Positions 1 through 64,000 of a stretch of 64,000 nucleotides of DNA are shown here, in pieces. Within the stretch, counting starts at the first letter, position 1. Each line of letters begins with the position of its first letter. The notes under the pieces are model-generated. The model made no database searches. It was given only the letters and a program-made list of their open reading frames with translations, and was not told the DNA's origin. Source of the DNA: Candidatus Omnitrophota bacterium (GTDB lineage: Bacteria > Omnitrophota > Gorgyraeia > Gygaellales > Profunditerraquicolaceae). The DNA lies in assembly GCA_041662125.1 (NCBI GenBank), contig JBAZTA010000005.1, positions 52,978 through 116,977 of the forward strand. The letters run 5' to 3'. The translations under genes and the position numbers were made by a program.

Positions 1-1
1 G

Positions 2-475
2 GTCAGAATTAAGACCTCTTTTCCTGGAGATCTTATCGAGAAACAAATACCTGTTGATTTACCGCACATCCCGGGTGATTTTGTTTTACTTCAAGATGTC
101 TTTTATAATCTTATCGATAATGCGCATGATGCTGTTACTTATAAAGAAAAACTTATAAAAGATGGCAAGCTTACAAATTTTGTTGATTATAAAGGAAAAA
201 TCATTATTCGTGTTGATCAGTTTAATGATCAAGTGCGCATACAGATCAATGATAATGGGACTGGTATGGATGAAGAAACTCAGAAGCAAGTCTTTGTCCC
301 ATATTTTACCAGTAAAGCCACTGCGTATAAAGGGGCTGGCCTTGGGCTCTATATAATTCAAAAGATAATTGCCGCTCATCACGGGGAGCTTAATCTTGTC
401 TCAAAATATGGTGAGGGCTCTACCTTTACGATTACACTTCCACTCGTGCAGCAGGACAAGGAGAATCAGCTCTAG
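2..475 (+). CDS. Sensor histidine kinase, C-terminal HATPase_c fragment (5' end lies upstream of window)
   Basis: Reading frame is open from the window start (frame of position 2) to the stop at 475. Motifs: NLIDNAHDA (N-box), INDNGTGMD (G1/D-box), GAGLGLYIIQKII (G2-box). Confidence 0.85.
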   Translation, partial: VRIKTSFPGDLIEKQIPVDLPHIPGDFVLLQDVFYNLIDNAHDAVTYKEKLIKDGKLTNFVDYKGKIIIRVDQFNDQVRIQINDNGTGMDEETQKQVFVPYFTSKATAYKGAGLGLYIIQKIIAAHHGELNLVSKYGEGSTFTITLPLVQQDKENQL

Positions 476-504
476 AGTAAGATTATTTATGATATAATAA
501 AACC

Positions 505-2208
505 ATGGTAAAAATGTTTGCGGTAATAAGAAAGATTTTAGCTTTTACTGTCAAAATCTTCCTTGGGATCTTCCTTTTCTATTTATTCCTCGCCTTAATC
601 GTAATTCCGCTTGGTGCTCCTTGGGCGGCAAAAAGCCAAGGGACTAAATTACTTAAACATCCTGTCCAGGTGCGTTCAGTGTTCTTTAATCCTTTCTTGC
701 TTCGGTTGAGTATCAAGGATTTTGCTATTCTTGATACCGATAAGCAAATAATGGTTGGGTTTGACAAGTTTTGGGCTGATGTTAGTTTTATCCGTTTGTT
801 TAGGAAAGAACTTCGCGTTGAATCATTGGGCCTTGACGGTTTGGTGGTCAATACCGCGCTTTTGGTTGATGGGCAGATCAATCTGCTTGAGTTGGTGCCG
901 GCGCCTTCTGCAGCGCAGGAGCCAGTTGCAGAGAAAAAAGTTCCTATGGGAAAACCGGACGTGGTTTCGGCGTCTGCAACAAAACCTTTGCCATTGGTGA
1001 TTGTTGATTCTATTGCCTTTAAACGGGGCAGAGTAGGTTTTATTGACCGGACTGTAGAGCCTAATTTTAAGACGTCATTAAGTAACATAGATATTCAAGT
1101 CAGTGGGATCTCTACCAGGCCTGATGCTCAAGTAAAAGTTATTTTTCAAGCCTCGCTCGATGAAAAAGGTACCATTGCTACAGAAATGTTGATCATGCCT
1201 TTTGTTCAGCCGTTGAAGGTTGAAATGGCATTTTCCCTGAATAATTATATGTTGCAGGTTTTGACTCCTTATGTTGGAAAATATACCGGCCACGCAGTTA
1301 AAGAAGGTAAGTTAGACTTGAAGATGGATTACTCAATCGCGGACAATCAGCTCAAAGCCGCACATAAGCTCCTGGTGCAGCGTTTTAATTTCGGCACAAA
1401 AGTCCCCAGTAAAGATGCGTTGAATCTGCCCTTTGGATTGGCAGTGGGGCTTTTAGAGGACCCTCAGGGGCGTATCAATATTTCTTTGCCGGTTACCGGA
1501 GATATGAGTGACCCGAAATTTGAATATTTTCATCTTATCGGACAGGTGGTGAGGAACTTTTTCTTAAAAATCGTAACCAAGCCTTTGATGTTTTTAGTTT
1601 CACTTGCGGGCACAGAGTCCGGTACCGAAGAGATCGGCACCGTGCGTTTTATACCTGGTAAAACTGAGCTGTCAGTTGATGATAAACAGCGGTTACAGGC
1701 TTTGGCCTCGGGTTTAAAAGAGCGGCCGAGATTGCTGTTGGAAATTAACGGCACCTATGATCCTCAGGCAGATTGGCAGGCTATACGCCGAGAAACGTTT
1801 CAGAACAAGCTTCTTGCGATGCGTAAGGAGTGGACCCGCTCAGACAGCCGTTTAATGCAGCAACTTTATGTTGAGTTTTTCGGGGTGCGGTCTTATTGGG
1901 ATTTGGAGAAGAAATTTAAGGCTGCGGAAGGTAAGCTTGATGAAGAGGATATTACCGCGGAAATGAAACGCCGGTTAATTGAAGATGCGCCTAAAGATCA
2001 AGCAGCTTTGGATGCTCTGGCTCAGGCTCGCGCACAATTGGCCTATGATTTTTTCATTGCCGAGGGATTTGACAAAACACGGGTGAGTATTGGAACCAGC
2101 CGTCAGGCGCAAATCAGTATGGGGTATGTGCCCATGGAGTTTACCCTTACTGTGTTTGAGGATCGTGAAGATGTGCCTCAAGATAGTGCCGGCCAAGATC
2201 ACCGTTAA
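505..2208 (+). CDS. Membrane-anchored protein of unknown function (DUF748/AsmA-like by resemblance)
   Basis: 567-aa ORF. N-terminal hydrophobic helix (IFLGIFLFYLFLALIVIPLG) followed by a soluble domain. No catalytic motif recognised. Family label is tentative. Confidence 0.5.
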   Translation: MVKMFAVIRKILAFTVKIFLGIFLFYLFLALIVIPLGAPWAAKSQGTKLLKHPVQVRSVFFNPFLLRLSIKDFAILDTDKQIMVGFDKFWADVSFIRLFRKELRVESLGLDGLVVNTALLVDGQINLLELVPAPSAAQEPVAEKKVPMGKPDVVSASATKPLPLVIVDSIAFKRGRVGFIDRTVEPNFKTSLSNIDIQVSGISTRPDAQVKVIFQASLDEKGTIATEMLIMPFVQPLKVEMAFSLNNYMLQVLTPYVGKYTGHAVKEGKLDLKMDYSIADNQLKAAHKLLVQRFNFGTKVPSKDALNLPFGLAVGLLEDPQGRINISLPVTGDMSDPKFEYFHLIGQVVRNFFLKIVTKPLMFLVSLAGTESGTEEIGTVRFIPGKTELSVDDKQRLQALASGLKERPRLLLEINGTYDPQADWQAIRRETFQNKLLAMRKEWTRSDSRLMQQLYVEFFGVRSYWDLEKKFKAAEGKLDEEDITAEMKRRLIEDAPKDQAALDALAQARAQLAYDFFIAEGFDKTRVSIGTSRQAQISMGYVPMEFTLTVFEDREDVPQDSAGQDHR

Positions 2209-2264
2209 AGTTTTCTTCATCGAGCGGTAATCCTGTTACAAAATTACGTGAAATTCTCCCGATA

Positions 2265-3851
2265 TTGTTCATGCAAAGAAATATTCCAGCCAAAATAAAG
2301 ACAACTCTTCAAACAAAGATTACCCTGGTTATATTAGGTATTTTTTTATTTCTTGTGTTCCTTGAGGTTGGGTTGCGCACCGGTGGGAGTATACTAACGT
2401 TTGTGCAGGAATACGGGAACAGGCGGAGTATCAAAGAAAAAGGCGTTTATCGTATTTTGTGTTTGGGCGAATCTACTACTGCAAAGCAATACCCGCATCA
2501 TCTTGAAAAAATCTTAAATCAGCGCAAGGTTGGAGTGCGTTTCAGCGTCATAGATAAAGGCATTCCGGGAGCGGTCACTACAGTTATATTAAACCGGGTA
2601 GAATCTTACCTTGATGAATATCATCCTGATCTGGCGGTTGCGATGATGGGGATCAATGACGCAGGAAGCCATATCCCTTTTGAAGTAGGCACGGCTTCAA
2701 AAACAATGCTTTTCTTTAAGTCCTTGAGAATTTATAAACTGTTAAAGTTACTTTGGTTGCATATTTTGGTTAAAGCTCATGAGACAGGGTTTTATAAACT
2801 AAATGGATATAATCACTCTCCTGAAAAAGAGCAAGCTTATCTTACAGAGATTGACCTAAAAGATTTTACCGCCGATTCAGTTCTAACCCATGATTCCTTG
2901 AAGAAAGCCTTAGCAATAAACCCGCAGGATGATGACGCATACTCTGGATTAGGAGAACTTTGCCGCATTCAAGGGAGATTCCCTCAAGCTGAAGCGTTGT
3001 TCAGGAAAGCTCTTGAGATAAATCACAAAAACTATAAAGCACACGTTGGATTAGGATTAATATATCAAATTAATCGCGAGTTTCCTCAGTCAGAAGAATT
3101 ATTTAAAGAAGCTATCGACATCAAACCTGAAAATTTTAATGCATACGCTGGATTAGGGGCAACTTATCGCGCACAAGAAAAGCTTTATTTGGCTGAAGAG
3201 TTGTTTAAGAAAGCCATCGCCATCATCCCTGAATGTGATAATGCATACGTTGGATTAGGATGGATTTATGCGCTTCAACGTAAACCATCCCAGGCTGAAG
3301 AGTCTTTCAAGAAAGCTTTAGAGATAAATCCTGAAAATATTCATGCGTTCGTTAAGTTGGGAGAATTGTATTACTATCAAGGGCAATTGGCACAAGCTAT
3401 AGAGATATTCCATAAAGCCGCGGAAATAAAACCTAAAAACGAACGTGTACTAGGATCAATTGCATTATTATACGAAAAAACAGGTAAACAAGTACTGGCA
3501 AAAGAATATGCGGAAAAATTAAATAAATTAAGGCCGAAATATTATAAATCGGTTACCATTAACAACTATCGCAAGCTTAAAGAGATATTAGATAAAAGGA
3601 GGATAAGATTGGTTTGCGTGCAGTATCCTATGCGTAGCATCAGCCCATTAAAGAAAATATTTGAAGAAGAAAACGATGTTGTTTTTGTAGATAATGAGGC
3701 TGTATTTAAAGAAATGGGGAGAAAGGCTGAACTGAAGGAAATATTCTCGGATTTGTTTGCCGGCGATTTTGGCCATTGCACAAAAAAAGGTAACCAGCTT
3801 TTAAGCGAAAATATAGCAAATGTGATTTTAAAAGAAATATTTAACAAATAG
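2265..3851 (+). CDS. SGNH/GDSL-type hydrolase with an inserted TPR-repeat domain and N-terminal TM helix
   Basis: SGNH block I LCLGESTT (GDS-like), block III MMGINDAG (GxND), block V C-terminal GDFGHCT (DxxH). Between blocks III and V there are ~6 TPR-like repeats (AYSGLGELCRIQGRFPQAEALFRKALEINHKN..., A-x-x-GLG pattern). Paralog of 57223-58902. Confidence 0.7.
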   Translation: MFMQRNIPAKIKTTLQTKITLVILGIFLFLVFLEVGLRTGGSILTFVQEYGNRRSIKEKGVYRILCLGESTTAKQYPHHLEKILNQRKVGVRFSVIDKGIPGAVTTVILNRVESYLDEYHPDLAVAMMGINDAGSHIPFEVGTASKTMLFFKSLRIYKLLKLLWLHILVKAHETGFYKLNGYNHSPEKEQAYLTEIDLKDFTADSVLTHDSLKKALAINPQDDDAYSGLGELCRIQGRFPQAEALFRKALEINHKNYKAHVGLGLIYQINREFPQSEELFKEAIDIKPENFNAYAGLGATYRAQEKLYLAEELFKKAIAIIPECDNAYVGLGWIYALQRKPSQAEESFKKALEINPENIHAFVKLGELYYYQGQLAQAIEIFHKAAEIKPKNERVLGSIALLYEKTGKQVLAKEYAEKLNKLRPKYYKSVTINNYRKLKEILDKRRIRLVCVQYPMRSISPLKKIFEEENDVVFVDNEAVFKEMGRKAELKEIFSDLFAGDFGHCTKKGNQLLSENIANVILKEIFNK

Positions 3852-3857
3852 TAATTA

Positions 3858-5156
3858 TTGTTTTTTAAAAACCAGCTTATAATATTTCCTATGCATAAAC
3901 TTTTATACTTGCCAATAGTCAGAAAACAGCAGTGGCGCAGTGCTGACTATTTGCAGCGGTTGCAATCCACTTTATTGCAGGGGACTATTAAAACAGCATA
4001 CGATACAATTCCATTCTATAAAAAAAGGCTTGATACGGTTAGTTTTGATATTGCCAGGATCGGAGAAAAAGATTATTATAAAAAGGTCCCGGTTTTAAGC
4101 AAACAGGAAGTTAAAGAAGCTTATAGTGAAGGTTCTATTTTTAATAGTAAATATCTAAGGAAAAGTATATCCCGTACAACTTCCGGTTCATCCGGTTTCC
4201 CGCTAACAATTTATTATGATAAGAAAAGTTATGCTTATTCTGAAGCAATTTATGCCAGGGCGCTCTTGGAGCAAGGGGTGAAACTTACTGATAGGATAGC
4301 GTATTTCTGGTATGAACCGTTTAAAGAGCGCGGCTTTTGGGAGTATCTGGGATTATTTAAGAAAAGCGAAATTCTTTATACTCAATCGATAGATAAACAA
4401 TTGGAACAATTACAGAGGCTTAATCCTGATGTAATACACTGTTTTCCGAGCGCATTGTATGTTTTGTGCCGGCATATTAACAGGTTGGGTATTAAATTGA
4501 ACATCAGGCTCGTTATTACTCACGGTGAATTGCTTTTGGATAATTTCAGGAAAGAAATCGAAAATACATTTGGGGTAAAGATATTGGATCAATACGGTTC
4601 GAACGAATTTAACCGCATGGCCTGGCAGTGTAAGGAATACGGCAGTTATCATATAGATGCGGATAACATCTTTGTCGAATTCTTGGATAGAAATGATAAG
4701 GAAGTAAGCTGTGGAGAAAAAGGAAGGTTAGTTGTCACGCATCTTAATAACCGCATGATGCCGCTTATCAGATATGAAATGGGTGATTACGCGGTTAAAA
4801 AAGAAGGCTTGTGCCCCTGCGGGAGGATGTTGCCACTTTTAGAAAAGCTTGAAGGAAGAAAAGATGATTTTATTAAGCTTGCTAACGGGCAGATTTTATC
4901 TCCCCGGGCTGTTGGTGGGCTTCTTGAGCGTGTAAAATCATTAGAGAGGTATCATTTTATTCAATATCAGATAAATGGTTTTAGGATGGATATCATTCCG
5001 AACGAGTTATATAATGAAAAAGAGAAATCTTATACGCGTGGAATATTACTGGATATATTGGGAAAAGATGCGTTACTTGAAATTCGTGTTGTAAATGAGT
5101 TATCAAAATCAAGAACCGGAAAAATGCGGGCAATTGAATCGCGTTTGATGGGTTGA
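3858..5156 (+). CDS. Adenylate-forming enzyme, CapK/PaaK (phenylacetate-CoA ligase/F390 synthetase) family-like
   Basis: AMP-binding signature TSGSSGFPLTIYYD (T-S-G-S/T-S/T-G-x-P). Size of 432 aa is typical for CapK-like proteins of capsule loci. An alternative start at 3891 is possible. Confidence 0.65.
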   Translation: MFFKNQLIIFPMHKLLYLPIVRKQQWRSADYLQRLQSTLLQGTIKTAYDTIPFYKKRLDTVSFDIARIGEKDYYKKVPVLSKQEVKEAYSEGSIFNSKYLRKSISRTTSGSSGFPLTIYYDKKSYAYSEAIYARALLEQGVKLTDRIAYFWYEPFKERGFWEYLGLFKKSEILYTQSIDKQLEQLQRLNPDVIHCFPSALYVLCRHINRLGIKLNIRLVITHGELLLDNFRKEIENTFGVKILDQYGSNEFNRMAWQCKEYGSYHIDADNIFVEFLDRNDKEVSCGEKGRLVVTHLNNRMMPLIRYEMGDYAVKKEGLCPCGRMLPLLEKLEGRKDDFIKLANGQILSPRAVGGLLERVKSLERYHFIQYQINGFRMDIIPNELYNEKEKSYTRGILLDILGKDALLEIRVVNELSKSRTGKMRAIESRLMG

Positions 5157-5171
5157 TGGTTTTCTATAAGA

Positions 5172-6980
5172 TTGCCGCTGATGAAGATTATATTATTATC
5201 CCCACCGATCTTTCCTCCTAAAGAACCATATTTAGCTGTCCCTACGTTAACCGCTTTCTTGTCAAACCACGGGTTTAAAGACGTTATACAACGCGATATT
5301 AATCTGGAAACATATGATATTTTGCTCAGTAGTAAATACCTTTTGCATTGTCATCAGGCGAACAGCGAGGAATTAAGGAAATTGAGATGTAACATTGTTC
5401 CTGGGGAAGATTCCTTAAAGAAGTATAAGCTCTTAAAAACAGCTGTTCGATTCGCGCCTTATATTATTAAAAGGATTGATCGGGCCCGGGAGTATCTCAA
5501 GGCAGGCAATAAGCATAAGCGCGGTAATGTTTTTAATCTCAAGCGGCTACTGAGTTTTGAAATCCTTTCAGCAGGATTTGCCGTTATTAATGCCAGGTAT
5601 TTTCCGGCTTATATTTCATTCTCAAGTTTTAAAAACAGCTATTCTCTTGATTCTTCCCAAGGTATCTTAAAAGCTGTCGCGGACATTAAAGAAAACTTGT
5701 TTATTGAGCTGTTTCAGAAGTATATATGCCCGGGAATTATTAAGGAAAATCCTCAGCTTCTGGGCATTTCAATCAATGATAAGGAACAGGTAGTCCCGGG
5801 CCTTACCTTAGCCATGTTGCTGCATGAAGCAGGTTTGTATGTGGTTATCGGAGGGCATATATTTACTAAATACTTGCCTGTTATCCGGGAATACTTTCAG
5901 TTGTGTGATAGTTTTGTTATAGGGGGAGGTGAAAATGCGTTGGCAGCACTGTTAATAAAAATAAAAGGCAGCCAGGATTTCTTAGGTGTGCCTAACCTGG
6001 TATGGTATGATAAGATAAATAAGAAAATGATCATTAATAAAAGAGATGACCATAATACTTGTAATGCGTCTCTCACGCCTTCTTATGAAGGTTTGCCGGC
6101 GAAGTCTTACTTTTCTTTCTTTGATAATTCAATCAGGTTTCCTCTTGTGGTGGGCAAGGGATGTTATTGGAATAAGTGCGCATTTTGCGATATTTCCAGT
6201 GATACGGATTATGCGGCAAGGGATGTCTCTTTAATAATAAGCGATATCAATAAAATTATCGATTGCGATAAAGTAAACAGGTTTTTCTTTGTTATTTGTT
6301 CTTTGGAGCCGGAATTTGTGCGTAATTTGTCTAATGCTATACTTGCTCATGGATTGAAAATTGAGTGGGAAGGGTACGCGCGGTTTGAGAAGGAGTTTAA
6401 CCCTGATTTGTGCGGTTTAATGAAGCGTTCAGGCTGCAGGCGGCTTTTTATGGGGTTTGAGAGCGGTTCGCAAAGACTATTAGATCTGATGAATAAGGGG
6501 GTAGCAGTAAGCTGTATGGAAGATGTAATTTCTAATCTGTATCAGGCTGGTATTGCGGTTAATCTTTTTACGCTCTCAGGATTCCCGGGAGAATCCGATA
6601 ACGATGTTTTGGCTACAATTGAGTTTTTAACAAGAAATCGCAAAAGACTTGATTTAAGAAATTTCTATTTTGACAATGGGCAGTTTAGGTTAAACCGTAA
6701 CTGTAAAGGCCCGGGTTTGCAGCATATCTCGAAAGATGAGTTTGGTAATACGGGGATAGATGCGTTCGATTCAGGGCTTTGGCTCAGTGATAAAATATGT
6801 GGCCTATTGTGCCGCCTGGTTGAGCGTGAGTATTATCATTTTAAGGGCAGCCGCATTTTATGGCAGACTCCCCGCAGCGCGAATATATTGAAAAACGGTA
6901 TCGTTATTGCTGGAAAGCTTTTTCTGCACAGGACAGGTTTTAAGATCGTTCGATACCTTCGCAGTGCGATAGCCAAATAA
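5172..6980 (+). CDS. B12-binding (class B) radical SAM enzyme, noncanonical CX4CX2C cluster motif
   Basis: N-terminal Rossmann-like region typical of B12-binding domains. GKGCYWNKCAFCD tri-cysteine motif (spacing 4/2). GFESGSQRLLDLM motif typical of class B rSAM. Confidence 0.7.
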   Translation: MPLMKIILLSPPIFPPKEPYLAVPTLTAFLSNHGFKDVIQRDINLETYDILLSSKYLLHCHQANSEELRKLRCNIVPGEDSLKKYKLLKTAVRFAPYIIKRIDRAREYLKAGNKHKRGNVFNLKRLLSFEILSAGFAVINARYFPAYISFSSFKNSYSLDSSQGILKAVADIKENLFIELFQKYICPGIIKENPQLLGISINDKEQVVPGLTLAMLLHEAGLYVVIGGHIFTKYLPVIREYFQLCDSFVIGGGENALAALLIKIKGSQDFLGVPNLVWYDKINKKMIINKRDDHNTCNASLTPSYEGLPAKSYFSFFDNSIRFPLVVGKGCYWNKCAFCDISSDTDYAARDVSLIISDINKIIDCDKVNRFFFVICSLEPEFVRNLSNAILAHGLKIEWEGYARFEKEFNPDLCGLMKRSGCRRLFMGFESGSQRLLDLMNKGVAVSCMEDVISNLYQAGIAVNLFTLSGFPGESDNDVLATIEFLTRNRKRLDLRNFYFDNGQFRLNRNCKGPGLQHISKDEFGNTGIDAFDSGLWLSDKICGLLCRLVEREYYHFKGSRILWQTPRSANILKNGIVIAGKLFLHRTGFKIVRYLRSAIAK

Positions 6981-7013
6981 ATATGTTTAAAGAAGCGGTG
7001 AGAAAGGTTTCAT

Positions 7014-8648
7014 ATGGCGATTCGTGATAGGTTGAAAATGTTTTGGTCCCGGATGTCGCGAGTTGAAGGATGCCCGGTTCACTTATTGTGTCAAAGCGAC
7101 AAATTCCTGATTTTTATTTTGATGCTGATCGCTTTCTCTCTGAGATGGTACCATGTTGGTTTCCATGATATCTGGTATGATGAGGCCATTTCTTATAATC
7201 ACGCCATCGATAATTTTAGCAGGTTTTATCTTGTGGATTACCAATTGCCTTTGTATTACGCGATGCTCAAACTATGGGTTTTTATCTTTGGAAGCGCAAG
7301 CGCTGCATCAAGGGGGTTGTCCGTTCTTTTAAATGTTCTTACTGTCCCGTTCCTTTTTAAGCTCACTCGGTTGTTAGCTGACAGAAAGATCGCGTTGTAT
7401 ACTGTGTTGATATTCATTTTGTCTCCGTTTCAAATCTGGTACGCGCAGGAAGCAAGAAGTTACGCTTTGATAGTATTTGAAACGGTCTGCTTTTTTTATT
7501 TTCTGCTCAAATATGAGGGCAGCCGCGAACGCCGCTATTTTTACGCGGCTTTAATTGCGGTAACACTGGTTAGTTGTACGCATTATTGTCTCATTGTGTT
7601 TGTGTTCTTTCTTATCTTTGTGCATTTTAAGAAAATAAGCAGGGGTTTGGTTACTGCCTGTTTCCTGCTTGTGGCGGCGATCTTTATTTTAATACAGCCT
7701 TTGTTATCCGCGGAGTTTAAATATTTCAGTAGTATTAAATTTTGGGCCCCGAAACCCCTTTGGATCAGCCCCCTTATTACATTCAATAATTTCTTATTTT
7801 CTTATAATAGGCAGCCGTTTTTTAATATTTTAACGCTCATATTTACCGCGGGTGTGCTTGTCCTGATCTTTTTCTCGAGAGAAAAGAACAGTAATCTTCG
7901 GTTTCTGAAAATAGTTGTTTTTGTCCCGGTTTTTGCTTGTTTTATGCTGTCAAAATTGTGCGTGTCATTTTACATCGACAGGCTTTTTATATTTACATCG
8001 CCGTTCTTTTATATTTTGACGGCCTTGAGTTTGTCAGGAATAAAAAATAAGCTACTTCAAAGGACATTGTCCACTGCTTTCGTTATGATGTTGTGTGTGG
8101 CAGCGGTTTTCTACTATACAGGCATAAATGAACAAAAACCTTCATATCCTCTGAGCTCTTTTTGGTATAGAATGCATCAAGGAGTTCCTTTTAAATACCC
8201 TGTTAAAAGCATATTAAATTTCCTGGATAAATCAGCACAGCCCAACGACAGCATGTTTCTATCAGGCCTTGATTTTAGAATGCCTTTCTACCACTATTTG
8301 AGGTATGATAAGAGTTACAAAAATTTGAGAAAACTCCAGACAGATTTTCTTGTTGTTTCTTACACCCTGGAGCATGATAATTTCGAAAGCAGAATACTAA
8401 AAATGCTGTTACAGACCAAAAGAGCCAGAATTATTGACGCACAAGCCGTTTTAGAAGTCCCTCAGAAAAGTTTTAGGTATTGGCTGCTTACGTCGAACTG
8501 GAACAGGGGTATCCCGCTGTCTCCTCAAAGTAACGGCGGCCTGGTGAGGGAATATATGCGGAAGAATTTTACATTGGTGAGGACCGTTGCCATAGATGGC
8601 ATTATTGTTGATTTGTTTGAAAATAAGAAGGGTTTTCCCGCTCAATAA
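7014..8648 (+). CDS. GT-C fold glycosyltransferase (ArnT/PMT, GT39/GT83-like), polytopic membrane protein
   Basis: More than 10 predicted TM helices. Conserved acidic DE motif in the first loop (HDIWYDEAISYNH), as in ArnT/PMT family transferases that use polyprenyl-phosphate sugars. Confidence 0.65.
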   Translation: MAIRDRLKMFWSRMSRVEGCPVHLLCQSDKFLIFILMLIAFSLRWYHVGFHDIWYDEAISYNHAIDNFSRFYLVDYQLPLYYAMLKLWVFIFGSASAASRGLSVLLNVLTVPFLFKLTRLLADRKIALYTVLIFILSPFQIWYAQEARSYALIVFETVCFFYFLLKYEGSRERRYFYAALIAVTLVSCTHYCLIVFVFFLIFVHFKKISRGLVTACFLLVAAIFILIQPLLSAEFKYFSSIKFWAPKPLWISPLITFNNFLFSYNRQPFFNILTLIFTAGVLVLIFFSREKNSNLRFLKIVVFVPVFACFMLSKLCVSFYIDRLFIFTSPFFYILTALSLSGIKNKLLQRTLSTAFVMMLCVAAVFYYTGINEQKPSYPLSSFWYRMHQGVPFKYPVKSILNFLDKSAQPNDSMFLSGLDFRMPFYHYLRYDKSYKNLRKLQTDFLVVSYTLEHDNFESRILKMLLQTKRARIIDAQAVLEVPQKSFRYWLLTSNWNRGIPLSPQSNGGLVREYMRKNFTLVRTVAIDGIIVDLFENKKGFPAQ

Positions 8649-8650
8649 AT

Positions 8651-9442
8651 ATGTTCAAACGCGCTTTATTTTATTATGATCTTGCCCGATTGCAAAATGA
8701 AGGATGGGGTACGGTTTATGAATATCTGGATAAGCACCTGTTTTTAAAAAAGAAAATATCAAAAACTAAGATAAAAAGAATTTTAATTGCCGGGTTGCCT
8801 GAGAAATACGGCTATAGCCTTGATTTCTTAATGCTTGCTCAGGAGCTGGGTGTGTTGTGTACTGTAATCGATGACCGAAAAGACAGGATAGAAAGAACCA
8901 AAGAATTCGTTACCGGGCTTGCTTTAAAGAATAAGCTGGATCTGGGTTTGATCAAATTTATTGTTTCAGGCAATAGCATTATTCCTCATGATGTTGATGA
9001 TCATCCTTTAAAATATGACCTTGTTTTAAGCTGTGAGGCTATTCAGCGTTATTCTGATCCTCAGCAATTAGAGATATTAAAAAAATTAGCTTTTGTTTCA
9101 GATTCCGTATTTATTTTTATGCCAAACGCGCTGCATAGCGGACATGCCAGAAGCGGGCTTGCTACTGTAGATATAAAACAGATATCTTCCTGGAAAAAAG
9201 AGTTGGGGGGAGAGTATTCGCTCGAATACGGATTTATTGATTTTGCCCCCTGGAGCTCAGGCATAACCGGCAAAAGGAACCTGCCAGGCGTATTAGCAGG
9301 ATGTAATTTAATCCAAAGATTAATGGCGTTTATAATTGAATTGTGGCTTGGGTTGGTAAAATATATGCCGGCACGCTTTTGTGTTAATAATAGCCATATA
9401 ATTTATGCCCATATAAGTAACAGGAGCTGTTCAAAGAATTGA
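8651..9442 (+). CDS. Hypothetical protein (possible Rossmann-fold methyltransferase-like)
   Basis: 263-aa ORF tightly packed between flanking genes. ILIAGLPEKYG ... VIDD ... YDLVLSCEAIQ pattern loosely resembles class I MTase motifs I-III. The fit is weak. Confidence 0.4.
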   Translation: MFKRALFYYDLARLQNEGWGTVYEYLDKHLFLKKKISKTKIKRILIAGLPEKYGYSLDFLMLAQELGVLCTVIDDRKDRIERTKEFVTGLALKNKLDLGLIKFIVSGNSIIPHDVDDHPLKYDLVLSCEAIQRYSDPQQLEILKKLAFVSDSVFIFMPNALHSGHARSGLATVDIKQISSWKKELGGEYSLEYGFIDFAPWSSGITGKRNLPGVLAGCNLIQRLMAFIIELWLGLVKYMPARFCVNNSHIIYAHISNRSCSKN

Positions 9443-9467
9443 ATATGGCTTTATTGCGTGAGGGGTT

Positions 9468-10415
9468 ATGAAAGCTAATGCGGGGAGAATGAATAATAGG
9501 GATTTTAGCGTGGGAATAATGGCTTTTAATGAAGAGAATGCTTTGCCTTTGTTATTCGACGATTTATTGCTGCAGAAGCTTGAGAAATTTTCCATGCGTG
9601 AGGTTATTGTCGTCGCCAGCGGCTGTACCGATAATACTCAGTTGATGGCCGAAGAAGCTAAACGTAAATATCCGAATGTTAAGTTGATTATACAGAGCCA
9701 AAGGGAAGGAAAGGCGTCTGCAGTTAAGTTGTTCCTTAAGGCGGCAGAGAGTGGTTTATTGGTGTTAGTGAGCGCGGATGTAAGGGTTTCTGAAGGTAGT
9801 TTAGAAAGGCTGCTTATTCCATTATTAGAAGATAGTGTGGGGATGACGGTAGGGCGCGCGATGCCGGTTAATTCTCAAGACAGCTTTATCGGCTTTAGCG
9901 TTAATTATCTCTGGCATATGCATCATCAAATGTCATTGGTGCGCCCGAAAGCATCTGAAATCCTGGCTATGAGAAATTGCGTAAAGCATATAGATATTCA
10001 AACGGCTGTTGATGATTCTTATCTTGAGGCAATGTTAAGTAAGCAGGGGTTGGCAATAAAATATGTTTCCGGGGCAGTCGTTTATAATAAAGGCCCTGAG
10101 ACTCTTGCTGAATTTTTTTGCCAGCGGGAAAGGATATACACTGGCCATTTGTGGCTGAGAAGCAAGCTTAATTATTCGGTTGTTTCCATAGATTATCATC
10201 TGCTTATTAAATTGCTCTTAGCTGATTTAAAAATAAGGCAAAAACATTTTTTTTGGAAGATAGGCGTAGTATTGCTGGAAATGACAGCGCGTATAAACGC
10301 AATAATCAAATTTTCTTTATTTTCCTATAACCCATTTGTCTGGAAATCGTTAAGAAGCACTAAAACAGCTATTTATTTCAATGATTGCGGCTTGCCTGAA
10401 AACAATAAAATTTAA
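9468..10415 (+). CDS. Family 2 glycosyltransferase
   Basis: GT2 N-terminal pattern FSVGIMAFNEENALPLLFDDLL, VIVVASGCTDNT, acidic SAD motif. Confidence 0.75.
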   Translation: MKANAGRMNNRDFSVGIMAFNEENALPLLFDDLLLQKLEKFSMREVIVVASGCTDNTQLMAEEAKRKYPNVKLIIQSQREGKASAVKLFLKAAESGLLVLVSADVRVSEGSLERLLIPLLEDSVGMTVGRAMPVNSQDSFIGFSVNYLWHMHHQMSLVRPKASEILAMRNCVKHIDIQTAVDDSYLEAMLSKQGLAIKYVSGAVVYNKGPETLAEFFCQRERIYTGHLWLRSKLNYSVVSIDYHLLIKLLLADLKIRQKHFFWKIGVVLLEMTARINAIIKFSLFSYNPFVWKSLRSTKTAIYFNDCGLPENNKI

Positions 10416-11436
10416 TTTCAAGAATAAACGCTTTTTAAGTCAAGCGCTGCCATTAAGCCTTACATTTAACCTTACTTCCCTATGCCCCTTAAAGTGCAAG
10501 ACATGCAATATATGGAAATCAGAGCCTCATGCCGAATTGTCTTTAGAACAGTACGAGAAAATTTTCGTTTCAATTAATACCCCTATTGAGTGGATCGTTA
10601 TAACCGGAGGAGAGCCGTTTTTAAGGGCGGATTTAGATAAGATTGTCGCCGGCATTATAAAATATCTTAAACCTAAGTTTATAAATATAGCCAGTTGTGG
10701 TTATTATCCGGAGCTCAGCGTTTTGAAAACACAAAATATCCTTTCTCTATCCGGCAATTGCAGAATAAAAGTTAATTTGTCCATTGACGGGATAGAAGGC
10801 CAGCATGACTATATAAGAGGCACAGACGGCAGTTATGTTAATGTGGTTAGGACTTTTAAGCTGCTGAAGGGATTAAAACACAAAAATCTTTCGCTTGGGA
10901 TAAACACTGTTATCTCCAAATATAATATAGGAAGTTTGCGTCAGCTCTCTGACAAAATCGCTCAGCTGTTACCTTCATCTCATTTCTTTGAATTTGCGCA
11001 AAAGAGGGAGGAACTAAAGAATTCAGGCATGGATTTCTTAGCATCAGAAGAAGCCAGCATCAACTGGTTAAAAAAAGAGGCATGCTTGAGCAAAAATATT
11101 AAAAATTCATTTATTGTAGATTTATTGAGAGCTGCTTATTATAAATACTTGTTGCTCATATTTCAGGGAAGGGCTATTCCTTTGGGTTGTTTTTCCGGGT
11201 ATGCTTTTGGGCATGTATCTCCGGAAGGCATGGTATATAATTGCTGTGTCAGGCAGGATCCTTTAGGGGATTTAAAAGAAGTAAATTACGATTTCAAGAA
11301 AATCTGGTTTTCTGATGTAAAAAAAAGTATATCTGAACAAATAAACCGGGAAAAGTGCAGCTGCAGTTCAGTAAGCAGTTTTTATATTAATTTGTTATGT
11401 AGTTTGGCAAGGATATATTCTCTCTTTCTCGCATAA
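10381..11436 (+). CDS. Radical SAM enzyme with C-terminal SPASM/twitch-like Cys-rich domain
   Basis: CPLKCKTCNIW (CX3CX2C), ITGGEPFLRAD (SAM-binding GGE motif). C-terminal cysteines (GCFSGY..., NCCVRQD, CSCSS). 35-nt overlap with the upstream GT2. Confidence 0.75.
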   Translation: MIAACLKTIKFNFKNKRFLSQALPLSLTFNLTSLCPLKCKTCNIWKSEPHAELSLEQYEKIFVSINTPIEWIVITGGEPFLRADLDKIVAGIIKYLKPKFINIASCGYYPELSVLKTQNILSLSGNCRIKVNLSIDGIEGQHDYIRGTDGSYVNVVRTFKLLKGLKHKNLSLGINTVISKYNIGSLRQLSDKIAQLLPSSHFFEFAQKREELKNSGMDFLASEEASINWLKKEACLSKNIKNSFIVDLLRAAYYKYLLLIFQGRAIPLGCFSGYAFGHVSPEGMVYNCCVRQDPLGDLKEVNYDFKKIWFSDVKKSISEQINREKCSCSSVSSFYINLLCSLARIYSLFLA

Positions 11437-11479
11437 ACCTGATTTTATGGATTAAGTTTTTTAATAATTCAATGTAATT

Positions 11480-12445
11480 ATGAGATGTTTAATTACCGGG
11501 GCAACAGGTTTTATCGGCAGGCAGTTGGCCGTCAGATTAATTTCTAAAGGGCATATCGTAAGGCTGCTTTTACGCGGGAAGGATAAATTACCTCCTGAGT
11601 TTGACCAGCGGGATATTCGGATAGGCGATATAACTGTTCGCGAAAGCCTGGAAGGCATGTGTGATAGTATTGATGTGGTTTTTCATTGCGCGGGGTTATT
11701 AGGAGGATTTAGTGTCCCTAAACTGGAATATTCCCGGGTAAATGTTTCCGGGACACAGAATGTTATTAAAGAAGCTAAAAAGGCAGCGGTTAAGAAGTTC
11801 GTGTTTATTAGTTCTGCCGGTGTGATCGGCCCTACCGGAGATCTGCCTGCCCATGAAGGATCGCCATGTTTTCCTTCTAATGATTATGAAAGATCTAAAC
11901 TTTTGGCTGAGCGCTTGGTTGTTGAAAGCGGGTTGAATTATGTGATAATAAGGCCTGAGTTTGTTTATGGAAAAGAAGATCTACATGTTTTAGAGTTGTT
12001 CAGGGCAATTCAAAAACGCCGGTTTCTTATTATTGGAAGCGGCAGTTCTATTTTACACCCCACCTATATAGATGATCTCATAACCGCTCTTACGCTGTGT
12101 TTAGCTGAAAACGTAAAGAATCAAATATATCTTATTGCGGGGCCTGAGCATGTTACCGTTAAAGAATTTACTCAGTCTATCGCAACCATGGTTGGAGCTC
12201 ATTTATTGAATTTTAAAGTTCCTGTGTGGCTGGCTATGATATTGGCTGGGGTTAATGAATCCTTCGCGCACTTATTAGGTAGAGAGCCTCTTGTTACTTT
12301 TCAGAGGGTAAATTTTTTTACCAAAAGCCGGGCGTTTAATACATCTAAGTCAGCGTTAAGTCTATTATTTCGACCGCGGGTAAAACTTCAGGAAGGGTTG
12401 ATAGAGACAATTAAGTTTTATAGGAGCAGGGGGTATTTGAAGTAA
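11480..12445 (+). CDS. NAD-dependent sugar epimerase/dehydratase (extended SDR family)
   Basis: N-terminal MRCLITGATGFIGRQLAVRL (GxxGxxG Rossmann). Length 321 aa. Confidence 0.85.
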   Translation: MRCLITGATGFIGRQLAVRLISKGHIVRLLLRGKDKLPPEFDQRDIRIGDITVRESLEGMCDSIDVVFHCAGLLGGFSVPKLEYSRVNVSGTQNVIKEAKKAAVKKFVFISSAGVIGPTGDLPAHEGSPCFPSNDYERSKLLAERLVVESGLNYVIIRPEFVYGKEDLHVLELFRAIQKRRFLIIGSGSSILHPTYIDDLITALTLCLAENVKNQIYLIAGPEHVTVKEFTQSIATMVGAHLLNFKVPVWLAMILAGVNESFAHLLGREPLVTFQRVNFFTKSRAFNTSKSALSLLFRPRVKLQEGLIETIKFYRSRGYLK

Positions 12446-13617
12446 TGGAAAAAAGAAGCGTGATGATTTTAGACGGTAATACCAGGCAGACGCTTGCCTT
12501 AGCAAGGATCTTTGGCAAAAGGGGAATAAAAGTAATTATCGGCGGGTATTCTCGTTTGAGCAGGGCATTGTATTCCAAGTATTGCGCAGGGTTTTTTCTC
12601 TATCCGGCTACTGGTAATACCTCGGATATGCATCGGGTAATATTAAATAATGTGAAACGCTTTAAGCCGGATGTATTGGTGCCGGTATTAGATAGGACGT
12701 ATGCAATTGTCCTGTCGAATATTGATGACTATAAAGCATACACACATATTATTCCTTTACCGGATCTCGATACTTTTATGATAATGCTGGATAAACAGAA
12801 GGTGGTAGAGTTTGCTTTAAAATCTAATGTATCAGTGCCAAAAACCTTGTTTTATTCAGGTGCCGGGAATATTGACGAGATAAGCAGGGTGGTTGATTAT
12901 CCGGTTATTGTGAAACCTCGGTTTTCATGCGGAGGGTATGGCATGTGTATGGCTGAATCCGCCGCAGATCTGAAAGAAAAGTCTGTTGAAATGGTAAGAA
13001 AATATAATAGGAACAATATGCCTCCTGAAATTTTCTTTAATAATTCCTCATGCCTTATCCAGGAACACGTAAAAGGCAAGGTGGTGAATTTTATCGCGTA
13101 TTGCCAGGATTCTCTTGCTGTCGCATGCATTATGACAGAGACATTGGCAAATTATCCCCTTCCGTTTGGGCCGGCGTTGTCTGTGCGTAATATTAAGAAT
13201 GACGCTGTAAAAGATATTTCTTTTAAGCTCTGCCGGCTCCTCAAGTGGAATGGGTTGATCGGGTTTGAATATATTATTTCTGATACGGATACTACTCCTC
13301 AATTGATCGATGTGCATCCAAGAATCTATGGATCCATCGAGCATGCCGTTGTTTCAGGAATAGATTTTCCCTATATGCTGTTTAAGAAAGCATTGAACGA
13401 GCAGTTCGATCTGCCTGCTGATTACCAGGAAGGCAGGGAATTCCAATGGCTTATTACCGGTAAATTAATTAATTCTTTTAAAACAGGCGCATGTTTTGAG
13501 GCGATAAAATATTACTATAAAAGAAGGCATGTGCCCAATGAAGTATCATTCTCTGATTTTATGCCGCATCTTATTCATGTCGCATGCTTGCTCAAGAGCG
13601 GAAAAGATATGAGATGA
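12445..13617 (+). CDS. ATP-grasp domain ligase
   Basis: VIVKPRFSCGGYGMCMAESAADL (ATP-grasp phosphate-binding region). Size ~390 aa. Start overlaps upstream stop (TAATG). Confidence 0.7.
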   Translation: MEKRSVMILDGNTRQTLALARIFGKRGIKVIIGGYSRLSRALYSKYCAGFFLYPATGNTSDMHRVILNNVKRFKPDVLVPVLDRTYAIVLSNIDDYKAYTHIIPLPDLDTFMIMLDKQKVVEFALKSNVSVPKTLFYSGAGNIDEISRVVDYPVIVKPRFSCGGYGMCMAESAADLKEKSVEMVRKYNRNNMPPEIFFNNSSCLIQEHVKGKVVNFIAYCQDSLAVACIMTETLANYPLPFGPALSVRNIKNDAVKDISFKLCRLLKWNGLIGFEYIISDTDTTPQLIDVHPRIYGSIEHAVVSGIDFPYMLFKKALNEQFDLPADYQEGREFQWLITGKLINSFKTGACFEAIKYYYKRRHVPNEVSFSDFMPHLIHVACLLKSGKDMR

Positions 13618-13638
13618 AAATCTTACAAGGGACTTTAA

Positions 13639-14922
13639 ATGCAAGTTGATGTCCGGTATAATAATGATAATTTCTTAAATGATGGTGAAGGCCAGTTAGA
13701 TAATCCTGTCCCAAAAGTCGCCGTAACTGTGGAAGATAGCCGGTCAGGATTTTCGGGGTGGTTAGTTATTGACAGTATGATCAAGGAAGTTTCATGCGGC
13801 GGGCTTCGTGTTTATCCGGGGGTAAGCGCTGAGGAAATAAAGAGATTGGCGCGCACGATGACTTTGAAGTATGGTTTTAGCGGCATGGCAGTCGGCGGGG
13901 CAAAGGCAGGTATCAGGATTGAATCAGCGAATATAGATGCTTTGACTAAACGCAGATTACTGGGATCTTTTGGAAAGCAGATATTTTCGTTCTTGAACGA
14001 AGGTAAATATATAGCCGGTTCTGACCTTAATACCAGCCAGGTTGAGATTAATTCCATGCTTAAAGATATAGGGATTCGCTTGCCGTTGTACCGGCGTAAG
14101 ACAGGGAAGCGCTCAGGTTTTTTTACCGCTTTATCCGTTATGGTTTCTCTTGAAGCGGCAGCTTCGTTTATGCGTATGAATTTGTCAAATTCGTGCTTAG
14201 CTGTTGAAGGCTTTGGTGAAGTTGGAAGCGCTTTGTGCTGGCTTATGTCAAAAAAGAAAGGCGTAAGAATTGCCGCGATCTCTACAACAGCCGGAGCATT
14301 ATATAATCCTGACGGTTTAGATATTGATGTTTTGCTTCAATTACGGCAAAAATTCGGCAGCGACCTGATTTTTAATTATGGTGATGCGGAAGTCTTAACA
14401 AAAGAGGAACTTTTTGGGTTAGATGTTGATATTTTATCCCCTTGTGCTGTGCAACATTCGATTAATGATGGCAATGCTTTTGCTGTTAAAGCTAAGATCA
14501 TATCCGCAGGGGCAAATATTCCTGTGACTTACAGCGCAGAAAAGGCCCTTTTTAAGAAAGGAGTGGTCATAATCCCTCATTTTATAGCTAATTGCGGAGG
14601 GGTGATCGGCAATAAGCTGGAGGTTGCCGGTTTGTCCGATACTTATATTGAAAATTTCCTCAGGAGCAAGAATTCTCATAGGATCATCTCGCTGCTGGAA
14701 AAGTCGCGTTTAACGAACAAAGAGCCGGTTTTTATCGCGGAAGATTATTCGCTCAGGCAGTTTGAAATAATGAGAGTTTTGGCAGAGCGTAAAAGCCTGA
14801 AAAGTACCCTGCGGCAGTCTTTAGTCGCTTGCTTGCATAATGGGGTAATTCCTGCAAAATTATCAGCGATCATTTCGCCGTTTTATTTTGAACGTTATTT
14901 CAGGAATGATATTCGATTTTAA
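13639..14922 (+). CDS. Glu/Leu/Phe/Val-type amino-acid dehydrogenase family protein
   Basis: CGGLRVYPGVSAEEIKRLARTMTLKYGFSGMAVGGAKAGI matches the GDH-family active-site region (GG-R...MT-K...GG-K-G). Second Rossmann GxGxxG at EGFGEVGSAL. Confidence 0.7.
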   Translation: MQVDVRYNNDNFLNDGEGQLDNPVPKVAVTVEDSRSGFSGWLVIDSMIKEVSCGGLRVYPGVSAEEIKRLARTMTLKYGFSGMAVGGAKAGIRIESANIDALTKRRLLGSFGKQIFSFLNEGKYIAGSDLNTSQVEINSMLKDIGIRLPLYRRKTGKRSGFFTALSVMVSLEAAASFMRMNLSNSCLAVEGFGEVGSALCWLMSKKKGVRIAAISTTAGALYNPDGLDIDVLLQLRQKFGSDLIFNYGDAEVLTKEELFGLDVDILSPCAVQHSINDGNAFAVKAKIISAGANIPVTYSAEKALFKKGVVIIPHFIANCGGVIGNKLEVAGLSDTYIENFLRSKNSHRIISLLEKSRLTNKEPVFIAEDYSLRQFEIMRVLAERKSLKSTLRQSLVACLHNGVIPAKLSAIISPFYFERYFRNDIRF

Positions 14923-14966
14923 AGCAGTTTTTCCTGTATAAAGAATTCCTAAAAAGGGGAGCGGTA

Positions 14967-16673
14967 ATGCCTGTATATATCCTGGGAATCGCGGTATATC
15001 AGCGGGATTCATCGGCGGCTTTATTAAAAGACGGTGAGTTGCTCTGTTGTTTTGAAGAGGACAAAGTAAAGGGGATAAAACAAAAGCGGTTGTTCCCGGA
15101 AAATGCCGTAAAATTAAGCCTTGAGTTTGCCGGAATATCTATTATGGATATTTCCTTTATCATGGTTAATCACAGCCCCGCTGAAGGTTTTTGCCCTGAA
15201 TATCTCCGCCATTTCATCAATCCGCGGTTATTTAAACATCTGTTAGACAGGGCAGTGTATTTCGGTTCATTCTATCAGCTTTTGAAAAACGATCTTACCC
15301 GGATCTTTCCTGCGGAAATAAAATGTATACTGCCGAAGATAAAATTCTTGAGCCATCATTTAGCGCACGCTGCGAGCTCATATTTCCTGTCCCCTTTTGA
15401 TGATGCTGCCATTTTTACGGCAGATGGTTGTGGCGAGAGTACTTCAGTCATGTACGCGAGAGCCAAAGGCCCGGTTATTACCAAGATAAAGGAACTAAAA
15501 TTTCCGTATTCTTTGGGCAGTTTATATTCAGCAATGACTGAATACCTGGGTTTTAAACCTAATTCTGATGAAGGTACGGTGATGGCGTTGGCATCGTATG
15601 GTGATGATTCCTTGTATAATAGTTTTAAAAAAATCATTTTTCTAAAAGAAAACGGCACTTTGGGTATCGATCCCGGTTATTTCAGCTTTTATAACGAAGC
15701 GGGGAGAAAATGGACGAAAAAACTTTGCCGCGAACTCGGGCCATGCCGCGCCAAAGACGGGATCATTACGAAGCAGCATATGAATATTGCCGGAGCCCTT
15801 CAGCATGAACTGGAAGATACGGTAATTTTAATGCTGCAGTATCTTAAGAATCAAACAGGTAGCGATAATCTTTGCCTTGCCGGAGGAGTTTTTCTTAATT
15901 GCACGCTGAATAGTATTATAAAGAAAAAAGGTATTTTCTCTCATGTGTTTATTCATCCCGCGGTTAATGATGCTGGCACTGCTTATGGAGCTGCTCTTTT
16001 TAAACATTATGAAATTAACGGGCTCGGTAAAAGAAATATTGAAAATGCCTGTTTTACCCCTTATTTGGGGACTGAATATGACGATAATGCTATTAAATCG
16101 GTTTTAGAGCGAAGCGAAGTAAATTTTAGCCTCAATAATAATGTGGTAAAAACCGGGGCGCGATTATTGGCTGAAGGAAAGATCATCGGCTGGTTTCAAG
16201 GCAGGTCAGAAACCGGGCCAAGAGCATTAGGAAACAGGAGCCTCTTGGCTAATCCTCTTCAGAAGGGCGTAAGGGACCATATAAATAGTAAGATAAAGAA
16301 CAGGGAATGGTTTAGGCCATTTGCTCCTTCGGTTTTGGCAGAATATGCTCACGATTACTTTGAAGGTAATTGTTCATCCGAATATATGTTATATTCTATA
16401 AAAGCCAAGGCTGATAAAATTGAACATGTCGGCGAGTGCTGCCATGTCGATGGCACCTGCCGCCTGCAAACGGTAACCAGGGAAAGTAATAATCTTTTTT
16501 ACGCACTTATAAAAGAATTCAATGCTTTAACCGGCTTGCCGATGCTGTTAAATACATCTCTCAATCTTAGAGGTAAACCAATAGTCAGTTCTCCTCAGCA
16601 GGCTGTTGAAATGTTTAAGCGGGTGCCTTTAGATGCGCTTATTATAGGTAATTACGTATTGATGAAGCGTTAA
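14967..16673 (+). CDS. Carbamoyltransferase, NodU/CmcH/TobZ family
   Basis: N-terminus MPVYILGIAVYQRDSSAALLKDGELLCCFEEDK matches the family consensus (ILG...HD/RDS-AAAL..DG...A..EER). Length 568 aa. GGGGAG RBS 6 nt upstream. Confidence 0.85.
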   Translation: MPVYILGIAVYQRDSSAALLKDGELLCCFEEDKVKGIKQKRLFPENAVKLSLEFAGISIMDISFIMVNHSPAEGFCPEYLRHFINPRLFKHLLDRAVYFGSFYQLLKNDLTRIFPAEIKCILPKIKFLSHHLAHAASSYFLSPFDDAAIFTADGCGESTSVMYARAKGPVITKIKELKFPYSLGSLYSAMTEYLGFKPNSDEGTVMALASYGDDSLYNSFKKIIFLKENGTLGIDPGYFSFYNEAGRKWTKKLCRELGPCRAKDGIITKQHMNIAGALQHELEDTVILMLQYLKNQTGSDNLCLAGGVFLNCTLNSIIKKKGIFSHVFIHPAVNDAGTAYGAALFKHYEINGLGKRNIENACFTPYLGTEYDDNAIKSVLERSEVNFSLNNNVVKTGARLLAEGKIIGWFQGRSETGPRALGNRSLLANPLQKGVRDHINSKIKNREWFRPFAPSVLAEYAHDYFEGNCSSEYMLYSIKAKADKIEHVGECCHVDGTCRLQTVTRESNNLFYALIKEFNALTGLPMLLNTSLNLRGKPIVSSPQQAVEMFKRVPLDALIIGNYVLMKR

Positions 16674-16702
16674 TAATTGAATTAATCAATTTTTTTAAAA
16701 GA

Positions 16703-19700
16703 ATGAGATTTAATTCCGTTTTCTTAATTGTGCTGATTTTTACTATACCATGCTGCTCGTTCGCTTCTTTAGAAGACGCAGAACAAATCGAGGCAATGGA
16801 AATCAATATAAATAATAAAGATAATTTGGCGTCGCTCAAAGGTTTACTCGATAATGATTCAGATATAATCAATTATTTTAAGGTAAGAGAAAAGCTTTTT
16901 TCGATTCCTTTCGATACTTTATCGGCGTTATCAGGCCAGTACAAAAGTGAGGACTCCTTTAGCAGATTGTTGAGGCATGTCTTAAGCCAAAGGGAAAAAA
17001 GCGGGCTATTCGTCTTGGATGAAGATATCTTGATCAATAATACGCCGTTACTTAACGGCTCGCCTTTCTATCCCGATTCAAAAAAGCCGTGGTTGATATC
17101 TTCCTTGTCTCCTGAAGCTGATCATCTTTACCTGACTAATTTAAAACTTAAATATACGCCATTGGATTTAAAATGCATTTCCGGCTCTTGGTGGGCGAAG
17201 GATGATATTCTCAAAAGCCCCCTTGCGGAGTTAGTTAAGTATAATAACTGCAATTATGAATCGTTGCTGCCGGTGGAAGATACAGCTGGGCCAAGTGAAT
17301 GCAGCTGGAAATATTCTTTAAAGAAAGATAAAATATCTCCATTTCTCGTGAATCTTGCAGAGGTGCGAAATTGGGTGAAAATTTATGAAGGAAGCAGGGT
17401 TAAGCCTCATGTGTTCCGGGATTCAGTTTTTATCAGGAATAGCAGCAGGTTGTTCTGCCTGGATATGAAAACCGGGCAGCTTCGTTGGTCATTGGGAAAT
17501 TTTGACGGGAAAGAGTATGAATTATATCAGGTGTTTGATCCGCCGTATCTGAATTATCTCGCTAATGATTTTATTTTGGAGGAGGGGATAGTTTATGCTG
17601 ATTTTCGAGGCAATTTTACGGCCATAGATGTGAAGAATGCATCAAGCGGAGTTGTCCTTTGGAAATGCAGCCTGGGAGAATACAGGATGTGTGTAAAACC
17701 TGTTTTATGTAAAGGCGTTATTGTTGCCGGTTTAATAAATTCCAGGGGGGAATTATGGTTTTGCGGGTTTTCAAAAGAAAAGGGGATCATCCTCTGGAGC
17801 AATTATATCGGTACTTCCGCTTATGCCGGTTCCTTATGCGCGCTTTCTATTTCTTCTCCTGGCCGGGTCATTATCGGGACTAATCACGGGATATTGTTCA
17901 GTTTAGATCCCGATAAGGGGATAGTAGAATGGATAAGAAAATATGACCGTAAGACCTTTGATTTATTACTCTATTGGCAAAAAGGGTTTTACTCGCAGTC
18001 CTTTAAAGAAGAAGGAATGCTTGCATTCGATACTGAATTCTTGGAATATAGTAACGGCGTTATCATTTATAAGCCTTTGGAATCAGATTATGTGTATTTA
18101 TTGGAAGCTGGCAGCGGCAAGTTGTTAAATAAGATACTTATCGATCCTGAGAATTACTATGTGCTGAGTGTTAAACCGGGTAAAATGATCCTTTTGGAAA
18201 AACCCGATGAAAAAGATAAAGAATATCGTATAAAAGTCATAGACATTAAATCCGGCATGGTTACCTATGTCCAGAAACTGAATAGTGGAAAGTTGCTGGG
18301 AGTTATTTATTTTCAGGATGATAGAATAGCTTTAAAGATAAACAGTAAGATCCACATCTTGAAGATTTCTGAAACTTCCCGCGGGCTAGAGTTTTATCGC
18401 GAATATGGCGGCTTTGCTGCTGAATACTGGCTTCTGTCTTTATATGGGAATAATGTGTTTTTATCCGATATGGAAAATTTATTGAGCGTTTCTTTGACAG
18501 TTAATAAAGAAAAAGAGGTTTTGAGCTTAAATAAAAACGCGGTGAACAATAGCGAGCTTATTTGCGCTGGCCTCAAGCAAGCCATTACTCATAATGCGCC
18601 TGCAGCGGCAATTAAAGTTTTGACAGAAAATGCCCATTGGTTAAGGGAGAATGGTTTTTCATCTGAGTTGCTGGGTATCCTTCAAGATGAACGAAATGCG
18701 CTTGGTTTGCCGCAGTGGGATGCTTTTGTTAAATTTTGCGCGCATAACTTTGGAAATATGAAAATAACGTATAGAGATATTAGTATCAGTTTTAACAATT
18801 TCCTGACAGCTATAGGGTTATTCGTTGAAAGAAAACCTTCAAATATGCCTCTTGAAAATAAGGGGGTTTCTCGGCTGAAGGATAAATATCAGGTGTCAGG
18901 GGAACAGTTGTTTATGCTGCCTGTTAAAAATATAAAGGGGAAGGTTCCGGATTTTTATCTGCTTTTAAATAACGATCAGCTGATCTGTGTAAGTGAGGCA
19001 GGGAAAATCATCTGGGCGAGATCCGTTTTTTATTGTCCAAGAAGCAGGATAATTGATAAAGCCGACAAAAGAACAGGCAGGATGTATATCGATTCAATAG
19101 AAGCTTATAAGTATGAAAATGTGGTAATAGTCAATGACCATGTTAATATTCTGGCTCTTGATATCTCAAGCGGCCAGGTGATATGGAGTATAAGCGACCA
19201 GGCGGATATTTTTTCTCATGAAGGGCAATATTATTCTTCGGAGTTTAAAAGTTTATATACGCCTTATTACGCTCATAAAGAATTTGTTGAAAAAACGATG
19301 TTGCTTCTGTGCGTTTATGGTGATGATATCGCTATAGTAAGAGGAAAAAGCATCAGCATTGTCGATCCGAAAACAGGGTTTTGCAGGCAAAGCAGTGATA
19401 TTCCTGTCAGTGGCGCAATACAAGCGCTTTCGGATAATAAGTTTCTATTTCTTTTGTCGTATCATTTGGACAAGCTTATCGTGTTGGATAAACAGTTACA
19501 CGTGGTCAAAATACACGATTTGGGCTTTATGCAGAAGGCGTTTCCTAAAAAAATGGTGTTTATCCAGGATTTTGTTGCTTTGCATGTTATCGATAAGATA
19601 CATTTAATAGACCCACGTGAAGGTTTAAAATATACGATTGATACGCAAGGTAACGCTTTTGAATCTATAGAAAATTATAATGGCAGGCTGCTCGTAATCT

Positions 19701-20245
19701 ATCCTTTCGATAGGATCATTTTGTATCAGCTTAATAGAGAAAGCGAAGTTCTATTATGGGATCTGAGGCTTCCCCCTGTAGATAAAAATATATATTCATC
19801 TCAACACAGAAACTTTACGTTCTCAGAATATTATTTTATTTCAGAAGATGCCCTTTATATGCCCTATTCAATAATGAGGCAGTTTTATATTCGGAAAGTA
19901 GATTTAAAGGCCGGGAAAGATAAGGGCAGCACAATTATCCCCGGAATAAAGGGCCAGCTTTATAATTTTTATGGAGGATATGCCGATAAAAATAGAATTG
20001 GATTAATAATATCGAATAATTGTAATCCTTATGATCCAGATGACTTTAAATTGTGCTTTACGAGTGCTTCGATCATTTATACACACTATTTAGAAATGTC
20101 TAAAGACGGGAATATAGGTAAATTAGAGCATTTTCCTGAATCAAATGTGGATGGATTTGAAAAAGTCACCGGCTGTAAAACCAATAATTGCTTTATCTAT
20201 ACGGTGCTGGGGAATATCCTTACCGTGGACCGATTGTCAAACTGA
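16703..20245 (+). CDS. Large secreted protein with PQQ-like beta-propeller repeats
   Basis: Signal peptide (MRFNSVFLIVLIFTIPCCSFAS). Recurring G-x-[LIV]-x-W motifs (GQLRWSLG, GVVLWKCSLG, GIILWSNYIG, GIVEWIRKYD, GQVIWSISD) typical of PQQ/BamB-like propellers. 1180 aa. Confidence 0.55.
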   Translation: MRFNSVFLIVLIFTIPCCSFASLEDAEQIEAMEININNKDNLASLKGLLDNDSDIINYFKVREKLFSIPFDTLSALSGQYKSEDSFSRLLRHVLSQREKSGLFVLDEDILINNTPLLNGSPFYPDSKKPWLISSLSPEADHLYLTNLKLKYTPLDLKCISGSWWAKDDILKSPLAELVKYNNCNYESLLPVEDTAGPSECSWKYSLKKDKISPFLVNLAEVRNWVKIYEGSRVKPHVFRDSVFIRNSSRLFCLDMKTGQLRWSLGNFDGKEYELYQVFDPPYLNYLANDFILEEGIVYADFRGNFTAIDVKNASSGVVLWKCSLGEYRMCVKPVLCKGVIVAGLINSRGELWFCGFSKEKGIILWSNYIGTSAYAGSLCALSISSPGRVIIGTNHGILFSLDPDKGIVEWIRKYDRKTFDLLLYWQKGFYSQSFKEEGMLAFDTEFLEYSNGVIIYKPLESDYVYLLEAGSGKLLNKILIDPENYYVLSVKPGKMILLEKPDEKDKEYRIKVIDIKSGMVTYVQKLNSGKLLGVIYFQDDRIALKINSKIHILKISETSRGLEFYREYGGFAAEYWLLSLYGNNVFLSDMENLLSVSLTVNKEKEVLSLNKNAVNNSELICAGLKQAITHNAPAAAIKVLTENAHWLRENGFSSELLGILQDERNALGLPQWDAFVKFCAHNFGNMKITYRDISISFNNFLTAIGLFVERKPSNMPLENKGVSRLKDKYQVSGEQLFMLPVKNIKGKVPDFYLLLNNDQLICVSEAGKIIWARSVFYCPRSRIIDKADKRTGRMYIDSIEAYKYENVVIVNDHVNILALDISSGQVIWSISDQADIFSHEGQYYSSEFKSLYTPYYAHKEFVEKTMLLLCVYGDDIAIVRGKSISIVDPKTGFCRQSSDIPVSGAIQALSDNKFLFLLSYHLDKLIVLDKQLHVVKIHDLGFMQKAFPKKMVFIQDFVALHVIDKIHLIDPREGLKYTIDTQGNAFESIENYNGRLLVIYPFDRIILYQLNRESEVLLWDLRLPPVDKNIYSSQHRNFTFSEYYFISEDALYMPYSIMRQFYIRKVDLKAGKDKGSTIIPGIKGQLYNFYGGYADKNRIGLIISNNCNPYDPDDFKLCFTSASIIYTHYLEMSKDGNIGKLEHFPESNVDGFEKVTGCKTNNCFIYTVLGNILTVDRLSN

Positions 20246-20246
20246 T

Positions 20247-21269
20247 ATGAAAAGTGCCTCTATGAAATTAAAAATAATATTTTTTATGGTTTTGGTAAAA
20301 TTCTTTTATGGTTCAATGAATTTTTCAGCGAACGCTCAAGATATCCCAAATATTATCGTTATAACCATTAGCGGAGTTCGTAATCGCGATACTATTGACA
20401 GCCCTCAACACGAATATATCCCGAAATTATGGAATGAATTATTGCCTGAAGGTACGCTTTATACAAACTTGGTCAATACTAATTATGGTTTCCATATGCC
20501 TATTGTCAATGCTGTCAATACCGGGTATTCGTATCATTATTTCGATTGGGATTCTGCCCTCAAGGCGCCCACAATTGCCCAGTATGTGCGTAAAAAATAC
20601 AATCTCGCCGAGAATAAAGCTTGGGTTGTCGGTGTTTTTTCTATGGCTAATTGCGGATTAATAACTCATGAGCTTGGGGAAGATACTTTCCCCGCAAGTT
20701 TAATTACTGTTCCCGGAGAGTTTTCCGGTTGTCTTGAGCCGATATTGTCTTCTCAGGACCTGTTTTTCTTTAGGGAGTACCGCGCGTTACGTCAAAGAAA
20801 AATAACCGGCACTTTCCCTCAATGGGATATTGCCAGTATACAGTTTAAAATTTTGATGAAAATATTGTATGAATTTAAGCCTAAATTTGTTCATTATGTT
20901 ATGAGTAATCCGGAAATCGCGCATGCCGATTCTTACGGCAGGTATTTATTGTCGATTGAGAAGGCCGATCAGCAGATATATGAAATATGGAATACTCTAA
21001 CGAGCGACAAGTTTTATAAAGGGAATACGTATTTATTTGTCTGTGTTGATAGCACCAGGGAAAAGTATTATAAGCATCATAATGCTGATTTTCTCGGGGG
21101 CGAACCTGTTTGGCTGTATGTTTTCGGCCCTGACGTGAAAAAAGGAGAGCGTATAGGCAGAAAAATCTATCATGCTGATATGTTCGCGACGTTCGCGCGT
21201 ATTTTTAAACTGAATGTTGCTTCTGAAGGCAGGGTACTTTACGACAGCTTTATTCCTCATGATCGTTAA
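20247..21269 (+). CDS. Secreted hypothetical protein
   Basis: Signal-peptide-like N-terminus MKSASMKLKIIFFMVLVKFFYGSMNFSANAQ. ATG at 20247 chosen rather than the overlapping 20145 start. No sulfatase C/S-x-P-x-R motif. Confidence 0.45.
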   Translation: MKSASMKLKIIFFMVLVKFFYGSMNFSANAQDIPNIIVITISGVRNRDTIDSPQHEYIPKLWNELLPEGTLYTNLVNTNYGFHMPIVNAVNTGYSYHYFDWDSALKAPTIAQYVRKKYNLAENKAWVVGVFSMANCGLITHELGEDTFPASLITVPGEFSGCLEPILSSQDLFFFREYRALRQRKITGTFPQWDIASIQFKILMKILYEFKPKFVHYVMSNPEIAHADSYGRYLLSIEKADQQIYEIWNTLTSDKFYKGNTYLFVCVDSTREKYYKHHNADFLGGEPVWLYVFGPDVKKGERIGRKIYHADMFATFARIFKLNVASEGRVLYDSFIPHDR

Positions 21270-21282
21270 ATATAAAGGTTTT

Positions 21283-22380
21283 ATGCCGTTTATCAAAGAG
21301 CTCGTACGATTACTGCCTGAACGGTTCAAGCTATGCGTTAGGCCGTTTCATCTCTTTTTTTTATGCGGAATATCTATCCGCAGGCCTGCAAACTTTATAA
21401 AGTACATTTTCAATAAAAGAAAAAATATAATAAATTTTGTCCCTCCTGTATTTCATGCTGCCATAACAGCCCGTTGTAACCTGAATTGTCCAAGGTGCAT
21501 GTATCGGTTGAATAACCCGAAAGCGTTTAAAGATCCAGATGATATGAGTGAAGGTGTTTTTTCCGGAATCATGAATAGGTGGTCTTCTTATATAGATACT
21601 GTTGTTTTCAGCGGTGGAGAGCCTTTAATGCACCCGGATTTTGCTCGCTTAGTTGATATAGCTAAAAGTAAACGCCTTCAATTAAAAATAATAACAAACG
21701 GTATCCTTATTATGAGCAATATTGAAGCTTTAAAACAGTTTGACCTCATTAATATCAGTTTAGATTGCTACGATTATGATTCATTTTCGCGCTATAAGGC
21801 AGGCACTCAAGAACAATATCGGCACGTATTAGAAGGCGTGTCTCTGTTAAGGAGCAAGAATATCCCTTTTCGCGTTTCTTTTATACTTTCACAAGAGAAC
21901 GTTGATGAGGCTATGAAGTTTATCGATTTTGCGCGCACAATAGATGCTACAAATGTGATTTTCCATAATATGAACCCGCATGCCTCTGATAAATATAGCC
22001 CGTTGATTATCCAAAGTGAAAAAGTCAAAAGGTTCATCGCAGATATTACTTGTAGAGATGATTATTCGTTTAATATTCAGTTGCCGGTCATTTTTGATGA
22101 TAATTCAGAGAAAATGAAGCATTCAATTTGTAATCAGCCCTGGTATTATAGTTGTGTTGACGGCCGGGGTGATATAGCTTATTGCTGCCATCTTAAGCAC
22201 TCCCGGGATATCGGAAATATTAATTTAGGATATACGTTAAACTCTGAAAGTATTAAGAAATTCCGCGATGAAATGCGTAAACAGCGTTATCCAATGCGGG
22301 ATTGTTATTATTGTCAGCGGAGATTTTACGGCAAGGAGTACGGGGTTTTTTCAAAAGATTTGAGGCGTTGGTTAATATGA
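21283..22380 (+). CDS. Radical SAM enzyme with SPASM-like C-terminal domain
   Basis: ITARCNLNCPRCMY (CX3CX2C), FSGGEPLMHPD. C-terminal CNQPWYYSCVDGRGDIAYCCH ... CYYCQRRF cysteine cluster. AAAGG RBS upstream of the ATG at 21283. Confidence 0.75.
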   Translation: MPFIKELVRLLPERFKLCVRPFHLFFLCGISIRRPANFIKYIFNKRKNIINFVPPVFHAAITARCNLNCPRCMYRLNNPKAFKDPDDMSEGVFSGIMNRWSSYIDTVVFSGGEPLMHPDFARLVDIAKSKRLQLKIITNGILIMSNIEALKQFDLINISLDCYDYDSFSRYKAGTQEQYRHVLEGVSLLRSKNIPFRVSFILSQENVDEAMKFIDFARTIDATNVIFHNMNPHASDKYSPLIIQSEKVKRFIADITCRDDYSFNIQLPVIFDDNSEKMKHSICNQPWYYSCVDGRGDIAYCCHLKHSRDIGNINLGYTLNSESIKKFRDEMRKQRYPMRDCYYCQRRFYGKEYGVFSKDLRRWLI

Positions 22381-23771
22381 AAATAGAACCGAAGCGATGT
22401 TCAGGAGGCAATAAGCTGAAAGTACTTTTCGCTGTGCATTATAGCGCCGAATATCATGAATATATTGATATATCTATTGTTTCAGCTTTATTAAAAGCTA
22501 ATGGCTATAAAGTTAAAGCAGTTCAAGCGACCTATGCCGCATTAAAAGCGGAATTAGCTGAGCCGAGCATAGTAATTTGCAGCGTTTGGTCATCAGCTGC
22601 TATAGATTATTATGCAGCTCTTTTGCGCGGTTTAAAGAAAGATTATTTGTTTTTTTCAGCTTTGTGCGGTTCTTATCCTACAATGGCTCCGGAACTTATA
22701 GAAAATGAAGGCATTGACGGGGTTTGTATAGGAGAGCCGGTATTTGCTCTTGTTGAGTTAATAGAAAAGTTAAGCCTGAATGGATCCATTACAGGTGTTT
22801 TGAATTGGTGGGTTAAGTCCGATGGAAATATTTATAAGAATCCGCAGAGAGAATTAATTGAGGATTTAGATATCCTGCCTTTCGCGGATATTGGCTTGCT
22901 GAAGGATACTCCATTGTTTAATCCAATGATTAAGCATATTATTGCCTCGCGGGGCTGCCCGTTTGGCTGTTCATATTGCCGTAATTCCAGTTACAAATAC
23001 AGCGACCACGCGAGAATACTCCGTAATAGGAGCGTTGAAAATGTCATCGAAGAGATCTTGCGCGCGAAAAAGGACCATTCCTTAAAATTTATTGTTTTTA
23101 ATGATGCGATATTCGGATTGAATATTGAATGGCTGCGCGGTTTTTCTGAAAGCTATGGGAAGAATGTGCATCTTCCGTTTTATTGTAATGTAAGGGCGGA
23201 TCTTATCACGGAAAAGAGTGTCAGCTATTTAAGCCATGCGGGGTGTAGGAGCGTTTCAGTGGGAATAGAAACTTCCGATGAATTGTCGCGTAACAAGGTG
23301 TTGGGGAAGAATATCTCGAACGCGCAAATAGAAAAAGCACTGATAGTATTAAAGCGGGCAGGTATACGGATAAGAGCTACAAATATTGTAGGTATTTCTT
23401 GCGCTCCTATAACTGCTGATATAGAAACAGTAAGGTTTAATAGGCGTTGTGGCGTGGATTTCGCTGAGGCGTTTCCTCTGGCATATTTACCAAATACCGG
23501 GTTATCTAAGAAAACACCTGCAATAGTTAAAAAGTATCCGGAAGAGTTAATGAATCTAAAGTATCTATTTGGGGTCGCTGTTGAATTTCCGTTTCTTATA
23601 AGCGTGATGCAATTTCTTATACGATTGCCCTTGCGAAGGGTATATTGGTGGATAGGAATGTTTTGGAGAGAATATTGTTATAGTATGCGTATTTATCATT
23701 TGGGAATTGGTTATTTTTTTCAAAGAATACGCAATTGCAGAAAGCATATTAAAATTTACAGCACTATGTGA
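22377..23771 (+). CDS. B12-binding (class B) radical SAM enzyme
   Basis: ASRGCPFGCSYCRNS (CX3CX2C), GIETSDELSRNKVLGK. N-terminal B12-binding-like domain. Start overlaps upstream stop (ATGA). Confidence 0.75.
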   Translation: MKIEPKRCSGGNKLKVLFAVHYSAEYHEYIDISIVSALLKANGYKVKAVQATYAALKAELAEPSIVICSVWSSAAIDYYAALLRGLKKDYLFFSALCGSYPTMAPELIENEGIDGVCIGEPVFALVELIEKLSLNGSITGVLNWWVKSDGNIYKNPQRELIEDLDILPFADIGLLKDTPLFNPMIKHIIASRGCPFGCSYCRNSSYKYSDHARILRNRSVENVIEEILRAKKDHSLKFIVFNDAIFGLNIEWLRGFSESYGKNVHLPFYCNVRADLITEKSVSYLSHAGCRSVSVGIETSDELSRNKVLGKNISNAQIEKALIVLKRAGIRIRATNIVGISCAPITADIETVRFNRRCGVDFAEAFPLAYLPNTGLSKKTPAIVKKYPEELMNLKYLFGVAVEFPFLISVMQFLIRLPLRRVYWWIGMFWREYCYSMRIYHLGIGYFFQRIRNCRKHIKIYSTM

Positions 23772-23816
23772 AAAAGATAAATTGCAAAATCTGTCTAAGT
23801 TAATTTGGGGAGCGGC

Positions 23817-25127
23817 ATGAAAAAGGGTTTTTTCTATACGAGGGCGTCGAACCTGAAGGATTCTTTGCCAAGTGAATTATTTTTTGGCAGGCAATATTTC
23901 TTTGTTAGGAAACTGTTGCGTATGCAGGAAAAAGAAATCAGGGGTGATTCGCTGGATTTATTAATTAGAAAAAGACTCGCCGGCTTATTGAAAAATACTC
24001 TTCTGTATGTGCCGTTTTATATTGACACCGTAAAGATAAAACCTGATCAGATAAATACCGGTAATGTTTTCGATATACTTAAAAGTTTCCCCTATCTCGA
24101 GAAGAAAACTATTATGGGAAATCAAAAAGATTTTATTAACAGGCGATATAATAAGAAAAACCTTTTTTATTTTACCAGCGCTGGTTCTACCGGTGAGGGT
24201 ATTGGAGTTTGGAGGACTAAGCAGGAAATAGAGGCTAAGCAGGCTTTTTTAGATCATGAATTGTCAAAATTTGGCAGCAAGATAAGCGGCTCTAAAATGG
24301 CTATTTGCAGCAGCAGTGCCAGAAAAAAAGCTTCTGAGCCTCCCTGCGAAAGGCGGGGGAGGCTTTTAATGGTATCTCCGTATCATTTCAATAAACAGTA
24401 TATTGAATCAGTATATGTCGAGCTTAAGAAATTTCAGCCGGATTATATATATATATATCCCAGTTGCATGGCTGAGCTAGCAGAATTTATTATCGAGATG
24501 GGCAAACCTGTTTTCGAATGCAAAGGAATTATTTTTATGGCTGAAGCGCTTATGCCTTGCCAATATCAATTTCTCCGGAAAGCTTTTAAATCCCCCATGC
24601 GTATATTCTATAGTTTGACCGAAGGAACCAATATCGCCTATAGCGGAGAAGGACAGGATATATTTAAATATACATTGAATCCCTTGTATTCCTTTTCTGA
24701 AAACCGTATCGATGATAAAGGGTTTTTTGAGATTGTCGGTACGTCGTATTGGAATTTAGCCATGCCGCTGATCCGTTATTGCACGCAGGATTATGGGCTC
24801 ATAGAAAAAGATGTCATTAATTGCCTTGATGGCAGAAAACAGGATCTTTTATATGCAAAGAATGGAGGAGTTATAACAGGAGTTTCCGTTAAAATAGATG
24901 AATTTACCTGGGATTATGTATATGATTATCAAATTATTCAGGAAATAAAAGGAGAAATAATTATTAAAGTCGTTCCAAGGCATAATTTTAATACCAGCGT
25001 AAAGAATCGAATTTTAGAGAAACAGAAAGAAAGGTGGGGTTATTTCTTTGATATTAAACTGGAGGTTGTAGATACTATTCCCCGGACAAATGCCGGCAAG
25101 AGGCGATTAATAGTCGGTTTAATTTGA
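23817..25127 (+). CDS. Adenylate-forming enzyme, CapK/PaaK family-like (second copy)
   Basis: FTSAGSTGEGIGVWRT (AMP-binding P-loop-like motif). GGGGAG RBS 5 nt upstream of the ATG at 23817. The ORF-track start at 23805 is TTG. Confidence 0.6.
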   Translation: MKKGFFYTRASNLKDSLPSELFFGRQYFFVRKLLRMQEKEIRGDSLDLLIRKRLAGLLKNTLLYVPFYIDTVKIKPDQINTGNVFDILKSFPYLEKKTIMGNQKDFINRRYNKKNLFYFTSAGSTGEGIGVWRTKQEIEAKQAFLDHELSKFGSKISGSKMAICSSSARKKASEPPCERRGRLLMVSPYHFNKQYIESVYVELKKFQPDYIYIYPSCMAELAEFIIEMGKPVFECKGIIFMAEALMPCQYQFLRKAFKSPMRIFYSLTEGTNIAYSGEGQDIFKYTLNPLYSFSENRIDDKGFFEIVGTSYWNLAMPLIRYCTQDYGLIEKDVINCLDGRKQDLLYAKNGGVITGVSVKIDEFTWDYVYDYQIIQEIKGEIIIKVVPRHNFNTSVKNRILEKQKERWGYFFDIKLEVVDTIPRTNAGKRRLIVGLI

Positions 25128-25146
25128 TATTTGTTATAAATGTGCA

Positions 25147-26609
25147 TCAATTGATCTCTGCCCAAACCGTATATTTTGAACCATGATTTCTTCCTGCTTT
25201 TGCTTCAACAGAATCAATAGGCATTAATGACCGGAATCCGCCCATAAATCTATAATTTTCCCCATCAGTAGAAAAGAAGTTTCTGTCAATATACGTATAT
25301 GTTTGCCCGCCGGTCTTGTTTTTTATTATTGGGGTTTTCATTTCAGGCTGTAAAACGTAGGGCCCTCTTTCACGCAGTCCTTTTTTTAATTCTATCCTGA
25401 ACTTTGCATTTTTTAATGAACCTCTGGTATGGCCGTAACATCCATAGCTGGCTTGCATTGGTTTAGCGTGTAAAGCTATCCCCCGGGGGTCTATCTTTGT
25501 GAGATCTATCCCTTGCGATATTAAAAATGCGATTAAATCCTTATTCGCCGCTTTTGTTGTTTTGAATTCATTTTTTTTATTTGGAGGGGTTATATGAGTT
25601 TCAACATCCTCGTAGGCATGTACATCGTAAGACATCCCTAATGCCGACATCCATGCTTTAGTATCATTGATGCGTTTTGAATTACCGGTTCCCCAGGCGG
25701 GATTATCAATATTAAGCGTCAGGCTATTTGCCTTTATTGTTTGCCTGATGGAGTCATTTTCCAAGAGCGGGATATTGATCTTTGTGCTCGGCTTTTTCAA
25801 TTTCGCTATAGGATCAGAGGCGCGCGCGTACAAAAGGTAATCGCATTGTCCGTTGTTTTTCTTTAAATAGCGTTCGAACTCGTGCGGGCCGAAAAACCTG
25901 TCAAATCCTGAAAACTTCATTACTTCTTTATCGGATACTGTCTCTTTTCCTTTTTTGCCAAATTCTGATTCCTTCATTTCCTGGTATTTTTGGTTAGTAA
26001 CCGCTAATAAAGCAATTTTTCTCCTGAATTTATGCCTTAAATTATCGAGAGAAGCTCGAAAATGTTTTTTAAAATACGAGTTTTTATTCCCGCATGAAAA
26101 AATGCATTCCCAAAGCTGGTACATAGCCAGGGAGTTTTCTATTTCAAATGTCCTTCCTCTTAAAGCTTCGCGTACTTCTGCTTCATTGAGATGAGCTGCT
26201 AATCGCAGGAATTCATCCGGCAATCCGACCATATCAATCTGGACCCAGGCATTAATGGGGGTTGCGTCCGGTTTCATGCAATATTGATAGTCTGTGTCAA
26301 ATTCTCTGTTTGCTTCTACTAAAGGGCGAAAAGCTTTGTTATATTCCGCATATAGATTACAGAGAGCCTGAGAGACCACGTGAGGGTATTGAGTTTTATA
26401 TTCAGGTAAGACATGAAATGATGCCGGTGAGAGTAAGCCTTCATTTGTTCGAATAAGCATCTGAATGTCTTCTTTTTCTATTGTGGAGCCCAGGAGGGCG
26501 GTTTGGGGAGTTTCTATGCATTTATCAAGAAACTTCCTTGCTGAAAATCCTGATAGGGGGAGTTTTTTGTTTGTGTTACCCCTGTTTTGCATAGAATATC
26601 GCGGTAATT
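25147..26609 (-). CDS. Hypothetical protein, no confident family
   Basis: Long minus-strand ORF convergent with the upstream '+' operon. Start placed at the MRKELPRY methionine; N-terminal extension in the ORF track reads as low-complexity. The C-terminal region (YGCYGHTRG ... GGFRSL) is faintly ATP-grasp-like but unassigned. Confidence 0.5.
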
Positions 26610-26792
26610 CTTTTCTCATGCGGGTTTGGTTAATATTAAGAAGCCCCAGCCGTATAATAATACGGAATAAATTACTGTTTATGCAGTTCAACGTTATTAT
26701 ACTGATATAGCCGTAAGAAATCAAGCGATTGCAATTTGCTTAAAAAGTAAATGAGGGAATTGAGGAATGGCTGGTGTGCTGCTTTCTGCAGT

Positions 26793-26879
26793 AAGACCGG
26801 GTCTTGAGTGTGGGATTGAAATGTGTATAAGACCCGGTCTTTTCGAGGTGAGGCACTGTAATCCAAGACCGGGTCTTGT
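26793..26879. repeat. Three copies of a ~15-nt palindromic repeat (TAAGACCGGGTCTTGA-like), copies 1/3 direct and copy 2 inverted
   Basis: gtAAGACCGGGTCTTGag (26793-26808), atAAGACCCGGTCTTtt (26828-26841), cCAAGACCGGGTCTTGtc (26865-26879). The same family recurs at 59875-59960. Confidence 0.6.
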
Positions 26880-26915
26880 CTGTCCGGGTGTGAGCTTCCT
26901 GCTCAAATAAATTAG

Positions 26916-26943
26916 TTGACAAATTTTAATATTAGTGTAAACT
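26916..26943 (+). promoter_or_regulatory. Candidate sigma70-type promoter upstream of cspA (TTGACA-16nt-TAAACT)
   Basis: TTGACA at 26916-26921, 16-nt spacer, TAAACT at 26938-26943. Would give a ~125-nt leader. Confidence 0.3.
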
Positions 26944-26979
26944 GAAAAAGACGTAGTAAATAAGGCAATAGGAATCTTG

Positions 26980-27018
26980 AACCGCAAGGTAGGATGATAT
27001 AGCCTTGCGGTTTTTTGT
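26980..27018 (+). promoter_or_regulatory. Terminator-like hairpin within the cspA leader (possible attenuator or RNA regulatory structure)
   Basis: AACCGCAAGG-13nt loop-CCTTGCGGTT followed by TTTTTTG. Perfect 10-bp stem. Confidence 0.45.
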
Positions 27019-27067
27019 TTGCTCTGGTATTTACTATGAATATTGATCGAGAAAGGAGGAACAAGTA

Positions 27068-27268
27068 ATGGCAAGAGGTAAAGTAAAGTGGTTCAGCAAC
27101 CAAAAGGGATATGGGTTTATTACTCCTGAGTCTGGTAAAGATGTATTCGTACATCATAGCGCAATTCAGGGTGAGGGCTATAAAACTTTAGAAGAAGGTC
27201 AAGAAGTAGAATTCGAGATCGAAAACGGTGCTAAGGGAGAACAAGCTACGAAAGTAGTCAAGTTATAA
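27068..27268 (+). CDS. cspA: Cold-shock protein, CspA family
   Basis: 66 aa. [31 protein letters not shown] (RNP1/RNP2 motifs of the cold-shock domain). GAAAGGAGG RBS upstream. Confidence 0.95.
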
Positions 27269-27287
27269 TCTCCGGTAAGAAAATAAG

Positions 27288-27320
27288 AGGCCCGGCAGTT
27301 ACTGTCGGGCCTTTCTTCTT
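27288..27320 (+). terminator. Rho-independent terminator downstream of cspA
   Basis: AGGCCCGGCAG-tta-CTGTCGGGCCT followed by TTCTTCTTT. Confidence 0.6.
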
Positions 27321-27379
27321 TACGTTGAAATTTTCGGAGTCTGGATTTTGCATCATAGTGTGACTTTAGGGGTGCCAGC

Positions 27380-27733
27380 ATGAAAAAAGACCTTATTATT
27401 GTCGGCGACAGAGTTTTAATAGCTCCTGATACGGGAGAAGACAGGACAGATACGGGATTGTACCTGCCTCAGGGAGTAAAAGAGAAGGAAAAGGTACAGA
27501 GCGGGCTCATTGTGAGGACAGGGCCCGGTTACCCTGTTCCCGACCCTGCTTCAATGGAGATTGAACCCTGGGAAACAACGAAGTTCGATAGTAAATATTT
27601 CCCTTTGCAGGCGAAAGAGGGCGATTACTGTATTTTCTTACGTAACGCCGGGATCGAGATAGAGTTTGAGGGCAAGAAGTATATTGTGGTGCCTCACGCA
27701 GCTATTTTAGTGATTTTAAGAAACAAACTCTAA
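27380..27733 (+). CDS. GroES/Cpn10-like protein (orphan, no adjacent groEL)
   Basis: IVGDRVLIAPD ... QSGLIVRTGPG ... EGDYCIFLRNAGIEIEFEGKKYIVV resembles the Cpn10 fold pattern. 117 aa with an insert relative to canonical ~95-aa GroES. Confidence 0.5.
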   Translation: MKKDLIIVGDRVLIAPDTGEDRTDTGLYLPQGVKEKEKVQSGLIVRTGPGYPVPDPASMEIEPWETTKFDSKYFPLQAKEGDYCIFLRNAGIEIEFEGKKYIVVPHAAILVILRNKL

Positions 27734-28085
27734 GCCCTTCCGATATAATTCACGAAAAAAACCTATGCAAAACAATAAAGCAGCGCAGGCGTTTCTTTTT
27801 TTTGGTAAAGTCGGCTGTTTCCTGCCTATCCTTATATTTTTTAATTTATTCTTTGGCTTGATCTTCTTTGATTTCAGGACTTGGTTTTTTGTCGAAGTGG
27901 TGTTGGTTGCTTTGTTTTTCTTTGTTTTGTTTGTTACGATGAAAACGGCAAATTCAGTTGTTTCAAGAGGAGCGTTCCGTTCGGTGAGAAAAAGCAGGGG
28001 GGTCATTGATGTGGAGGCAAAAGTGGTGGATGGCCCGCAAGAGGATACTGATAAACGCGAGAAATTGAATTGAGGCTGAAAAGGC

Positions 28086-28113
28086 TTGACAATTGAGAGC
28101 AATATATTACAAT
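28086..28113 (+). promoter_or_regulatory. Candidate sigma70-type promoter for hppA (TTGACA-16nt-TACAAT)
   Basis: TTGACAattgagagcaatatatTACAAT, ~30 nt upstream of the AAAAGGAG RBS of hppA. Confidence 0.35.
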
Positions 28114-28144
28114 AAGTCCTTTAACTTTTAAAAAGGAGTTAGAT

Positions 28145-30244
28145 ATGCAATTCGATCTGTTGTTATTAGCACCGGTAGGTTCGATTTTGGCTTTAGGTTT
28201 CGCTTTTTATCTGGCCTTAAGTATTTTAAAAATGGATGAAGGAACGGATAAAATGAAGGAGATTGCTCAAGCTGTGCGTGTGGGTGCCCAGGCTTATTTA
28301 AAAAGGCAATATCTTGGCATCGCTATGTTTTTTATCGTTGTTTTTCTTATTCTTCTGGCGATGGCTTTGAAGAATTATTTGGTTATATTTGTGCCGTTTG
28401 CTTTTTTAACCGGCGGTATCTTTTCAGGTTTATCCGGTTTTATCGGTATGTCTATTGCTACACAGTCTTCTAACCGGACAGCGCAAGCGGCATCCAAGAG
28501 CTTAAACTCCGGTTTGCGTGTGGCTTTTTCCAGTGGAGCAGTTATGGGCCTTACGGTGGTGGGTTTGGGCCTGTTAGATCTAAGTATTTGGTATTATTTC
28601 CTAAATTGGTATTATTCTTGTCATCCCATTCCGTTAGGAACGGATAAGATTGCGGCAATTACTTCTACTATGCTTTGTTTTGGTATGGGTGCCAGCTCTA
28701 TGGCGCTTTTTGCCAGAGTAGGTGGTGGTATTTTTACTAAGGCTGCGGATGTAGGAGCGGATTTAGTGGGTAAAGTAGAGGCAGGAATTCCTGAAGATGA
28801 CCCGCGTAATCCTGCAGTTATCGCGGATAATGTAGGAGACAATGTCGGTGACGTTGCTGGTATGGGCGCCGATCTTTATGAATCATATGTGGGTTCAATA
28901 GTCGCTACCTCTGCTTTAGGTGTGGCTGCGGGCTTAGGTGTTGCCGGTGTAACCGTTCCTATGGTTATGGCAGCAGTGGGAGTGATTGCTTCCATCATTG
29001 GAACATTTTTTGTAAAAAGCGGGGAGCAGGCCAGCCAAAAAGTATTATTGGCAGCTTTACGTAAAGGTGTATTTACCAGTTCATTATTAGTGGCAGTAAT
29101 TTCATATTTTCTCGTTAGATACACTCTCGGGGTTGAGCATTTGGGTGTTTATTGGTCAGTTCTGGCAGGTTTAGTTGCCGGTGTTTTAATTGGTTTGGTA
29201 ACTGAGTATTATACTTCCAGCGGTTTTAAGCCCACGCGTTCGATTGCGGATGCTTCTTTAACCGGTCCGGCAACGGTAATTATCGGTGGTATTGCTGTTG
29301 GTATGATGTCTACGGCTATTCCGGTAATTATTGTTTGCGTCGCGATCATGATCAGTTTTTACTTGTCTGGCGGAGCAGCAAATTTTAATGCCGGGCTTTA
29401 TGGTATTGCTATTTCAGCGGTAGGCATGCTTTCCACTTTAGGGATAACTTTGGCTACTGATGCCTATGGGCCGGTTGCGGATAACGCCGGTGGAAATGCC
29501 GAAATGGCTAAATTGCCTCCTGAGGTAAGGAAACGCACTGACGCTTTGGATGCCCTTGGTAATACAACGGCAGCCACCGGTAAAGGTTTTGCTATTGGTT
29601 CAGCGGCTCTGACAGCGCTCGCCTTGATTGCGGCTTATAAGGATCAGGTTTTACTCTTAGGAAAAGATGTAAATACAAGCATGATGAATCCTACGGTATT
29701 AGTTGGTTTATTCTTAGGCGGAATGTTGCCATTTTTATTCTGTTCTATGACTATGCGTGCTGTTGGAAGAGCTGCAGGTAAAATCGTGGTGGAAGTACGC
29801 CGGCAGTTTAAGGAAATAATCGGTATTATGGAAGGCACAGCTAAACCGGATTACGCGCGTTGTGTAAGTATTGCAACTGCGGCTGCGCAAAAAGAAATGA
29901 TTGCACCATCTCTCTTGGCAATTGTTGCTCCGATTGCTGTAGGTTTATTAATCGGTATTGATGCAGTTGCCGGGCTACTGATGGGCGCAACGGTCACGGG
30001 TTTTGTTTTAGCGGTGATGATGGCCAATTCCGGTGGTGCCTGGGATAACGCTAAGAAATTTGTCGAAGAAGGGCATTATGGCGGCAAAGGTTCGCCTGCG
30101 CATAAAGCTACGGTAGTTGGCGATACCGTAGGGGATCCTTTTAAAGATACCTCAGGCCCGAGTTTGAATATTTTGATCAAACTCATGTCTATGGTTTCGA
30201 TCGTGTTCGCGTCATTTATCATCAAAAATTCTTTGATCAAATAA
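28145..30244 (+). CDS. hppA: Membrane-bound proton/sodium-translocating pyrophosphatase
   Basis: 699 aa, polytopic. Signature [19 protein letters not shown] ... [17 protein letters not shown] and C-terminal GGAWDNAKK...[12 protein letters not shown]. Confidence 0.95.
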
Positions 30245-30389
30245 GTATAGGTTTAAGCAGCTTAAAAAAGGCAAGTCATCTGTTGTTTTCTGACGGAAGA
30301 TTTGCCTTTTTTATTGCCGCGTTTATACCGATTTCTCGCTCTTGATAAGGCTTGAAATTCTCATAATTAACGATATAATGATAAAGGTT

Positions 30390-31580
30390 ATGCCAAAGAT
30401 CAATCTCCTTTATATCATTACGAAATTAGAGCTGGGTGGGGCGCAAAAACAACTCTTAAGCTTGATTGCCAGCCTTGATAAAACCAGGTATACTGTCGTA
30501 TTGTTTACCGGTAATAAGGGGTTGTTGTTACAGGATTTTGCCTCAATTCCCGGGGTGACGATCCAGGCGTCGCGGTTTCTGGAAAGGCCGATCAATCCTT
30601 TAAAAGATCTTATAGCTTTCTTTGAGATTTATTGGTTCATCCGGAAACAAAAGTTCCATATCGTCCATACGCATAGTTCTAAAGCCGGAATTATTGGCCG
30701 CCTTGCCGCGCGGATGGCTCATACGAGTTGTATTATTCATACGGTGCATGGGTGGCCGTTCAATGATCATCAGCCTGGTTTTGTAAGATTTGTTTACATT
30801 TGGCTTGAAAGGATATGCGCGCGGTATTCTGATAGAGTGGTTGTTGTTTCGCGTTTTGATAAACAAAAGGGGCTTACCCAAAAGATCGGCAGGGAACCTG
30901 TGTATTGCCTGATACGCTATGGGATTGATCATGATAAGTTCAGGCGTCAAAAAGAAGATGTCCGGATGAGTGTAAGGGACAGTTTCGCAATACGAGCGGA
31001 TGAATTGCTCATCGGTATGGTCGCCTGTTTTAAACCTCAAAAAAACCCCCTTGATTTCATCAGGGTAGCTTCCTTAATAAGGGATAGCGTAGCGCCTGAA
31101 AAAGTTTCTTTGGGCGTCAAATTCCTGCTTATCGGAGATGGGGTTTTACGCGGCCGTATTGAGGAATTGACCCATGCGTATGGGCTCGATGAACAGGTGA
31201 TCTTAGCCGGCTGGCGGCAAGATATGCCCGCGCTTTTTTCTGCAATGGATATTCTGGTTCTGACTTCTTTATGGGAAGGAATGCCTATCGTGGTATTGGA
31301 AGCGATGCGATGTGGTGTGCCGGTAGTCGTAACTAATACCGGAGGGGTAGCTGAAGTAGTTAAAGATGGCGTGACCGGATTTTTAGTACTTGCGCATGAA
31401 CCCGCATTGATGGCGCAGCAGGTGAGCGTTTTATTAAAAAACGATATTTTAAGGAAACGCATGGGGCAGACAGCAGCAGAGGCGTTGGGAGATAGCTTTC
31501 GCGTTGGAAACATGGTGGTAGAGACGCAAGAGATGTATGAGGATATCTTGAAAAAAAAGGGGCCCGGTTATGATCACTAA
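30390..31580 (+). CDS. Family 4 glycosyltransferase (GT4, retaining, GT-B fold)
   Basis: N-terminal KINLLYIITKLELGGAQKQLL. C-terminal EGMPIVVLEAMRCGVPVVVTNTGGVAEVV (E-x7-E motif). Start ambiguous (30342 TTG, 30378 ATG, 30390 ATG); 30390 chosen for the MPKI + AAAGG context. Confidence 0.7.
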   Translation: MPKINLLYIITKLELGGAQKQLLSLIASLDKTRYTVVLFTGNKGLLLQDFASIPGVTIQASRFLERPINPLKDLIAFFEIYWFIRKQKFHIVHTHSSKAGIIGRLAARMAHTSCIIHTVHGWPFNDHQPGFVRFVYIWLERICARYSDRVVVVSRFDKQKGLTQKIGREPVYCLIRYGIDHDKFRRQKEDVRMSVRDSFAIRADELLIGMVACFKPQKNPLDFIRVASLIRDSVAPEKVSLGVKFLLIGDGVLRGRIEELTHAYGLDEQVILAGWRQDMPALFSAMDILVLTSLWEGMPIVVLEAMRCGVPVVVTNTGGVAEVVKDGVTGFLVLAHEPALMAQQVSVLLKNDILRKRMGQTAAEALGDSFRVGNMVVETQEMYEDILKKKGPGYDH

Positions 31581-32556
31581 ATTTGTTCTCTTGTTTCTTA
31601 TCGCCTCAGGCGTGAGTTTTTTGTTTTTGCTTTTTTTTATGAAGCGATTCGCGAAATCAAAGGTTTTATCTGTGCGCGGCATCCCTCTTGTCGGAGGTAT
31701 CGCGATAGCTTTAAGCTTTTTGGGCGTAGCGGTTATTTGGCTTATCGGCGGCGGCTTCTGGTCAAAAGAACTCTTCGGATTGCTGGGGGCTTCAATGGTT
31801 ATGTTAGTTTTCGGCATTGTTGATGATGTTAGAGAATTATCCGTTGCATCTAAATTCGCGGTCCAGATCATTGCGGCTTTGCTGCTCATTTTTTTCAATG
31901 TAAGGACCCAAATCGCCTTGATCGGCACTATTCCTAATGCGCTTATTACGTTGGTGTGGGTGGTCGGAATCACCAATGCGTTTAATCATTTGGATGTTAT
32001 GGACGGTTTGGCTGGGGGTGTTGCCATGATCGCGGCGTTTTCTTTCTTCGTTCTGGGGCTGTTTCAATATGATTTAAGTATCGCGATCATTTCGATAATA
32101 TTAGCCGGCACTCTTTTAAGTTTCTTGATTTATAATGTTCCTCCTGCCCGTATGTATATGGGTAACTCCGGCAGTCATTTCTTAGGTTTTGTCCTGGCAG
32201 CGATTGCTTTAGTCCTGCAATACGCTCAAATGGAAAACCGGGTAGCGTTGTTGAGCCCTCTTTTGATCCTGGGTTTTCCGATTTTTGATACGATATTTGT
32301 CATGCTGGTGCGTATGCGGCGGAAAAAATCGGTTTTTAAGAAAAGTATTGATCATTTTGCGTTGCGATTGCTCAAAGCCGGGTTTTCAAAACGAAAGGCG
32401 TTGTTGTGTATGGGGGGCGTGTCTTTAATTTATTCCTGCTGCGGAGTTGTTTTGCATGTTCTCAAGAATCAAACGGGGATTATTGTCATCTTAAGCTTAG
32501 TTCTCTGCAGTTTTCTGCTAACCAAAGCTGTCGGTAAAGCATCATTAGATGGTTAA
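31570..32556 (+). CDS. Polyprenyl-phosphate N-acetylhexosamine-1-phosphate transferase (WecA/MraY family)
   Basis: GIPLVGGIAIALSFL, IVDDVRELS, NAFNHLDVMDGLAGG motifs. ~10 TM helices. Confidence 0.85.
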   Translation: MITKFVLLFLIASGVSFLFLLFFMKRFAKSKVLSVRGIPLVGGIAIALSFLGVAVIWLIGGGFWSKELFGLLGASMVMLVFGIVDDVRELSVASKFAVQIIAALLLIFFNVRTQIALIGTIPNALITLVWVVGITNAFNHLDVMDGLAGGVAMIAAFSFFVLGLFQYDLSIAIISIILAGTLLSFLIYNVPPARMYMGNSGSHFLGFVLAAIALVLQYAQMENRVALLSPLLILGFPIFDTIFVMLVRMRRKKSVFKKSIDHFALRLLKAGFSKRKALLCMGGVSLIYSCCGVVLHVLKNQTGIIVILSLVLCSFLLTKAVGKASLDG

Positions 32557-33853
32557 AAAAAGAATTATTATTTTAGGGGCAGGTGTTGCTGGTTTGAGCG
32601 CTGCATGGCATTTGCAGAAAAACAATATTGATTGCCATGTGTATGAAAAAGAAGATGAAGTAGGCGGATTATGCCGCTCCCAGAAAATAGAAAATTTTAC
32701 TTTTGATTATTGCGGGCACGTACTGCATTTCAGGCACGCGTATGTGTTTGATCTGATCAAAAAGATGTTAGGCGGCAATTTAGCCGCACATCGAAAAAGC
32801 GCCTGGGTCCATTCGTTTGGGGTTGATACCCGTTATCCTTTTCAGGCAAATCTTTTCGGGTTGCCGCATTCGGTCGTTGAAGAGTGCCTCTTGGGTTTTA
32901 TTGAGGCGCAAAAGAGTGATGGTAAGGGAATCGGTCAAAAACAGGATTTCTCCTCCTGGATACATGCTACATTTGGAAACGGTATCGCGCGTCATTTCAT
33001 GATCCCCTATAATACGAAATTCTGGACCATTGCGCCGGAGAAAATGACCTGCGAATGGTTTGATGGTTTTATACCCGTACCTACGTTAAGGGAAGTTGTT
33101 GAAGGGACTATTGAAGAAAGTAAACGGCAATTCGGCTATAATGCCCGGTTTTGGTACCCTAAACAGGGGGGGATAAGCCAAGTCCCTCAGGCGTTTGCCA
33201 AGGGGCTTGCGAATATATGTACCGGCATTCGAGTTACGGGGATCAATCTGGAAAAAAAAGAAATAACTCTTTCTTCCGGGCATAGCCAAGCTTTCGATTG
33301 TTTGATCTCGACACTGCCTTTACCTGAGGTGGCAAAGCTTTTGCATTGGATGCCGCCGGCGGCGAGGAGGTCGTTTGCAAAATTAAGATGGAATTCGATC
33401 TATAATTTGAATCTCGGATTTGATGGAGCAGAAGGGTCTCGGCGTCATTGGATATATTACCCGAAGCCAGATGTGTGCTTTTTTCGCGCTGGTTTCCCGC
33501 ACAATTTCTCTTCTGATCTTGTTCCGGCTCATAAAAGCTCTTTATATATTGAAGTCGCTTATTCACAAAAAAAAGATATTGATAAAAGGAGTATTATTGC
33601 CCGTATAAAAAAAGATCTAAAGAAAGTCGGCCTTTTTTCTGCGGAAAACCATGTGCGTGTCAGTCGTGGCAATGATATTCAATACGGGTATCCTTTGTAT
33701 GACAGAAATTATAACCTGGCGCGCAGTGTGATCGTACGCTACCTTTTGGGAAAAAACATGTTTTTATGCGGCCGGTATGGCTCATGGCGGTATATGTCCA
33801 TGGAGGATGCGATACTTGACGGCAAGAATACAGCGGAATCATTCTTATTATGA
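32549..33853 (+). CDS. FAD-dependent oxidoreductase (amine-oxidase / UDP-galactopyranose-mutase-like fold)
   Basis: N-terminal KRIIILGAGVAGLSAAWHL...VYEKEDEVGG (FAD-binding GxGxxG + acidic residue). Length 434 aa. Confidence 0.6.
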   Translation: MVKKRIIILGAGVAGLSAAWHLQKNNIDCHVYEKEDEVGGLCRSQKIENFTFDYCGHVLHFRHAYVFDLIKKMLGGNLAAHRKSAWVHSFGVDTRYPFQANLFGLPHSVVEECLLGFIEAQKSDGKGIGQKQDFSSWIHATFGNGIARHFMIPYNTKFWTIAPEKMTCEWFDGFIPVPTLREVVEGTIEESKRQFGYNARFWYPKQGGISQVPQAFAKGLANICTGIRVTGINLEKKEITLSSGHSQAFDCLISTLPLPEVAKLLHWMPPAARRSFAKLRWNSIYNLNLGFDGAEGSRRHWIYYPKPDVCFFRAGFPHNFSSDLVPAHKSSLYIEVAYSQKKDIDKRSIIARIKKDLKKVGLFSAENHVRVSRGNDIQYGYPLYDRNYNLARSVIVRYLLGKNMFLCGRYGSWRYMSMEDAILDGKNTAESFLL

Positions 33854-34629
33854 TACAAAACAGGATCAAAGCGCTTTTTCTTTACCGGCATACGCTCTGG
33901 GATATGGCGATCTCACAGCTTAAAGCGCGGTATGCATCATCTTTTTCCGGGATATATTCTTCTTTGATCAGCCCTTTCTTGATCATGTCGGTCATAACAT
34001 TTGTTTTTACCTGTGTTTTTAAAGTGGAGATGCGTAATTTTCCTTTGTTTATTTTCTCGGGTATCATTCCCTGGATGTTTTTCTCAAACGCGTTAACAGA
34101 ATCTGCGTCTTCCATTTTGAACCAACTTAACATTTTGCGGCAGTTTAACCTCCCCCGGGAAATCTTGCCGTTAAGCTGTGTCTTGGCGCATTTTCTTAAC
34201 TTTCTTGTCGGTTGGGTGGTTCTCTATCCGGTTTTTTTGTTTTTTAACCCGAAAATAATCCTTCTTTTGCCGTTTTTATGTATCATCATTCTTCTTCACC
34301 TGGTTTTGCTGCTGGGGTTGGGGCTGCTTTTATCAGTCCTTACCGTTTTATTCCGGGATATCGTTTATTTACTCTCAGTCGCACTTATGTTCCTGTTTTG
34401 GATCACTCCTGTTTTTTATTCCACTGCTGTCATGCCCGCGCAGTTCCAGTGGATATTTAACTTTAATCCCATGGTCCCGTTTATCCTTGCCTATCAGAAG
34501 ATCCTTTATTACGGCGTCATCCCTGAAACCTTTTTGATCTTGAGTGTTTTTTCCTGGTCAGTGATGAGTGTTATTCTGGGTTTTATTGTTTTCTCGCGTC
34601 TTGAGAATAAGATCTTAAAAAATATATAA
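33850..34629 (+). CDS. wzm: ABC-2 type polysaccharide exporter permease (Wzm/KpsM/TagG family)
   Basis: LFLYRHTLWDMAISQLKARYASSFSGIYSSLISPFLIM motif region. 6 TM helices. Start overlaps upstream stop (ATGA). Confidence 0.8.
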   Translation: MIQNRIKALFLYRHTLWDMAISQLKARYASSFSGIYSSLISPFLIMSVITFVFTCVFKVEMRNFPLFIFSGIIPWMFFSNALTESASSILNQLNILRQFNLPREILPLSCVLAHFLNFLVGWVVLYPVFLFFNPKIILLLPFLCIIILLHLVLLLGLGLLLSVLTVLFRDIVYLLSVALMFLFWITPVFYSTAVMPAQFQWIFNFNPMVPFILAYQKILYYGVIPETFLILSVFSWSVMSVILGFIVFSRLENKILKNI

Positions 34630-37350
34630 ATGAAGATCATTTCTTTTAACGATGTCTGGGAAATGTACCGCCTTAAGATGGTGGTAGCTCATAAGGCGCA
34701 GTGGGAAAACTTCTGGGCGTTAAAAGGAGTTTCTTTCGATATTGAGCAGGGAGAGACGGTCGGGCTTATCGGCGGCAATGGCATGGGTAAAACAACCATA
34801 TTAAAATTGATCATGGGTATGCTGCAGCCGGACAGGGGCCAGATCAAAGTAAACGGCAGAGTGTCTGGTTTACTGGAGTTAGGCGCCGGATTTCAACCGG
34901 AGTTGACGGGATTAGAGAACGTTCATTTGAATGTCGGCTTGTTTGGCGTTGCGCATAATGAAATCGATGAGAGAGCGAAAGATATTGTCAGTTTCGCTGA
35001 AATCGGCAGGTTTATAAACGCGCCGGTTAAATGTTATTCTCAGGGTATGTTTGTAAGGCTTGCTTTTGCCATCGCCATACACGTTAATTTCGAGATCCTT
35101 TTAATTGACGATATCTTGGCGGTCGGCGACGAATTTTATCAAAGAAGGTGTATTAAGAAGATTTTGGAACTAAAAGAACAGGGCAAGACTATTATTTTTG
35201 TCAGCCATGACCTCGCTCTGCTGGGGCGCCTTTGTAAAAGGGCATTGTTTATGAAAGACGGGCGGTTGATCAAAGATGACCTTATCGATAATTCTATTTC
35301 ATTATATTCACAGACGATAGGTGCCAAAGAAGGCGTGGCGGTTTTAGAGAAGAAGCCCCTCGATGTTGTTTTTAATAATGGCAGTGTTTTCTTTAATTGG
35401 AATGAAAAACTCCTGACCCCTAATACCGGAGTGACGAGTTCTTTTTTTATATCAAACCAATGGTATAGTTCTACCCAGGCTGAATGGGAAGTCACTCAGG
35501 TCAGTGAGTCTGAATTTTGTGCCCGTGGCGTTTTCTATCACGTGCCGTTAACGATACTCTGGAGAATATCTCTATGCGAAGGAAATGAGATAAAGTTCAG
35601 TTTCAGCAGTGAGGCTTCCCGGCTACTGGAGATCAAAACGGGGCATATCGATTTTATGTTCATTAATGAATATGCCCGGTGGGTAACTGCGGTCGAGTCA
35701 GGCGAATTCCCTGTTATTGATTTGCAAGACGCGCATGCAAAGCCTCAGCTTGAGCACAATGTTTCACGCCAGTCTATAGGCCTGCTCGCCGGGGGCCACC
35801 GGCGTGAAGTTTTCATTCCGTCTTTGGGCATTTCTTATGATAGCTGTACGCAGGTAAAGAAGACCCAAGTGTATAACACTGACTATATGGGGAATTGCCG
35901 GCTCATACGATTTAGCACTGGCGCTTTCTTTCAAGACGCCGGCTTAGAGCCTCAAGCGTCCGTTTATTTTCAAGGGTCGGTTGTGTTTAATGTCCCTGAT
36001 ATCAACAGCTTTTTGATCCAGAAACAGAATGATGTAATTCTGACTCAAGGCGATCTTCGCTTGATGTTTAATAATGGCTCATGTTTGCTTGCCTGGGCAG
36101 GCATTTATTTGACAAAGACGTATCATTTGATAACGTTGATCTTTTCGAAAGGAAAACAATGGCCTTCTAATAACGCGCAGTGGGATGTTGAGAAGGCCGG
36201 CGTTTATTCCTTGACTGCTCGGGGAATCCGTCCGGGGCTCGGCTTTGTTGAAGTATGGCGCCTGGAGATCACGGGAAAATCTTCTTTCCGCTGGCAAGTT
36301 GGACTTGAAGTCAAACAGGAGATCCCTCTTGAAGAACAATATATGTGTTTTATGTGTTCAGAGCAGTATCGCTCCTGGTTTGCTGCCCATGGCAGGGGGA
36401 GTTTTCCCGATAATTTTCTGGAAACAGATGTAGACGTTGCGCAGCGGTGTATCGGTGAGGGATCAGTCGGCGTATACAGTGAGAATAAACAGTTCCCAAC
36501 TTTAACGGTCAGGTTTTCCAAAGAGCTGAATAATTTCGCCAAGATAATGAATGCTGATTTTAATGAAAGAGCCCGGATCGTGCGCATTCAAAGGGTTGAG
36601 CCGGAAAAGGATATTCTTCATTCTCCCGGGACGTATCCTTGCCTGGATGTGGAAGTGGTATTGGGTGAGGATGCCCCTCAGGGCACTGAATCCGCCCGTA
36701 GTACGGTGCAGTCGGATAAACTAAAGTTCGTCTTTGAGAAAGGACGGGGTGAGTTGTTTTGGGATGGTGTCGAGCTCACGAAACGTTTGGGATTCTATAC
36801 TGCTTTACGTTGCGGCGGGCGTTGGTATGATTCTTTGTCTGATGCGCTCTGGAAAGTGCAGCAGAAAGATACGTTGGTGTCCGCGCGAGGTAAATGGCAG
36901 CATTTGCCTGTAAGCCAGGTATGGGAAATACGGCTACATTCCAGCACTTCGATCGAAGTAGTGGTAAAAATGATCGTTGAGCAGGAAATAGAAGTCGACC
37001 GGATACAGGCAAACCTGATGCTGTTAGAACGGTATACCCGCTGGACGGCAGGGAAAAGTTCCGGGGAATTTTCCGATTTTAAAGATACTCTTGATGATGA
37101 TTGGGATAGTGTTTACCGGGAAACCAATGGTTTGGGATGTATCGGCGTAGGAGCCGTTAAAGACTCATCTGTGTATATGCCTGCTGTGCATGTTTCTTAT
37201 AGGAAATCAAGTTTTACCTGGGTGCCGACAGTTATTAATTCTGACATTTATCATCGAGCCAGAGTCCTTCAAATGTTGAACTCAAAGACTCAGAAGATAC
37301 CCGCTGGTGAATACATGTATTTCATCGGTGAAATAAAGATCTCCCATTAA
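34630..37350 (+). CDS. wzt: ABC polysaccharide exporter ATPase (Wzt/KpsT family) with ~650-aa C-terminal extension
   Basis: Walker A GGNGMGKTT, signature/Walker B region LLIDDILAVGDEF, H-loop VSHD. Residues ~250-906 are extra and have no recognised motif. Confidence 0.8.
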   Translation: MKIISFNDVWEMYRLKMVVAHKAQWENFWALKGVSFDIEQGETVGLIGGNGMGKTTILKLIMGMLQPDRGQIKVNGRVSGLLELGAGFQPELTGLENVHLNVGLFGVAHNEIDERAKDIVSFAEIGRFINAPVKCYSQGMFVRLAFAIAIHVNFEILLIDDILAVGDEFYQRRCIKKILELKEQGKTIIFVSHDLALLGRLCKRALFMKDGRLIKDDLIDNSISLYSQTIGAKEGVAVLEKKPLDVVFNNGSVFFNWNEKLLTPNTGVTSSFFISNQWYSSTQAEWEVTQVSESEFCARGVFYHVPLTILWRISLCEGNEIKFSFSSEASRLLEIKTGHIDFMFINEYARWVTAVESGEFPVIDLQDAHAKPQLEHNVSRQSIGLLAGGHRREVFIPSLGISYDSCTQVKKTQVYNTDYMGNCRLIRFSTGAFFQDAGLEPQASVYFQGSVVFNVPDINSFLIQKQNDVILTQGDLRLMFNNGSCLLAWAGIYLTKTYHLITLIFSKGKQWPSNNAQWDVEKAGVYSLTARGIRPGLGFVEVWRLEITGKSSFRWQVGLEVKQEIPLEEQYMCFMCSEQYRSWFAAHGRGSFPDNFLETDVDVAQRCIGEGSVGVYSENKQFPTLTVRFSKELNNFAKIMNADFNERARIVRIQRVEPEKDILHSPGTYPCLDVEVVLGEDAPQGTESARSTVQSDKLKFVFEKGRGELFWDGVELTKRLGFYTALRCGGRWYDSLSDALWKVQQKDTLVSARGKWQHLPVSQVWEIRLHSSTSIEVVVKMIVEQEIEVDRIQANLMLLERYTRWTAGKSSGEFSDFKDTLDDDWDSVYRETNGLGCIGVGAVKDSSVYMPAVHVSYRKSSFTWVPTVINSDIYHRARVLQMLNSKTQKIPAGEYMYFIGEIKISH

Positions 37351-39272
37351 TGGATATTTCTATAGTTGTTCCGACATTTAACCGTAAAAATAAGCTTAAA
37401 TCCTGCCTGGAATCGATTTTTGCCCAGGATTACCCCTTAGAGCGTTTTGAAATTATTGTTGTTGATGACGGCTCTACTGATGGGACCAAGGACATGGTTG
37501 CAGCATTAAAGCCTGCTTTTCCTCATCTGCGTTATTACTATCAGGAGAATCAAGGGCCGGCAGCTGCCAGGAATTTCGGGGTCAGGCAGTCAAAAGCTGA
37601 CATCGTAGGGTTTACTGATGACGATTGCCGATTAAGCAGATCATGGGTGCGCGCGATGCTTGCATCGTATGCTTTAGAGCCTTTGGCAGACGTTGTCGGA
37701 GGCAAAACAAGCGTTGATGCGCGCAACATAAAAGCGCTGGTGAGCCAGTCTTTAAGTGACGGCGCGATATTCGCGGATATAGGGGTTGAGAAAAAGATAA
37801 TTTTTTTCCCGACCTGTAATGTCTCTTATAAAAAAAGCTCTGTGAACGCAGAATTTGCTCAGTCATTCTGTTTTCCTGCCGGTGAAGACCTGGAGTTTTT
37901 CTGGAGGCTGTATAAGGGCGGAAGCAGGTTTGTTTTTAATAAAAATATCGCAATCACTCACAATTGCCATATGAACCTGAGGTCGTTTATTCGTCAGGCA
38001 TACTTATACGGCAGAGGTAATTTCCGGGTTAAGTATGTCCATCAAGACCATCCTTTATTAAAAGAAATAAAAACGAACAATATTTTTTGTTTCTTCGGGG
38101 CAACAATACTTAATTTATTGAAAATACCGCGTTTTGCTTATACGTTAGGTTTTTCTTTGGTGAAAAAACACCGCATCCGCGGGTTTTATACGCGGCTGCA
38201 GGTTTTTGCGTTTTTTATACTGCATAAGGTCGTGTATTTGCTTGGCAATTTTGTCGAATATTTCACGGTCAGAAAAATGGCTCAACCAGGACAAAGCGTT
38301 GATTGCCCTTCTATAACAAACAGCCTTCTCAAGCCGGAAACTATTATATTGGATATTACGCATCGCTGTAATCTTTTCTGCACAATTTGCGATATAAGAA
38401 AAGATAAACCTATTCTTGAATATTCCACGCAGGAAGTAAAAGATCTTATCGTGCAGGCAATTGACTGGGGAGTTCATGATTTTGTGCTCTCCGGCGGGGA
38501 AGCGCTCATGCGCAAGGATATTCTCTCAATCCTTGATTTTGTTAAGGAAAAGAAGTATTGCGTTGGTTTGCTGACAAACGGAATTTTGCTCACTCAGGAT
38601 TTCCTCAGGGTACTTTTGCCGTATTTAACTTCTGGTTCGTTATCGCTCTGTATCTCTCTTGATAGTTTGCGCGCCGCTGTTCATGACGAGATCCGCGGTC
38701 TGCCGGGGTGTTTTGATAAAACATTCGCGGGTATTACAATGCTTGCGCAGCAAAAACAAGTTTTTCCGAACATAAATTTTAACGTGATCACGATCATACT
38801 CAACGAAAACTTAGAAGAGCTGCAGACGATCGCCAGTACTGTTTTATCGTTGAATGCTAATTCTTTGCAATTTCAGCCTTTACTTTCCAATAACCGGATC
38901 TTGAAAGACAGGGCAGATAAGGTTAAATATTGGGTGCCTCGAGAACGAATACCGGTCCTTGATAAAGCCATCGATGCTCTGGTCGTCTTTAAAAAGGCTA
39001 ACCCCGCGTTTATGAGGAATTCTGAAAACAATCTTGAATTAGTAAAGAAATATTTCCGGGGAAGCCTTGTAAATTCTGATATACAGTGCCATAACGCGGC
39101 AAAAACTATGCTTATTGCCTATACCGGCGATATAACGACTTGTTTTGATTGTTATGGAAATATACGCAAAGAGCCCTTAGAGCAAATCTTTCATGCTCCT
39201 GCGGCAGAGCAGGCGCGCCGGAAAGCTGCCGGTTGCGCAGCACCGTGCCTGCTGCCATGTTTTACCGACTAA
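37350..39272 (+). CDS. Fusion protein: N-terminal family 2 glycosyltransferase + C-terminal radical SAM/SPASM domain
   Basis: N-term ISIVVPTFNRKNKLKSCLESI...EIIVVDDGSTDGT...FTDDDC (GT2). From ~aa 330 ILDITHRCNLFCTICDI (CX3CX2C), LSGGEALMRKD and C-terminal Cys cluster (CHNAAKT...TCFDCYGN...CAAPCLLPC). Single uninterrupted ORF of 640 aa. Confidence 0.75.
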   Translation: MDISIVVPTFNRKNKLKSCLESIFAQDYPLERFEIIVVDDGSTDGTKDMVAALKPAFPHLRYYYQENQGPAAARNFGVRQSKADIVGFTDDDCRLSRSWVRAMLASYALEPLADVVGGKTSVDARNIKALVSQSLSDGAIFADIGVEKKIIFFPTCNVSYKKSSVNAEFAQSFCFPAGEDLEFFWRLYKGGSRFVFNKNIAITHNCHMNLRSFIRQAYLYGRGNFRVKYVHQDHPLLKEIKTNNIFCFFGATILNLLKIPRFAYTLGFSLVKKHRIRGFYTRLQVFAFFILHKVVYLLGNFVEYFTVRKMAQPGQSVDCPSITNSLLKPETIILDITHRCNLFCTICDIRKDKPILEYSTQEVKDLIVQAIDWGVHDFVLSGGEALMRKDILSILDFVKEKKYCVGLLTNGILLTQDFLRVLLPYLTSGSLSLCISLDSLRAAVHDEIRGLPGCFDKTFAGITMLAQQKQVFPNINFNVITIILNENLEELQTIASTVLSLNANSLQFQPLLSNNRILKDRADKVKYWVPRERIPVLDKAIDALVVFKKANPAFMRNSENNLELVKKYFRGSLVNSDIQCHNAAKTMLIAYTGDITTCFDCYGNIRKEPLEQIFHAPAAEQARRKAAGCAAPCLLPCFTD

Positions 39273-39287
39273 AGCGGGATACCTACG

Positions 39288-40421
39288 ATGAGTATTGATC
39301 ATAAACGGTTGTTGTATTTGGCGCGGCGCGGCTTTCTGTTTTGGCTTTCCCGGAAAATTGACTATCCGCTTGTTTCCCCTGATTGCCTGCAGATCAATTT
39401 TACCTTCCGCTGTAATTTGCGTTGTAAAATGTGCAGTATGCAGGAGCGTATGGAGTCGTTTCGCCTGCAAAATAAACAAATAGAATTAGATAAGCAGACT
39501 ATAAAAAAGCTTATTAAAGAAGCCTTTGCTATGGGTGTTGTGTATTTGATCTTGATAGGAGGGGAGCCGTTCTTAGACCCCGGGATATATGAGATCATTG
39601 CATATGCCAAACAATGCGGGATGCGTGGTGTGACTGTTGTTACTAACGGGACGCTGTTTTCTGAACCTGTTATAAAGGAAATTTTTGATTGTAAGCTGGA
39701 TAACTTAAGTATTTCTATCGATGCGGCTTCAGAGGCAGTTGTTTCTCAAATACGAGGGGAGAACGTTTTGCAAAAGATCATCGATAACGTAACGCTGCTT
39801 AACCGGATGAAAGAACGCGCTCAGTTGGCCCTGCCGAATATTGTATGTGTATGCACAATTATGAACCAAAATGTGCATGAGATCATGGATGTTGTCGCGT
39901 TGTGCCGGAAGTTAAAGATCCCGCGGATCATCTTTCAGCCCGTTGTGCACGACAATACCGATCAAAACCGTATTGATTTCAGTTCCGATGTTTTTATCCC
40001 GGCACAAAAGTTTTCGGTGCTCGATGGTGCAATTGATTCCCTTATTGAGTATAAGCAATCAAATCGTAATAATTATGAGTTTGTTGCCAATTCGACCGTC
40101 CATTTAAAGCTAATAAAAAAATATTTCCGCTCTGCTTTAAAACCCCGGGAGCTGCCTTGTTATTCCGGTTTTAATCGTATTCAGGTGGTCCAGGAAGGAA
40201 AAATATATTTTTGCGTTAATCAGTCTGAGCATGAAGCAGTCGTGGGGAATATGAATACCGATAGTTTGAAAGCAGTGTGGTTTTCAAAAGAAGCCCGGGA
40301 CTTAAGAAAATTGATACGTAAATGCGTGTTTCCCTGTTTGCAGTGGTGCGCGTACCGCGATGAATTTATTGAGATATCAGATATTTGGGAAAAAAACAAG
40401 CTTTTTAAAAACAATCCGTAG
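39288..40421 (+). CDS. Radical SAM enzyme with SPASM-like domain
   Basis: FTFRCNLRCKMCSM, IGGEPFLDP. C-terminal CYSGFNRIQV...CVNQSEHEAVVGNM...CVFPCLQWC. Confidence 0.75.
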   Translation: MSIDHKRLLYLARRGFLFWLSRKIDYPLVSPDCLQINFTFRCNLRCKMCSMQERMESFRLQNKQIELDKQTIKKLIKEAFAMGVVYLILIGGEPFLDPGIYEIIAYAKQCGMRGVTVVTNGTLFSEPVIKEIFDCKLDNLSISIDAASEAVVSQIRGENVLQKIIDNVTLLNRMKERAQLALPNIVCVCTIMNQNVHEIMDVVALCRKLKIPRIIFQPVVHDNTDQNRIDFSSDVFIPAQKFSVLDGAIDSLIEYKQSNRNNYEFVANSTVHLKLIKKYFRSALKPRELPCYSGFNRIQVVQEGKIYFCVNQSEHEAVVGNMNTDSLKAVWFSKEARDLRKLIRKCVFPCLQWCAYRDEFIEISDIWEKNKLFKNNP

Positions 40422-40439
40422 GAAAATACAAGAAACGAT

Positions 40440-41864
40440 ATGAGAAACGCTCAAAAACAGGCAGAGTTAGTTTTGGTTATGTGCCCCTTATGGGGCGTAT
40501 CTCAGCCTCCGATCAGTATCAGTTACCTCAGTGGGTTTTTGCAGAAGCATGGTGTCAGTGTCAGATGTTTTGATTTTAGTTCGGCGTTGTATAGGGTTTT
40601 TCCGGAAAAGAAGTGCTGGGACTTGAATTTCCCGGAATATTTTATGTCTCCTGAACTTTTTAACCGGCATATCAAACCTGTTTTAAATCCGGTTATCAGC
40701 GATTGGGCTGGGCAAATTCTGGCGTTGCGTCCTTCTGTGGTAGGGTTTTCTTTATTTATGTCAAATATGTCTGCGAGTTTGCTTTTAGCTCAGGAGCTCA
40801 AAAAACGTGCCCCTGATCTTCTAATCGTCGCGGGAGGCTGTGAAGTCACCAGGATCAAACGCATATACGTTGACGGCATACAGCGCAGAGCGCATCTGGA
40901 TACCGATGTTATAGACAGCGGTGTTTTTGACCTGTTTATTGACGGGGAGGGGGAACAATCACTCTTGGAAATAGTTTCTTTGATCAGGAAAAATGAGGAT
41001 TTTCATTTGATCAAGGGCGCAGTGTTCCGCCAAAATGGGAAGTTTGTTGCCAACCCGCCGCAAGAGCTCATGGCTAACCTCGATATCGTGCCGCCTCCTG
41101 ATTTCCATGATTTTTTTCTTGATGATTATACAAGGCGCAGCCTGCCGATCGTTACCAGCCGCGGTTGCGTGAACCGGTGTACTTTTTGTGCCGACAGCCC
41201 TTTGTGGAAAGTCTACCGGTACCAGTCAGCGGAAAAAGTTTTTAACGAATTCTCTTTCTTATCCAAAGAATACGGCATCTCTGATTTTGAAATAGTCGAT
41301 TCAACGTTTAACGGTAATATCGAGCGCGTGGATAAGCTCTGCGCGTTGATCATTAAGTCTGGCTTAAAGATCCGCTGGGCAGCAAAAGCGACGCTGCGCA
41401 AAGAAATGGATCATGCTTTGTTATGCCATATGCAAAAAGCCGGTTGCGTCGATCTTGCTTATGGCGTAGAAAGCGGCTCCTACCGTGTGCTGCAGGATAT
41501 GCGTAAGAATACCGATCTGCTTGAGATCAAAAGGATCATACGAGATACCTGGAAAGCAAAGATCCGGGTGAATAGTTTTTTCCTGATCGGTTACCCGACA
41601 GAAACGGAAGATGATTTTCAGTTAACCCTTGATTTTGTCAAGGAAAACGCGCGCTATATTCATCGTTTTGACCAGATCACCGGTTGCCATTTAGAAGAAG
41701 ATTCTTATTTGAGCCTTAATGCACAGCAATATGGTATCGAGATAAAAGATGACGGGTGGTGGAGCCCTGTGAGCACGCCTGCTATACGTAAAGACCGGCT
41801 CAATAGGTTTCGTGAACTTGCGCGCAAACTCCATGCGCATTATCGCTGTGAAGTGCAGCTGTGA
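40440..41864 (+). CDS. B12-binding (class B) radical SAM enzyme
   Basis: TSRGCVNRCTFCADS, GVESGSYRVLQDM. N-terminal B12-binding-like domain. Confidence 0.75.
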   Translation: MRNAQKQAELVLVMCPLWGVSQPPISISYLSGFLQKHGVSVRCFDFSSALYRVFPEKKCWDLNFPEYFMSPELFNRHIKPVLNPVISDWAGQILALRPSVVGFSLFMSNMSASLLLAQELKKRAPDLLIVAGGCEVTRIKRIYVDGIQRRAHLDTDVIDSGVFDLFIDGEGEQSLLEIVSLIRKNEDFHLIKGAVFRQNGKFVANPPQELMANLDIVPPPDFHDFFLDDYTRRSLPIVTSRGCVNRCTFCADSPLWKVYRYQSAEKVFNEFSFLSKEYGISDFEIVDSTFNGNIERVDKLCALIIKSGLKIRWAAKATLRKEMDHALLCHMQKAGCVDLAYGVESGSYRVLQDMRKNTDLLEIKRIIRDTWKAKIRVNSFFLIGYPTETEDDFQLTLDFVKENARYIHRFDQITGCHLEEDSYLSLNAQQYGIEIKDDGWWSPVSTPAIRKDRLNRFRELARKLHAHYRCEVQL

Positions 41865-43021
41865 TACATATGAAACTGCTTAAAGAATTAGAAAAGAACC
41901 TGGGGTATTATTTCTCAGGGGTAGTTAATGCCCCTTTGAGTAAACCGCATTGGATATTTGTGAGCCTGACGCATCGCTGTAATTATTCTTGTCAAATGTG
42001 CGGAGTAAGCAAGATCTTACGGGAGCATGAGTTGGATTTTGGGCTCCTGCAAAAAGTTTTTAAAGAGATAGCAGGATGGGATTCTGATTGTGTCATGGTT
42101 TTTACCGGCGGGGAGCCTTTTTTGCGCAAGGATATATTTGAGATCATTGCCTGCGCGGTTTCTCTGGGAATTAAAACTGAGTTGGTCAGCAATGGAAGCC
42201 AAATTATAGACAGGGCTATCGCGCGCAAGATAATACGTTCGGGATTAAGCAATATCGCTATTTCTCTTGATGGCGCATCTGCAAAGGTCCATGATGGCAT
42301 ACGGGGAGTTCCCGGCGCATTTGAGATGGCTTTGGATGCGTTAGGCTTCTTAAGTGAAGAAAAAAAGTTGTATCCTTGCGGCCCGCAGATCTCTGTTTGG
42401 ACGACCATAATGAAAGAAAATGTATTTGAGTTGTCACAGATCATTCCCGTAACCAGGGCGCAAGGCGTTGAATGCCTCGTATATCACCCGGTGATTGTGA
42501 CGCAAGATGATATGCAAAATACGATCAAATCCGGGCATTTTTGGGTTACCGAAGAATATATCGCGCCTTTAAAACAACAAATAGAAAAAATAGCCGCATA
42601 TCAGAAGAAAGAAGGGTATGTCGCATTTTTGCATGACCCATTTTTATGGCTTCGATATTTTCAGTGGGATCTTACAAAAGAAGACTGGAAATGTAATCCT
42701 TTTGTTTTTATTGATATCGGGCCTGATGCCTTTGTAAGAAGCTGCGGCCCGGCTTTTGGCAATGTCAAAGAAATGACCTTGAGTGAATGTTTAGAGACTA
42801 AGGAAGCAAATCGGGCGCGGGAAAGAATGCTGCGCTGTGATCGGCCGTGTTTACAGACTTGCTGGGGCAGGCCGGAGGCCGACGCTTTAGAAGATATCGT
42901 GCGGAATTTCAGCAAAGAAGTAGAGGGCTTGCGCGTTTCAAAAGGGCGGAAAAAAGATGTGTTGAACGCTGCTGTCGCGTTATTGTCACGGTATGAATCC
43001 ATGATCCGCAAAGATTATTAA
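41861..43021 (+). CDS. Radical SAM enzyme with SPASM-like domain
   Basis: LTHRCNYSCQMCGV, FTGGEPFLRKD. C-terminal CGPAFGNVKEM...CDRPCLQTC. Confidence 0.75.
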   Translation: MIHMKLLKELEKNLGYYFSGVVNAPLSKPHWIFVSLTHRCNYSCQMCGVSKILREHELDFGLLQKVFKEIAGWDSDCVMVFTGGEPFLRKDIFEIIACAVSLGIKTELVSNGSQIIDRAIARKIIRSGLSNIAISLDGASAKVHDGIRGVPGAFEMALDALGFLSEEKKLYPCGPQISVWTTIMKENVFELSQIIPVTRAQGVECLVYHPVIVTQDDMQNTIKSGHFWVTEEYIAPLKQQIEKIAAYQKKEGYVAFLHDPFLWLRYFQWDLTKEDWKCNPFVFIDIGPDAFVRSCGPAFGNVKEMTLSECLETKEANRARERMLRCDRPCLQTCWGRPEADALEDIVRNFSKEVEGLRVSKGRKKDVLNAAVALLSRYESMIRKDY

Positions 43022-43023
43022 AA

Positions 43024-44187
43024 ATGGAACCACGATTATCAGAAGTGATTATTTCGATCACAAACCGCTGTAATTTGCAGTGCGCGATGTGCCAGATACC
43101 GTTGAGGGCTGCTCCGGAAATGACGACGCCTGAACTCAAAGGCTTGATCGAGGATATCGTTGATCTGCATCCCCGCAGTATCGTTTTTAGCGGCGGGGAG
43201 CCGCTCATGCGTCCTGATATCGGCGAGCTGATCGCGTTCGCGAATCAGCGTAAAGTCAATACCTGCCTTACCTCAAACGGGACAATGATCACTGATCAAA
43301 CGGCTGCCATGCTTGCCTCATCAGGTGTGGGCGTGGTCAATGTTTCTATTGAGGGTGGCCAAGAGATCCATGACGCGTTGCGCGGGCGCGGTAATTATAA
43401 GAAAGCTGTTGATGCTTTGGAAAACTTACGGCGCCATAAGATCGAAACAACGATCGCTACCATGGTATGTAACCTGAATTTCGGCTCCCTTTCTGAAGTC
43501 ATGGAATTGGCCGCTCGTTTTGGGGTAACGACGGTAAAATTCCAGCCGTTCAGCGATATATTCTTAAAGGATAAGGCGGACGCCGGCCGGTTTTTTTGCG
43601 GCGAAAAAACAATCGATGATATCCGCGGGAACATAGAAAAAGTCATAGAACTCTCCAGGAAATACAGGATTTCTACTAATCCGCCTGCTTATCTGAGGAA
43701 TATTCCCGAGTACCTCACGGGCATGAGCAAGTATAGTACAAATGTTCAATGCCCTGCTTTATGGACTTCCTGCCCGATCTCTTCAGAAGGGGATGTCCAT
43801 CTCTGTTGGGTGCTTTCTGAAATTGTTATCGGCAATTGTAAGAGTAAAAAGATCACTGAGATCTGGGGCTCGGTTGCCCATGACCGGTTGCGAAAATCCG
43901 TGCTGAAAGATAAATGTTCAGGCTGCCTTATGAGTTGCTATGATACGCAGTACGGTACCAATAGTATCCCTGAATTGATAGCTCTTAAAGCCCGGAAAAT
44001 AAAACAGCCTCAATTCTACAAGCGCCAGTATTTTAGGGCGTATCAATACGCGCAATACCTTTTTAAGAAAGTTTTCAATACCCTGCTGCGTTTAAATAAT
44101 CCTCTTAAGAAAAATAAAAAAGCGGTATCCCTGGTTTTAGACGAGATTCGCGCCGCAAAAGATTTCTTAAGGAAACAAATGCATTGA
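43024..44187 (+). CDS. Radical SAM enzyme with SPASM-like domain
   Basis: ITNRCNLQCAMCQI, FSGGEPLMRPD. C-terminal CPALWTSCPISSEGDVHLCW...CSGCLMSCYD. Confidence 0.75.
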   Translation: MEPRLSEVIISITNRCNLQCAMCQIPLRAAPEMTTPELKGLIEDIVDLHPRSIVFSGGEPLMRPDIGELIAFANQRKVNTCLTSNGTMITDQTAAMLASSGVGVVNVSIEGGQEIHDALRGRGNYKKAVDALENLRRHKIETTIATMVCNLNFGSLSEVMELAARFGVTTVKFQPFSDIFLKDKADAGRFFCGEKTIDDIRGNIEKVIELSRKYRISTNPPAYLRNIPEYLTGMSKYSTNVQCPALWTSCPISSEGDVHLCWVLSEIVIGNCKSKKITEIWGSVAHDRLRKSVLKDKCSGCLMSCYDTQYGTNSIPELIALKARKIKQPQFYKRQYFRAYQYAQYLFKKVFNTLLRLNNPLKKNKKAVSLVLDEIRAAKDFLRKQMH

Positions 44188-45470
44188 GAGTGGATAGTAT
44201 GAATGATGTTTGCCTCTATATTCCCTGCTATAATTCTGAAAAAACGATTCGTTTGAGCCTTGAGGCAGTGTTAAAGCAGTCGTATCCGTTAAAAGAGGTC
44301 CTCGTTATTGATGACTGTTCCAGCGATAAAAGCGTTGAGATCGTTTCGTCATATCCGGTAAAACTCCTGCGGCTTGATACTAACAGCGGGTTGGCATCGG
44401 TAAGGAATATTGCAATACATACTTTAAAATCTGAATATGTCGCATCGGTGGATGCGGATTGTGTGCCTGAAAAAGATTGGCTCAAGTATAGTATGCGCAG
44501 ATTCGACCGGAAAGGGATTGCCGGGGTAGGCGGAAAGCTTGTTGAGCGAAACCAGTCGAGCTTAGCTGATATCTGGCGCAGCGTGCACATGAAGCAGCAC
44601 TGGGATGGGGCAGGGAATAACCCTGAATTTTTATTCGGTTCAAATACTGTATTTAAAAAAGAAACTTTGGTGAATATTGGAGGTTATAACGAAATATTAA
44701 GGAATAATTACGAGGATGTTGATATTTGCAACCGCTTGGAGAAGGCGGGGTATAGTTATGTATACGAGCCTGAGGCGATAGCGTATCATTATAAACAGGA
44801 TGATGCCTGTTCTGTCCTTAATAATTTCTGGAGATGGTATTTCCCGTATAATCAGAGCCAGGGCTTTTATTCCGGTGAGGAAAAATTATTGTTAAAGGTA
44901 AAGGATAACCTGGGGTTGGCAAACCGTTTTATCGGTGAGGATGCGGCTGCCGGCCGCCAGGAGCTGCTTTATTTGGATTTTCTACTGGCGTTCCATCATT
45001 CGTTAAAAGACCTGGAATATATGTTTATTTGCCAATCTTCGTCGTATCCTGATTCTCTGCCGTCTACCTATTGGCTGTCGTTAGTTGATCTGACGTTCGC
45101 ATGCCACGTAAACCTGCCGGGCAAGGATTTGCTGACTTTTTTGCCTGAGTCAAACGCTTTTGTCCAGAACTGCCTCGCGCTTAACCTGATCTTAGGAGGA
45201 TTGTTGAAAAAAGAATTTAAGAGTGACAATTTTAACAGGCTTTTGTTTAAACATCTGCTGTTTTCTTTGGATACCTTTGATGATGATGCTTTCTTGGACG
45301 CTATGGCTAACCTGGTTAATTATCATACGGATTGGCGCCTGTTGTTTCAGGCGAAGCATCCGTATCTTAATTCTTTGTTCCTTGAGCATTTTATTAATGT
45401 TTTCAACAATTGGATCTGGAACCTCAAGCCCTGCATTAAAGGGATTGAATCGTCCGCTCAAAAATTTTGA
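44184..45470 (+). CDS. Family 2 glycosyltransferase with C-terminal extension
   Basis: CLYIPCYNSEKTIRLSLEAVLKQSYPLKEVLVIDDCSSDKS. DAD motif. Confidence 0.75.
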   Translation: MRVDSMNDVCLYIPCYNSEKTIRLSLEAVLKQSYPLKEVLVIDDCSSDKSVEIVSSYPVKLLRLDTNSGLASVRNIAIHTLKSEYVASVDADCVPEKDWLKYSMRRFDRKGIAGVGGKLVERNQSSLADIWRSVHMKQHWDGAGNNPEFLFGSNTVFKKETLVNIGGYNEILRNNYEDVDICNRLEKAGYSYVYEPEAIAYHYKQDDACSVLNNFWRWYFPYNQSQGFYSGEEKLLLKVKDNLGLANRFIGEDAAAGRQELLYLDFLLAFHHSLKDLEYMFICQSSSYPDSLPSTYWLSLVDLTFACHVNLPGKDLLTFLPESNAFVQNCLALNLILGGLLKKEFKSDNFNRLLFKHLLFSLDTFDDDAFLDAMANLVNYHTDWRLLFQAKHPYLNSLFLEHFINVFNNWIWNLKPCIKGIESSAQKF

Positions 45471-45496
45471 TCACACTATTGTTTTAATAAAAAGGA

Positions 45497-45913
45497 GTGA
45501 CTATGAAAAGAAAAAAGATGCCGACAACACGTGTTTTAGATCTTACCGCGATAGCGGTCCTGGTGGTGGGGCTTGTATTATGCGGCTATGTGCTTTTTTT
45601 TAAGTTTATCGGTGTCAAGTCGGTGCTCATCAGTATTGTAACATTTCTGATGAGCGTTGTTTTAGCCGCGTTGATCCGCATGATCGGGATAATGGGTGAG
45701 TTCCTGTATACGATCACAGAATCTTTGTTTACCCTGAATCAATCGGTTGTATCATTGTCTGATGATGTTTTACGCCAGGAGCTATCGGAAATCTCGGAAA
45801 TAAAGCATGGTATTGAGAAAATAAGTTCAGACACAAAAGATATTACCGTGAGTATTGATGATATTAATGTTTTTTTTCAGAAAATAGAGCGGCATTTAGA
45901 CCTGAAAAGATAA
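45497..45913 (+). CDS. Small membrane protein, hypothetical
   Basis: AAAAGGAG RBS upstream. Two TM helices, then a predicted coiled-coil tail. Confidence 0.5.
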   Translation: MTMKRKKMPTTRVLDLTAIAVLVVGLVLCGYVLFFKFIGVKSVLISIVTFLMSVVLAALIRMIGIMGEFLYTITESLFTLNQSVVSLSDDVLRQELSEISEIKHGIEKISSDTKDITVSIDDINVFFQKIERHLDLKR

Positions 45914-47271
45914 TGCGCATTGTATTGTTGAACCTTCCCTGGAGAAAACAGGGTTGTTTTGGGGTCAGGGCCGGCTCTCGCTGGCCTTTCACGGTTAAAC
46001 CGCGCACCGAGGGGCCCCTGCAGTATCTGCCGTTCCCTTTTTTCCTCGCATACGCTACAGCGCTTCTGAATCAGCAAAAACACAACGCGATGCTTATTGA
46101 CGCGATCGCGCAAGGGATGGATGAACATCTCATCCTCGACAAAGTTCGATTGCTTATGCCGGAGCTTATGGTCATAGAAACCTCAACTCCAAGTTTCGAT
46201 AATGATATCAATATTATTAAAGGCCTTGCGCGCGCGGTTCCCGCATGTCAGATAGTCTTGTGCGGCCCTCATGCCAGCGTGTATCCGAAATTTATCCTTG
46301 AACAGTATGATTTTGTTTCATTTGTTTTAGTCGGCGAGTATGAAATGACTCTCGCCGATTTAGCTAAAGCCAGAAGCCAAGGGCTGCCTTTGAGATCGGT
46401 GCCGGGTTTAGCTTTTCGTAAAGGCAAAGAGGTCTTTGTTACTGCTCGAAGAAAGACGCTCGGCGACCTTGATAGCTTGCCCTTGCCGGAAAGGGAATCC
46501 CTTCCCCTATATAATTATAATGATGGATTTTGCGGATTAGCTCAGCCTAATGTGCAGATGGTTTCCAGCCGCGGGTGCCCGTTCAATTGTACCTATTGCC
46601 TTTGGCCGCAAACACTGTATTTTGAACGCAAATACAGGAAACGAAACCCCGTCAAAGTAATAGATGAAATGGAGTTTTTGATCAAGAATTACCGGTTTAA
46701 AGCGGTATATTTCGACGATGACTTGTTTAATTATGATAAGGATCATGTCGCGGGGATTTGCCGTGAGATCGTTAAAAGAGGGATCTCTATCCCCTGGGCA
46801 GTAATGGCGCGCGCGGATTTGATGAATGAGGGTATGCTTGAACAGATGTCTGAGGCTGGGTTATACGCGGTAAAGTATGGCATTGAAGCGGTCAATAAGA
46901 ATATCTTAGGTTTGTGCAGGAAACAAATGAACTTGAAGAAAGCCTGTTCTATGATCGCCTTTACCAAAAAACTCGGCATAAAAATTCATTTAACCTTTTG
47001 TTTGGGGTTACCCGGAGAAACAAACACTACGCTTCGGGAAACCCGTGATTTCATCGATGCTGTAAAGCCTGATTCTTTGCAATTTTCTTTTGCAACGCCG
47101 TTTCCCGGGACGCGGTATTTTGATTTTGTGGAAAAAAAAGGGTATCTTGTATCGCGTGACTGGGGAGATTATGATGGAAATTTGCGGTGTATCGTTAAGA
47201 CGGCTGCGTTAAGCGCGCAGGAATTAGAAGGTGTTCGCAATGATCTCTATCGTTATTATAACCTGCAATAG
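45913..47271 (+). CDS. B12-binding (class B) radical SAM enzyme
   Basis: SSRGCPFNCTYCLWP, GIEAVNKNILGL. N-terminal B12-binding-like domain. Confidence 0.75.
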   Translation: MRIVLLNLPWRKQGCFGVRAGSRWPFTVKPRTEGPLQYLPFPFFLAYATALLNQQKHNAMLIDAIAQGMDEHLILDKVRLLMPELMVIETSTPSFDNDINIIKGLARAVPACQIVLCGPHASVYPKFILEQYDFVSFVLVGEYEMTLADLAKARSQGLPLRSVPGLAFRKGKEVFVTARRKTLGDLDSLPLPERESLPLYNYNDGFCGLAQPNVQMVSSRGCPFNCTYCLWPQTLYFERKYRKRNPVKVIDEMEFLIKNYRFKAVYFDDDLFNYDKDHVAGICREIVKRGISIPWAVMARADLMNEGMLEQMSEAGLYAVKYGIEAVNKNILGLCRKQMNLKKACSMIAFTKKLGIKIHLTFCLGLPGETNTTLRETRDFIDAVKPDSLQFSFATPFPGTRYFDFVEKKGYLVSRDWGDYDGNLRCIVKTAALSAQELEGVRNDLYRYYNLQ

Positions 47272-48106
47272 CGCTGCCTGCATTAAAGCGTGCTTGGATT
47301 CTCTGCGCGCGCAGGCAGGGGCCGGTTTTGAGGTTATTATTGTCGATAATGGATCGACAGATGCGACGCGGGATATAATAAAGGAGTCTTACCCGCAAGC
47401 TGCCCTGATCGCCAATACGGTTAATGTTGGAGCGGCGGGAGCGCGTAATCAAGGGATCAATGCTGCGCGGGGCAGCTGGGTACTTACTTTGGATTCGGAT
47501 ATTGTCTTAGGAGAACAGTTCCTGTCGCGTTTTGATACGTATTTGAGCGGATTACCTTTCGGCGTAGGGATGGTGCAGCCAAAAATACTGGACAGTAAAG
47601 CAAAGATTATTTATTCCTGCGGGATCCATATGTCCTGGTTTTTTCGTTTTTTTGATATCGGTTTAGGCAGCGCGGATAGTGAAAAATTTGGCAAAGAGCA
47701 AGATATTTTCGGGGTATGCTCAGCTGCTTCTTTTTATAGACGGCAAATGCTTTCTGATATCAAAGAATCATACGGTTATTTCGATGAGCGGTTTTTCTTT
47801 CTGGTCGAAGATGTTGACCTATCATGGAGAGCTCATGCCCGTGGCTGGAAAGCGCGGTATTTTCCTGATGCCGCCTGTTTTCATAAAGGCAATAGTTCTG
47901 GTTTTAGCCGTAAGGCAAGGCAGTACCTTTGCTGGCGTAACCGGAAATTGATGATCGCTAAAAACCAGCACGTATTTTTCCGCAGGGCAATATCTTTTGT
48001 TTTATATGACGCCCCCCGCGCGATATTCCTTTTCTTTGCTAACAGCTATGTGCGCCGCGCGCTGCTTCATATCGGGGAGACAACCAAGGATAAGCTGACC
48101 AGATGA
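47240..48106 (+). CDS. Family 2 glycosyltransferase
   Basis: MISIVIITCNSAACIKACLDSL...EVIIVDNGSTD, DSD motif. GAAGGTG RBS 7 nt upstream of the ATG at 47240. The ORF-track start at 47231 is GTG. Confidence 0.7.
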   Translation: MISIVIITCNSAACIKACLDSLRAQAGAGFEVIIVDNGSTDATRDIIKESYPQAALIANTVNVGAAGARNQGINAARGSWVLTLDSDIVLGEQFLSRFDTYLSGLPFGVGMVQPKILDSKAKIIYSCGIHMSWFFRFFDIGLGSADSEKFGKEQDIFGVCSAASFYRRQMLSDIKESYGYFDERFFFLVEDVDLSWRAHARGWKARYFPDAACFHKGNSSGFSRKARQYLCWRNRKLMIAKNQHVFFRRAISFVLYDAPRAIFLFFANSYVRRALLHIGETTKDKLTR

Positions 48107-48918
48107 GTTCAGATCCGTATTTAAAAGAATTAGAAAGCCAGAGTATTTATGTAATCAGGGAAGCGTATTGGGAATATAAGGATTCTTTAGCCCTCTTATG
48201 GAGTATGGGTAAAGATTCAACCGTCCTCGTGCACCTGGCGAGGAAAGCGTTTCTTGGAACGGTTCCTATCCCGGTCATACATATAGATACGACATTTAAA
48301 TTCCAACAGATCTATGATTTCCGGAAGCGTTACGCCGGGAAATGGGGATTAAAGCTGGTTGTCGCGCGCAATGAGGAAGCGATCCTTGATCGTATGTCGC
48401 CAAAGCTGGGAAGGTTTGAGTGCTGCAATGCTTTAAAAACAGAAGCGCTTAAACAGATCGTAGCAAAACGCGGCTTGAAAGCTTTACTGGTTGCTATACG
48501 CAGGGACGAGCACGCGATCAGAGCGAAAGAAAGGTATTTTTCTTCCCGCGATAAGGATTTTAAATGGGATTACGCTCACCAGTCCCTGGAATTGTGGGCG
48601 GAGTATTATAAGTCCCAAGGAAAAAAAGAAACGCATTTCCGCGTCCATCCGTTGCTGGGGTGGAGAGAGATCGATATATGGAGGTATACGAAACAGGAAA
48701 AACTTCCTGTTGTCAGCCTTTATTTCGCGCGAAAAGGGAAACGCTACCGCAGTATCGGTTGTGAATGCTGCTGTCAGCCGGTTGCTTCCCAAGCGCGCAG
48801 CCTTGAGAAAATCGTTCGGGAAATCAGTTCTACTTCTATCGCGGAGAGATCTGGCCGCATCCAGGATAAAGAAAAAGCGTACATGATGCAGAAATTGCGG
48901 TCATTAGGATACATGTAA
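48103..48918 (+). CDS. cysD: Sulfate adenylyltransferase subunit 2
   Basis: Near-collinear with E. coli CysD: LESQSIYVIREA, LLWSMGKDSTVLVHLARKAF (PP-loop), IDTTFKFQQIYDFRKRYAGKWGLKLVV, C-terminal LGWREIDIWRY. Confidence 0.9.
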   Translation: MSSDPYLKELESQSIYVIREAYWEYKDSLALLWSMGKDSTVLVHLARKAFLGTVPIPVIHIDTTFKFQQIYDFRKRYAGKWGLKLVVARNEEAILDRMSPKLGRFECCNALKTEALKQIVAKRGLKALLVAIRRDEHAIRAKERYFSSRDKDFKWDYAHQSLELWAEYYKSQGKKETHFRVHPLLGWREIDIWRYTKQEKLPVVSLYFARKGKRYRSIGCECCCQPVASQARSLEKIVREISSTSIAERSGRIQDKEKAYMMQKLRSLGYM

Positions 48919-48923
48919 ATACG

Positions 48924-50165
48924 ATGAATAAATATTTAAGAATAGCAGTAACGGGGGATGTTGATTCCGGTAAATCTACTTTGATCGGCAGGGTTTTATC
49001 TGAACTCAGCCCTGTTTCTGCCCATATGATGGATGAAGTCTCCCAGGCCTGTAAGCGCTTGGGAAGAGATTTTGAATTTGCTTATTTGTTAGATAGCCTG
49101 GAAGAAGAGCGGCAGGAACAACGCACGATTGATACCACGCAGGTTTTTTGTAAGGCGCGTAATGGCTTGGAAATCGTCTTTATTGATGTTCCCGGACACC
49201 GGGAATTGATTAAAAACATGCTCAGCGGAACTTCGCTGGCTGATGGGGCGATTTTGGTAGTTGATGCCGGCAAGCCAATAGCAGAACAGGCCAGGAGGCA
49301 CGCGTTTATTTTAGCATTTTTAGGTATCAGGCATGTTATGGTGGCTCTGAATAAGATGGATGCAATCGGGTTTCAGGAGCAGGAGTTTGAAAGGATAAAG
49401 GCCGGCATACAAGCATCCTTAAAACCAATAGGAATAGACCCGGAATTCTTTGTTCCGATATCGGCAAAAGAGGGGGAGAATCTTCTTAAGCCATCAAAGC
49501 GCATGAAATGGTATACTGGTGATACCCTTATTGACGCCTTAAGCTCTGTTCGTTTCAGGAAAAAGCCTCATGCAGCGCGTCCTGCACTTGAAAGCAAAGA
49601 ATTCGTTTTTTTAGTCCAGGATATTTATCAGCTTAAAAAGAAAAAGATCGCTGTGGGGCTGTTAGTGCTTGGCAGTATTGGTTTAAAATCATCCTGTTGC
49701 GTCTTGCCTCTGAATACGAAGAACAGGGTAGAGGAAATATTAGAATTGGGTAGATCAAGGAAGAGCGTTCGTTCGCCTGAAGGGCCGGGATTAGTGTTGA
49801 GGGATATGTCTTGCCTGAAGCGGGGGGATATTGTTTGTGTTTCTAAAAATCTTAACGTTACGTTTGAGTTCTCGGCAAAGGTTTTTTGTGTAAAACAACT
49901 GCGGAAAAATAAGAGTATTAATCTCAAGTGCGGGCCTCAAGAAACGGTAGCGCATGTTTCCCGGATAACGCATGCCTGGGAAACTTCAGGTTTACGCGAA
50001 ATAAATATTGACCAGGGGGTGGTAGAAGAAAATAATATTGCAGAGGTAAGAGTTTCTGTTGAACAGAGAATAGTATTCGCAGAACGAAGTTTCACCGGCA
50101 GTTTGGGAAGGTTTGTTTTACGCGATCACCAGGGAGATATCGAGGCAATAGGAATAATTCAATAG
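48924..50165 (+). CDS. cysN: Sulfate adenylyltransferase subunit 1 (GTPase)
   Basis: G1 GDVDSGKST, LDSLEEERQEQRTID, G3 DVPGH, G4 NKMD. Collinear with E. coli CysN. Length 413 aa. Confidence 0.85.
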   Translation: MNKYLRIAVTGDVDSGKSTLIGRVLSELSPVSAHMMDEVSQACKRLGRDFEFAYLLDSLEEERQEQRTIDTTQVFCKARNGLEIVFIDVPGHRELIKNMLSGTSLADGAILVVDAGKPIAEQARRHAFILAFLGIRHVMVALNKMDAIGFQEQEFERIKAGIQASLKPIGIDPEFFVPISAKEGENLLKPSKRMKWYTGDTLIDALSSVRFRKKPHAARPALESKEFVFLVQDIYQLKKKKIAVGLLVLGSIGLKSSCCVLPLNTKNRVEEILELGRSRKSVRSPEGPGLVLRDMSCLKRGDIVCVSKNLNVTFEFSAKVFCVKQLRKNKSINLKCGPQETVAHVSRITHAWETSGLREINIDQGVVEENNIAEVRVSVEQRIVFAERSFTGSLGRFVLRDHQGDIEAIGIIQ

Positions 50166-50171
50166 GAGCGG

Positions 50172-51374
50172 ATGGTTAAGTTTTTATTTAATTATATTGA
50201 TCCGGGGCCTGGTTTTATATTTGGGCAGAATCCTTCGCTTTTCTTGGGGGTGCTGGCTGGCCTGCTTGGCAGCCTGGTGTTTTTGATGCAACTTGGGTTT
50301 AAATTTCTGAAAAGGTTTTTTGTCGCAGGTATTTTACTCGTAATCCTTATAATCATGGGAGTTTTGATCATGCATACTATCTCGCCGCGTAACAAACGAA
50401 AAGTCGTTATTTTAGGGATTGATGCGATGTCCGCGGATATTGTCGAGCAACTCATGAGAGAAGGCAAACTGCCGAACCTTGCTTCTTTGAAGCTGCAAGG
50501 CTCGTATGCGCGCCTTGCCACGACTAATCCGAGTGAATCGATTGTTGCCTGGTCTAGCTTTTCGACCGGGCAAAACCCGGGTAGCCACGGGATTTTTGAT
50601 TTTATTATGCGTAACCCCGGGAAATATAGCCCCTATTTGGCTCTCAATGAGATTACCAGCAACGCTGATGGCAGTATGTTTATTACGAATAGAAAGCAGG
50701 GAGAGAATTTCTGGAATATTCTTTCCCGCAATAAGATCCCTTCGTATATTTATTTTTGTCCGAACACTTTCCCTCCTGAACGGATCATGGGGAAGATGAT
50801 TTCAGGTATGGGTGTCCCTGATATTTTAGGAACGATGGGGAAATTCTCTTTTTATACGACAAAGCCATTGACCCCGGCAGATAAAGAGAGCCGCGGCAGG
50901 GTGATCCAGGTTAGCGCAGATAACAACAGTATTGCGGCTTATTTGTACGGGCCGATGGTTGCTTCAAGCAATGCGCCTGCTGAATCTAAAATTCCGCTCA
51001 AGATAATTCTAAAACCCTCAGAGAATAAAGCGGCCATAACGGTTGGAGGCAAAAACGTTGTATTAAAAAAAGGCGCGTGGAGTGATTGGGTTGAAGTATC
51101 CTTTGATATTGGAGGGTTTCGTAAAGCGTATGGAATTACCCGGATGTACCTTAAATCGGTTTCTCCTGATTTTGAGCTTTACCTGAGCCCTGTTAATTTT
51201 GACCCGCAGCGCCCGCTTTTCAAGATCTCTTTTCCCAGTGGGCTGTCCCGTGAATTAGCCAAAGATAACGGCTTGTTTTACACTCAGGGGATGCCTTATG
51301 ATACCTGGGCTTTGACTGAAATGCGGCTTGATGAAGATGCATTCCTGGAATTGGTTGATGAGATCCCCGGTTAA
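50172..51374 (+). CDS. Nucleotide pyrophosphatase/phosphodiesterase (NPP, alkaline-phosphatase superfamily) N-terminal part, membrane anchored
   Basis: TM helix, then VVILGIDAMSADIVEQL and TTNPSESIVAWSSFSTGQNPGSHGI (NPP metal site 1 / Thr nucleophile region). Terminated by TAA at 51372-51374. Confidence 0.6.
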   Translation: MVKFLFNYIDPGPGFIFGQNPSLFLGVLAGLLGSLVFLMQLGFKFLKRFFVAGILLVILIIMGVLIMHTISPRNKRKVVILGIDAMSADIVEQLMREGKLPNLASLKLQGSYARLATTNPSESIVAWSSFSTGQNPGSHGIFDFIMRNPGKYSPYLALNEITSNADGSMFITNRKQGENFWNILSRNKIPSYIYFCPNTFPPERIMGKMISGMGVPDILGTMGKFSFYTTKPLTPADKESRGRVIQVSADNNSIAAYLYGPMVASSNAPAESKIPLKIILKPSENKAAITVGGKNVVLKKGAWSDWVEVSFDIGGFRKAYGITRMYLKSVSPDFELYLSPVNFDPQRPLFKISFPSGLSRELAKDNGLFYTQGMPYDTWALTEMRLDEDAFLELVDEIPG

Positions 51375-51419
51375 CATGAGAAAATTTGTTCCCGTGAATT
51401 AAAAAAACATTCATCAGGG

Positions 51420-52235
51420 GTGTTCTTTTATTATTTCGAGGTTCTGGATATCATTTCGCACATGTTTTGGCGGTATCAAGACACGCAGCATCCCCTCTAT
51501 GAAAATGATCCCCGCTATAAAGGGATCATCAATGGGTATTACGAAAAAGCAGATCAGATGGTTGGTAAAATACTTAAGCAGCTTGATAAAGATACTATAG
51601 TGATCATTCTTTCTGACCATGGGTTTACTGCTTTTCGTAGAGCCGTTAATCTTAATCGATGGCTTTTAGAACAGGGGTATCTTAGCCTCAAACCGGGTAC
51701 AGATGAAAGCAAAGGTTTTTTAGAGAATATCGATTGGCAAAAGACAAAAGCATATGCTTTGGGGTTTGGCGGCATTTATCTGAATAAAACAGCCAGGGAG
51801 TATTATGGGATTGTTTCTGACTCGGACGTTTTGGCGCTTAAAGATGAACTTAAAAGGAGGCTGCAGGTATTCATAGATCCGCACACGGGGGATAATGTTG
51901 TTCATGCTGTGTATCTGCAGGAAGAAATATTCCAGGGGCTGGCCTCTGGCAATGCTCCGGATCTATTCGTCGGGTTTAATGCGGGATATCGCGCGTCATG
52001 GCAGACAGCGTTAGGCGCAGTACCCAAGACGCTTATTGATGAAAATAAGCGAAAATGGAGCGGGGACCATTTGGTCGACCCCCATTTAGTGCCGGGCGTG
52101 ATCTTCAGTAACAAAAAAATCGCCGTGTCAGCGCCTTCGATAATTGATATTTTTCCGACTATTTTGAGGTTATATGGCGTTCGTTTTCCGGAAGATATAC
52201 CGGGAAAGCCTTTGTTGAGCAGCGATGATACTTGA
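51420..52235 (+). CDS. NPP-family C-terminal part (same frame as 50172-51374, separated by one in-frame TAA)
   Basis: VLDIISHMFW (D-x-x-x-H) and IVIILSDHGF (DHG metal site 2). Frame continuity with the upstream ORF: both starts are on the same phase (coordinate mod 3 = 0). Confidence 0.55.
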   Translation: MFFYYFEVLDIISHMFWRYQDTQHPLYENDPRYKGIINGYYEKADQMVGKILKQLDKDTIVIILSDHGFTAFRRAVNLNRWLLEQGYLSLKPGTDESKGFLENIDWQKTKAYALGFGGIYLNKTAREYYGIVSDSDVLALKDELKRRLQVFIDPHTGDNVVHAVYLQEEIFQGLASGNAPDLFVGFNAGYRASWQTALGAVPKTLIDENKRKWSGDHLVDPHLVPGVIFSNKKIAVSAPSIIDIFPTILRLYGVRFPEDIPGKPLLSSDDT

Positions 52236-52928
52236 GTATACTGCAGGCCACCTGATAAGCGGCACTTTAAAGAATGCTTCCGCGATGATGTTTGCTGTTT
52301 TCTTTGTCTCTCCTGATCTCCTTTGATAGAAGTCGATGGGAATTTCTTTGATCTTGAATCCTGCCTTGTATGCCCTATACATGAATTCGGCTTGAAACAC
52401 AAATCCGCTAGAGATAAACGTATCGAGCCGTATTTCTTCAAGCAGTTTCCTTTTAAAACACTTGAATCCTCCTAAAGAATCGCTTAAGGGCAGGTTTAAA
52501 ACAAAACGGGTATAGGCGTTGGCGCAATAACTCAAGAAAGTTATATGCGAGGGGTTTCTTTTGCTTCTGTGGTACCGCGTGCCTATGACAATGTCAGCTT
52601 GAGCGATCTCCGAGATAAATTCCGGCAGATAGCGCGGGTCGTGCGAGAAGTCAGCGTCCATTTGAATGATGTAATCCGCATTTAGCCTGAGGGCTTCTTG
52701 AAAACCCGCGATGTAAGCTTTCCCGAGCCCTGATTTTCTTTGCCTGTGCAAGACTTTGATACGGGGATTGTTTCCTGCGAGTTTGTCCGCGACTGCGCCG
52801 GTTGCGTCAGGAGAATTATCATCGACAAAAAGTATATGTGCCTGGGGCAGAAGGGAGAATATCCGTTCTGATAAAGGAGAAATATTGTCTTTCTCGTTAT
52901 ATGTCGGTATGACTATGACTGTCTTCAT
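52170..52928 (-). CDS. Polyprenyl-phosphate sugar synthase (DPM1/ArnC-like family 2 glycosyltransferase)
   Basis: VIVIPTYNEKDNISPLSERIF...ILFVDDNSPDATGAVADKL...KSGLGKAYIAGF...QMDADFSHDP. Classic DPM1-like motif set. Confidence 0.8.
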   Translation of the reverse strand: MKTVIVIPTYNEKDNISPLSERIFSLLPQAHILFVDDNSPDATGAVADKLAGNNPRIKVLHRQRKSGLGKAYIAGFQEALRLNADYIIQMDADFSHDPRYLPEFISEIAQADIVIGTRYHRSKRNPSHITFLSYCANAYTRFVLNLPLSDSLGGFKCFKRKLLEEIRLDTFISSGFVFQAEFMYRAYKAGFKIKEIPIDFYQRRSGETKKTANIIAEAFFKVPLIRWPAVYSSIIAAQQRLSRYIFRKTNAI

Positions 52929-54039
52929 CGTTGATCGATATTCCTAATAAGAGCCACCAGGCCATCGCTACCTCTGGCAGAAAAAAAGTGAAATCAATAA
53001 GGTTATGTATGAGAAAAACCGAAACGCAAGACAGGACTGCGATAGTGGTACGTTGGTTTTCCCGGCTCAAGCGTATGCTGCCCATCGCTTTTTTGCAGGA
53101 TCCTGCGACCAACCAGATAAAAGCCAGAAGGCCCGTTATTCCCATTTCAGCCCAGATCTGTAAATATGAGTTATGAGCGAATCGTGTTTGGGGAAGGTTA
53201 AAATTGCCTATGCCGATGCCGGTAAAGGGGGCTTTAAAAATAATAGTGAAAGTTTCTTTCCAATAGTTCATTCTCGCTAAAGTCGAGAATATAGGTTGGA
53301 TATGTACTTTTGCCGTAGTCGTGCGCATTATGGCAACGATCCCCAGGATCAGGAGCAATGAGCCAAGTAGTGCCATAACTATTTTACGGTCTTTGATCTG
53401 TAATACTATGTAAAGGCATAACCCTAAGAACGTGCTGGCGATGGCGCCAAAAGAGCGGGTGAGCAGCAGCGTTAAGACCAAAGGAATCATATACCAGCTT
53501 TTTTTGGGGTTGATGAGGGTAAGCGGGATAAACATGCCCACATAACCGCCGAGCATGTTCGGGCTGACAAAAGGGAAATATGCCCTGTTTTGGTTAAGGG
53601 TTTCAATGATGTAAGGGGCTTTGATCCCGTGCATTCTTACGTAATGCAAGAGATTGAGGTATCCAAAAAAGTATTGATACATTGCAGCCAGGCTTACGAT
53701 GAGCGCAAAGATGACCATTGCATGAATGCACAGGGATTTCTGACGGCTGGTAAAAGTTGCGGCAAGAAAGAGAATGAGGATGCCGCTTGTATACTTGGAG
53801 AGTTCTGCAATACTGTTTAATTTTACAAGCGAGAAGGCAACCGAAATTATCAGTGACAGGCAAAACAAAAGTATTGGCAAGGCAATTGGCTTCAGAGACT
53901 GAGAGGCCTTGATCTTGAGGATACAATACAGCATTGCGAAGCAAAGAAAAAATGTAGAATATAGATAATTGAGCTGCGGGTATGCTAAAGAAGAGATAAA
54001 AGGCCGGAAAAAGATTAACAATAGAAAGAAGATAAACAT
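52897..54039 (-). CDS. O-antigen ligase/polymerase family membrane protein (Wzy_C domain)
   Basis: ~10 TM helices. HNSYLQIWAEMGITGLLAF (H-N-x-Y-L...E-x-G-x-x-G, Wzy_C signature). Confidence 0.65.
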   Translation of the reverse strand: MFIFFLLLIFFRPFISSLAYPQLNYLYSTFFLCFAMLYCILKIKASQSLKPIALPILLFCLSLIISVAFSLVKLNSIAELSKYTSGILILFLAATFTSRQKSLCIHAMVIFALIVSLAAMYQYFFGYLNLLHYVRMHGIKAPYIIETLNQNRAYFPFVSPNMLGGYVGMFIPLTLINPKKSWYMIPLVLTLLLTRSFGAIASTFLGLCLYIVLQIKDRKIVMALLGSLLLILGIVAIMRTTTAKVHIQPIFSTLARMNYWKETFTIIFKAPFTGIGIGNFNLPQTRFAHNSYLQIWAEMGITGLLAFIWLVAGSCKKAMGSIRLSRENQRTTIAVLSCVSVFLIHNLIDFTFFLPEVAMAWWLLLGISINDEDSHSHTDI

Positions 54040-54102
54040 TGTGATATAATTTTAGTCAATATTAACCTAAAAGTCAAATAGATTCATTTTGCATGGTGCC
54101 CT

Positions 54103-55092
54103 ATGGACGCTCGGATATGTAAAAAATGCGTACTACCGGAATTTAAGCCTGACATATGGCTTAATCAGGACGGGGTCTGTAATATCTGCGTCGATTTCCA
54201 GGAACATAAAGCTTCAGGAAAATCCCTGCCGCCGCTTGAATCGGAATTTACTAAACTATTGCTTAAGTTCAGGGGGAAGAATAAATATGATTGCCTGGTG
54301 ATGTGTAGCGGCGGAAAAGACAGCACCATAAGCCTGTATTACATGAAGAAAAAGTACCATCTGAATGTCCTGGCATTTACTTTTGATCATGGTTTTGAGA
54401 ATGACGAGGCTTTGGAGAATATACGAAACGCCGTTGATATCCTTGGAGTCGAATGGTTATATTTTAAGTCTGATTTTATGAAAGACGTTTTCCGCCGTAT
54501 GATAGAAACAAATACCAGCGCGCCGTTATGCCATGTCTGCGCGATCTGGTATCTGCAGCTCACTTATGATGTTGCCGCGCGCTACCGTATCCCGCTGGTT
54601 GTCGCCGGCTGGACAAAAGGGCAATCAACGGAATATGGAGAATTGGGAACGGAATACACCGCGATGTCTAAAGCCACACAGGTTTTTATCCGGGAGTATT
54701 TAAGGGTATTGCCACAGTATAAAGATTTCCCCCTCAGCATTAAAGAAGTCCTGCAGATATCCCGGAGAAAGTTTCGTATAACTTCTGTTTCTCCTCACTG
54801 GTTCCTGCGCTATGAGCCTGAAGAAATCATGCAAACATTGCAAAAAGAGCTGCGCTGGAAGGCGCCTCTCATGAGTTATCCTAAGGATTCGACCAATTGT
54901 ATCATGAACTTTGCCAGTGTCTATCAGACTATGCGGCATTTCGGGTATACTCATTATCATGTTGAAATGAGCAAACTTATAAGAAAGAACGAAATGACCA
55001 GGCAGGAAGCTTTAAAGCTTTTAGCGATCGATTTTGATAAAGCCTATTGTGATTCACTGCTGAGTAAGATCGGATGCTGTATTGCACAATAA
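54103..55092 (+). CDS. N-acetyl-sugar amidotransferase-like PP-loop ATPase (WbuX/LPS biosynthesis family-like)
   Basis: N-terminal zinc-ribbon cysteines (CKKCVLPE...GVCNIC) followed by the PP-loop LVMCSGGKDST. Confidence 0.6.
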   Translation: MDARICKKCVLPEFKPDIWLNQDGVCNICVDFQEHKASGKSLPPLESEFTKLLLKFRGKNKYDCLVMCSGGKDSTISLYYMKKKYHLNVLAFTFDHGFENDEALENIRNAVDILGVEWLYFKSDFMKDVFRRMIETNTSAPLCHVCAIWYLQLTYDVAARYRIPLVVAGWTKGQSTEYGELGTEYTAMSKATQVFIREYLRVLPQYKDFPLSIKEVLQISRRKFRITSVSPHWFLRYEPEEIMQTLQKELRWKAPLMSYPKDSTNCIMNFASVYQTMRHFGYTHYHVEMSKLIRKNEMTRQEALKLLAIDFDKAYCDSLLSKIGCCIAQ

Positions 55093-55114
55093 CCGGGGGC
55101 CTTGGCTATTACCT

Positions 55115-55339
55115 ATGGAGTTTAAGAAGAAGCTAAAGGAGTTTGTCGGCATAATCCAAAAGGTAATCATAACGTTTCTTTTGTTTTTTTTGTACCTTTT
55201 TGCTTTTGGGGCCATGTTTTTATTCATGAAAGCCTTTAGAATCAACTTAGGTTGCTCCGGGCGATCAGGCGCCGCTTCTTTTTGGGAAAAAGCCAAAGGC
55301 TATTGCAGCGGCATGGATGAAAGTATGAGGGGGTCTTAG
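55115..55339 (+). CDS. Small hydrophobic protein upstream of the carbamoyltransferase (hypothetical)
   Basis: MEFKKKLKEFVGIIQKVIITFLLFFLYLFAFGAMFLFMKAF; one TM helix. The ORF-track start at 55082 is TTG; ATG at 55115 preferred. Confidence 0.35.
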   Translation: MEFKKKLKEFVGIIQKVIITFLLFFLYLFAFGAMFLFMKAFRINLGCSGRSGAASFWEKAKGYCSGMDESMRGS

Positions 55340-55344
55340 GAAAC

Positions 55345-55506
55345 ATGAAGAAAATAGCCTATATTTTTAAGGAAATGTTTTATATGATCCGCCTGCATAA
55401 ATTATTTTTTATCGCACCACTCCTGTTTGTCCTGGCGTTATTAGCTATACTCGTTTATTATGTCGGGCCAACTGTCATTATGTCGTTCATTTACGCGGGT
55501 ATCTGA
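55345..55506 (+). CDS. Small membrane protein (53 aa, below ORF-track cutoff), hypothetical
   Basis: ATG at 55345, translation MKKIAYIFKEMFYMIRLHKLFFIAPLLFVLALLAILVYYVGPTVIMSFIYAGI, GAGGGGG upstream. Small TM proteins of this kind commonly accompany NodU/CmcH-type carbamoyltransferases (recollection, not searched). Confidence 0.3.
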   Translation: MKKIAYIFKEMFYMIRLHKLFFIAPLLFVLALLAILVYYVGPTVIMSFIYAGI

Positions 55507-55540
55507 GTTTTGACTTGAGAATCAATCATACGGGAATCCT

Positions 55541-57226
55541 ATGAAGGTCCTTGGTGTATCTTGTTTTTACCACGATTCAGCGGCATGCTTGATATCAGAC
55601 GGAAAGATCGTCGCGGCCGCTCAGGAAGAACGCTTCAACCGGCGTAAAAACTCGCCTGATTTTCCTATCAACGCGATCAATTATTGCCTTCAGCAGGACA
55701 GCGCGTCCGTTTATGATATTGATTACATCGGATTTTATGAAAAGCCTTTCTTGAAATTTTCCCGCGTTATTGTAAGCCATCTGCAATCCTTTCCTTTTTC
55801 TTTGCGCAATTTTATCGATACTGTCCCTCATTGGCTGGCTGACCGCCTTATTATGCCCCTTGTTTTCAAACGTGAATTAGGGTTTGAGGGGAAGGTTTTG
55901 TTTATTCCTCATCATATGTCTCATGCGGCAAGCGCTTTTTTTTCCTCTGGATTTAATGAGGCTGCTATCTTGACTGTAGATGGCGTGGGAGAATGGGCGT
56001 CGGTAACCTGCGGGGTGGGCAAAGGCAATCAAATCACGATCAATAAAGAATTGCGTTTTCCTCATTCCCTGGGACTTTTATATACGGCAGTGACGACGTT
56101 CCTTGGTTTTCAAGCGTTGGAAGGAGAAGGGACCGTTATGGGATTAGCGGCCTTGGGAAAACCGGCGTATGTGGATAAATTTAAATCCATCATTTCTCTT
56201 AAACAAGACGGTAGTTTTCATCTGGATATGCGTTATTTCGGGTTCTTTAACGAAGGCCGCATGATGTACACTCAAAGGTTTGTGCGGGCATTCGGCAGTC
56301 CCCGCTTGCCGGGTGGAAAGTTAGAAGAGCGGCATTGTGATATTGCCTGTAGCCTGCAGGCGGTTACTGAAGAGGCGCTTGTCAATCTAGCCTGCGGCCT
56401 TTACCATGATACCGGAGTTGACAGCTTATGCCTGGCAGGAGGGGTATGTTTGAATTGTGTGGCAAACCAGAAGATCAAAGAAAAGACGCCTTTTAAAAGG
56501 ATTTTTATTCAACCTGCTGCTGGCGATAGCGGCGGGGCGTTAGGCGCGGCTGCCTATATTTATTTTAACCTTCTTAACAACCAGCCGGACAACCTGATGG
56601 TAGACGCTTACCTTGGGCCTGAATTCAGCGCCGCGCAGATAAAAAGGGTTTTAGTCAATAATGCAGTTGATTTTAAGGAATTTGAGGAAGCTTCGTTATG
56701 TAAATATATCGCGGCAAAGATTTATGAGAGTAAGATCATCGGCTGGTTCCAGGGCCGGATGGAGTTTGGCCCCCGGGCGTTGGGTAACCGTTCCATCCTG
56801 GCTAATCCTTGTAATCCTGACATGAAAGAATTGCTGAATAAGAAAGTCAAGGATCGAGAGCCATTCCGGCCGTACGCGCCGCTGGTGCTGGAAGAAAAAG
56901 CCGCGGATTATTTCCAAATGAGCGGACCGTCTTCGTTTATGTTATTGGCGCCACAGGTGAGAAAAGATAAGGTTGCGGTTATCCCGGCGGTTACGCATTA
57001 CGATGGTTCCGCCCGGGTCCAGACAGTGAATAAAAATGGTAACCCGAAATTGTGGCAGTTGGTTAAAGAATTTGAAAATCTGACCGGGGTGCCGGTTATC
57101 ATCAATACATCGTTTAATCTGCGGGGGCAACCGATTGTCTGCAGTCCTGAAGATGCGCTCGGAAGTTTTCAAAGTAGCGCGATGGATATCTTGGTCTTAG
57201 GAAATTTCGTCATAGAAAAGTCATGA
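55541..57226 (+). CDS. Carbamoyltransferase, NodU/CmcH/TobZ family (second copy)
   Basis: MKVLGVSCFYHDSAACLISDGKIVAAAQEERFNRRKN. Near-canonical family N-terminus. 561 aa. Confidence 0.85.
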   Translation: MKVLGVSCFYHDSAACLISDGKIVAAAQEERFNRRKNSPDFPINAINYCLQQDSASVYDIDYIGFYEKPFLKFSRVIVSHLQSFPFSLRNFIDTVPHWLADRLIMPLVFKRELGFEGKVLFIPHHMSHAASAFFSSGFNEAAILTVDGVGEWASVTCGVGKGNQITINKELRFPHSLGLLYTAVTTFLGFQALEGEGTVMGLAALGKPAYVDKFKSIISLKQDGSFHLDMRYFGFFNEGRMMYTQRFVRAFGSPRLPGGKLEERHCDIACSLQAVTEEALVNLACGLYHDTGVDSLCLAGGVCLNCVANQKIKEKTPFKRIFIQPAAGDSGGALGAAAYIYFNLLNNQPDNLMVDAYLGPEFSAAQIKRVLVNNAVDFKEFEEASLCKYIAAKIYESKIIGWFQGRMEFGPRALGNRSILANPCNPDMKELLNKKVKDREPFRPYAPLVLEEKAADYFQMSGPSSFMLLAPQVRKDKVAVIPAVTHYDGSARVQTVNKNGNPKLWQLVKEFENLTGVPVIINTSFNLRGQPIVCSPEDALGSFQSSAMDILVLGNFVIEKS

Positions 57227-58902
57227 AAGCATTCAGACAGCGCTTGATCGTCATCTTGATTGGCATAGCGGTAACTCTTTTTGTGTTAGAGGCCGGATTG
57301 CGCATACTCGGATCGTTCTACGCAAAGCGCGCTTCTCGAAAATCAAAAGCTGATAGTTGCCAATATACGGTTTTATGCGTGGGGGATTCTTTTGTCTTCG
57401 GATTTGGGGTGCCTTTTGAGCAGTCTTTTCCTGTTCAACTGCAGGTTTTATTGGATAATAAAAATCCGGAGAGGAGAATTAAGGTTGTCAACCGGGGGGT
57501 CGGCGCGCAGACAACGACACTGCTTTTGCAAGGTTTGCCGTACGAGATCAGTACGATTGATCCCGACCTGGTCATTGTATTAAGCGGGGGCGCGAATCAA
57601 TGGAATTCCACGGGTTATTATACTTACCTTAAAGGAAACACAGTTAAGGCAATGCTTCAGGATTCTTTCAGTAGAAGCGCAATAGTTAAGTTGGTTAAGC
57701 TTTTATCTTTTAATATAAGAAATAAAATGAAGGAAATTACATGTCAAAGGGATAATTTTGATATGCAATTCGCTGGTGGTGCGTTTGGAAAAGAAAGGGA
57801 GCCGATGCGTGATACCTTGTATAATCTTAATCTTGGAATGCGCTATATTGATGAAAGGGATTATGCCAGGGCCAGGGATTTGTTCCAAAGGATGATCGCA
57901 AGGGATCCTCAGGATACGGCGGGATATTTTGGCATGGGGACTGTTCTTACCATCCAGCAGTTTTATACGCAAGCAACAGGATTTTTCCAGCAAGCAATCG
58001 AGTTGGATCCTGCTGATGCCAGGAGTTATGGAGGGCTGGCTTTGTGTTACAAAGAAAATCGGGATTATCAAAACGCCTTGGCATGGTTTAAGAAAGCTCT
58101 CAGATTATCTCCTGAGGACAGCCGGATCTATTGGAATGTAGGCAGTATTTATCTGGAGCAGCGTGAATTTGCCGAAGCGGAAAAATGGTTTTCTGAGGCG
58201 ATTACCCGTAATCCGCGTGATAGCCGCGCTTATTATTATATGGGGAAATTTTATAAAGATCAGGGGAAATATGTTGAGGCATTGCAATGGTTTGATAAAG
58301 GTTTGAGAGTGGATCCTCAGGATTGGTCGAACTATTACGGGTTTGCCTGCGTTTATTCTGAGAGGAATGAGTTCGGGCAGGCAGTACCCTGGATAAAACA
58401 AGGGATCAAAGCCGCTCCTGCTTCTTTAGAGAACCTTAATTATAGGTTAATCGTCTATGTCTTCCGGCAGGTTATGCCATATGACGAAGTGGTTACATTT
58501 ATCCGCGGAATCATGCAAAATGCGGGGGTGCCGCGCGATGTGTGGGAGTTCTATAATGCAAGAGATATCGGTCAAAAAGAGGGTGCATGGCTTGAACATG
58601 ATTTAGATAGTATTGCTCGAATATGTAAAGAGAAAAATATTCCGGTCATGTTTCAGAATTATCCCTTTGGTTTTGATTTCGCCTCTTTAGTCCTTCAAAA
58701 GGTCGCCGAAAAGAATTCGATTCCTTTTGTGGATAACCGCCGGGTTTTTGATGCGTTGTGGGAAAAGGGCGAAAAACGGGGGGATTATTCTGTCCCTGAC
58801 GGCCATTGTAATGGAAAAGGCTATGGGGTTATCGCGAATAATATTTATGAGAAGTTAATAGAGCTTGGATGGTTTGATCCCGGCAAAAAAATAGGGAACT
58901 AA
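57223..58902 (+). CDS. SGNH/GDSL-type hydrolase with inserted TPR-repeat domain (paralog of 2265-3851)
   Basis: Block I VLCVGDSFVFGFG, block II NRGVGAQTT, block III LSGGANQWNS, block V C-terminal VPDGHCNG (DxxH). TPR repeats between. Start overlaps the carbamoyltransferase stop (ATGA). Confidence 0.7.
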   Translation: MKAFRQRLIVILIGIAVTLFVLEAGLRILGSFYAKRASRKSKADSCQYTVLCVGDSFVFGFGVPFEQSFPVQLQVLLDNKNPERRIKVVNRGVGAQTTTLLLQGLPYEISTIDPDLVIVLSGGANQWNSTGYYTYLKGNTVKAMLQDSFSRSAIVKLVKLLSFNIRNKMKEITCQRDNFDMQFAGGAFGKEREPMRDTLYNLNLGMRYIDERDYARARDLFQRMIARDPQDTAGYFGMGTVLTIQQFYTQATGFFQQAIELDPADARSYGGLALCYKENRDYQNALAWFKKALRLSPEDSRIYWNVGSIYLEQREFAEAEKWFSEAITRNPRDSRAYYYMGKFYKDQGKYVEALQWFDKGLRVDPQDWSNYYGFACVYSERNEFGQAVPWIKQGIKAAPASLENLNYRLIVYVFRQVMPYDEVVTFIRGIMQNAGVPRDVWEFYNARDIGQKEGAWLEHDLDSIARICKEKNIPVMFQNYPFGFDFASLVLQKVAEKNSIPFVDNRRVFDALWEKGEKRGDYSVPDGHCNGKGYGVIANNIYEKLIELGWFDPGKKIGN

Positions 58903-58906
58903 ACGT

Positions 58907-59872
58907 ATGTCCGCAGTTCTGGTAAGTATTATCATTGTCACCGCAGGCAAAGAAGGCCATATTCACAAGTGCCTTTCTTCGATCGTAAAACAATCCTTTC
59001 GTAATACAGAGACAATAGTTATCGATAATTCTCTCAATAGTGCTTTAGGCTATTTTATTGCAAGAGAGTTTCCCTTCTCTCGAGTATTGAAAAGTGAAAA
59101 AAACCTGTTTTATTGCGCGGCTTTAAACAAGGGGATAGCCGAAAGCAGGGGAGAGTTCGTTCTCTGTCTCAATGATGATGTGGTTTTAGATGAGCGTTTT
59201 GTTGAGGAAGCGCTGCGGGGTTTTAGCGTGGGCCCTGGTATCGGGATGGTCAGCGGTAAGATCTTGCGTCCAGATAAGAAAACGATAGATAGCGCGGGGT
59301 TGTTTTTGAGCCTCTGGAGGACACCGCTTGAGCGCGGGTATGGGAGAATCGATAGGGGCCAGTTTGAGCGCCAGGGTTATGTTTTTGGGGTCAACGGCGC
59401 AGTAGCGTTTTATAGGAAAGAGATGCTCAATTCCCTGCTTATAAAAGGATTGCCCGGAGGGCAGGAATATTTTGACACAGACCTTGGATTTTTCTATGAA
59501 GACCTGGATATTGCCTGGAGGGCGCAAAAGAGCGGATGGAAGGGGTATTATATACCTGCTGCGATCGCCTATCATGTGCGGGGCGCTACTGCTCGCCAGA
59601 GCAAAGGCATTAATAAAAGGTTTGCCCGGTTTTATCTTAACGATGAATTAAACTTTAATTTAATAAGGAACAGGTATCTGGTGATCATTAAGAATGATAA
59701 GCTCCTTACTTTTTTAGCTTGCCTGTTCTTTATGATTCTTTTTGATCTTGTGACGTTTGCGTATTTAATCATCTTCCGGCCAACTGTATTAAAATTCTTC
59801 TTCAATTCTGCCATACCTTTTCGATCAGCCCTGCGTAAAAGAAAACTCATCAAGCAACTTAAACGCATATAA
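58907..59872 (+). CDS. Family 2 glycosyltransferase
   Basis: VSIIIVTAGKEGHIHKCLSSIVKQSFRNTETIVIDNS, NDD motif, DLDIAWRAQKSGWKGYYIP region typical of the rhamnosyltransferase-like GT2 subgroup. Confidence 0.75.
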   Translation: MSAVLVSIIIVTAGKEGHIHKCLSSIVKQSFRNTETIVIDNSLNSALGYFIAREFPFSRVLKSEKNLFYCAALNKGIAESRGEFVLCLNDDVVLDERFVEEALRGFSVGPGIGMVSGKILRPDKKTIDSAGLFLSLWRTPLERGYGRIDRGQFERQGYVFGVNGAVAFYRKEMLNSLLIKGLPGGQEYFDTDLGFFYEDLDIAWRAQKSGWKGYYIPAAIAYHVRGATARQSKGINKRFARFYLNDELNFNLIRNRYLVIIKNDKLLTFLACLFFMILFDLVTFAYLIIFRPTVLKFFFNSAIPFRSALRKRKLIKQLKRI

Positions 59873-59874
59873 GC

Positions 59875-59960
59875 CAAGACCCGGTCTTATCTATAAGTGA
59901 GTGTAAACAAGACCGGGACTTGAAATGCAGTGTTTTATCATTGATAAGTCCCGGTCTTGA
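59875..59960. repeat. Second cluster of the CAAGACCGGGTCTTG-like palindromic repeat (3 copies; copies 2 and 3 are mutual reverse complements)
   Basis: CAAGACCCGGTCTTAT (59875-59890), CAAGACCGGGACTTGA (59908-59923), TAAGTCCCGGTCTTGA (59945-59960). Immediately after the last GT2 stop. Confidence 0.6.
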
Positions 59961-60076
59961 ATTGTAAGGTTTTATATTAGAGTTGTAAGTATCTCATTAT
60001 AAAGTAGTTATGAGCTAGGGTTTATGACTAAAAAAAATATGCATTTTCCCGGAATAAATGCTATACTTTACCCATC

Positions 60077-60670
60077 ATGAAAGATTTGAACTTTGTGCAA
60101 AAGTGTATTGATGGAGACAAGCAGGCTTGGGATGAGTTTATCAGTAAATATTCCCGTCTTATTTACAATTATATATATTCCGTTTTGCGTAGTAAGGGGA
60201 CTGATCATCTCAGTGGTGATATGGTAAATGATCTGTTCCAGGAAATTATTCTTTCCCTGGTTGAAGACAATTTTAAAAAGCTCAGGAGTTTTAAATCCCG
60301 TAACGGCTGCAGTTTTGCCACCTGGCTGCGGCAGATCGTTGTTAACAGAACGATTGATCACATCCGCGGCCGCAAGGACCATATTTCAATAAGCGATGAG
60401 CAGGCTCTTGATGAGGAGTTTTTGTCTGATGATTCGCTTTCAGTTTCCCGCGGGGTTTTTGATAAAGAAAAGTTTGTTTTGTTAAAAGATTGCATTGCCC
60501 GATTAGATACGGATGAGCGTTTTTTCCTGGAAATGTATATCAATCAAGGCTTGAGTTTGGATACTTTAAAAGAATTACTTCAGGTTTCCCGGGGAGCGAT
60601 CGATATGCGTAAAACCAGGATCATTGATAGTTTGAGAGAGTGTTTTAAGCTTAAAGGGTTTCTCGTGTAG
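60077..60670 (+). CDS. RNA polymerase sigma factor, ECF (sigma-70 group 4) family
   Basis: Region 2 (DLFQEIILSLVEDNFKKLRSFKSRNGCSFATWLRQIVVNRTIDHIR) and region 4 HTH (GLSLDTLKELLQVSRGAIDMRKTRIIDSLRE). Confidence 0.85.
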   Translation: MKDLNFVQKCIDGDKQAWDEFISKYSRLIYNYIYSVLRSKGTDHLSGDMVNDLFQEIILSLVEDNFKKLRSFKSRNGCSFATWLRQIVVNRTIDHIRGRKDHISISDEQALDEEFLSDDSLSVSRGVFDKEKFVLLKDCIARLDTDERFFLEMYINQGLSLDTLKELLQVSRGAIDMRKTRIIDSLRECFKLKGFLV

Positions 60671-60697
60671 TATAGATGAGAAAAGATAAAGGGGGCT

Positions 60698-61408
60698 ATG
60701 CAGGAAAAATCACGCCGGTTCATTAAATCAGTTTATAGTCTATGGAAAAAGCATCACTATGATCCAGGGCAAGCGCATCCTGACGCCGTGACATTTGCCT
60801 GTTTCTTTGAAGGCAGTCTTTCCAAACAAGAGAGCCATGAGTTCAAGCAACACATTGTTTTGTGCGTTACCTGCGCTGAAAAAGTGGCTGCGCATGTTTC
60901 TTTGGGTGAGTTTGAGCATGCCTTTGTCCCGCCGGAACTTCTGCTATCCCTGCGAAGCCGTTTGAGTGAGCGTATCAGCCGATATATTCTGGAAATTTGG
61001 CTTATACTTAAAAGCAAGACGCTGAAGCTGCTTGATACAACGGGTAAGGTGTTGTCAGGTGATGAATTTATCCCGGCCGCTGTTTTGCGCAGCAGTAAAA
61101 CTGTTGAGTTTCAGGATGAACTGATCGTTTGTAATGAGTTTAATGATCTTCGTGTAGAGATCAGGATCGAAAATAAGTATCCGCGCAATCCCCGGGTAAG
61201 CGTATTAGTGAAAGATATGTCGAGCAAAAATATTTTGCAAAAAGAAACCCGGGTTGCGCTTGTTCGGGAAGGGGTAGAAGTAGAATCGTATGCAGTTGTT
61301 TCAGGCAAAGCATGTTTTGAAGATGTAGTGGCAGGAAACTATACCTTAGTTATATTTATTGATAACGAGGCTATCGCTTCGATCCTCTTGAATATGCAAG
61401 TAGCTTAG
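60698..61408 (+). CDS. Putative zinc-binding anti-sigma factor (ZAS-like)
   Basis: HIVLCVTCAEKV (H-x3-C-x2-C) directly downstream of the ECF sigma gene. Confidence 0.55.
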   Translation: MQEKSRRFIKSVYSLWKKHHYDPGQAHPDAVTFACFFEGSLSKQESHEFKQHIVLCVTCAEKVAAHVSLGEFEHAFVPPELLLSLRSRLSERISRYILEIWLILKSKTLKLLDTTGKVLSGDEFIPAAVLRSSKTVEFQDELIVCNEFNDLRVEIRIENKYPRNPRVSVLVKDMSSKNILQKETRVALVREGVEVESYAVVSGKACFEDVVAGNYTLVIFIDNEAIASILLNMQVA

Positions 61409-61418
61409 ACCTAAAACT

Positions 61419-63623
61419 ATGGGTGAGCAACAAAATACTTTAGTCCTGGAGATCTTGTACCATCAGGCGCAACTTAAGATGTGCGTCACTGCACTGGGAG
61501 AACTTACCTCAAGTATCAGGCATTATAGCATCCAGCCAATTTCCTTTTCTTCCATAACTGCTGTATCAGAAGACATGCAACAGATACTGAATAAAGCAAA
61601 TAAGAAAGGTGTTTTTGATTCTGATCTGATCCAAAGGCTTAAGAAGGACGGGCAGATCTTATGGGATGGGCTTTTAAGCCATCCGGTCAAAGCTTGCCTG
61701 CGGGCATCTGTGTCGTCAAGCCTGATTTTAAGCCTGGATGAAGAATTGGTCAATATCCCCTGGGAGCTCTTGTTTGATGGAGATGATTTTCTAAGCCTTA
61801 AGTTCAGTATGGGAAGAATGCTCAGGAGTAAGGAAAAAATTCCGCTGGCGCAATCCCGTCTTGTTTCAAATAAAATTAAAATGCTGATATTGGCTGATCC
61901 TACCGATGACCTCAAACATGCCTATACTGAAGGGCAGGATATTTTGCGTCAGTTAAGCAAAAAGAATGCGAATATCGCGCTTGATTTTAAATCAGCCATG
62001 GTTGATAGGATATATGTCCAAAAGAGCCTTAGGGATTATGATATCGTTCATTTTGCCGGGCATGGTGAATCTGATATCAGAGATCCTGATAAAACAGGTT
62101 GGGTGTTGCATGATGGGATATTTTCGGTAAGCGATATTATGAGCATGGCGGGATCATCAGCGTTTCCATCGCTGGTATTCTCGAATGCCTGTTATTGCGC
62201 CTGTAGGTATCCCGGGGATCTACAGGGTGATCATCAAAAACAGGAATATGACCTGGCATCGGCATTTTTATTATCCGGGGTCAGGCATTATGTCGGAAGC
62301 TTGCGTCAAGTTGAAGATCAGGTCAGTTTGGTTTTCGCGCGGGCATTTTATGCTTATCTCCTGCAGGAAAAGCCGATCGGGGAATGCCTGCGTTTAGGGC
62401 GGTTAAAGTTAATTGAGGTGTATGGCTCCGATTCGGTATTTTGGGCGGGTTATTTTTTGTATGGAGACCCGAATTTTTGTTTTTTCCCTAAAACATTTCC
62501 CTTGCAGCAAAAAAGCGCGGTGGCAACGCTTAAGCGAATGCCGAAAAAATGGGCGCGGTTAAGTTCTGTGGGAGCGCTCGTTTTCGCATGCGGTATGGTT
62601 TTTCAGAGTTATGTGCCGGTTTCAAGCCCTCAAACATATTTTTTAATGCTTCAATCAGGGAAATTGATGCGCCAGGGAAAAAATGGTGCTGCAGCCCTGT
62701 TTTACAAGCAGATCCAGAAAAAAGACCCTTTGTTTCTGGCGGTCTATATTCCGATGGCGCAAGCGTATCAAAAGCAGGGGCGCCGTGATGAAGCGTTAGC
62801 ATGTTATTTTGAATATGCCTATTATAGCCAGAAAATGCGGGACCATAAGCATTTGTCTGCGGCGTATATCGCCATCGGCTGGCTCTATTATCAAAAAGGG
62901 GAATATCCAAAAGCATTTGATTTCTATCAAAAATCCCTGGCCATTTGCCGCGCTCGTCAGGACACCTTACATGAAGCTACTGCTTTGAGAAAACTGGCTT
63001 TATGGTATATTGATAAGGATGACAATGATAAAGCGCTTGAATTGTTGACAAAAAGTTCTGAGATAAACCGAGAACATCAGGAACAATCCAAGTACCGGTA
63101 CAACCTGGCATGCGATTATTTTAACCTGGGGCTTTTGTTCACGAATAAGGATGACCATGAACTTGCCAGAAGTTTTTATACTAAGAGCCTGGCGTTGTTC
63201 AAGAAACTTGATCTGCGGGAAGAACTCAGTGATTACTATTTTAACCTTGGTGAGATTTATTTATTTGATAAACAATACCAGCAGGCGCTTGATTGTTATC
63301 GGGAGGGTTTAAAGATCGACCAGTACCAGGGGAATCTGCCTAATATCGCCAGCGATTATACGATGATCGGTGAATGGTACCTGGATATGGATAATCTCTT
63401 GAAAGCCGAAGAATTGTTTCATGCGGCGGCTCGTATTTGCAAGAATGCACACTTAGAGCCGGAATTAGCGGCAGTAAACTTTAATTTGGGGCTCGTTTAT
63501 AAAAAACGAAGGCAGAAAGATAAAGCGCGGGAATATTTCATGCAGGCGCGGGAGTTTTACCGTTCTGTTGATACTCCTGATCATGAAAAGGTCGAAGAGG
63601 AAATCTTTGAACTTAATGGTTGA
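61419..63623 (+). CDS. CHAT-domain (caspase-like) protein with TM helix and C-terminal TPR repeats
   Basis: CHAT catalytic dyad context DIVHFAGHGES ... LVFSNACYCA. TM helix ARLSSVGALVFACGMVF. Then >8 TPR-like repeats (YIAIGWLYYQKGEYPKAFDFYQKSLAI...). Confidence 0.7.
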   Translation: MGEQQNTLVLEILYHQAQLKMCVTALGELTSSIRHYSIQPISFSSITAVSEDMQQILNKANKKGVFDSDLIQRLKKDGQILWDGLLSHPVKACLRASVSSSLILSLDEELVNIPWELLFDGDDFLSLKFSMGRMLRSKEKIPLAQSRLVSNKIKMLILADPTDDLKHAYTEGQDILRQLSKKNANIALDFKSAMVDRIYVQKSLRDYDIVHFAGHGESDIRDPDKTGWVLHDGIFSVSDIMSMAGSSAFPSLVFSNACYCACRYPGDLQGDHQKQEYDLASAFLLSGVRHYVGSLRQVEDQVSLVFARAFYAYLLQEKPIGECLRLGRLKLIEVYGSDSVFWAGYFLYGDPNFCFFPKTFPLQQKSAVATLKRMPKKWARLSSVGALVFACGMVFQSYVPVSSPQTYFLMLQSGKLMRQGKNGAAALFYKQIQKKDPLFLAVYIPMAQAYQKQGRRDEALACYFEYAYYSQKMRDHKHLSAAYIAIGWLYYQKGEYPKAFDFYQKSLAICRARQDTLHEATALRKLALWYIDKDDNDKALELLTKSSEINREHQEQSKYRYNLACDYFNLGLLFTNKDDHELARSFYTKSLALFKKLDLREELSDYYFNLGEIYLFDKQYQQALDCYREGLKIDQYQGNLPNIASDYTMIGEWYLDMDNLLKAEELFHAAARICKNAHLEPELAAVNFNLGLVYKKRRQKDKAREYFMQAREFYRSVDTPDHEKVEEEIFELNG

Positions 63624-63653
63624 GCGTTGTTTTGATATCGAGGAGAAAGTACC

Positions 63654-64000
63654 ATGTTTTCCCAGGTAAATAAATGGCTGTACATATCTTTTGGGCTTAT
63701 ATTCTGTTTGACTTTTTTTACCAAGAATAATTATCATGGGGTAAACCGTATAGCCCCGGATGTCTTACATGCGCCTGTTCAGGAAAAGATAAAAGGCAAT
63801 GAACATATTGATTTTGAAATAAAGGGGTATTCGTACGATCTGACCCCGGTGTTTGAATATGAAATAAACGCGCTGGTTGTCAGTAAATTAAATTATAAAC
63901 TCTTTGGTATTTATCGCTCAGACAGTATTTTTCCAGTTGACCTGTGTATGATCTGGGGAGATAACGTCTTGCAGAAGCTATATAAAAATTGGACACTTCG
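63654..64000 (+). CDS. Hypothetical protein, 5' part only (runs past the window end)
   Basis: AGGAGAAAG RBS then ATG at 63654. N-terminal TM/signal-like segment (WLYISFGLIFCLTFF). Open to the window end. Confidence 0.4.
   Translation, partial: MFSQVNKWLYISFGLIFCLTFFTKNNYHGVNRIAPDVLHAPVQEKIKGNEHIDFEIKGYSYDLTPVFEYEINALVVSKLNYKLFGIYRSDSIFPVDLCMIWGDNVLQKLYKNWTL

Follow-up and report, generated by a model that had tools for sequence, protein, structure and literature searches.

Radical-SAM enzymes among the envelope-glycan genes of a Candidatus Omnitrophota bacterium: evidence for two independently inherited units

Why should a stretch of bacterial DNA with about 47 genes carry as many as ten radical-SAM (rSAM) domains, each of them surrounded by glycan genes, and do these genes serve a single pathway? 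In the window analyzed here, 64,000 nucleotides of a Candidatus Omnitrophota MAG, ten such domains had been counted by a sequence-only reading, and the count holds: ten proteins score above the gathering cut-off of the Pfam Radical_SAM family PF04055 (29.5 bits), the CxxxCxxC motif is intact in 10/10, and none of the ten genes is interrupted. If the rSAM background is set at 2% of genes, a figure that we assumed, the probability of finding at least 10 in 47 is 2.7e-8. Our best explanation, which as a whole we hold with slightly better than even confidence, is that the window contains two independently inherited envelope-glycan units: a decoration cassette (unit A, rSAM1-4) and a core export locus (unit B) for an ABC-transporter-dependent, galactofuranose-type polysaccharide whose sugars would be edited by rSAM enzymes before export.

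None of the ten rSAM proteins reaches an NCBIfam cut-off, in line with the earlier suggestion of undescribed chemistry; their chemistry fits no curated family, and the assignments given here are by analogy. The genes all lie on the plus strand. The four enzymes previously called class B, namely rSAM1 (5172-6980; 602 aa; C331/C336/C339; PF04055 48.7 bits), rSAM4 (22377-23771, alternative start 22302; 54.4 bits), rSAM7 (40440-41864; 62.7 bits), and rSAM10 (45913-47271; 60.9 bits), all have B12-binding rSAM families as their best NCBIfam matches, such as the PhpK family for rSAM1 (98 bits, cut-off 600) and HpnJ for rSAM4 (75 bits). The Pfam B12-binding domain is matched below its cut-off of 32.1 bits in rSAM7 (29.8 bits) and rSAM10 (26.9 bits) and is absent from rSAM1 and rSAM4; the four are class-B-like, with putative cobalamin binding, and rSAM7 is methyltransferase-like (TIGR03975, 151 bits, cut-off 282). 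The other six had been read as SPASM-like. PF13186 (SPASM, cut-off 21.5 bits) was indeed found in rSAM3 (21283-22380, alternative start 21214; PF04055 69.8 bits, PF13186 21.6 bits), in rSAM5, a fusion to a GT2 glycosyltransferase (37350-39272; PF04055 66.6 bits at residues 336-495, PF13186 25.0 bits), in rSAM6 (39288-40421; 87.5 and 31.0 bits), and in rSAM9 (43024-44187; 98.5 and 37.5 bits), but the Pfam search gave no SPASM match in rSAM2 (10381-11436; C35/C39/C42; PF04055 45.2 bits) or rSAM8 (41861-43021; 59.1 bits), which carry C-terminal Cys clusters and have SPASM/twitch families as best matches. At a hydropathy threshold of 1.6, transmembrane segments were predicted in none of the rSAM proteins except for a marginal stretch in rSAM1 and a C-terminal hydrophobic stretch in rSAM4.

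SPASM enzymes are typical peptide maturases, the top fold and sequence neighbors include the maturases SuiB and SkfB (rSAM9 matches SkfB and BlsE in the PDB), and rSAM7 is matched best by a RiPP C-methyltransferase family. One could thus imagine a RiPP or glycopeptide cluster, with a peptide that the SPASM enzymes cross-link before its glycosylation and export, a reading that we consider extremely improbable. As the sequence-only reading had reported for leader peptides, neither operon contains a free small ORF, and the absence of a precursor peptide agrees with its placement of the enzymes in glycan-assembly operons and not in RiPP clusters. Among the core SPASM enzymes the first residue of the rSAM motif lies at 16-42, and over all SPASM enzymes at 16-65 (65 being rSAM3 from the 21283 start). 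The sequence before it is too short to accommodate an RRE domain, and none was found; PqqD, a peptidase, and a leader-cleaving transporter are missing from the window as well. This peptide-free layout is repeated in dozens of loci, and the accompanying WecA, mutase, Wzm, and Wzt are glycan-specific.

These glycan genes belong to the core export locus (30342-48106), which is encoded on the plus strand. It begins with a GT4 glycosyltransferase identified by Pfam (30342-31580) and a WecA/MraY-family polyprenyl-phosphate HexNAc-1-P transferase, the initiating enzyme (31570-32556; PF00953 116 bits; TIGR02380 100 bits, under the cut-off). The flavoenzyme that follows, formerly described as Glf-like, is a UDP-galactopyranose mutase of the eukaryote type (32549-33853; PDB 4dsg, E=1.6e-42, residues 4-416). 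The Wzm ABC-2 permease (33850-34629; PF01061) precedes a Wzt ATPase of 906 aa (34630-37350), in which the NBD is joined to three galactose-mutarotase-like beta-supersandwich repeats of about 220 aa; at the sequence level they do not match the carbohydrate-binding domain known from Wzt. Then come the fusion and a run of rSAM genes, followed by rSAM8, rSAM9, the glycosyltransferase GT2_b (44184-45470), whose position after rSAM9 is conserved, and a 138-aa membrane protein (45497-45913) with a hydrophobic N-terminal part, one strong predicted transmembrane segment, and a polar tail. For the latter no family match was found; its position is conserved, with homologues in loci L007, L013, L016, L020, L023, and L033. 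The HpnJ/AprD4-like rSAM10 and GT2_c (47231-48106) close the locus. GT2_c is hypervariable, with 51-52% identity in relatives whose neighboring genes reach 70-89%.

At least 52 species-representative genomes share this gene order, with identities of 39-79%. They come from a pattern-based survey that reached 10 kb to either side, and "lineage-wide" is accordingly meant as a lower-bound sample. Among the 36 loci whose upstream sequence spanned 7 kb or more, Wzm was present in 34, Wzt in 32, the mutase in 27, the WecA-like gene in 24, and GT4 in 23; among the 30 with sufficient downstream sequence, rSAM9 was present in 26 and its conserved partner rSAM8 in 25, the latter retaining 48-62% identity in distant loci. 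The variable run, to which rSAM6 belongs, comprises 1-8 paralogues in other species, and a locus holds 4-10 rSAM ORFs (median 7); this species-variable central run is likely the source of structural diversity. The core is found in dozens of Omnitrophota species and always includes the GT2-rSAM fusion, its signature gene. More than 120 full-length clusters of the fusion share 45-79% identity, and its DxD (D90, D92), C340/C344/C347, and SPASM cysteines are invariant, a sign that both domains are under selection. Its AF2 model has a pLDDT of 85.5, and its nearest solved rSAM relative is BlsE (E=8.6e-14). No description of such rSAM-edited glycan chemistry was found in the searchable literature.

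Instead of the lipid-linked chain, nucleotide sugars could be the substrate of editing. The solved neighbors include the sugar-acting BlsE, AprD4, and, by fold match, DesII; the substrates of the nearest of them are small sugars bound to a nucleoside or an aminoglycoside, and the rSAM proteins are predicted to be soluble. The enzymes would then make unusual nucleotide-sugar donors, as DesII, GenK, and BlsE do for antibiotics, for polymerization by ordinary glycosyltransferases, leaving the lipid-linked chain unedited. We find this rather unlikely: the conserved GT2-rSAM fusion and the GT2-rSAM-rSAM triple fusions that were also found suggest that editing is coupled to sugar transfer, the core lacks the nucleotidyltransferase, dehydratase, and aminotransferase typical of NDP-sugar pathways, and tandem paralogues, as many as eight in one locus, fit residue-specific editing better.

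The target might instead be a lipid: the polyprenyl carrier itself, a lipid of the hopanoid-like or membrane-spanning kind, or a glycolipid whose head group is converted to a cyclitol in the manner of HpnJ. HpnJ is the best family match of rSAM10, although at 255 bits the score is less than half of the TIGR03471 cut-off (577.6), and the same protein matches AprD4 in the PDB (6fd2, E=1.1e-24); rSAM9 weakly matches GDGT-MAS/Tes, and Mss/Hbs lipid rSAM genes occur in some Omnitrophota. However, the published lipid genes are confined to 12-15 Omnitrophota genomes, where they cluster with mss/tes and not with WecA/Wzm/Wzt, and the window has no squalene-hopene cyclase, hpnH/G, mss, or tes genes, making a lipid target very unlikely.

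We then asked how the core relates to the rest of the window. Unit A is a glycan-decoration cassette of 23 kb (3845-26903). Besides rSAM1-4 it encodes a CapK/PaaK-like ligase (3858-5156), a GT-C of the PMT_2 type (7014-8648), a GT2 (9468-10415), an epimerase (11480-12445), an ATP-grasp protein (12445-13617), an ELFV dehydrogenase (13639-14922), a carbamoyltransferase (14967-16673), an exported beta-propeller of 1180 aa (16703-20245), a CapK-like protein (23805-25127), and three proteins without assignment (8651-9442, 20145-21269, and a 525-aa ORF on the minus strand, 25147-26724). Its left flank is a backbone gene on the plus strand for a GDSL/SGNH hydrolase and TPR protein with an N-terminal anchor (2265-3851, Pfam). 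In the close relative L157 the homologue of this gene, at 57% identity, immediately precedes cspA; positions 3204-3844 match L157 40-680 at 69.6% of the DNA. The cassette is an indel relative to L157, with 23,059 bp in the window and only 223 bp in L157, and from 27379 to 47272 the two are colinear at 79.5% DNA identity. The sequence-only reading had joined both halves into one elaborate pathway; that they form a single, functionally inseparable pathway now seems quite unlikely. It is true that the halves adjoin on one strand, that they have paralogous gene types in common (carbamoyltransferases at 40% and GDSL/TPR proteins at 25% identity), and that a cassette without its own flippase may feed the neighboring export system. 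Yet L157 has the full core without the cassette, an independent phylogenetic distribution of the kind that the sequence-only reading had itself named as refuting its view; GC content is 39.0% in the cassette against 43.6-44.1% in the spacer, core, and tail segments; and in the same database rSAM1 has 34 homologues (E<=1e-10), only one of them close, against more than 700 matches for the fusion. A plus-strand housekeeping spacer (27068-30244) also separates the halves, with cspA (27068-27268), a strong intrinsic terminator with a 13-bp stem (27286-27314), a groES-like gene (27380-27733), a conserved 102-aa membrane ORF (27765-28073), and the H+-pyrophosphatase gene hppA (28145-30244).

Unit A is a rare, low-GC, horizontally variable cassette. 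The only contig with a close homologue (P0122, 80%) keeps the cassette gene order and adds a Wzx flippase; because this Wzx is missing here, the cassette may be partly defunct in this genome. In four metagenome contigs with an H+-pyrophosphatase of 84-93% identity, hppA has the sigma/CHAT genes (60077-63623 in the window) immediately downstream, indicating that the intervening 30-kb block is positionally mobile as well.

That block ends in the variable accessory tail of unit B (48103-59872) with cysD (48103-48918), cysN (48924-50165), an AlkP-family phosphodiesterase broken by an in-frame TAA (50172-52235), a DPM1/AglJ-like GT2 (52170-52928) and a Wzy_C/WaaL-like protein (52897-54039), both on the minus strand, a WbuX-like amidotransferase (54103-55092; 171 bits, cut-off 203), DUF5989 (55345-55506), a carbamoyltransferase (55541-57226), a GDSL/TPR protein (57223-58902), and a GT2 (58907-59872). 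L016 has neither the cysDN genes nor the phosphodiesterase; linkage of Wzy_C to the locus is seen in L016, L019, L032, L034, and L057. Domain searches over the window recovered nearly all glycan functions named before, that is, GT4, the WecA-like PNPT, Wzm/Wzt, Wzy_C, GT-C, the epimerase, both carbamoyltransferases, ATP-grasp, the ELFV dehydrogenase, cysDN, the WbuX-like protein, and, through weak matches, the two PaaK/CapK-like adenylating enzymes. Seven GT2 plus a DPM1-like protein proved too many: six PF00535 proteins were counted, the DPM1-like one included (9468, 37350, 44184, 47231, 52170 on the minus strand, and 58907).

In the favored two-unit explanation, gene content, intactness, conservation, the indel, and the protein folds are shown by the data, and we infer the following substrate, order of steps, and chemistry. 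Polyprenyl phosphate would be primed by the WecA-like enzyme and the chain extended by GT4 and three GT2 domains, with UDP-galactofuranose, or a related furanose, supplied by the mutase. While the chain is lipid-linked at the cytoplasmic face, soluble rSAM enzymes would edit sugar C-H positions: by analogy, four SPASM-type paralogues, one covalently fused to GT2, may perform oxidation, epimerization, or decarboxylation, and two class-B-like enzymes may perform C-methylation, dehydration, or ring contraction. The product would leave via Wzm/Wzt, the three galactose-mutarotase-like domains of Wzt being the likely glycan-recognition module, and the Wzy_C/WaaL-type ligase and secreted GDSL/TPR enzymes would complete the polymer outside the cytoplasm. 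From unit A would come a sugar branch decorated with amino acids or carbamoyl groups; the unit also contributes four more rSAM enzymes.

In conclusion, a locus with so conserved a fusion points to an undescribed chemical editing of the cell-surface glycan.

The Pfam scan covered all 48 gene-like ORFs of at least 100 aa and revealed a dense gene map, on the plus strand nearly throughout. Ten of the encoded proteins match the radical-SAM (rSAM) family PF04055 with 45-98 bits against a gathering score of 29.5, and in all ten the CxxxCxxC motif is intact and the reading frame unbroken, so that the count of ten rSAM domains made in the sequence-only reading stood. On an assumed background rSAM frequency of 2%, 10 rSAM genes among 47 correspond to a P value of about 3e-8. 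Domain searches agreed with the other annotations of that reading, with two refinements, one for an enzyme that it called Glf-like and one for the GT2 proteins, which it had tallied as seven plus a DPM1-like protein and which come to six PF00535 proteins in total.

Taking an N-terminal B12-binding Rossmann domain (PF02310) ahead of the rSAM core as the mark of class B, we found that the best NCBIfam alignments of rSAM1 (5172), rSAM4 (22377), rSAM7 (40440) and rSAM10 (45913) were with B12-binding rSAM families and spanned the N-terminal region. PF02310 itself scored 29.8 bits in rSAM7 and 26.9 bits in rSAM10 against a cut-off of 32.1, and the Pfam scan found no match to it in rSAM1 or rSAM4. 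SPASM/twitch families gave the best alignments for rSAM2 (10381), rSAM3 (21283), the C-terminal half of a GT2 fusion protein (rSAM5, 37350-39272), rSAM6 (39288), rSAM8 (41861) and rSAM9 (43024). The PF13186 (SPASM) cut-off of 21.5 was reached by rSAM3 (21.6), the fusion (25.0), rSAM6 (31.0) and rSAM9 (37.5), while C-terminal Cys clusters are the only SPASM sign in rSAM2 and rSAM8. None of the ten proteins reached a curated NCBIfam cut-off (HpnJ, AhbD/NirJ, PqqE, anSME, RiPP maturases and others). The closest was rSAM10, with 255 bits against 577.6 for HpnJ in an alignment covering nearly the full model (E=1.3e-75), and all others fell further below theirs. The nearest solved relative of rSAM10 is the B12-domain enzyme AprD4 (6fd2, E=1.1e-24), an aminoglycoside diol dehydratase that is reported to work without cobalamin. 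Within the second half of the locus (the core, 30342-48106), the four SPASM paralogues share 24-28% identity and lie closer together than to rSAM2 or rSAM3. The rSAM proteins are predicted to be essentially soluble: a hydrophobic stretch at the hydropathy threshold appears only in rSAM1 (marginal) and rSAM4 (C-terminal), and in no core rSAM enzyme.

Several SPASM and class-B rSAM genes encoded together recall the multi-rSAM RiPP pathways (proteusins/polytheonamides, sactipeptides, ranthipeptides), in which, as here, the rSAM set presumably edits many positions on one polymer. A peptide product was considered. Genes in 505-25127 and 30342-52235 overlap or sit at most 56 bp apart. When all ORFs of 20-100 aa were scanned, none inside either operon was free of the called genes, which confirms the earlier failure to find leader-like peptides beside the SPASM enzymes. 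Free small ORFs are confined to a few long intergenic regions (26.7-28.1 kb and 55.1-55.5 kb), two of them being cspA (27068-27268) and a DUF5989 membrane peptide (55345-55506). The cluster motif of the SPASM enzymes starts at residue 16-65 (16-42 in the core), leaving no space for the N-terminal peptide-recognition domain (RRE) of RiPP maturases, and Pfam detected no RRE, PqqD-like or leader peptidase/transporter domain in the window. We rejected a RiPP cluster, since every defining feature fails: precursor peptide, RRE/PqqD-like element, and leader peptidase or transporter. Unlike the multi-rSAM RiPP pathways, which have a precursor, an RRE and a protease, this locus carries polymer machinery of the glycan type, and it may be wrongly assigned in BGC mining where rSAM/SPASM genes are taken as the sign of a RiPP cluster.

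PF00953, PF01061, PF00005 and GT2/GT4 matches lie in one operon (30342-52235, intergenic gaps all at most 45 bp), as in ABC-transporter-dependent polysaccharide loci. The co-oriented hallmark genes of the core comprise a WecA/MraY-family initiating transferase, GT4/GT2 glycosyltransferases, a furanose-supplying mutase and Wzm. The mutase, the "Glf-like" flavoenzyme of the sequence-only reading, is a clear UDP-galactopyranose mutase (PDB 4dsg, E=1.6e-42, residues 4-416), and its score of 48.6 bits against the bacterial-type TIGR00031, far under the cut-off of 303.75, places it in a eukaryote-like subtype. The nucleotide-binding domain (NBD) of Wzt is 40% identical to Aquifex aeolicus WzmWzt (PDB 7k2t). 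Residues 251-906 gave no Pfam or PDB sequence match, and thus no O9a-type carbohydrate-binding domain was detected; only the fold search was informative, and it resolved this extension into three galactose-mutarotase-like supersandwiches. A Wzy_C/WaaL-type protein follows at 52897-54039 and is locus-linked in five other species. ABC-transporter-dependent O-polysaccharide and galactan pathways are known from Klebsiella D-galactan I and from mycobacterial galactan (WecA/Glf/GlfT/Wzm-Wzt). The locus shares with them the polyprenyl-P HexNAc-1-P transferase, UDP-galactopyranose mutase, GT2/GT4, Wzm, the Wzt NBD and a linked Wzy_C/WaaL-type protein. It differs in having six rSAM domains inside a conserved core, one of them fused to a GT2, and in the three galactose-mutarotase-like domains of Wzt, where known ABC-dependent systems have a single jelly-roll carbohydrate-binding domain; a WbdD-type chain terminator was not found. 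The threefold mutarotase-like extension would represent a new substrate-recognition architecture in O-antigen-type ABC transporters.

The GT2-rSAM-SPASM fusion (37350-39272) is 100% identical to NCBI MFA6217640.1, a protein from a Candidatus Omnitrophota MAG. Its full-length relatives number more than 120, with identities of 45-79%, and the named ones all come from Omnitrophota, which belongs to the PVC group. Across 17 aligned relatives the GT-A DxD (D90, D92), the rSAM cysteines C340/C344/C347 and the SPASM cysteines are invariant, and the predicted structure separates the two halves by a disordered linker (residues 312-325). The nearest solved relative of the rSAM domain is BlsE (7vob, E=8.6e-14), a cytosylglucuronate decarboxylase, and fold neighbors include DesII (8hzv) as well as the peptide maturases SuiB and SkfB. 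The GT2 half resembles GT-A enzymes that decorate or polymerize polymers (TarP, TarS, chondroitin polymerase, hyaluronan synthase); the fold search of the fusion returned generic GT-A and SPASM neighbors and no mechanistic detail. Some lineages add a second rSAM domain, giving a GT2-rSAM-rSAM fusion (P0018, 963 aa). A profile search of representatives yielded about 5-8 full-length clusters at 50% identity, below which the list, which is without taxonomy, is dominated by multi-GT2 and multi-rSAM giants. Such a handful of representatives fits one orthologous group inherited within the phylum. Public proteins of 1000-1250 aa (P0195, P0198, P0202 and similar) carry 3-4 tandem copies of the rSAM-SPASM half and may be fused versions of a tandem rSAM run.

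The conservation of the core was surveyed in one genome per GTDB species with two peptide patterns and 10-kb flanks on each side, so that the frequencies are lower bounds. The survey yielded 75 loci, 52 with a full-length fusion and nearly all titled Omnitrophota, and gene order was read by assigning each ORF to the best-matching window protein. The recurrent order upstream is GT4, WecA, mutase, Wzm, long Wzt and fusion; a run of SPASM-type and B12-type rSAM paralogues follows, then rSAM8, rSAM9, a GT2, a small membrane protein, the HpnJ-like rSAM and a second GT2. Among the 36 loci with at least 7 kb upstream, Wzm is present in 34, Wzt in 32, the mutase in 27, WecA in 24 and GT4 in 23, and the 30 loci with at least 9.5 kb downstream hold rSAM8 in 25 cases and rSAM9 in 26. 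The latter loci contain 4-10 rSAM ORFs (median 7). The fusion-to-rSAM8 run varies from one to about eight genes. Several loci bear submitters' titles that name Planctomycetales, Paceibacterota or DPANN archaea. Five fusion loci (L002, L039, L047, L051, L054) come from MAGs titled Paceibacterota, Nanoarchaeota, Woesearchaeota or Methanosarcinales, which could reflect mis-binning of small cells or real transfer. In one of the five, L047, Wzt is short (399 aa) and lacks the extension, and the transporter arm is inverted.

The first half of the locus (the cassette, 3845-26903, with rSAM1-4) has a different distribution. In a collection of 5.8 billion proteins, rSAM1 has 34 homologues at E<=1e-10, only one of them close (P0122, 80%), against more than 700 matches for the fusion. 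A close-relative contig of 119,832 bp (L157; HPPase, the H+-pyrophosphatase, 86%, GroES 86%, GT4 73% identity) aligns in three colinear DNA blocks: window 3204-3844 with 40-680 (69.6% identity), 26904-27320 with 904-1320 (92.6%) and 27379-47272 with 2698-22665 (79.5%). Consequently, 23,059 bp of the window (3845-26903) correspond to 223 bp in L157. The indel takes in CapK_a through CapK_b, rSAM1-4 and an ORF on the minus strand, and is bounded by the backbone genes GDSL/TPR_a and cspA. GC content is 39.0% in the cassette versus 43.6-44.1% in the spacer, core and tail segments. The sequence-only reading had joined both halves into a single bipartite supercluster. Whole-locus comparison with relatives spoke otherwise, as L157 has the core without the cassette and homologues number 34 versus more than 700; we rejected the single supercluster on this independent phylogenetic distribution, and the cassette is rare and independently inherited.

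Between the two units lie cspA, an intrinsic terminator, groES, a small conserved membrane ORF and the H+-pyrophosphatase gene hppA. The 66-aa cold-shock gene cspA (27068-27268), under the 100-aa ORF cut-off, is followed 3' by a strong terminator (27286-27314; 13-bp stem, 8 GC pairs), and promoter-like sites precede hppA and GT4. In the groES-hppA gap, a 102-aa hydrophobic ORF (27765-28073) to which no family was assigned is kept in L157 (3087-3395) and is probably a real small membrane protein. A further rSAM indel lies between cspA and groES: L157 carries an extra 431-aa B12-binding rSAM gene there (1350-2645), against 58 bp in the window (27321-27378). In four metagenome contigs (L077, L078, L080, L083; HPPase 84-93%), the genes directly after hppA are homologous to those at 60077-63623 in the window (sigma factor, unknown protein, CHAT/TPR protein), indicating that the 30-kb block of core and tail (30342-59872) is itself positionally mobile; no groES or cspA match was found upstream of hppA in these contigs. 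A 13-nt palindrome, AAGACCSGGTCTT (AAGACC(S)GGTCTT), forms two triplets with 33-37-nt spacing, one (26793-26877) where the 23-kb cassette ends on the right and the other (59876-59958) at the right end of the 30-kb block, against a chance expectation of about 0.8 matches per window. None of the 158 fetched loci has an exact copy, and the corresponding site of L157 (819-880) holds a triple repeat of a different kind. The ORF at the cassette's right edge (25147-26724, minus strand, 525 aa) drew no hit from Pfam, NCBIfam, PHROGs or the PDB sequences. A mobile-element origin of the cassette was considered and found without support, this ORF being unmatched and no long flanking direct or inverted repeats being found. 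Junction alignment with relatives showed no scar at the cassette ends, no tRNA genes were found in the window as candidate integration sites, and Rfam at gathering thresholds returned no riboswitch or other RNA match there.

The cassette encodes two PaaK/CapK-like adenylating enzymes, an ATP-grasp ligase, a Glu/Leu/Phe/Val-type dehydrogenase, a carbamoyltransferase, an epimerase, a GT2, a GT-C, an exported 1180-aa beta-propeller and the four rSAM enzymes. This content suggests a decorated sugar branch with an amide-linked amino acid and carbamoyl groups, which is the least certain part of our interpretation. The P0122 contig keeps the order GDSL/TPR, CapK-like, rSAM1, GT-C, unknown, GT2, rSAM2, epimerase, ATP-grasp, dehydrogenase, carbamoyltransferase, and its rSAM2-epimerase interval, 43 bp long in the window (11437-11479), contains a 482-aa Polysacc_synt (Wzx) flippase. 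The branch would be delivered through a Wzx/GT-C route in that relative; since the flippase is missing in the window, the cassette here may rely on some other system, or it may be in decay.

The tail is variable too, as the relative L016 is without cysDN and the phosphodiesterase, and GT2_c (47231-48106), the last core gene, is 51-52% identical in relatives whose neighboring genes reach 70-89%. An AlkP/phosphodiesterase-family gene at 50172-52235, a 687-codon frame with a single in-frame TAA (51372-51374), is either a pseudogene or an assembly error and is the sole damaged gene in the region. The DUF5989 membrane peptide, of 53 aa (27.5 bits, cut-off 27), lies directly 5' of the second carbamoyltransferase. 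At the other end of the window, outside the glycan units, are the C-terminal ATPase part of a histidine kinase (1-480, judged by translation alone) and, next to it, a DUF748/AsmA-like gene (505-2208).

From the export hallmarks, the soluble rSAM proteins, their sugar-acting nearest relatives, the likeness of the GT2 half and the fusion linker, we infer that sugar residues would be edited by radical chemistry at the cytoplasmic face, coupled to glycosyl transfer and before export. The variable rSAM run would set a species-specific structure, and the polymer would then be attached by the Wzy_C/WaaL-type protein. By analogy only, the chemistry could be methylation, oxidation/epimerization, decarboxylation, deoxygenation or ring contraction. 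Editing at the level of the nucleotide sugar is the main alternative, possible but made less likely by the conserved glycosyltransferase fusions. A lipid substrate is also suggested, solely by the sub-threshold HpnJ and Tes similarity; however, supporting lipid genes are absent, and the published lipid rSAM genes of Omnitrophota are other genes and rare. Hopanoid side-chain tailoring by HpnI (GT2), HpnJ (B12-like rSAM) and HpnK likewise places a GT2 beside a B12-like rSAM, but here rSAM10 stays below the HpnJ cut-off, no hopanoid genes lie nearby and the context is WecA/Wzm/Wzt.

Editing of a glycan has remote parallels. BlsE, AprD4 and DesII, relatives of the fusion and rSAM10, perform radical chemistry on carbohydrate C-H bonds, although the likeness is distant, and BtrN and GenK are further sugar-modifying rSAM enzymes of antibiotic pathways. 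Enzymes of the BlsE/AprD4/DesII type are stand-alone and act on small nucleoside or aminoglycoside substrates, whereas those of the window belong to an operon for polymer export, in which they occur as several paralogues and as glycosyltransferase fusions. To our knowledge, rSAM chemistry on polysaccharides is almost unexplored, and the examples we know of are small-molecule sugars. The nearest precedent that we found is an isolated rSAM gene in the Campylobacter capsule region: in the Campylobacter jejuni HS:19 capsule locus, an rSAM gene adjoins glycosyltransferases and cysDN (PMC8743553). In capsule loci of this type the rSAM genes number one or two, have no known role and belong to a region that varies between strains, in contrast to the conserved battery of 4-10 rSAMs found here across many species of a phylum. 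Neither this locus nor any GT2-rSAM fusion of a polysaccharide pathway turned up in full-text literature searches. The pathway type is already known; what is new is the conserved battery of rSAM enzymes, together with the fusion and the architecture of Wzt.

In conclusion, there is a realistic chance, judged from sequences and structure models, that the locus hides new glycan chemistry. A conserved GT2-rSAM fusion with 4-10 rSAMs in a WecA/Wzm/Wzt locus would open a new class of glycan modification, from which new enzymes for glyco-engineering would follow. Tentatively, and with rather less than even confidence, we propose that Omnitrophota carry a lineage-defining envelope polysaccharide chemically rewritten by an rSAM battery physically coupled to glycosyltransferases; the rewriting could comprise C-methylation, epimerization, deoxygenation, decarboxylation or carbocycle formation. 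If true, glycans would have their own equivalent of the polytheonamide-type systems for editing peptides, in ultra-small, possibly host-dependent cells, with surface diversity arising from an expandable run of rSAM paralogues rather than from glycosyltransferase swapping. For the cell envelope of this uncultured phylum, the locus provides a molecular marker that is concrete and testable. Surface structures probably underlie the biology of these bacteria, including their small size and a lifestyle suspected to be predatory or epibiotic.

Follow-up and report, generated by a model that had tools for sequence, protein, structure and literature searches.

A 64-kb stretch of Omnitrophota DNA (hereafter the window) carries a sugar-coat locus in which two genes encode proteins combining SGNH (GDSL) hydrolase motifs with tetratricopeptide repeats (TPRs), and two others encode NodU/CmcH-family carbamoyltransferases. 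This arrangement raises the question of whether the four genes represent one two-gene module present twice, and of what the SGNH-TPR proteins might do. An earlier note on this sequence had proposed a duplicated module, each copy partnered with a carbamoyltransferase, implying two rounds on the glycan of a chemistry such as O-carbamoylation with esterase, acyl-editing or transferase activity. The analyses reported here bear out the architecture of the proteins and one of the two partnerships, and lead to a different view of the duplication.

Two SGNH proteins with a catalytic domain interrupted by TPRs

Both SGNH-TPR open reading frames are present, at 2271-3851 (A1, 526 aa) and 57223-58902 (A2, 559 aa), on the forward strand like all other features described below. 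The start codon of A1 is probably the ATG at 2271 and not the TTG at 2265, since its homologues begin with MQ(K/R)N. A1 is typical of the main subfamily of membrane-anchored split SGNH-TPR proteins, characterized by the motifs GESTT, GIND and GDFGHC, and A2 falls in a smaller subfamily with the motifs GDSF, GxANxW and DGHCN. In both proteins an N-terminal signal-anchor helix is followed by SGNH blocks I-III, six to seven TPRs and the remainder of the SGNH domain, including the Asp/His block.

Hydropathy and charge counts place the signal-anchor helix of A1 at 2319-2378 (approximately residues 17-36; helix 13-55 in the AF2 model), with a K/R-rich tail before it and a conserved LExGLR motif, of which the Glu and Arg are nearly invariant, at its end. 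The N-terminal half of the SGNH domain (2439-2783, approximately residues 57-171), delimited by conservation, model strands and matches to SGNH structures in the PDB, contains block I (CLGES68TT), block II (G97), block III (G127-I-N129-D130) and a subsequent amphipathic helix, with modelled strands at residues 60-66, 91-95 and 121-125. The inserted array (2877-3530, approximately residues 203-420) comprises six 34-residue repeats and a capping helix pair, matches Pfam TPR_1 at 3.6e-36 and is modelled as paired helices over residues 207-420. The C-terminal half (3549-3848, approximately residues 427-526), defined by conservation, model strands and alignment to solved SGNH esterases, supplies beta4 (LVCVQYP), beta5 (FVDN), block V (D499-F-G-H502-C) and a terminal helix, with modelled strands at residues 446-450 and 470-473. 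A2 has the same layout, with its transmembrane helix at approximately residues 8-26, the SGNH N-half at 46-170, the TPRs at 198-433 and the C-half at 447-547, within which residues 491-545 weakly match the NCBIfam LA_2486 SGNH model.

Several lines of evidence agree on this split organization. Pfam recognizes TPRs (TPR_1/TPR_2, E 1e-30 to 1e-36) and the N-terminal part of Lipase_GDSL_2 in both proteins, scoring the latter above the cut-off of 32.9 bits in A2 (50.8 bits) and below it in A1 (29.1 bits). A TPR-deleted profile aligns with solved SGNH esterases in two colinear stretches, corresponding to the N and C halves, with 9otv_A matched at 5.8e-12. In the AF2 models of A1 (pLDDT 87.9, pTM 0.80) and A2 (pLDDT 78.7, pTM 0.50), strands beta1-3 precede six to seven TPR helix pairs, beta4-5 and a final helix, an order that fits the SGNH fold. 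A Foldseek search of the PDB with the A1 model matched TPR proteins only, among them consensus TPR and OGT TPR structures at probability 1.00, and the SGNH part drew no match.

End to end, A1 and A2 align with 25% identity (E=4e-47). The likeness is not driven by the repeats, because the TPR-deleted versions still align (26% identity over 268 aa, E=1e-19); this alignment and the TPR-deleted profile matches rule out chance or TPR-driven similarity. Together, these results show an alpha/beta catalytic domain that is intact but interrupted, the TPRs entering it between the helix that follows block III and strand beta4. The two proteins thus have the architecture of membrane-anchored enzymes of esterase type, with a TPR arm within the catalytic domain. 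A tblastn search of the window detected no copies beyond A1 and A2, its third match being the TPR region of a CHAT protein, and NCBIfam holds no model specific to these proteins, which, LA_2486 aside, matched only generic TPR equivalogs far below their cut-offs.

The catalytic positions are strongly conserved. Among 150 family representatives (A1 numbering), S68 is kept in 148, G97 in 147, N129 in 139, D130 in 143 and H502 in 149, and D499 in 126, with Asn in 11 more. Block I reads LGES68 in A1 and VGDS56 in A2, both aligned to the GDS of solved esterases. In A2, blocks II and III correspond to G92 and G-G-A-N125, with the Asn one residue out of register with GxND. The earlier note had described block V as DxxH, which is right for A1 but not for A2 and most of its subfamily, where D526-G-H528 is a variant with a one-residue spacer. 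In the profile comparison, block V aligns to the DxxH of 9otv_A. With a conserved Ser nucleophile, Gly and Asn oxyanion residues and an Asp/His pair, members of the family are therefore most likely active enzymes, as judged from sequence.

The closest solved structures in the SGNH/GDSL superfamily are a lysophospholipase L1-like esterase (9otv), the acetyl xylan esterases 4oap and 3w7v, and E. coli thioesterase I TAP (1ivn). The A1/A2 family shares with these the Ser of block I, the Gly of block II, the Asn of block III and the Asp/His of block V, together with five modelled strands in beta-alpha-beta order, and the TPR-deleted profile spans the whole domain of ~190-220 aa. Unlike them, A1 and A2 have a catalytic domain broken by a TPR array of ~230 aa, and the family carries an N-terminal signal anchor with the LExGLR motif, a GES-TT block I in the main subfamily, a DxH block V in the A2 subfamily, and invariant Cys residues preceding block I and following the block V His.

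A large family expanded in the Omnitrophota

To place A1 and A2 among their relatives, we performed an exhaustive profile search seeded with TPR-deleted chimeras of both proteins, counting matches as clusters at 50% identity. The search returned 17,577 matches at E<=1e-3, and 1,740 of these 50%-identity clusters at E<=1e-30. Each of the best 150 matches aligned in two stretches, and 146 of the 150 are 400-680 aa long. At least 494 genomic matches were identified, nearly all in Omnitrophota MAGs. We mapped 144 copies to 76 loci, often as tandem arrays, with up to seven copies in one locus (spanning up to ~22 kb), and a single MAG harbors at least 17. By these sequence criteria, A1 and A2 are no local oddity; they are distant paralogues, from different subfamilies, within a very large, unnamed and multi-copy family of single-pass, signal-anchored SGNH serine enzymes that is greatly expanded in the Omnitrophota. 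A1 shares 38-56% identity with family representatives.

Within the family the two SGNH halves are constant in length (~170 aa and ~100 aa), and the insert between them ranges from 36 to 409 aa, with 1-10 TPRs. The earlier note had raised the possibility that the insert caps the active site; such variation in repeat number argues against a precisely fitted lid.

A search with full-length A2 was swamped by generic TPR proteins, with about ten true relatives emerging, and a word-indexed protein search with the N-terminal 180 aa of A2 alone gave no matches. In NCBI and JGI these proteins bear only the name 'tetratricopeptide repeat protein', since the split leaves just the first half of the SGNH domain visible to Pfam, and a literature search on SGNH, tetratricopeptide and Omnitrophota found no earlier description.

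The TPR-deleted A2-type profile also retrieved, at E 1e-30 to 1e-66, membrane-anchored SGNH proteins of ~430-470 aa, for instance in Planctomycetota MAGs, which are annotated 'SGNH/GDSL hydrolase family protein' or 'lysophospholipase L1-like esterase'. These have the same SGNH halves with a long insert between them, but unlike in A1 and A2 the insert has no TPR match in Pfam. They are translationally coupled not to a carbamoyltransferase but to sulfatase/phosphodiesterase-family and DUF1573 genes, so that the partner of the family is lineage-specific.

Positive charge is biased to the N-terminal side of the transmembrane helix, with a family mean of 3.4 K+R residues before it and 2.0 after it, and 105 of the 150 sequences are more positive before the helix. 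A2 is ambiguous in this respect (three K/R before, five after). A K/R-rich N-terminus followed by a single hydrophobic helix predicts an N-in/C-out orientation, in which the catalytic domain and the TPRs would lie on the outer side of the cytoplasmic membrane.

The commonest neighbors of family genes encode radical SAM/SPASM proteins (17 of 77 loci) and B12-radical SAM proteins (16 of 77), and most family members are not near a carbamoyltransferase.

A2, but not A1, is linked to a carbamoyltransferase

Both carbamoyltransferases in the window, CT1 (14967-16673) and CT2 (55541-57226), are full-length. In both, the Pfam models Carbam_trans_N (Kae1/ASKHA-like) and Carbam_trans_C (YrdC-like) match over their whole lengths, with E from 1e-56 to 1e-77 (1.5e-77 and 2.7e-71 in CT2), and the two proteins are 40% identical. 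Against the NodU equivalog both score ~175 bits, below the cut-off of 1000, and we therefore treat them as members of the family and not as NodU orthologues.

The string of genes around A2 begins with a WbuX-like PP-loop 'N-acetyl sugar amidotransferase' (54103-55092; NCBIfam TIGR03573, 3.5e-50, with 171 bits falling short of the 203-bit cut-off), followed by an ORF of 74 aa with a single transmembrane helix (55115-55339), a 53-aa membrane ORF of the DUF5989 family (55345-55506; 27.5 bits with Pfam PF19451, whose cut-off is 27), CT2, A2 and finally, 4 nt after A2, a GT2 glycosyltransferase (58907-59872; Pfam Glycos_transf_2). CT2 and A2 overlap by the 4-nt ATGA that the earlier note had pointed out. 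The 74-aa ORF has no family match in Pfam or NCBIfam, and a literature search on DUF5989 found no papers.

From the WbuX-like gene to A2, this set recurs, in shuffled order and with one or two SGNH genes, in many independent contigs. It is present in 12 of 77 genome loci, in most of which an SGNH gene abuts it. CT2-like genes are accompanied by the WbuX-like gene in 10 genome and 28 metagenome loci, and by the DUF5989 ORF in 12 and 27, respectively. Locus L001 is syntenic with the A2 region, including the GT2 gene in the same place, and L003 has the order DUF5989-SGNH-SGNH-CT; genes of 72-74 aa occupy the position of the 74-aa ORF in L001, L003 and L164. CT2 orthologues with 60-80% identity adjoin SGNH family genes elsewhere. 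In the A2 subfamily, 11-16 of 47 loci, or roughly a quarter to a third, have a carbamoyltransferase directly upstream, 12 of 27 have one no more than 5 kb away, and 29 of 77 metagenome loci contain one (CT2-like in 28); P0270 and P0260 are likewise directly downstream of one. Conserved gene neighborhood thus shows A2 to share a pathway with the WbuX-like, 74-aa, DUF5989 and CT2 genes, as far as genomic context can establish this.

No such linkage holds for A1. It is separated from CT1 by 11 kb and ten genes, CT1 lacks the DUF5989 and 74-aa partner ORFs, and the window falls into separate gene clusters with a housekeeping H+-PPase gene between them. Its conserved neighbors encode a DUF748 protein and, 7 nt downstream, a PaaK/F390-synthetase-like (PaaK/CapK-like) adenylate-forming enzyme (3858-5156; NCBIfam PaaK family, ~1e-36, below cut-offs), an order retained in the 80%-identical orthologous locus L005. 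Genes of the A1 subfamily rarely lie beside a carbamoyltransferase, which is directly upstream in 4 of 105 genes and within 5 kb in 8 of 52. These few adjacent copies do not form one clade, their nearest relatives being non-adjacent copies or local tandem paralogues. The carbamoyltransferases found near family members elsewhere are all CT2-like, sharing 44-80% identity with CT2 (for most of them 60-80%) and no more than 42% with CT1, and no CT1-like gene was found beside any family member. A1 is therefore uncoupled from CT1 and belongs to another operon, with the adenylating enzyme and radical SAM enzymes.

The proposal of a duplicated module, in which each pair performs one round of carbamoylation and esterase editing on the same glycan, has in its favor two SGNH-TPR genes and two carbamoyltransferases within 64 kb, and the CT2/A2 overlap. 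Against it stand the low identities within each pair of proteins, the different SGNH subfamilies and the findings on A1 and CT1 given above, and we regard it as highly improbable. Because there is no duplicated two-gene module, A1 does not lie next to CT1 and its subfamily is rarely beside a carbamoyltransferase, two rounds of this chemistry have no basis.

Candidate functions

The best reading of A1 and A2, from sequence and context, is that they are esterases or acyltransferases which tailor glycans outside the cytoplasm and use the TPRs as a binding arm. They may act on O-linked substituents of acyl type, either removing them from exported envelope glycans or glycoconjugates or transferring them, while the arm keeps hold of the polymer or of a partner protein, and A2 may edit a sugar carbamoylated by CT2. 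This explanation as a whole, with paralogous anchored split SGNH enzymes of which A2 works with the CT2 set and A1 not with CT1, is in our judgment probably correct. If the catalytic domain is periplasmic, as predicted, it would share no compartment with the cytoplasmic carbamoyltransferase, and any coupling would have to be sequential.

A pairing of O-carbamoylation with an esterase has been proposed, and never tested, for the sxtI-J-K-L block of cyanobacterial saxitoxin clusters (PMC2679770, PMC2885083, PMC2684587). By gene composition this block is the same in kind as the A2 set, with a carbamoyltransferase, two short ORFs and a GDSL-lipase-like gene, but it belongs to alkaloid clusters and not to envelope-glycan biosynthesis, SxtJ has ~134 aa against the 74 aa of the ORF in the A2 set, and the function of SxtL is itself only predicted. 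This precedent and the A2-CT2 linkage favor the pairing suggested in the earlier note for A2, and not for A1 and CT1. By analogy with the role proposed for SxtL beside SxtI, SxtJ and SxtK, A2 would most likely act as an esterase, clearing or trimming O-acyl or O-carbamoyl groups.

Carbamates are poor substrates of serine hydrolases, and often inhibit them, which makes a 'decarbamoylase' role chemically uncertain. The C half of the profile weakly matches 4k3u (E=0.015), from the family of Neisseria Ape1, an O-acetyl-peptidoglycan esterase. Ape1 joins an SGNH domain and a non-catalytic binding module in one chain that acts on an envelope polymer outside the cytoplasm, as is predicted for A1 and A2; its module is a carbohydrate-binding beta-sandwich where they have an alpha-helical TPR solenoid of variable length.

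Sequence cannot separate an esterase from an acyltransferase. Acyltransferases bearing the same triad are well known among SGNH proteins, and the SGNH domain could be an extracytoplasmic O-acyltransferase (or carbamoyl-transferase) comparable to PatB, AlgX/AlgJ or the C-terminal SGNH domain of OatA, passing a group delivered across the membrane to the exported glycan, with the 74-aa and DUF5989 proteins taking part in delivery. The predicted outward topology, the tight conserved linkage with a carbamoyltransferase and two tiny membrane proteins, and the nearly invariant Glu and Arg where the anchor helix ends at the membrane, which suggest an intramembrane contact, would suit such an enzyme. 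However, no Pfam match to MBOAT or AT3 (Acyl_transf_3), the partner expected of a two-component O-acyltransferase, was found among the ORFs of the window or the recurrent neighbor clusters, proteins as small as 53 and 74 aa, having one or two helices, are unlikely to form a conduit, and the canonical Gly of block II and Asn of block III are kept as in hydrolases. We consider this alternative unlikely.

Less probable still is that the family acts on peptides or proteins, such as glycoproteins or radical-SAM-modified peptides, with the TPRs binding polypeptide as in O-GlcNAc transferase. Besides the frequent radical SAM neighbors and the resemblance of the array to OGT and consensus TPRs, this draws on a weak match of the cluster-1 representative to peptide-maturase models and on nearby PMT_2-type glycosyltransferases. 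The surroundings, however, are overwhelmingly of glycan type (GT2, GT4, WecA-like, Wzy_C, ABC-2 transporter, epimerase and CysD/CysN), and no precursor peptide genes were identified in a search that was not systematic.

We give little credence to a trans-membrane carbamoylation system made up of CT2, the DUF5989 and 74-aa proteins and the SGNH enzyme, in which the SGNH serine would itself be carbamoylated and transfer the group to the exported glycan. By analogy with MBOAT/AT3-plus-SGNH O-acetylation, a group activated in the cytoplasm could be handed across the membrane; the TPR arm could hold the polymer, and the paralogue expansion in the Omnitrophota could supply acceptor specificities. 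Finally, that these proteins serve chiefly as TPR scaffolds in an envelope or secretion machine, with a degenerate, non-catalytic SGNH part, as their database name, the frequency of TPR arrays in polysaccharide export and weak matches to PgaA, BcsC and PilW models might suggest, is very hard to reconcile with catalytic residues conserved in 84-99% of 150 diverse representatives and with relatives that have almost no TPRs and retain both SGNH halves.

Implications

Once these proteins are recognized as intact, anchored SGNH enzymes with a TPR arm, at least 1,700 sequence clusters of one family acquire a new annotation. The linkage of the A2 subfamily to a carbamoyltransferase and DUF5989 provides a concrete, testable context for the uncharacterised DUF5989 family, and likewise for the role that proteins of the SxtJ, SxtK and SxtL types play alongside carbamoyltransferases, a question of long standing. 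A dozen or more copies occur in single Omnitrophota genomes, beside radical SAM-rich glycan loci, and this copy number and context point to unusually elaborate tailoring of envelope glycans in a phylum of ultra-small, possibly host-dependent bacteria.

A split SGNH domain carrying an inserted TPR array

The two SGNH-TPR genes identified by ORF search, A1 (within the ORF at 2265-3851, +) and A2 (57223-58902, +; 559 aa), are the only copies found in the window. Since homologs begin MQ(K/R)N, the A1 start is most likely the ATG at 2271, with a predicted product of 526 aa. A1 and A2 can be aligned over their whole length with 25% identity (E=4e-47), and in Pfam both match only the first half of Lipase_GDSL_2, above the cut-off in A2 (50.8 bits) and below it in A1 (29.1 bits, cut-off 32.9), besides strong TPR matches. 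The earlier note had read this architecture as an SGNH domain split by a TPR array, and four tests demonstrate that this reading is right. Deleting the TPR region leaves a match between A1 and A2 in both halves (26% identity, E=1e-19), so their likeness is not made by the repeats. A 271-position profile of eight family members, with the TPR region cut out and the N and C parts joined, matches solved single-domain SGNH esterases in two colinear stretches, as in 9otv_A (residues 3-76 and 86-177, E=5.8e-12), where the aligned residues include the GDS of block I and the terminal Asp/His block. For A1, the AF2 model based on a 94-sequence alignment (pLDDT 87.9, pTM 0.80) presents a long N-terminal helix, strands 60-66, 91-95 and 121-125, helix pairs at 207-420, strands 446-450 and 470-473 and a last helix, and the shallower A2 model has the same order of elements. 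Finally, the SGNH catalytic set is intact: among 150 diverse representatives (A1 numbering), Ser68 is kept in 148, Gly97 in 147, Asn129 in 139, Asp130 in 143, Asp499 in 126 (Asn in 11 others) and His502 in 149. The DxxH previously assigned to block V of both proteins is canonical in A1, whereas A2 and most of its subfamily read D-G-H.

Three cysteines of A1 are also widely kept, namely Cys64 (window 2460-2462; 150/150), four residues N-terminal of the catalytic Ser, Cys503 (3777-3779; 143/150), immediately after the catalytic His, and Cys449 in beta4 (3615-3617; 133/150). Possible roles are disulfide formation or participation in the active site.

A large family expanded in the Omnitrophota

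Representatives clustered at 50% identity were searched exhaustively with HMMER, using the two window sequences without their TPRs; 17,577 proteins matched at E<=1e-3, of which 1,740 reached E<=1e-30. All of the best 150 show a two-part match, and 146 have lengths of 400-680 aa; the split SGNH-TPR architecture is thus no one-off. A1 is a typical member (38-56% identity to representatives; family consensus CLGESTT / MMGIND / VCVQYP / FVDN / GDFGHC), and A2 belongs to a smaller, divergent subfamily (GDSF / GxANxW / DGHCN) with approximately 25% identity to the main one. Across the family the SGNH halves are constant in length (N ~170 aa, C ~100 aa), while the insert varies between 36 and 409 aa (median 230), or 1-10 TPR units. 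With one genome scanned per species, the confirmed matches number at least 494; almost all come from Omnitrophota MAGs, and some bear Elusimicrobia or other labels. Tandem copies are frequent (144 copies in 76 loci), reaching 7 per fetched locus of up to ~22 kb. Four Omnitrophota MAG loci (L025, L067, L020 and L047) hold tandem arrays of 4-7 genes each, and in the MAG PLLJ01 (fen_1321) the fetched loci alone contain at least 17 full-length copies.

A TPR-deleted A2-type profile also recovered relatives of ~430-470 aa without TPR matches, in Planctomycetota and other groups, which are annotated as SGNH/GDSL hydrolases. On three Planctomycetota-type contigs, relatives of 431-467 aa lie downstream of a sulfatase/phosphodiesterase-family gene, with a 4-nt overlap in two (L159, L161) and a 9-nt gap in the third (L163), and a DUF1573 gene lies nearby within the conserved string. 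The partner enzyme of the family hence varies with lineage.

A2 is linked to a carbamoyltransferase

The window encodes two carbamoyltransferases, CT1 (14967-16673) and CT2 (55541-57226), both with full-length Carbam_trans_N and Carbam_trans_C domains and 40% identical to each other. A2 lies in a string formed by a WbuX-like PP-loop amidotransferase (54103-55092; TIGR03573 at 3.5e-50, below the cut-off), a 74-aa membrane ORF (55115-55339) matching no known family, a 53-aa DUF5989 ORF (55345-55506; 27.5 bits, cut-off 27), CT2, A2 and a GT2 glycosyltransferase. The stop of CT2 and the start of A2 overlap by 4 nt as ATGA, as first observed. The two small membrane ORFs, which here lie between the WbuX-like gene and CT2, keep their position in many other contigs.

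This string is the same in a related MAG (L001); another (L003) presents the order 74-aa ORF, DUF5989, SGNH, SGNH, carbamoyltransferase, here too with a 4-nt overlap, and two more A2-type proteins, looked up singly, are each encoded directly downstream of a carbamoyltransferase. In seeded surveys of 77 A2-type metagenome loci and 77 A1-type genome loci, a carbamoyltransferase is present in 29 A2-type loci (CT2-like in 28). It lies directly upstream on the same strand in 11-16 of the 47 A2-type loci whose upstream sequence is long enough (gap -18 to +199 nt), but in only 4 of 105 A1-type genes, and within 5 kb in 12 of 27 A2-type loci with 5 kb on both sides versus 8 of 52 A1-type genes. The carbamoyltransferase module occurs in 12 of the 77 A1-type loci, with an SGNH-TPR gene next to it in most, and the carbamoyltransferase-adjacent A1-type copies fall in more than one clade. 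All neighboring carbamoyltransferases are nearer CT2 (44-80% identity, most 60-80%) than CT1 (at most 42%). This conserved linkage places A2 in the same pathway as CT2.

A1, on the other hand, lies 11 kb and ten genes from CT1 and has conserved neighbors of its own, a DUF748/AsmA-like gene before it and, 7 nt after it, one for a PaaK/CapK-like adenylating enzyme, an arrangement identical around an 80%-identical ortholog; moreover, an H+-pyrophosphatase gene (28145-30244) divides the window into distinct clusters. The proposed partnership of each copy with a carbamoyltransferase therefore holds for A2 and CT2 but not for A1 and CT1, leaving a duplicated module, and with it two rounds of the same chemistry, unsupported.

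Recurrent neighbors and the wider window

Unbiased clustering of gene neighbors in the 77 A1-type loci identified radical SAM/SPASM enzymes (17 loci), B12-radical SAM enzymes (16), a carbamoyltransferase (12), the WbuX-like gene (10) and a shorter TM-anchored SGNH protein (7). MBOAT or AT3 acyltransferases were found neither in the window nor among recurrent neighbors. The glycan region of the window is itself unusually rich in radical SAM genes, the enzyme types that are the commonest SGNH-TPR neighbors elsewhere, with at least 11 in 64 kb (5172-6980, 10381-11436, 21214-23771 and 37350-47271), several with SPASM or B12-binding domains and one (37350-39272) fused to a GT2 domain. Three consecutive ORFs (20145-21269, 21214-22380 and 22302-23771) overlap by 56 and 79 nt, and their listed starts are probably too far upstream.

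Sulfatase-family and CysD/CysN genes recur near A2-type genes, and both are present in the window. CysD-like (PAPS_reduct) and CysN-like (EF-Tu GTPase) sulfate-activation genes lie within the glycan cluster (48103-50165), and the pair also occurs near the A2-type gene of locus L165 with sulfatase-family genes, which hints at a sulfated glycan. The consecutive ORFs at 50172-51374 and 51420-52235 match positions 1-117 and 163-322 of a single Phosphodiest/alkaline-phosphatase-superfamily model and may reflect one gene that is split or carries a frameshift, or else misassembly. The window also encodes a CHAT-domain (caspase-like) protein that ends in a TPR array (61419-63623); before it lie a sigma-70 gene and a 236-aa ORF without a family match, both of which follow the GT2 gene in L001 in the same order.

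Predicted topology and role

The N-terminus of family members forms one hydrophobic helix (median hydropathy 2.6 over 19 residues), which we infer to be a signal anchor. On average, 3.4 Lys/Arg residues precede the helix and 2.0 follow it, and in 105 of 150 members the positive charge is greater on the N-terminal side, which predicts an N-in/C-out orientation; in A2 taken alone the charge bias is ambiguous. The catalytic and TPR domains would thus lie outside the cytoplasmic membrane. Where the anchor helix ends, a nearly invariant L-E-x-G-L-R-x-x-G motif (A1 aa 30-39, window ~2358-2387; A2 aa 21-30, ~57283-57312) places a charged Glu inside the hydrophobic span, is shared with a shorter SGNH neighbor family (L065_4615) and may be an intramembrane contact site.

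In the proposed mechanism, the SGNH enzyme would act on O-linked acyl-type groups of exported envelope glycans, by hydrolysis or by transfer, while the TPR arm would bind polymer or a partner; because the number of repeats varies, an arm is favored over a fitted lid. The main rival to an esterase function is that the SGNH domain acts as an extracytoplasmic transferase. For the saxitoxin genes, which share a common origin with non-toxin cyanobacterial homologs (PMC2684587), published work (PMC2679770, PMC2885083) proposes carbamoyl transfer by SxtI together with SxtJ and SxtK, with possible removal of carbamoyl groups by the GDSL-like SxtL. In gene content, the CT2/A2 set resembles SxtI/J/K/L. 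Because the analogy is a lead rather than a test, and because carbamates are poor substrates for serine hydrolases, it is with modest confidence that we consider A2 most likely to be an esterase editing an O-acyl or O-carbamoyl substituent of the CT2 substrate.

Together, these results define a large family without a name of its own, expanded in the Omnitrophota, in which signal-anchored SGNH enzymes carry a TPR array inside the catalytic domain. Its members are named "tetratricopeptide repeat protein" by NCBI and JGI, and literature searches on SGNH/tetratricopeptide/Omnitrophota and on DUF5989 found no paper describing the split architecture. The enzyme class and general role of the family are unsurprising, but the finding corrects how a large family is annotated and provides DUF5989 and SxtJKL-type genes with a testable context.

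Follow-up and report, generated by a model that had tools for sequence, protein, structure and literature searches.

A paralogous array of radical SAM enzymes in a probable surface-glycan export locus of Omnitrophota

The closest described counterparts of the locus analysed here are the ABC-dependent systems of O-antigen and glycan assembly, such as those of Escherichia coli O9a (WbdA/WbdD-Wzm/Wzt) and Aquifex aeolicus (WzmWzt), with the Klebsiella and mycobacterial galactan systems as further comparators. The shared elements are a PF00953 initiator, GT4 and GT2 glycosyltransferases, Wzm and Wzt, together with a furanose supply through a UDP-galactopyranose mutase (UGM)-like enzyme and a gene of the Wzy_C ligase family. 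None of these systems is known to include radical SAM (rSAM) enzymes, whereas the loci described here carry 5–9 each, one of them fused to a GT2 domain. A second group of relatives comprises the sugar-tailoring rSAM enzymes BlsE, DesII, BtrN, AprD4, GenK/GenD1, NeoN and AviX12, whose radical reactions on sugars, including epimerisation, oxidation, decarboxylation, deoxygenation and C-methylation, serve as precedents. These are single enzymes working on small-molecule antibiotics, in contrast to an array of paralogues in a primary cell-envelope glycan-export locus that is kept throughout a phylum, and the similarity of the array enzymes to them is far below the level of orthology. In the SPASM/twitch maturases (AlbA, SkfB, PqqE, MftC, SuiB and anSME), as here, the rSAM core precedes a Cys-rich Fe-S domain at the C-terminus, and the array enzymes have SkfB, PqqE and SuiB among their neighbours in structure or sequence. 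In the mycofactocin cluster the rSAM enzyme MftC co-occurs with the GT2 protein MftF, and MftF-like matches are also seen in the present locus. The rSAM enzyme HpnJ is believed to bring about ring contraction in a sugar head group that is linked to a lipid, and a similar reaction has been proposed for the calditol synthase Cds (PMC13459092).

The window, a stretch of 64,000 nucleotides from a Candidatus Omnitrophota contig, holds six rSAM genes between 37350 and 47271, all of them + strand open reading frames as originally predicted. They lie in one tightly packed run that begins with a GT4 glycosyltransferase (30342..31580, +; PF00534/PF13439) and continues with a WecA/MraY-family polyprenyl-phosphate sugar-1-phosphate transferase as the initiator (31570..32556, +; PF00953 116 bits, and 100 bits against TIGR02380 WecA, under the cutoff of 326). 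There follow a FAD enzyme resembling the eukaryote-type UGM (32549..33853, +; PF01593, PF13450), the ABC-2 permease Wzm (33850..34629, +; PF01061, ABC2_membrane) and the Wzt ATPase (34630..37350, +; ABC_tran), so that the wzm/wzt and WecA context first proposed for the array is borne out. The best solved relatives of the FAD enzyme are the UGMs of T. cruzi (PDB code: 4dsg; 149 bits, residues 4–416) and A. fumigatus (137 bits), and its probable role is furanose-sugar supply. From 30342 to 51374 neighbouring genes overlap or are at most 26 nt apart, with 45 nt before 51420; this packing fits the translational coupling that had been suggested. A full-text literature search gave no description of an rSAM array in a Wzm/Wzt glycan locus, in agreement with the claim that the arrangement is undescribed. 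With a probability of roughly two in three, we read the locus as the Omnitrophota-wide core of an ABC-transporter-dependent surface-glycan pathway, in which a lineage-specific, paralogously expanded set of rSAM enzymes acts on sugars alongside the usual transferases.

The hallmark gene is the first of the array (37350..39272, +), which Pfam and the AF2 model (pLDDT 88) identify as a GT2-rSAM fusion, a feature new beyond the original prediction. The chain is composed of a GT-A domain (residues 1–230), three amphipathic helices (245–310), the rSAM domain (330–510) and a Cys-rich twitch/SPASM-like domain (531–640); a second delimitation places GT2 at 1–240, rSAM at 336–495 and the SPASM-like part at 580–629. 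In Foldseek comparisons the GT part is similar to TarP, TarS and WrtF, of which TarP and TarS are nearest in the GT2 fold, and the rSAM part to BlsE (TMt 0.67) and SkfB. TarP and TarS decorate a polymer ahead of ABC export. Residues invariant across 62 homologues include the DxD motif (D90, D92) and E179-D180 of the GT domain, C340/C344/C347 and GGE (382–384) of the rSAM domain, and the auxiliary cysteines C580/C598/C629/C633/C637. Homologues of the fusion fall into more than 120 clusters at 90% identity, and all those named to a taxon belong to Omnitrophota.

All six array proteins contain the CX3CX2C motif (CNLFCTIC, CNLRCKMC, CVNRCTFC, CNYSCQMC, CNLQCAMC and CPFNCTYC) and match PF04055 with 59–98 bits (E 1e-16 to 1e-28; cutoff 29.5 bits), which places their identity as rSAM enzymes far beyond chance. 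Besides the fusion, three stand-alone enzymes had been labelled SPASM-type: 39288..40421 (+; PF04055 87 bits), 41861..43021 (+; 59 bits) and 43024..44187 (+; 98 bits). The label is supported by PF13186 matches in 37350 (25 bits), 39288 (31 bits) and 43024 (37.5 bits; cutoff 21.5), but the domain was not detected in 41861 by the Pfam scan. The C-terminal Cys positions of 41861 nevertheless align with those of the other three, and the four are paralogues sharing a reduced auxiliary motif in which only five Cys are conserved, versus seven in SPASM, and which resembles twitch more than canonical SPASM. BlsE and SkfB are twitch-type. For both the fusion and 41861, BlsE ranks first or second among solved relatives (53–56 bits; first for 41861, at 56 bits). 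The best solved relative of 39288 is PqqE (52 bits), and for 43024 the best are SkfB at 54 bits and BlsE at 41 bits. The 41861 enzyme is the core and most conserved member, with at least 120 clusters at 53–86% identity, found on contigs whose lengths match those of the fusion-bearing contigs, and invariant C37/C41/C44 and C275/C292/C323/C327/C331; orthologues of 43024 occur in further loci L004, L008, L010 and L012.

The remaining two, 40440..41864 (+; PF04055 63 bits) and 45913..47271 (+; 61 bits), had been assigned to the B12-binding class B. Their alignments to class-B families of NCBIfam extend over most of the length (151 and 255 bits, respectively), and PF02310 is found in both, although at 29.8 and 26.9 bits it lies below the gathering score of 32.1. 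The 40440 enzyme, with orthologues in L005 and L009, has an N-terminal B12-binding-type domain and is methyltransferase-like (TIGR03975 RiPP C-methyltransferase 151, ApyD 148 and PhpK 111 bits, none reaching its cutoff). The 45913 enzyme aligns over nearly the full model of HpnJ (TIGR03471, 255 bits; cutoff 577.6), the enzyme of hopanoid cyclitol-ether formation, and also matches BchE (173 bits) and, as its best solved relative, AprD4 (PDB code: 6fd2; 90 bits). HpnJ, BchE and AprD4 are not methyltransferases, and the earlier equation of B12-rSAMs with C-methyltransferases was too general. In contrast to HpnJ, the context of 45913 is Wzm/Wzt and GT2, and none of the hopanoid genes shc, hpnH, hpnI and hpnK lies near it. 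These matches bear on whether the rSAM enzymes might instead modify the lipid part of an exported glycolipid (polyprenyl carrier, or acyl or isoprenoid chains), like Tes, Grs, HpnH or ladderane-type enzymes. Weak matches to GDGT-MAS/Tes (33–39 bits), the ladderane-type B12 rSAM model TIGR04072 (115 bits) and HpnJ speak for such a target, as do the ladderane-type BGC calls reported from Omnitrophota MAGs (PMC9902471). The scores are, however, far under the family cutoffs, none of the loci has lipid-synthesis genes within or next to the array, and the fusion partners are glycosyltransferases rather than lipid enzymes, which makes a lipid target improbable.

As predicted, the array is interleaved with a GT2 glycosyltransferase (44184..45470, +; PF00535 104 bits), which has a ~200-aa C-terminal domain of no known type, and with a 138-aa membrane protein (45497..45913, +); another GT2 (47231..48106, +; PF00535 100 bits) immediately follows the final rSAM gene. 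The small protein has two predicted TM segments and an invariant C-terminal tail, and no family match in Pfam or NCBIfam. Its homologues (106–166 aa) sit between the same GT2 and B12-type rSAM genes in L010, L012, L074 and L075; in L008 one follows the same GT2, where the available sequence stops. Since it could be a protein substrate, it counts against a sugar-directed reading. So do the family matches of the rSAM enzymes, all of which fall short of the NCBIfam cutoffs and are mostly to peptide or cofactor maturases (among them StsB, WgkB, PqqE, MftC and a RiPP C-methyltransferase), with at most 90 bits to any solved enzyme. A RiPP or protein-maturation system merely neighbouring a glycan locus, acting on a ribosomal peptide, the small membrane protein or an AP/sulfatase-like enzyme in the manner of anSME, would account for both, and for the membrane-anchored alkaline-phosphatase (AP)-superfamily gene downstream (50172..52235, +; PF01663 in both halves; two N-terminal TM segments). 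That gene is, however, interrupted by an in-frame TAA at 51372–51374, with the same reading frame on either side, and is absent from the other loci. The anSME structure is significant for 43024 only, at 23 bits, and TIGR03942 is not among the top matches of any of the six. The original prediction had taken an adjacent precursor gene as the sign of a RiPP cluster; gaps between 30342 and 52235 never exceed 45 nt and hold no free small ORF, and no PqqD/RRE domain, protease or leader-type peptide was found in any locus. At most 41 residues precede CX3CX2C, too few for an RRE. With rSAM domains fused to GT2 and a neighbourhood that, unlike that of SPASM/RiPP clusters, is of glycan type only, we consider a maturation system very unlikely.

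The fusion is present in 13 further Omnitrophota loci at 46–79% identity, and the order Wzm-Wzt-(0–2 genes)-fusion-rSAM array is kept in 12/12 of those that include upstream sequence. Where the flanks suffice, 4–8 additional rSAM genes lie within 10 kb of the fusion. Covalent GT2-rSAM fusions occur in two different orthogroups: in L004 the orthologue of the 44184 GT2 (20045, 880 aa) likewise has an rSAM-SPASM domain as its fusion partner. GT2-rSAM-rSAM, B12-rSAM-rSAM and rSAM-rSAM fusions were also seen. Recurring accessory genes (UGM-like, PMT_2 GT-C, SGNH/GDSL, carbamoyltransferase, WbuX-like, CysDN and Wzy_C) are all of glycan type. Wzm is kept in every locus whose sequence includes the upstream part, and Wzt of other loci shows 40–48% identity along its full length; the UGM-like gene adjoins Wzm also in L002, L005, L009, L010, L012, L073 and L076, and GT4 orthologues hold the same position in L002, L009, L010, L012 and L076. 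WecA, UGM and GT4 are absent beside the array in L004, L074 and L075, hence the link to a single primer is not universal. The domain assignments, the conservation of catalytic residues, the gene order and the fusions are established observations, and they support the reading of the dense rSAM block as a functional part of the Wzm/Wzt pathway.

The cluster suggests that radical reactions not yet described act on a sugar polymer of the cell surface, and the best reading is that a lipid-linked surface glycan, probably with galactofuranose, is tailored in the cytoplasm prior to ABC export. From context we infer the substrate class, the timing and each individual reaction. The sugar-directed reading draws on the rSAM-GT2 fusions, the conserved synteny and the glycan-type accessory genes, and on the sugar-modifying enzymes BlsE and AprD4, to which the fusion, 41861 and 45913 are closest among solved structures. 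It also draws on the precedent of HpnJ for an rSAM acting on a lipid-linked sugar, on the likeness of the GT2 fold to TarP and TarS, and on the recognition of modified chain ends by WzmWzt transporters. The WecA-like enzyme would prime polyprenyl phosphate, and the chain would be built at the cytoplasmic face by GT4 and GT2 enzymes with a furanose donor from the UGM-like flavoenzyme. None of the rSAM enzymes has a predicted TM segment, and they are therefore predicted to be cytoplasmic; their 5'-deoxyadenosyl radicals would abstract hydrogens from sugar C-H bonds. For the four twitch/SPASM-like paralogues, including the fusion, the most likely reactions are epimerisation, oxidation, decarboxylation or deoxygenation of residues, for 40440 C-methylation, and for 45913 rearrangement or dehydration of a sugar ring. 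Wzm/Wzt would export the finished glycan, which the Wzy_C-family ligase would attach outside.

It is conceivable, if doubtful, that the enzymes leave the polymer untouched and instead supply the neighbouring or fused GT2 with unusual nucleotide-sugar donors (deoxy, branched, epimeric or decarboxylated) for transfer, the fusion serving substrate channelling. The chemistry would still be sugar-directed, and only the point of action would differ. Among characterised enzymes the closest relatives, BlsE and AprD4, take small, soluble conjugates of sugars as substrates, the rSAM enzymes are soluble, and the fusion suits making a donor before transfer equally with modifying after it. Against this, the array lacks nucleotidyltransferases and any NDP-sugar dehydratase/aminotransferase set. 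The amphipathic helices that separate GT2 from rSAM in the fusion suggest a location at the membrane interface, and it would be unusual for one locus to have 5–9 distinct rSAMs that each make a donor.

In Wzt (906 aa), the NBD (residues 1–225; 218 bits to Aquifex Wzt, PDB code: 8dku) is followed by a ~680-aa all-beta C-terminal extension, which repeat alignment divides into three ~220-aa repeats (232–462, 463–686 and 687–906; AF2 pLDDT 82). According to PMC9445017, the carbohydrate-binding domain of WzmWzt transporters often recognises a chemically modified chain terminus, and to that extent a Wzt with a C-terminal extension is alike. The repeat profile matched nothing in PDB or Pfam, and no sequence similarity to known carbohydrate-binding domains was detectable, which counts against the sugar-directed reading; the extension is a probable reader of the glycan or its cap.

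Downstream, CysD (48103–48918, +; NF003587 298 bits, cutoff 195) and a CysN-like GTPase (48924–50165, +; TIGR02034 CysN 228 bits, below cutoff) form an accessory module for sulfate activation (48103..50165) that is found in L010 and L074 and missing from L012. Beyond the AP-superfamily gene lie a GT2 (52170–52928, −; PF00535 104 bits), a Wzy_C/O-antigen-ligase-family membrane protein (52897–54039, −; PF04932 62 bits) and a WbuX-like N-acetyl-sugar amidotransferase (54103..55092, +; TIGR03573 171 bits, cutoff 203). Upstream, the window contains four further rSAM genes, at 5172, 10381, 21214 and 22302, which are likewise additional to the original prediction.

Each of the six genes predicted to encode radical SAM (rSAM) enzymes, designated by their start positions as 37350, 39288, 40440, 41861, 43024 and 45913, is present as an open reading frame on the forward strand, and all six products carry the CX3CX2C motif and match PF04055 above its cutoff (59–98 bits against 29.5; Pfam), so that their identity as rSAM proteins is upheld. 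As the original prediction held, the array is interleaved with GT2 genes and one small membrane protein: a GT2 (44184) and a 138 amino acid protein with two transmembrane (TM) segments (45497) lie among the rSAM genes, and a further GT2 (47231) follows them. The array is joined to a WecA-like initiator and to Wzm/Wzt in a single, tightly packed forward-strand run, the upstream part of which encodes a GT4 (30342), the initiator (31570; PF00953), an FAD enzyme (32549), Wzm (33850; PF01061) and a 906 amino acid Wzt (34630; PF00005 nucleotide-binding domain, NBD). From 30342 to 51374 adjacent genes overlap or are spaced by at most 26 nt, with 45 nt before the next gene at 51420. The array is thus confirmed by its reading frames, motifs, PF04055 scores, interleaved genes and packed upstream run.

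None of the six proteins reaches an NCBIfam cutoff. The nearest solved enzyme found by sequence search is BlsE for both 41861 and the rSAM domain of 37350 (the overall top solved match of the latter protein is chondroitin synthase, aligned to its GT2 half), SkfB and BlsE for 43024, PqqE for 39288, and, for 40440, an unnamed rSAM protein (9ccb) with AprD4 in second place. The best of these scores is 90 bits for 45913, to AprD4, and the other rSAMs remain below 60 bits. A promoter and terminator scan gave no excess over shuffled expectation. No Rfam family reached its gathering score in the 64-kb window, and there is therefore no cobalamin or SAM riboswitch ahead of the rSAM genes.

Overlooked in the original prediction was the fusion of a GT2 with an rSAM enzyme in 37350 (37350–39272, forward strand), in which Pfam delineates a GT2 domain (residues 1–240), an rSAM domain (336–495) and a Cys-rich domain (580–629). 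In the AlphaFold model of this protein (pLDDT 88), a GT-A domain leads into three long amphipathic helices, and a disordered linker then connects these to the rSAM barrel, which the Cys-rich domain follows; no hydrophobic TM segment is predicted. Foldseek neighbours of the GT part are TarP, TarS, RmlT and WrtF, and those of the rSAM part are BlsE (TMt 0.67), SkfB, SuiB and DesII. The DxD motif (D90/D92), E179-D180, the rSAM cysteine triad and GGE are invariant in 62 homologues, and the invariance of the GT2 catalytic motifs suggests, at the level of sequence, that both halves are active. The rSAM domain probably acts either on what its own GT2 domain makes or on the donor which that GT2 domain uses.

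Members of the SPASM subfamily have two auxiliary 4Fe-4S clusters and a seven-cysteine motif, CX9-15GX4C...CX2CX5CX3C...C. Four proteins of the array had been predicted to be of this type, and three of them do match PF13186 above its cutoff of 21.5 bits (37350 with 25, 39288 with 31 and 43024 with 37.5 bits). The fourth, 41861, has no match, although it aligns with the other SPASM-type proteins through the same C-terminal cysteines. Five auxiliary cysteines are invariant in the 62 homologues of the fusion (C580, C598, C629, C633 and C637), and in the 47 homologues of 41861 the rSAM triad is invariant together with C275, C292, C323, C327 and C331. Both families share the pattern C...C...CX3CX3C, and the seven-cysteine motif is absent from both. 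Five cysteines are enough for one full auxiliary cluster and not for two, which argues for a twitch-like or reduced SPASM domain rather than the canonical one. The SPASM-type proteins are paralogues of one another and of the fusion's rSAM domain, to which they are 26–29% identical within the window; identity to copies in other loci is 25–35%.

The fusion protein matches, at 100% identity, one that NCBI attributes to a Candidatus Omnitrophota MAG. It has more than 120 full-length relatives (90%-identity clusters; 45–79% identity), and in every named case the taxon is Omnitrophota or Omnitrophica, with the exception of one label. Thirteen independent fusion-bearing loci were read besides the window (L002, L004, L005, L007–L012 and L073–L076). 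The Wzm-Wzt pair stands ahead of the fusion in every locus whose sequence reaches upstream; in nine loci it adjoins the fusion (at most 46 nt), and in four one or two genes intervene. Wherever the flank is long enough, another four to eight rSAM genes occur no more than 10 kb from the fusion. In L002, nine consecutive rSAM genes follow Wzt, and in L010 and L012 (78–79% identity) the overall gene order is that of the window. The neighbourhood conservation proposed as a check is therefore found: Wzm-Wzt, the fusion and the rSAM genes recur together across related genomes. The exceptional label belongs to L012 (CAZPNW010000032.1, "uncultured Planctomycetales"), which is syntenic with the window and whose fusion and Wzt are 79–80% identical to those described here; the label is likely a binning or taxonomy error.

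The 41861-type rSAM is more conserved than the fusion (at least 120 clusters, 53–86% identity), and some contigs that carry it are equal in length to fusion-bearing ones (for example 374,586, 320,864, 201,321, 169,962 and 149,560 bp). A three-gene module of a GT2 (about 430 amino acids), a small membrane protein and an HpnJ-like rSAM also occurs in L010, L012, L074 and L075, and in L008 its GT2 and small protein are seen before the available sequence stops. The two-TM protein, encoded by 45497–45913 in the window and with an invariant C-terminal tail (...FF..IE.HLDLK[KR]), thus follows the GT2 in five other loci, and a B12-type rSAM comes next in all four that extend further; it may act as a scaffold or tether, and might even be a substrate. 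Fusions of rSAM with GT2 fall into two orthogroups, the 37350 type and an orthologue of 44184 in L004. Composite proteins in the related loci comprise GT2-rSAM-rSAM (963 amino acids; L004, 10001–12892), 44184-type GT2-rSAM-SPASM (880 amino acids; L004, 20045–22687), B12-type rSAM-SPASM rSAM (962 amino acids; L008, 5859–8747) and rSAM-rSAM (786 amino acids; L073, 15110–17470), and an exhaustive profile search also listed many proteins of 1100–1500 amino acids whose C-terminal part is an rSAM of this type. Other genes that recur in the related loci encode PMT_2 GT-C, SGNH/GDSL, carbamoyltransferase, SAM methyltransferase and GH44-like proteins. In a library of 1.84 billion representative proteins, which carries no taxonomy and is thus mute on spread beyond Omnitrophota, about ten representatives of 50%-identity clusters match essentially the whole profile built from the fusion alignment; the family is therefore compact. 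A single-protein scan of genome contigs with exact peptide patterns returned six full-length relatives, the other 60 matches being to GT2 domains only.

A rival reading is that the rSAMs mature a peptide or protein. The scan for a RiPP cluster covered intergenic open reading frames of at least 20 amino acids between 26.7 and 57.3 kb, together with the Pfam and NCBIfam tables. Between 30342 and 52235 there is no free reading frame of this length and no intergenic gap above 45 nt, and no precursor-peptide gene, the finding that would have marked a RiPP cluster beside a glycan locus, was called in the related loci. No PqqD/RRE domain or leader protease was found in any locus, and PF05402 has no match in the window array. 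The CX3CX2C motif of the stand-alone rSAMs begins at residue 16–42, and the 15–41 residues before it therefore leave no room for an N-terminal RRE. In view of the missing precursor, RRE and protease the RiPP reading was rejected, and peptide or protein maturation in general is regarded as much less likely than action on a glycan, indeed highly improbable.

For the two proteins predicted to be B12-binding, 40440 and 45913, class-B NCBIfam families cover most of each chain and the class-B architecture is clear, although PF02310 (cutoff 32.1) remains just below its gathering score in both (29.8 and 26.9 bits, respectively). The accompanying statement that B12-rSAMs are C-methyltransferases is too broad. 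The families closest to 40440 are, below cutoff, the RiPP C-methyltransferases and the PhpK P-methyltransferase of NCBIfam (151 bits against 282 for TIGR03975). 45913 aligns across nearly the whole of the HpnJ model TIGR03471 (255 bits, cutoff 577.6), with BchE next. HpnJ, BchE and AprD4 are not methyltransferases, and the nearest kin of 45913 are rearranging or dehydrating enzymes instead. Identity with HpnJ itself was rejected on the basis of this score and of a window without hopanoid genes. That the rSAMs modify a lipid chain, as kinship with HpnJ might suggest, is likewise much less likely and seems improbable. HpnJ also sets an example of an rSAM whose substrate is a lipid-linked sugar, and a similar ring contraction has been proposed for Cds (PMC13459092). 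We prefer the lipid-linked chain as the rSAM substrate; action on a nucleotide sugar is a doubtful though still substantial alternative.

An ABC-transporter-dependent surface-glycan pathway is the best-supported setting for the array, with PF00953, PF01061, PF00005, a Wzt-type NBD and both GT4 and GT2 genes in one locus. The NBD resembles that of the Aquifex O-antigen Wzt (218 bits). Residues 232–906 of Wzt (35323–37347) form three tandem all-beta repeats of about 220 amino acids with motifs in common, for which no sequence relative was found in Pfam or the PDB; the known C-terminal carbohydrate-binding domain of Wzt was not found in the protein of the window. All homologues found for this extension are ABC ATP-binding proteins of 681–929 amino acids, mostly about 900, and those with taxon names are from Omnitrophota (L012 apart). 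In known WzmWzt transporters, a carbohydrate-binding domain often serves to recognise a chain terminus that has been modified (PMC9445017). Given such transporters, and because the repeats are 40–48% conserved between loci with unlike rSAM sets, we infer that what the extension reads is the glycan itself or else a conserved cap, the latter possibly made by the invariant GT2-rSAM neighbour. The FAD enzyme is closest to structures of eukaryote-type UDP-galactopyranose mutase (UGM; 149 and 137 bits, full length), scores 48.6 bits against the bacterial UGM model TIGR00031 (cutoff 304), and its UGM-like counterpart adjoins Wzm in seven other loci.

In the mechanism proposed, a polyprenyl-phosphate-linked and probably furanose-containing chain would be assembled at the cytoplasmic face; soluble, oxygen-sensitive rSAM enzymes would then tailor it, after which Wzm/Wzt would export it for ligation outside. 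The most far-reaching interpretation, which is tentative and to which we assign a probability of roughly 0.35, is that Omnitrophota tailor a lipid-linked polysaccharide by radical chemistry after polymerisation, much as RiPPs are matured among peptides. The rSAMs, both GT-fused and free, would introduce C-methyl, carbocyclic, deoxy, epimeric or C-C/C-O cross-linked residues; surface diversity would come from an rSAM set that varies between lineages, and the triple repeat of Wzt would serve as an export checkpoint that reads a radical-made modification.

To our knowledge, radical SAM sugar chemistry comes almost exclusively from single enzymes of antibiotic pathways. A full-text literature search returned no description of an rSAM array in such a glycan locus, in agreement with the predicted novelty of the arrangement, and in a recent Omnitrophota genome survey radical SAM is mentioned solely as a Pfam domain that co-occurs with others in giant proteins. 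Both the transporter pathway and rSAMs that act on sugars have precedents; their union in a conserved multi-rSAM array with GT-rSAM fusions is not known. If the reading is true, an envelope locus that spans the phylum and encodes five to nine rSAMs would represent a new layer of polysaccharide diversification open to anaerobes. It may help to account for the surface properties of those Omnitrophota that are ultra-small and host-associated, and leads one to expect unusual sugars in anoxic environments. The fusions, which would combine sugar transfer and a radical step in one polypeptide, offer defined targets for enzymologists. A caution for genome mining is that arrays of this kind might be mistaken for RiPP, ranthipeptide or ladderane clusters. 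"Ladderane" cluster calls have been published for Omnitrophota MAGs (PMC9902471), and we speculate that these might stem from arrays like this one.

A second glycan-like block (3858–25127), also overlooked in the original prediction, holds four more rSAM genes, two of B12 type (5172–6980 and 22302–23771) and two twitch/SPASM-like (10381–11436 and 21214–22380), for a total of ten in 64 kb. The block further encodes two PaaK-like adenylating enzymes (3858 and 23805), a PMT_2 GT-C (7014), a GT2 (9468), an epimerase (11480), an ATP-grasp protein (12445), a Glu-dehydrogenase-like protein (13639), a carbamoyltransferase (14967) and a beta-propeller protein of 1180 amino acids (16703).

Downstream of the array lie genes for CysD, a CysN-like protein, an interrupted alkaline-phosphatase (AP)-superfamily protein, a GT2, a Wzy_C ligase-family protein, a WbuX-like amidotransferase and a carbamoyltransferase. 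CysD and the CysN-like GTPase (48103–50165; sulfate activation) are within the glycan run, and no APS-kinase or sulfotransferase domain was detected near them. The pair also occurs in L010 and a CysD-like gene (PAPS_reduct) in L074; both are absent from the close relative L012. At 50172–52235, two "Phosphodiest" reading frames in one frame are split by a single in-frame TAA (51372–51374); joined, they encode a membrane-anchored AP-superfamily protein of about 687 amino acids, and the interruption reflects either a pseudogene, strain variation or misassembly. Maturation of this neighbour by an anaerobic sulfatase-maturating enzyme (anSME) was rejected, as the similarity is negligible and the gene is stop-interrupted here and absent from other loci; anSME structures are significant for 43024 alone (23 bits), and TIGR03942 is not among the listed matches of the six rSAMs. 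The carbamoyltransferase gene 55541 is immediately preceded by a hydrophobic reading frame of 53 amino acids (55345–55506), and in L074 a 61 amino acid DUF5989 protein (PF19451) and a 71 amino acid reading frame lie just upstream of a carbamoyltransferase. The glycan genes are followed (60077–63623) by a sigma-70-family protein (60077), a reading frame of 236 amino acids (60698) and a CHAT-TPR protein (61419).
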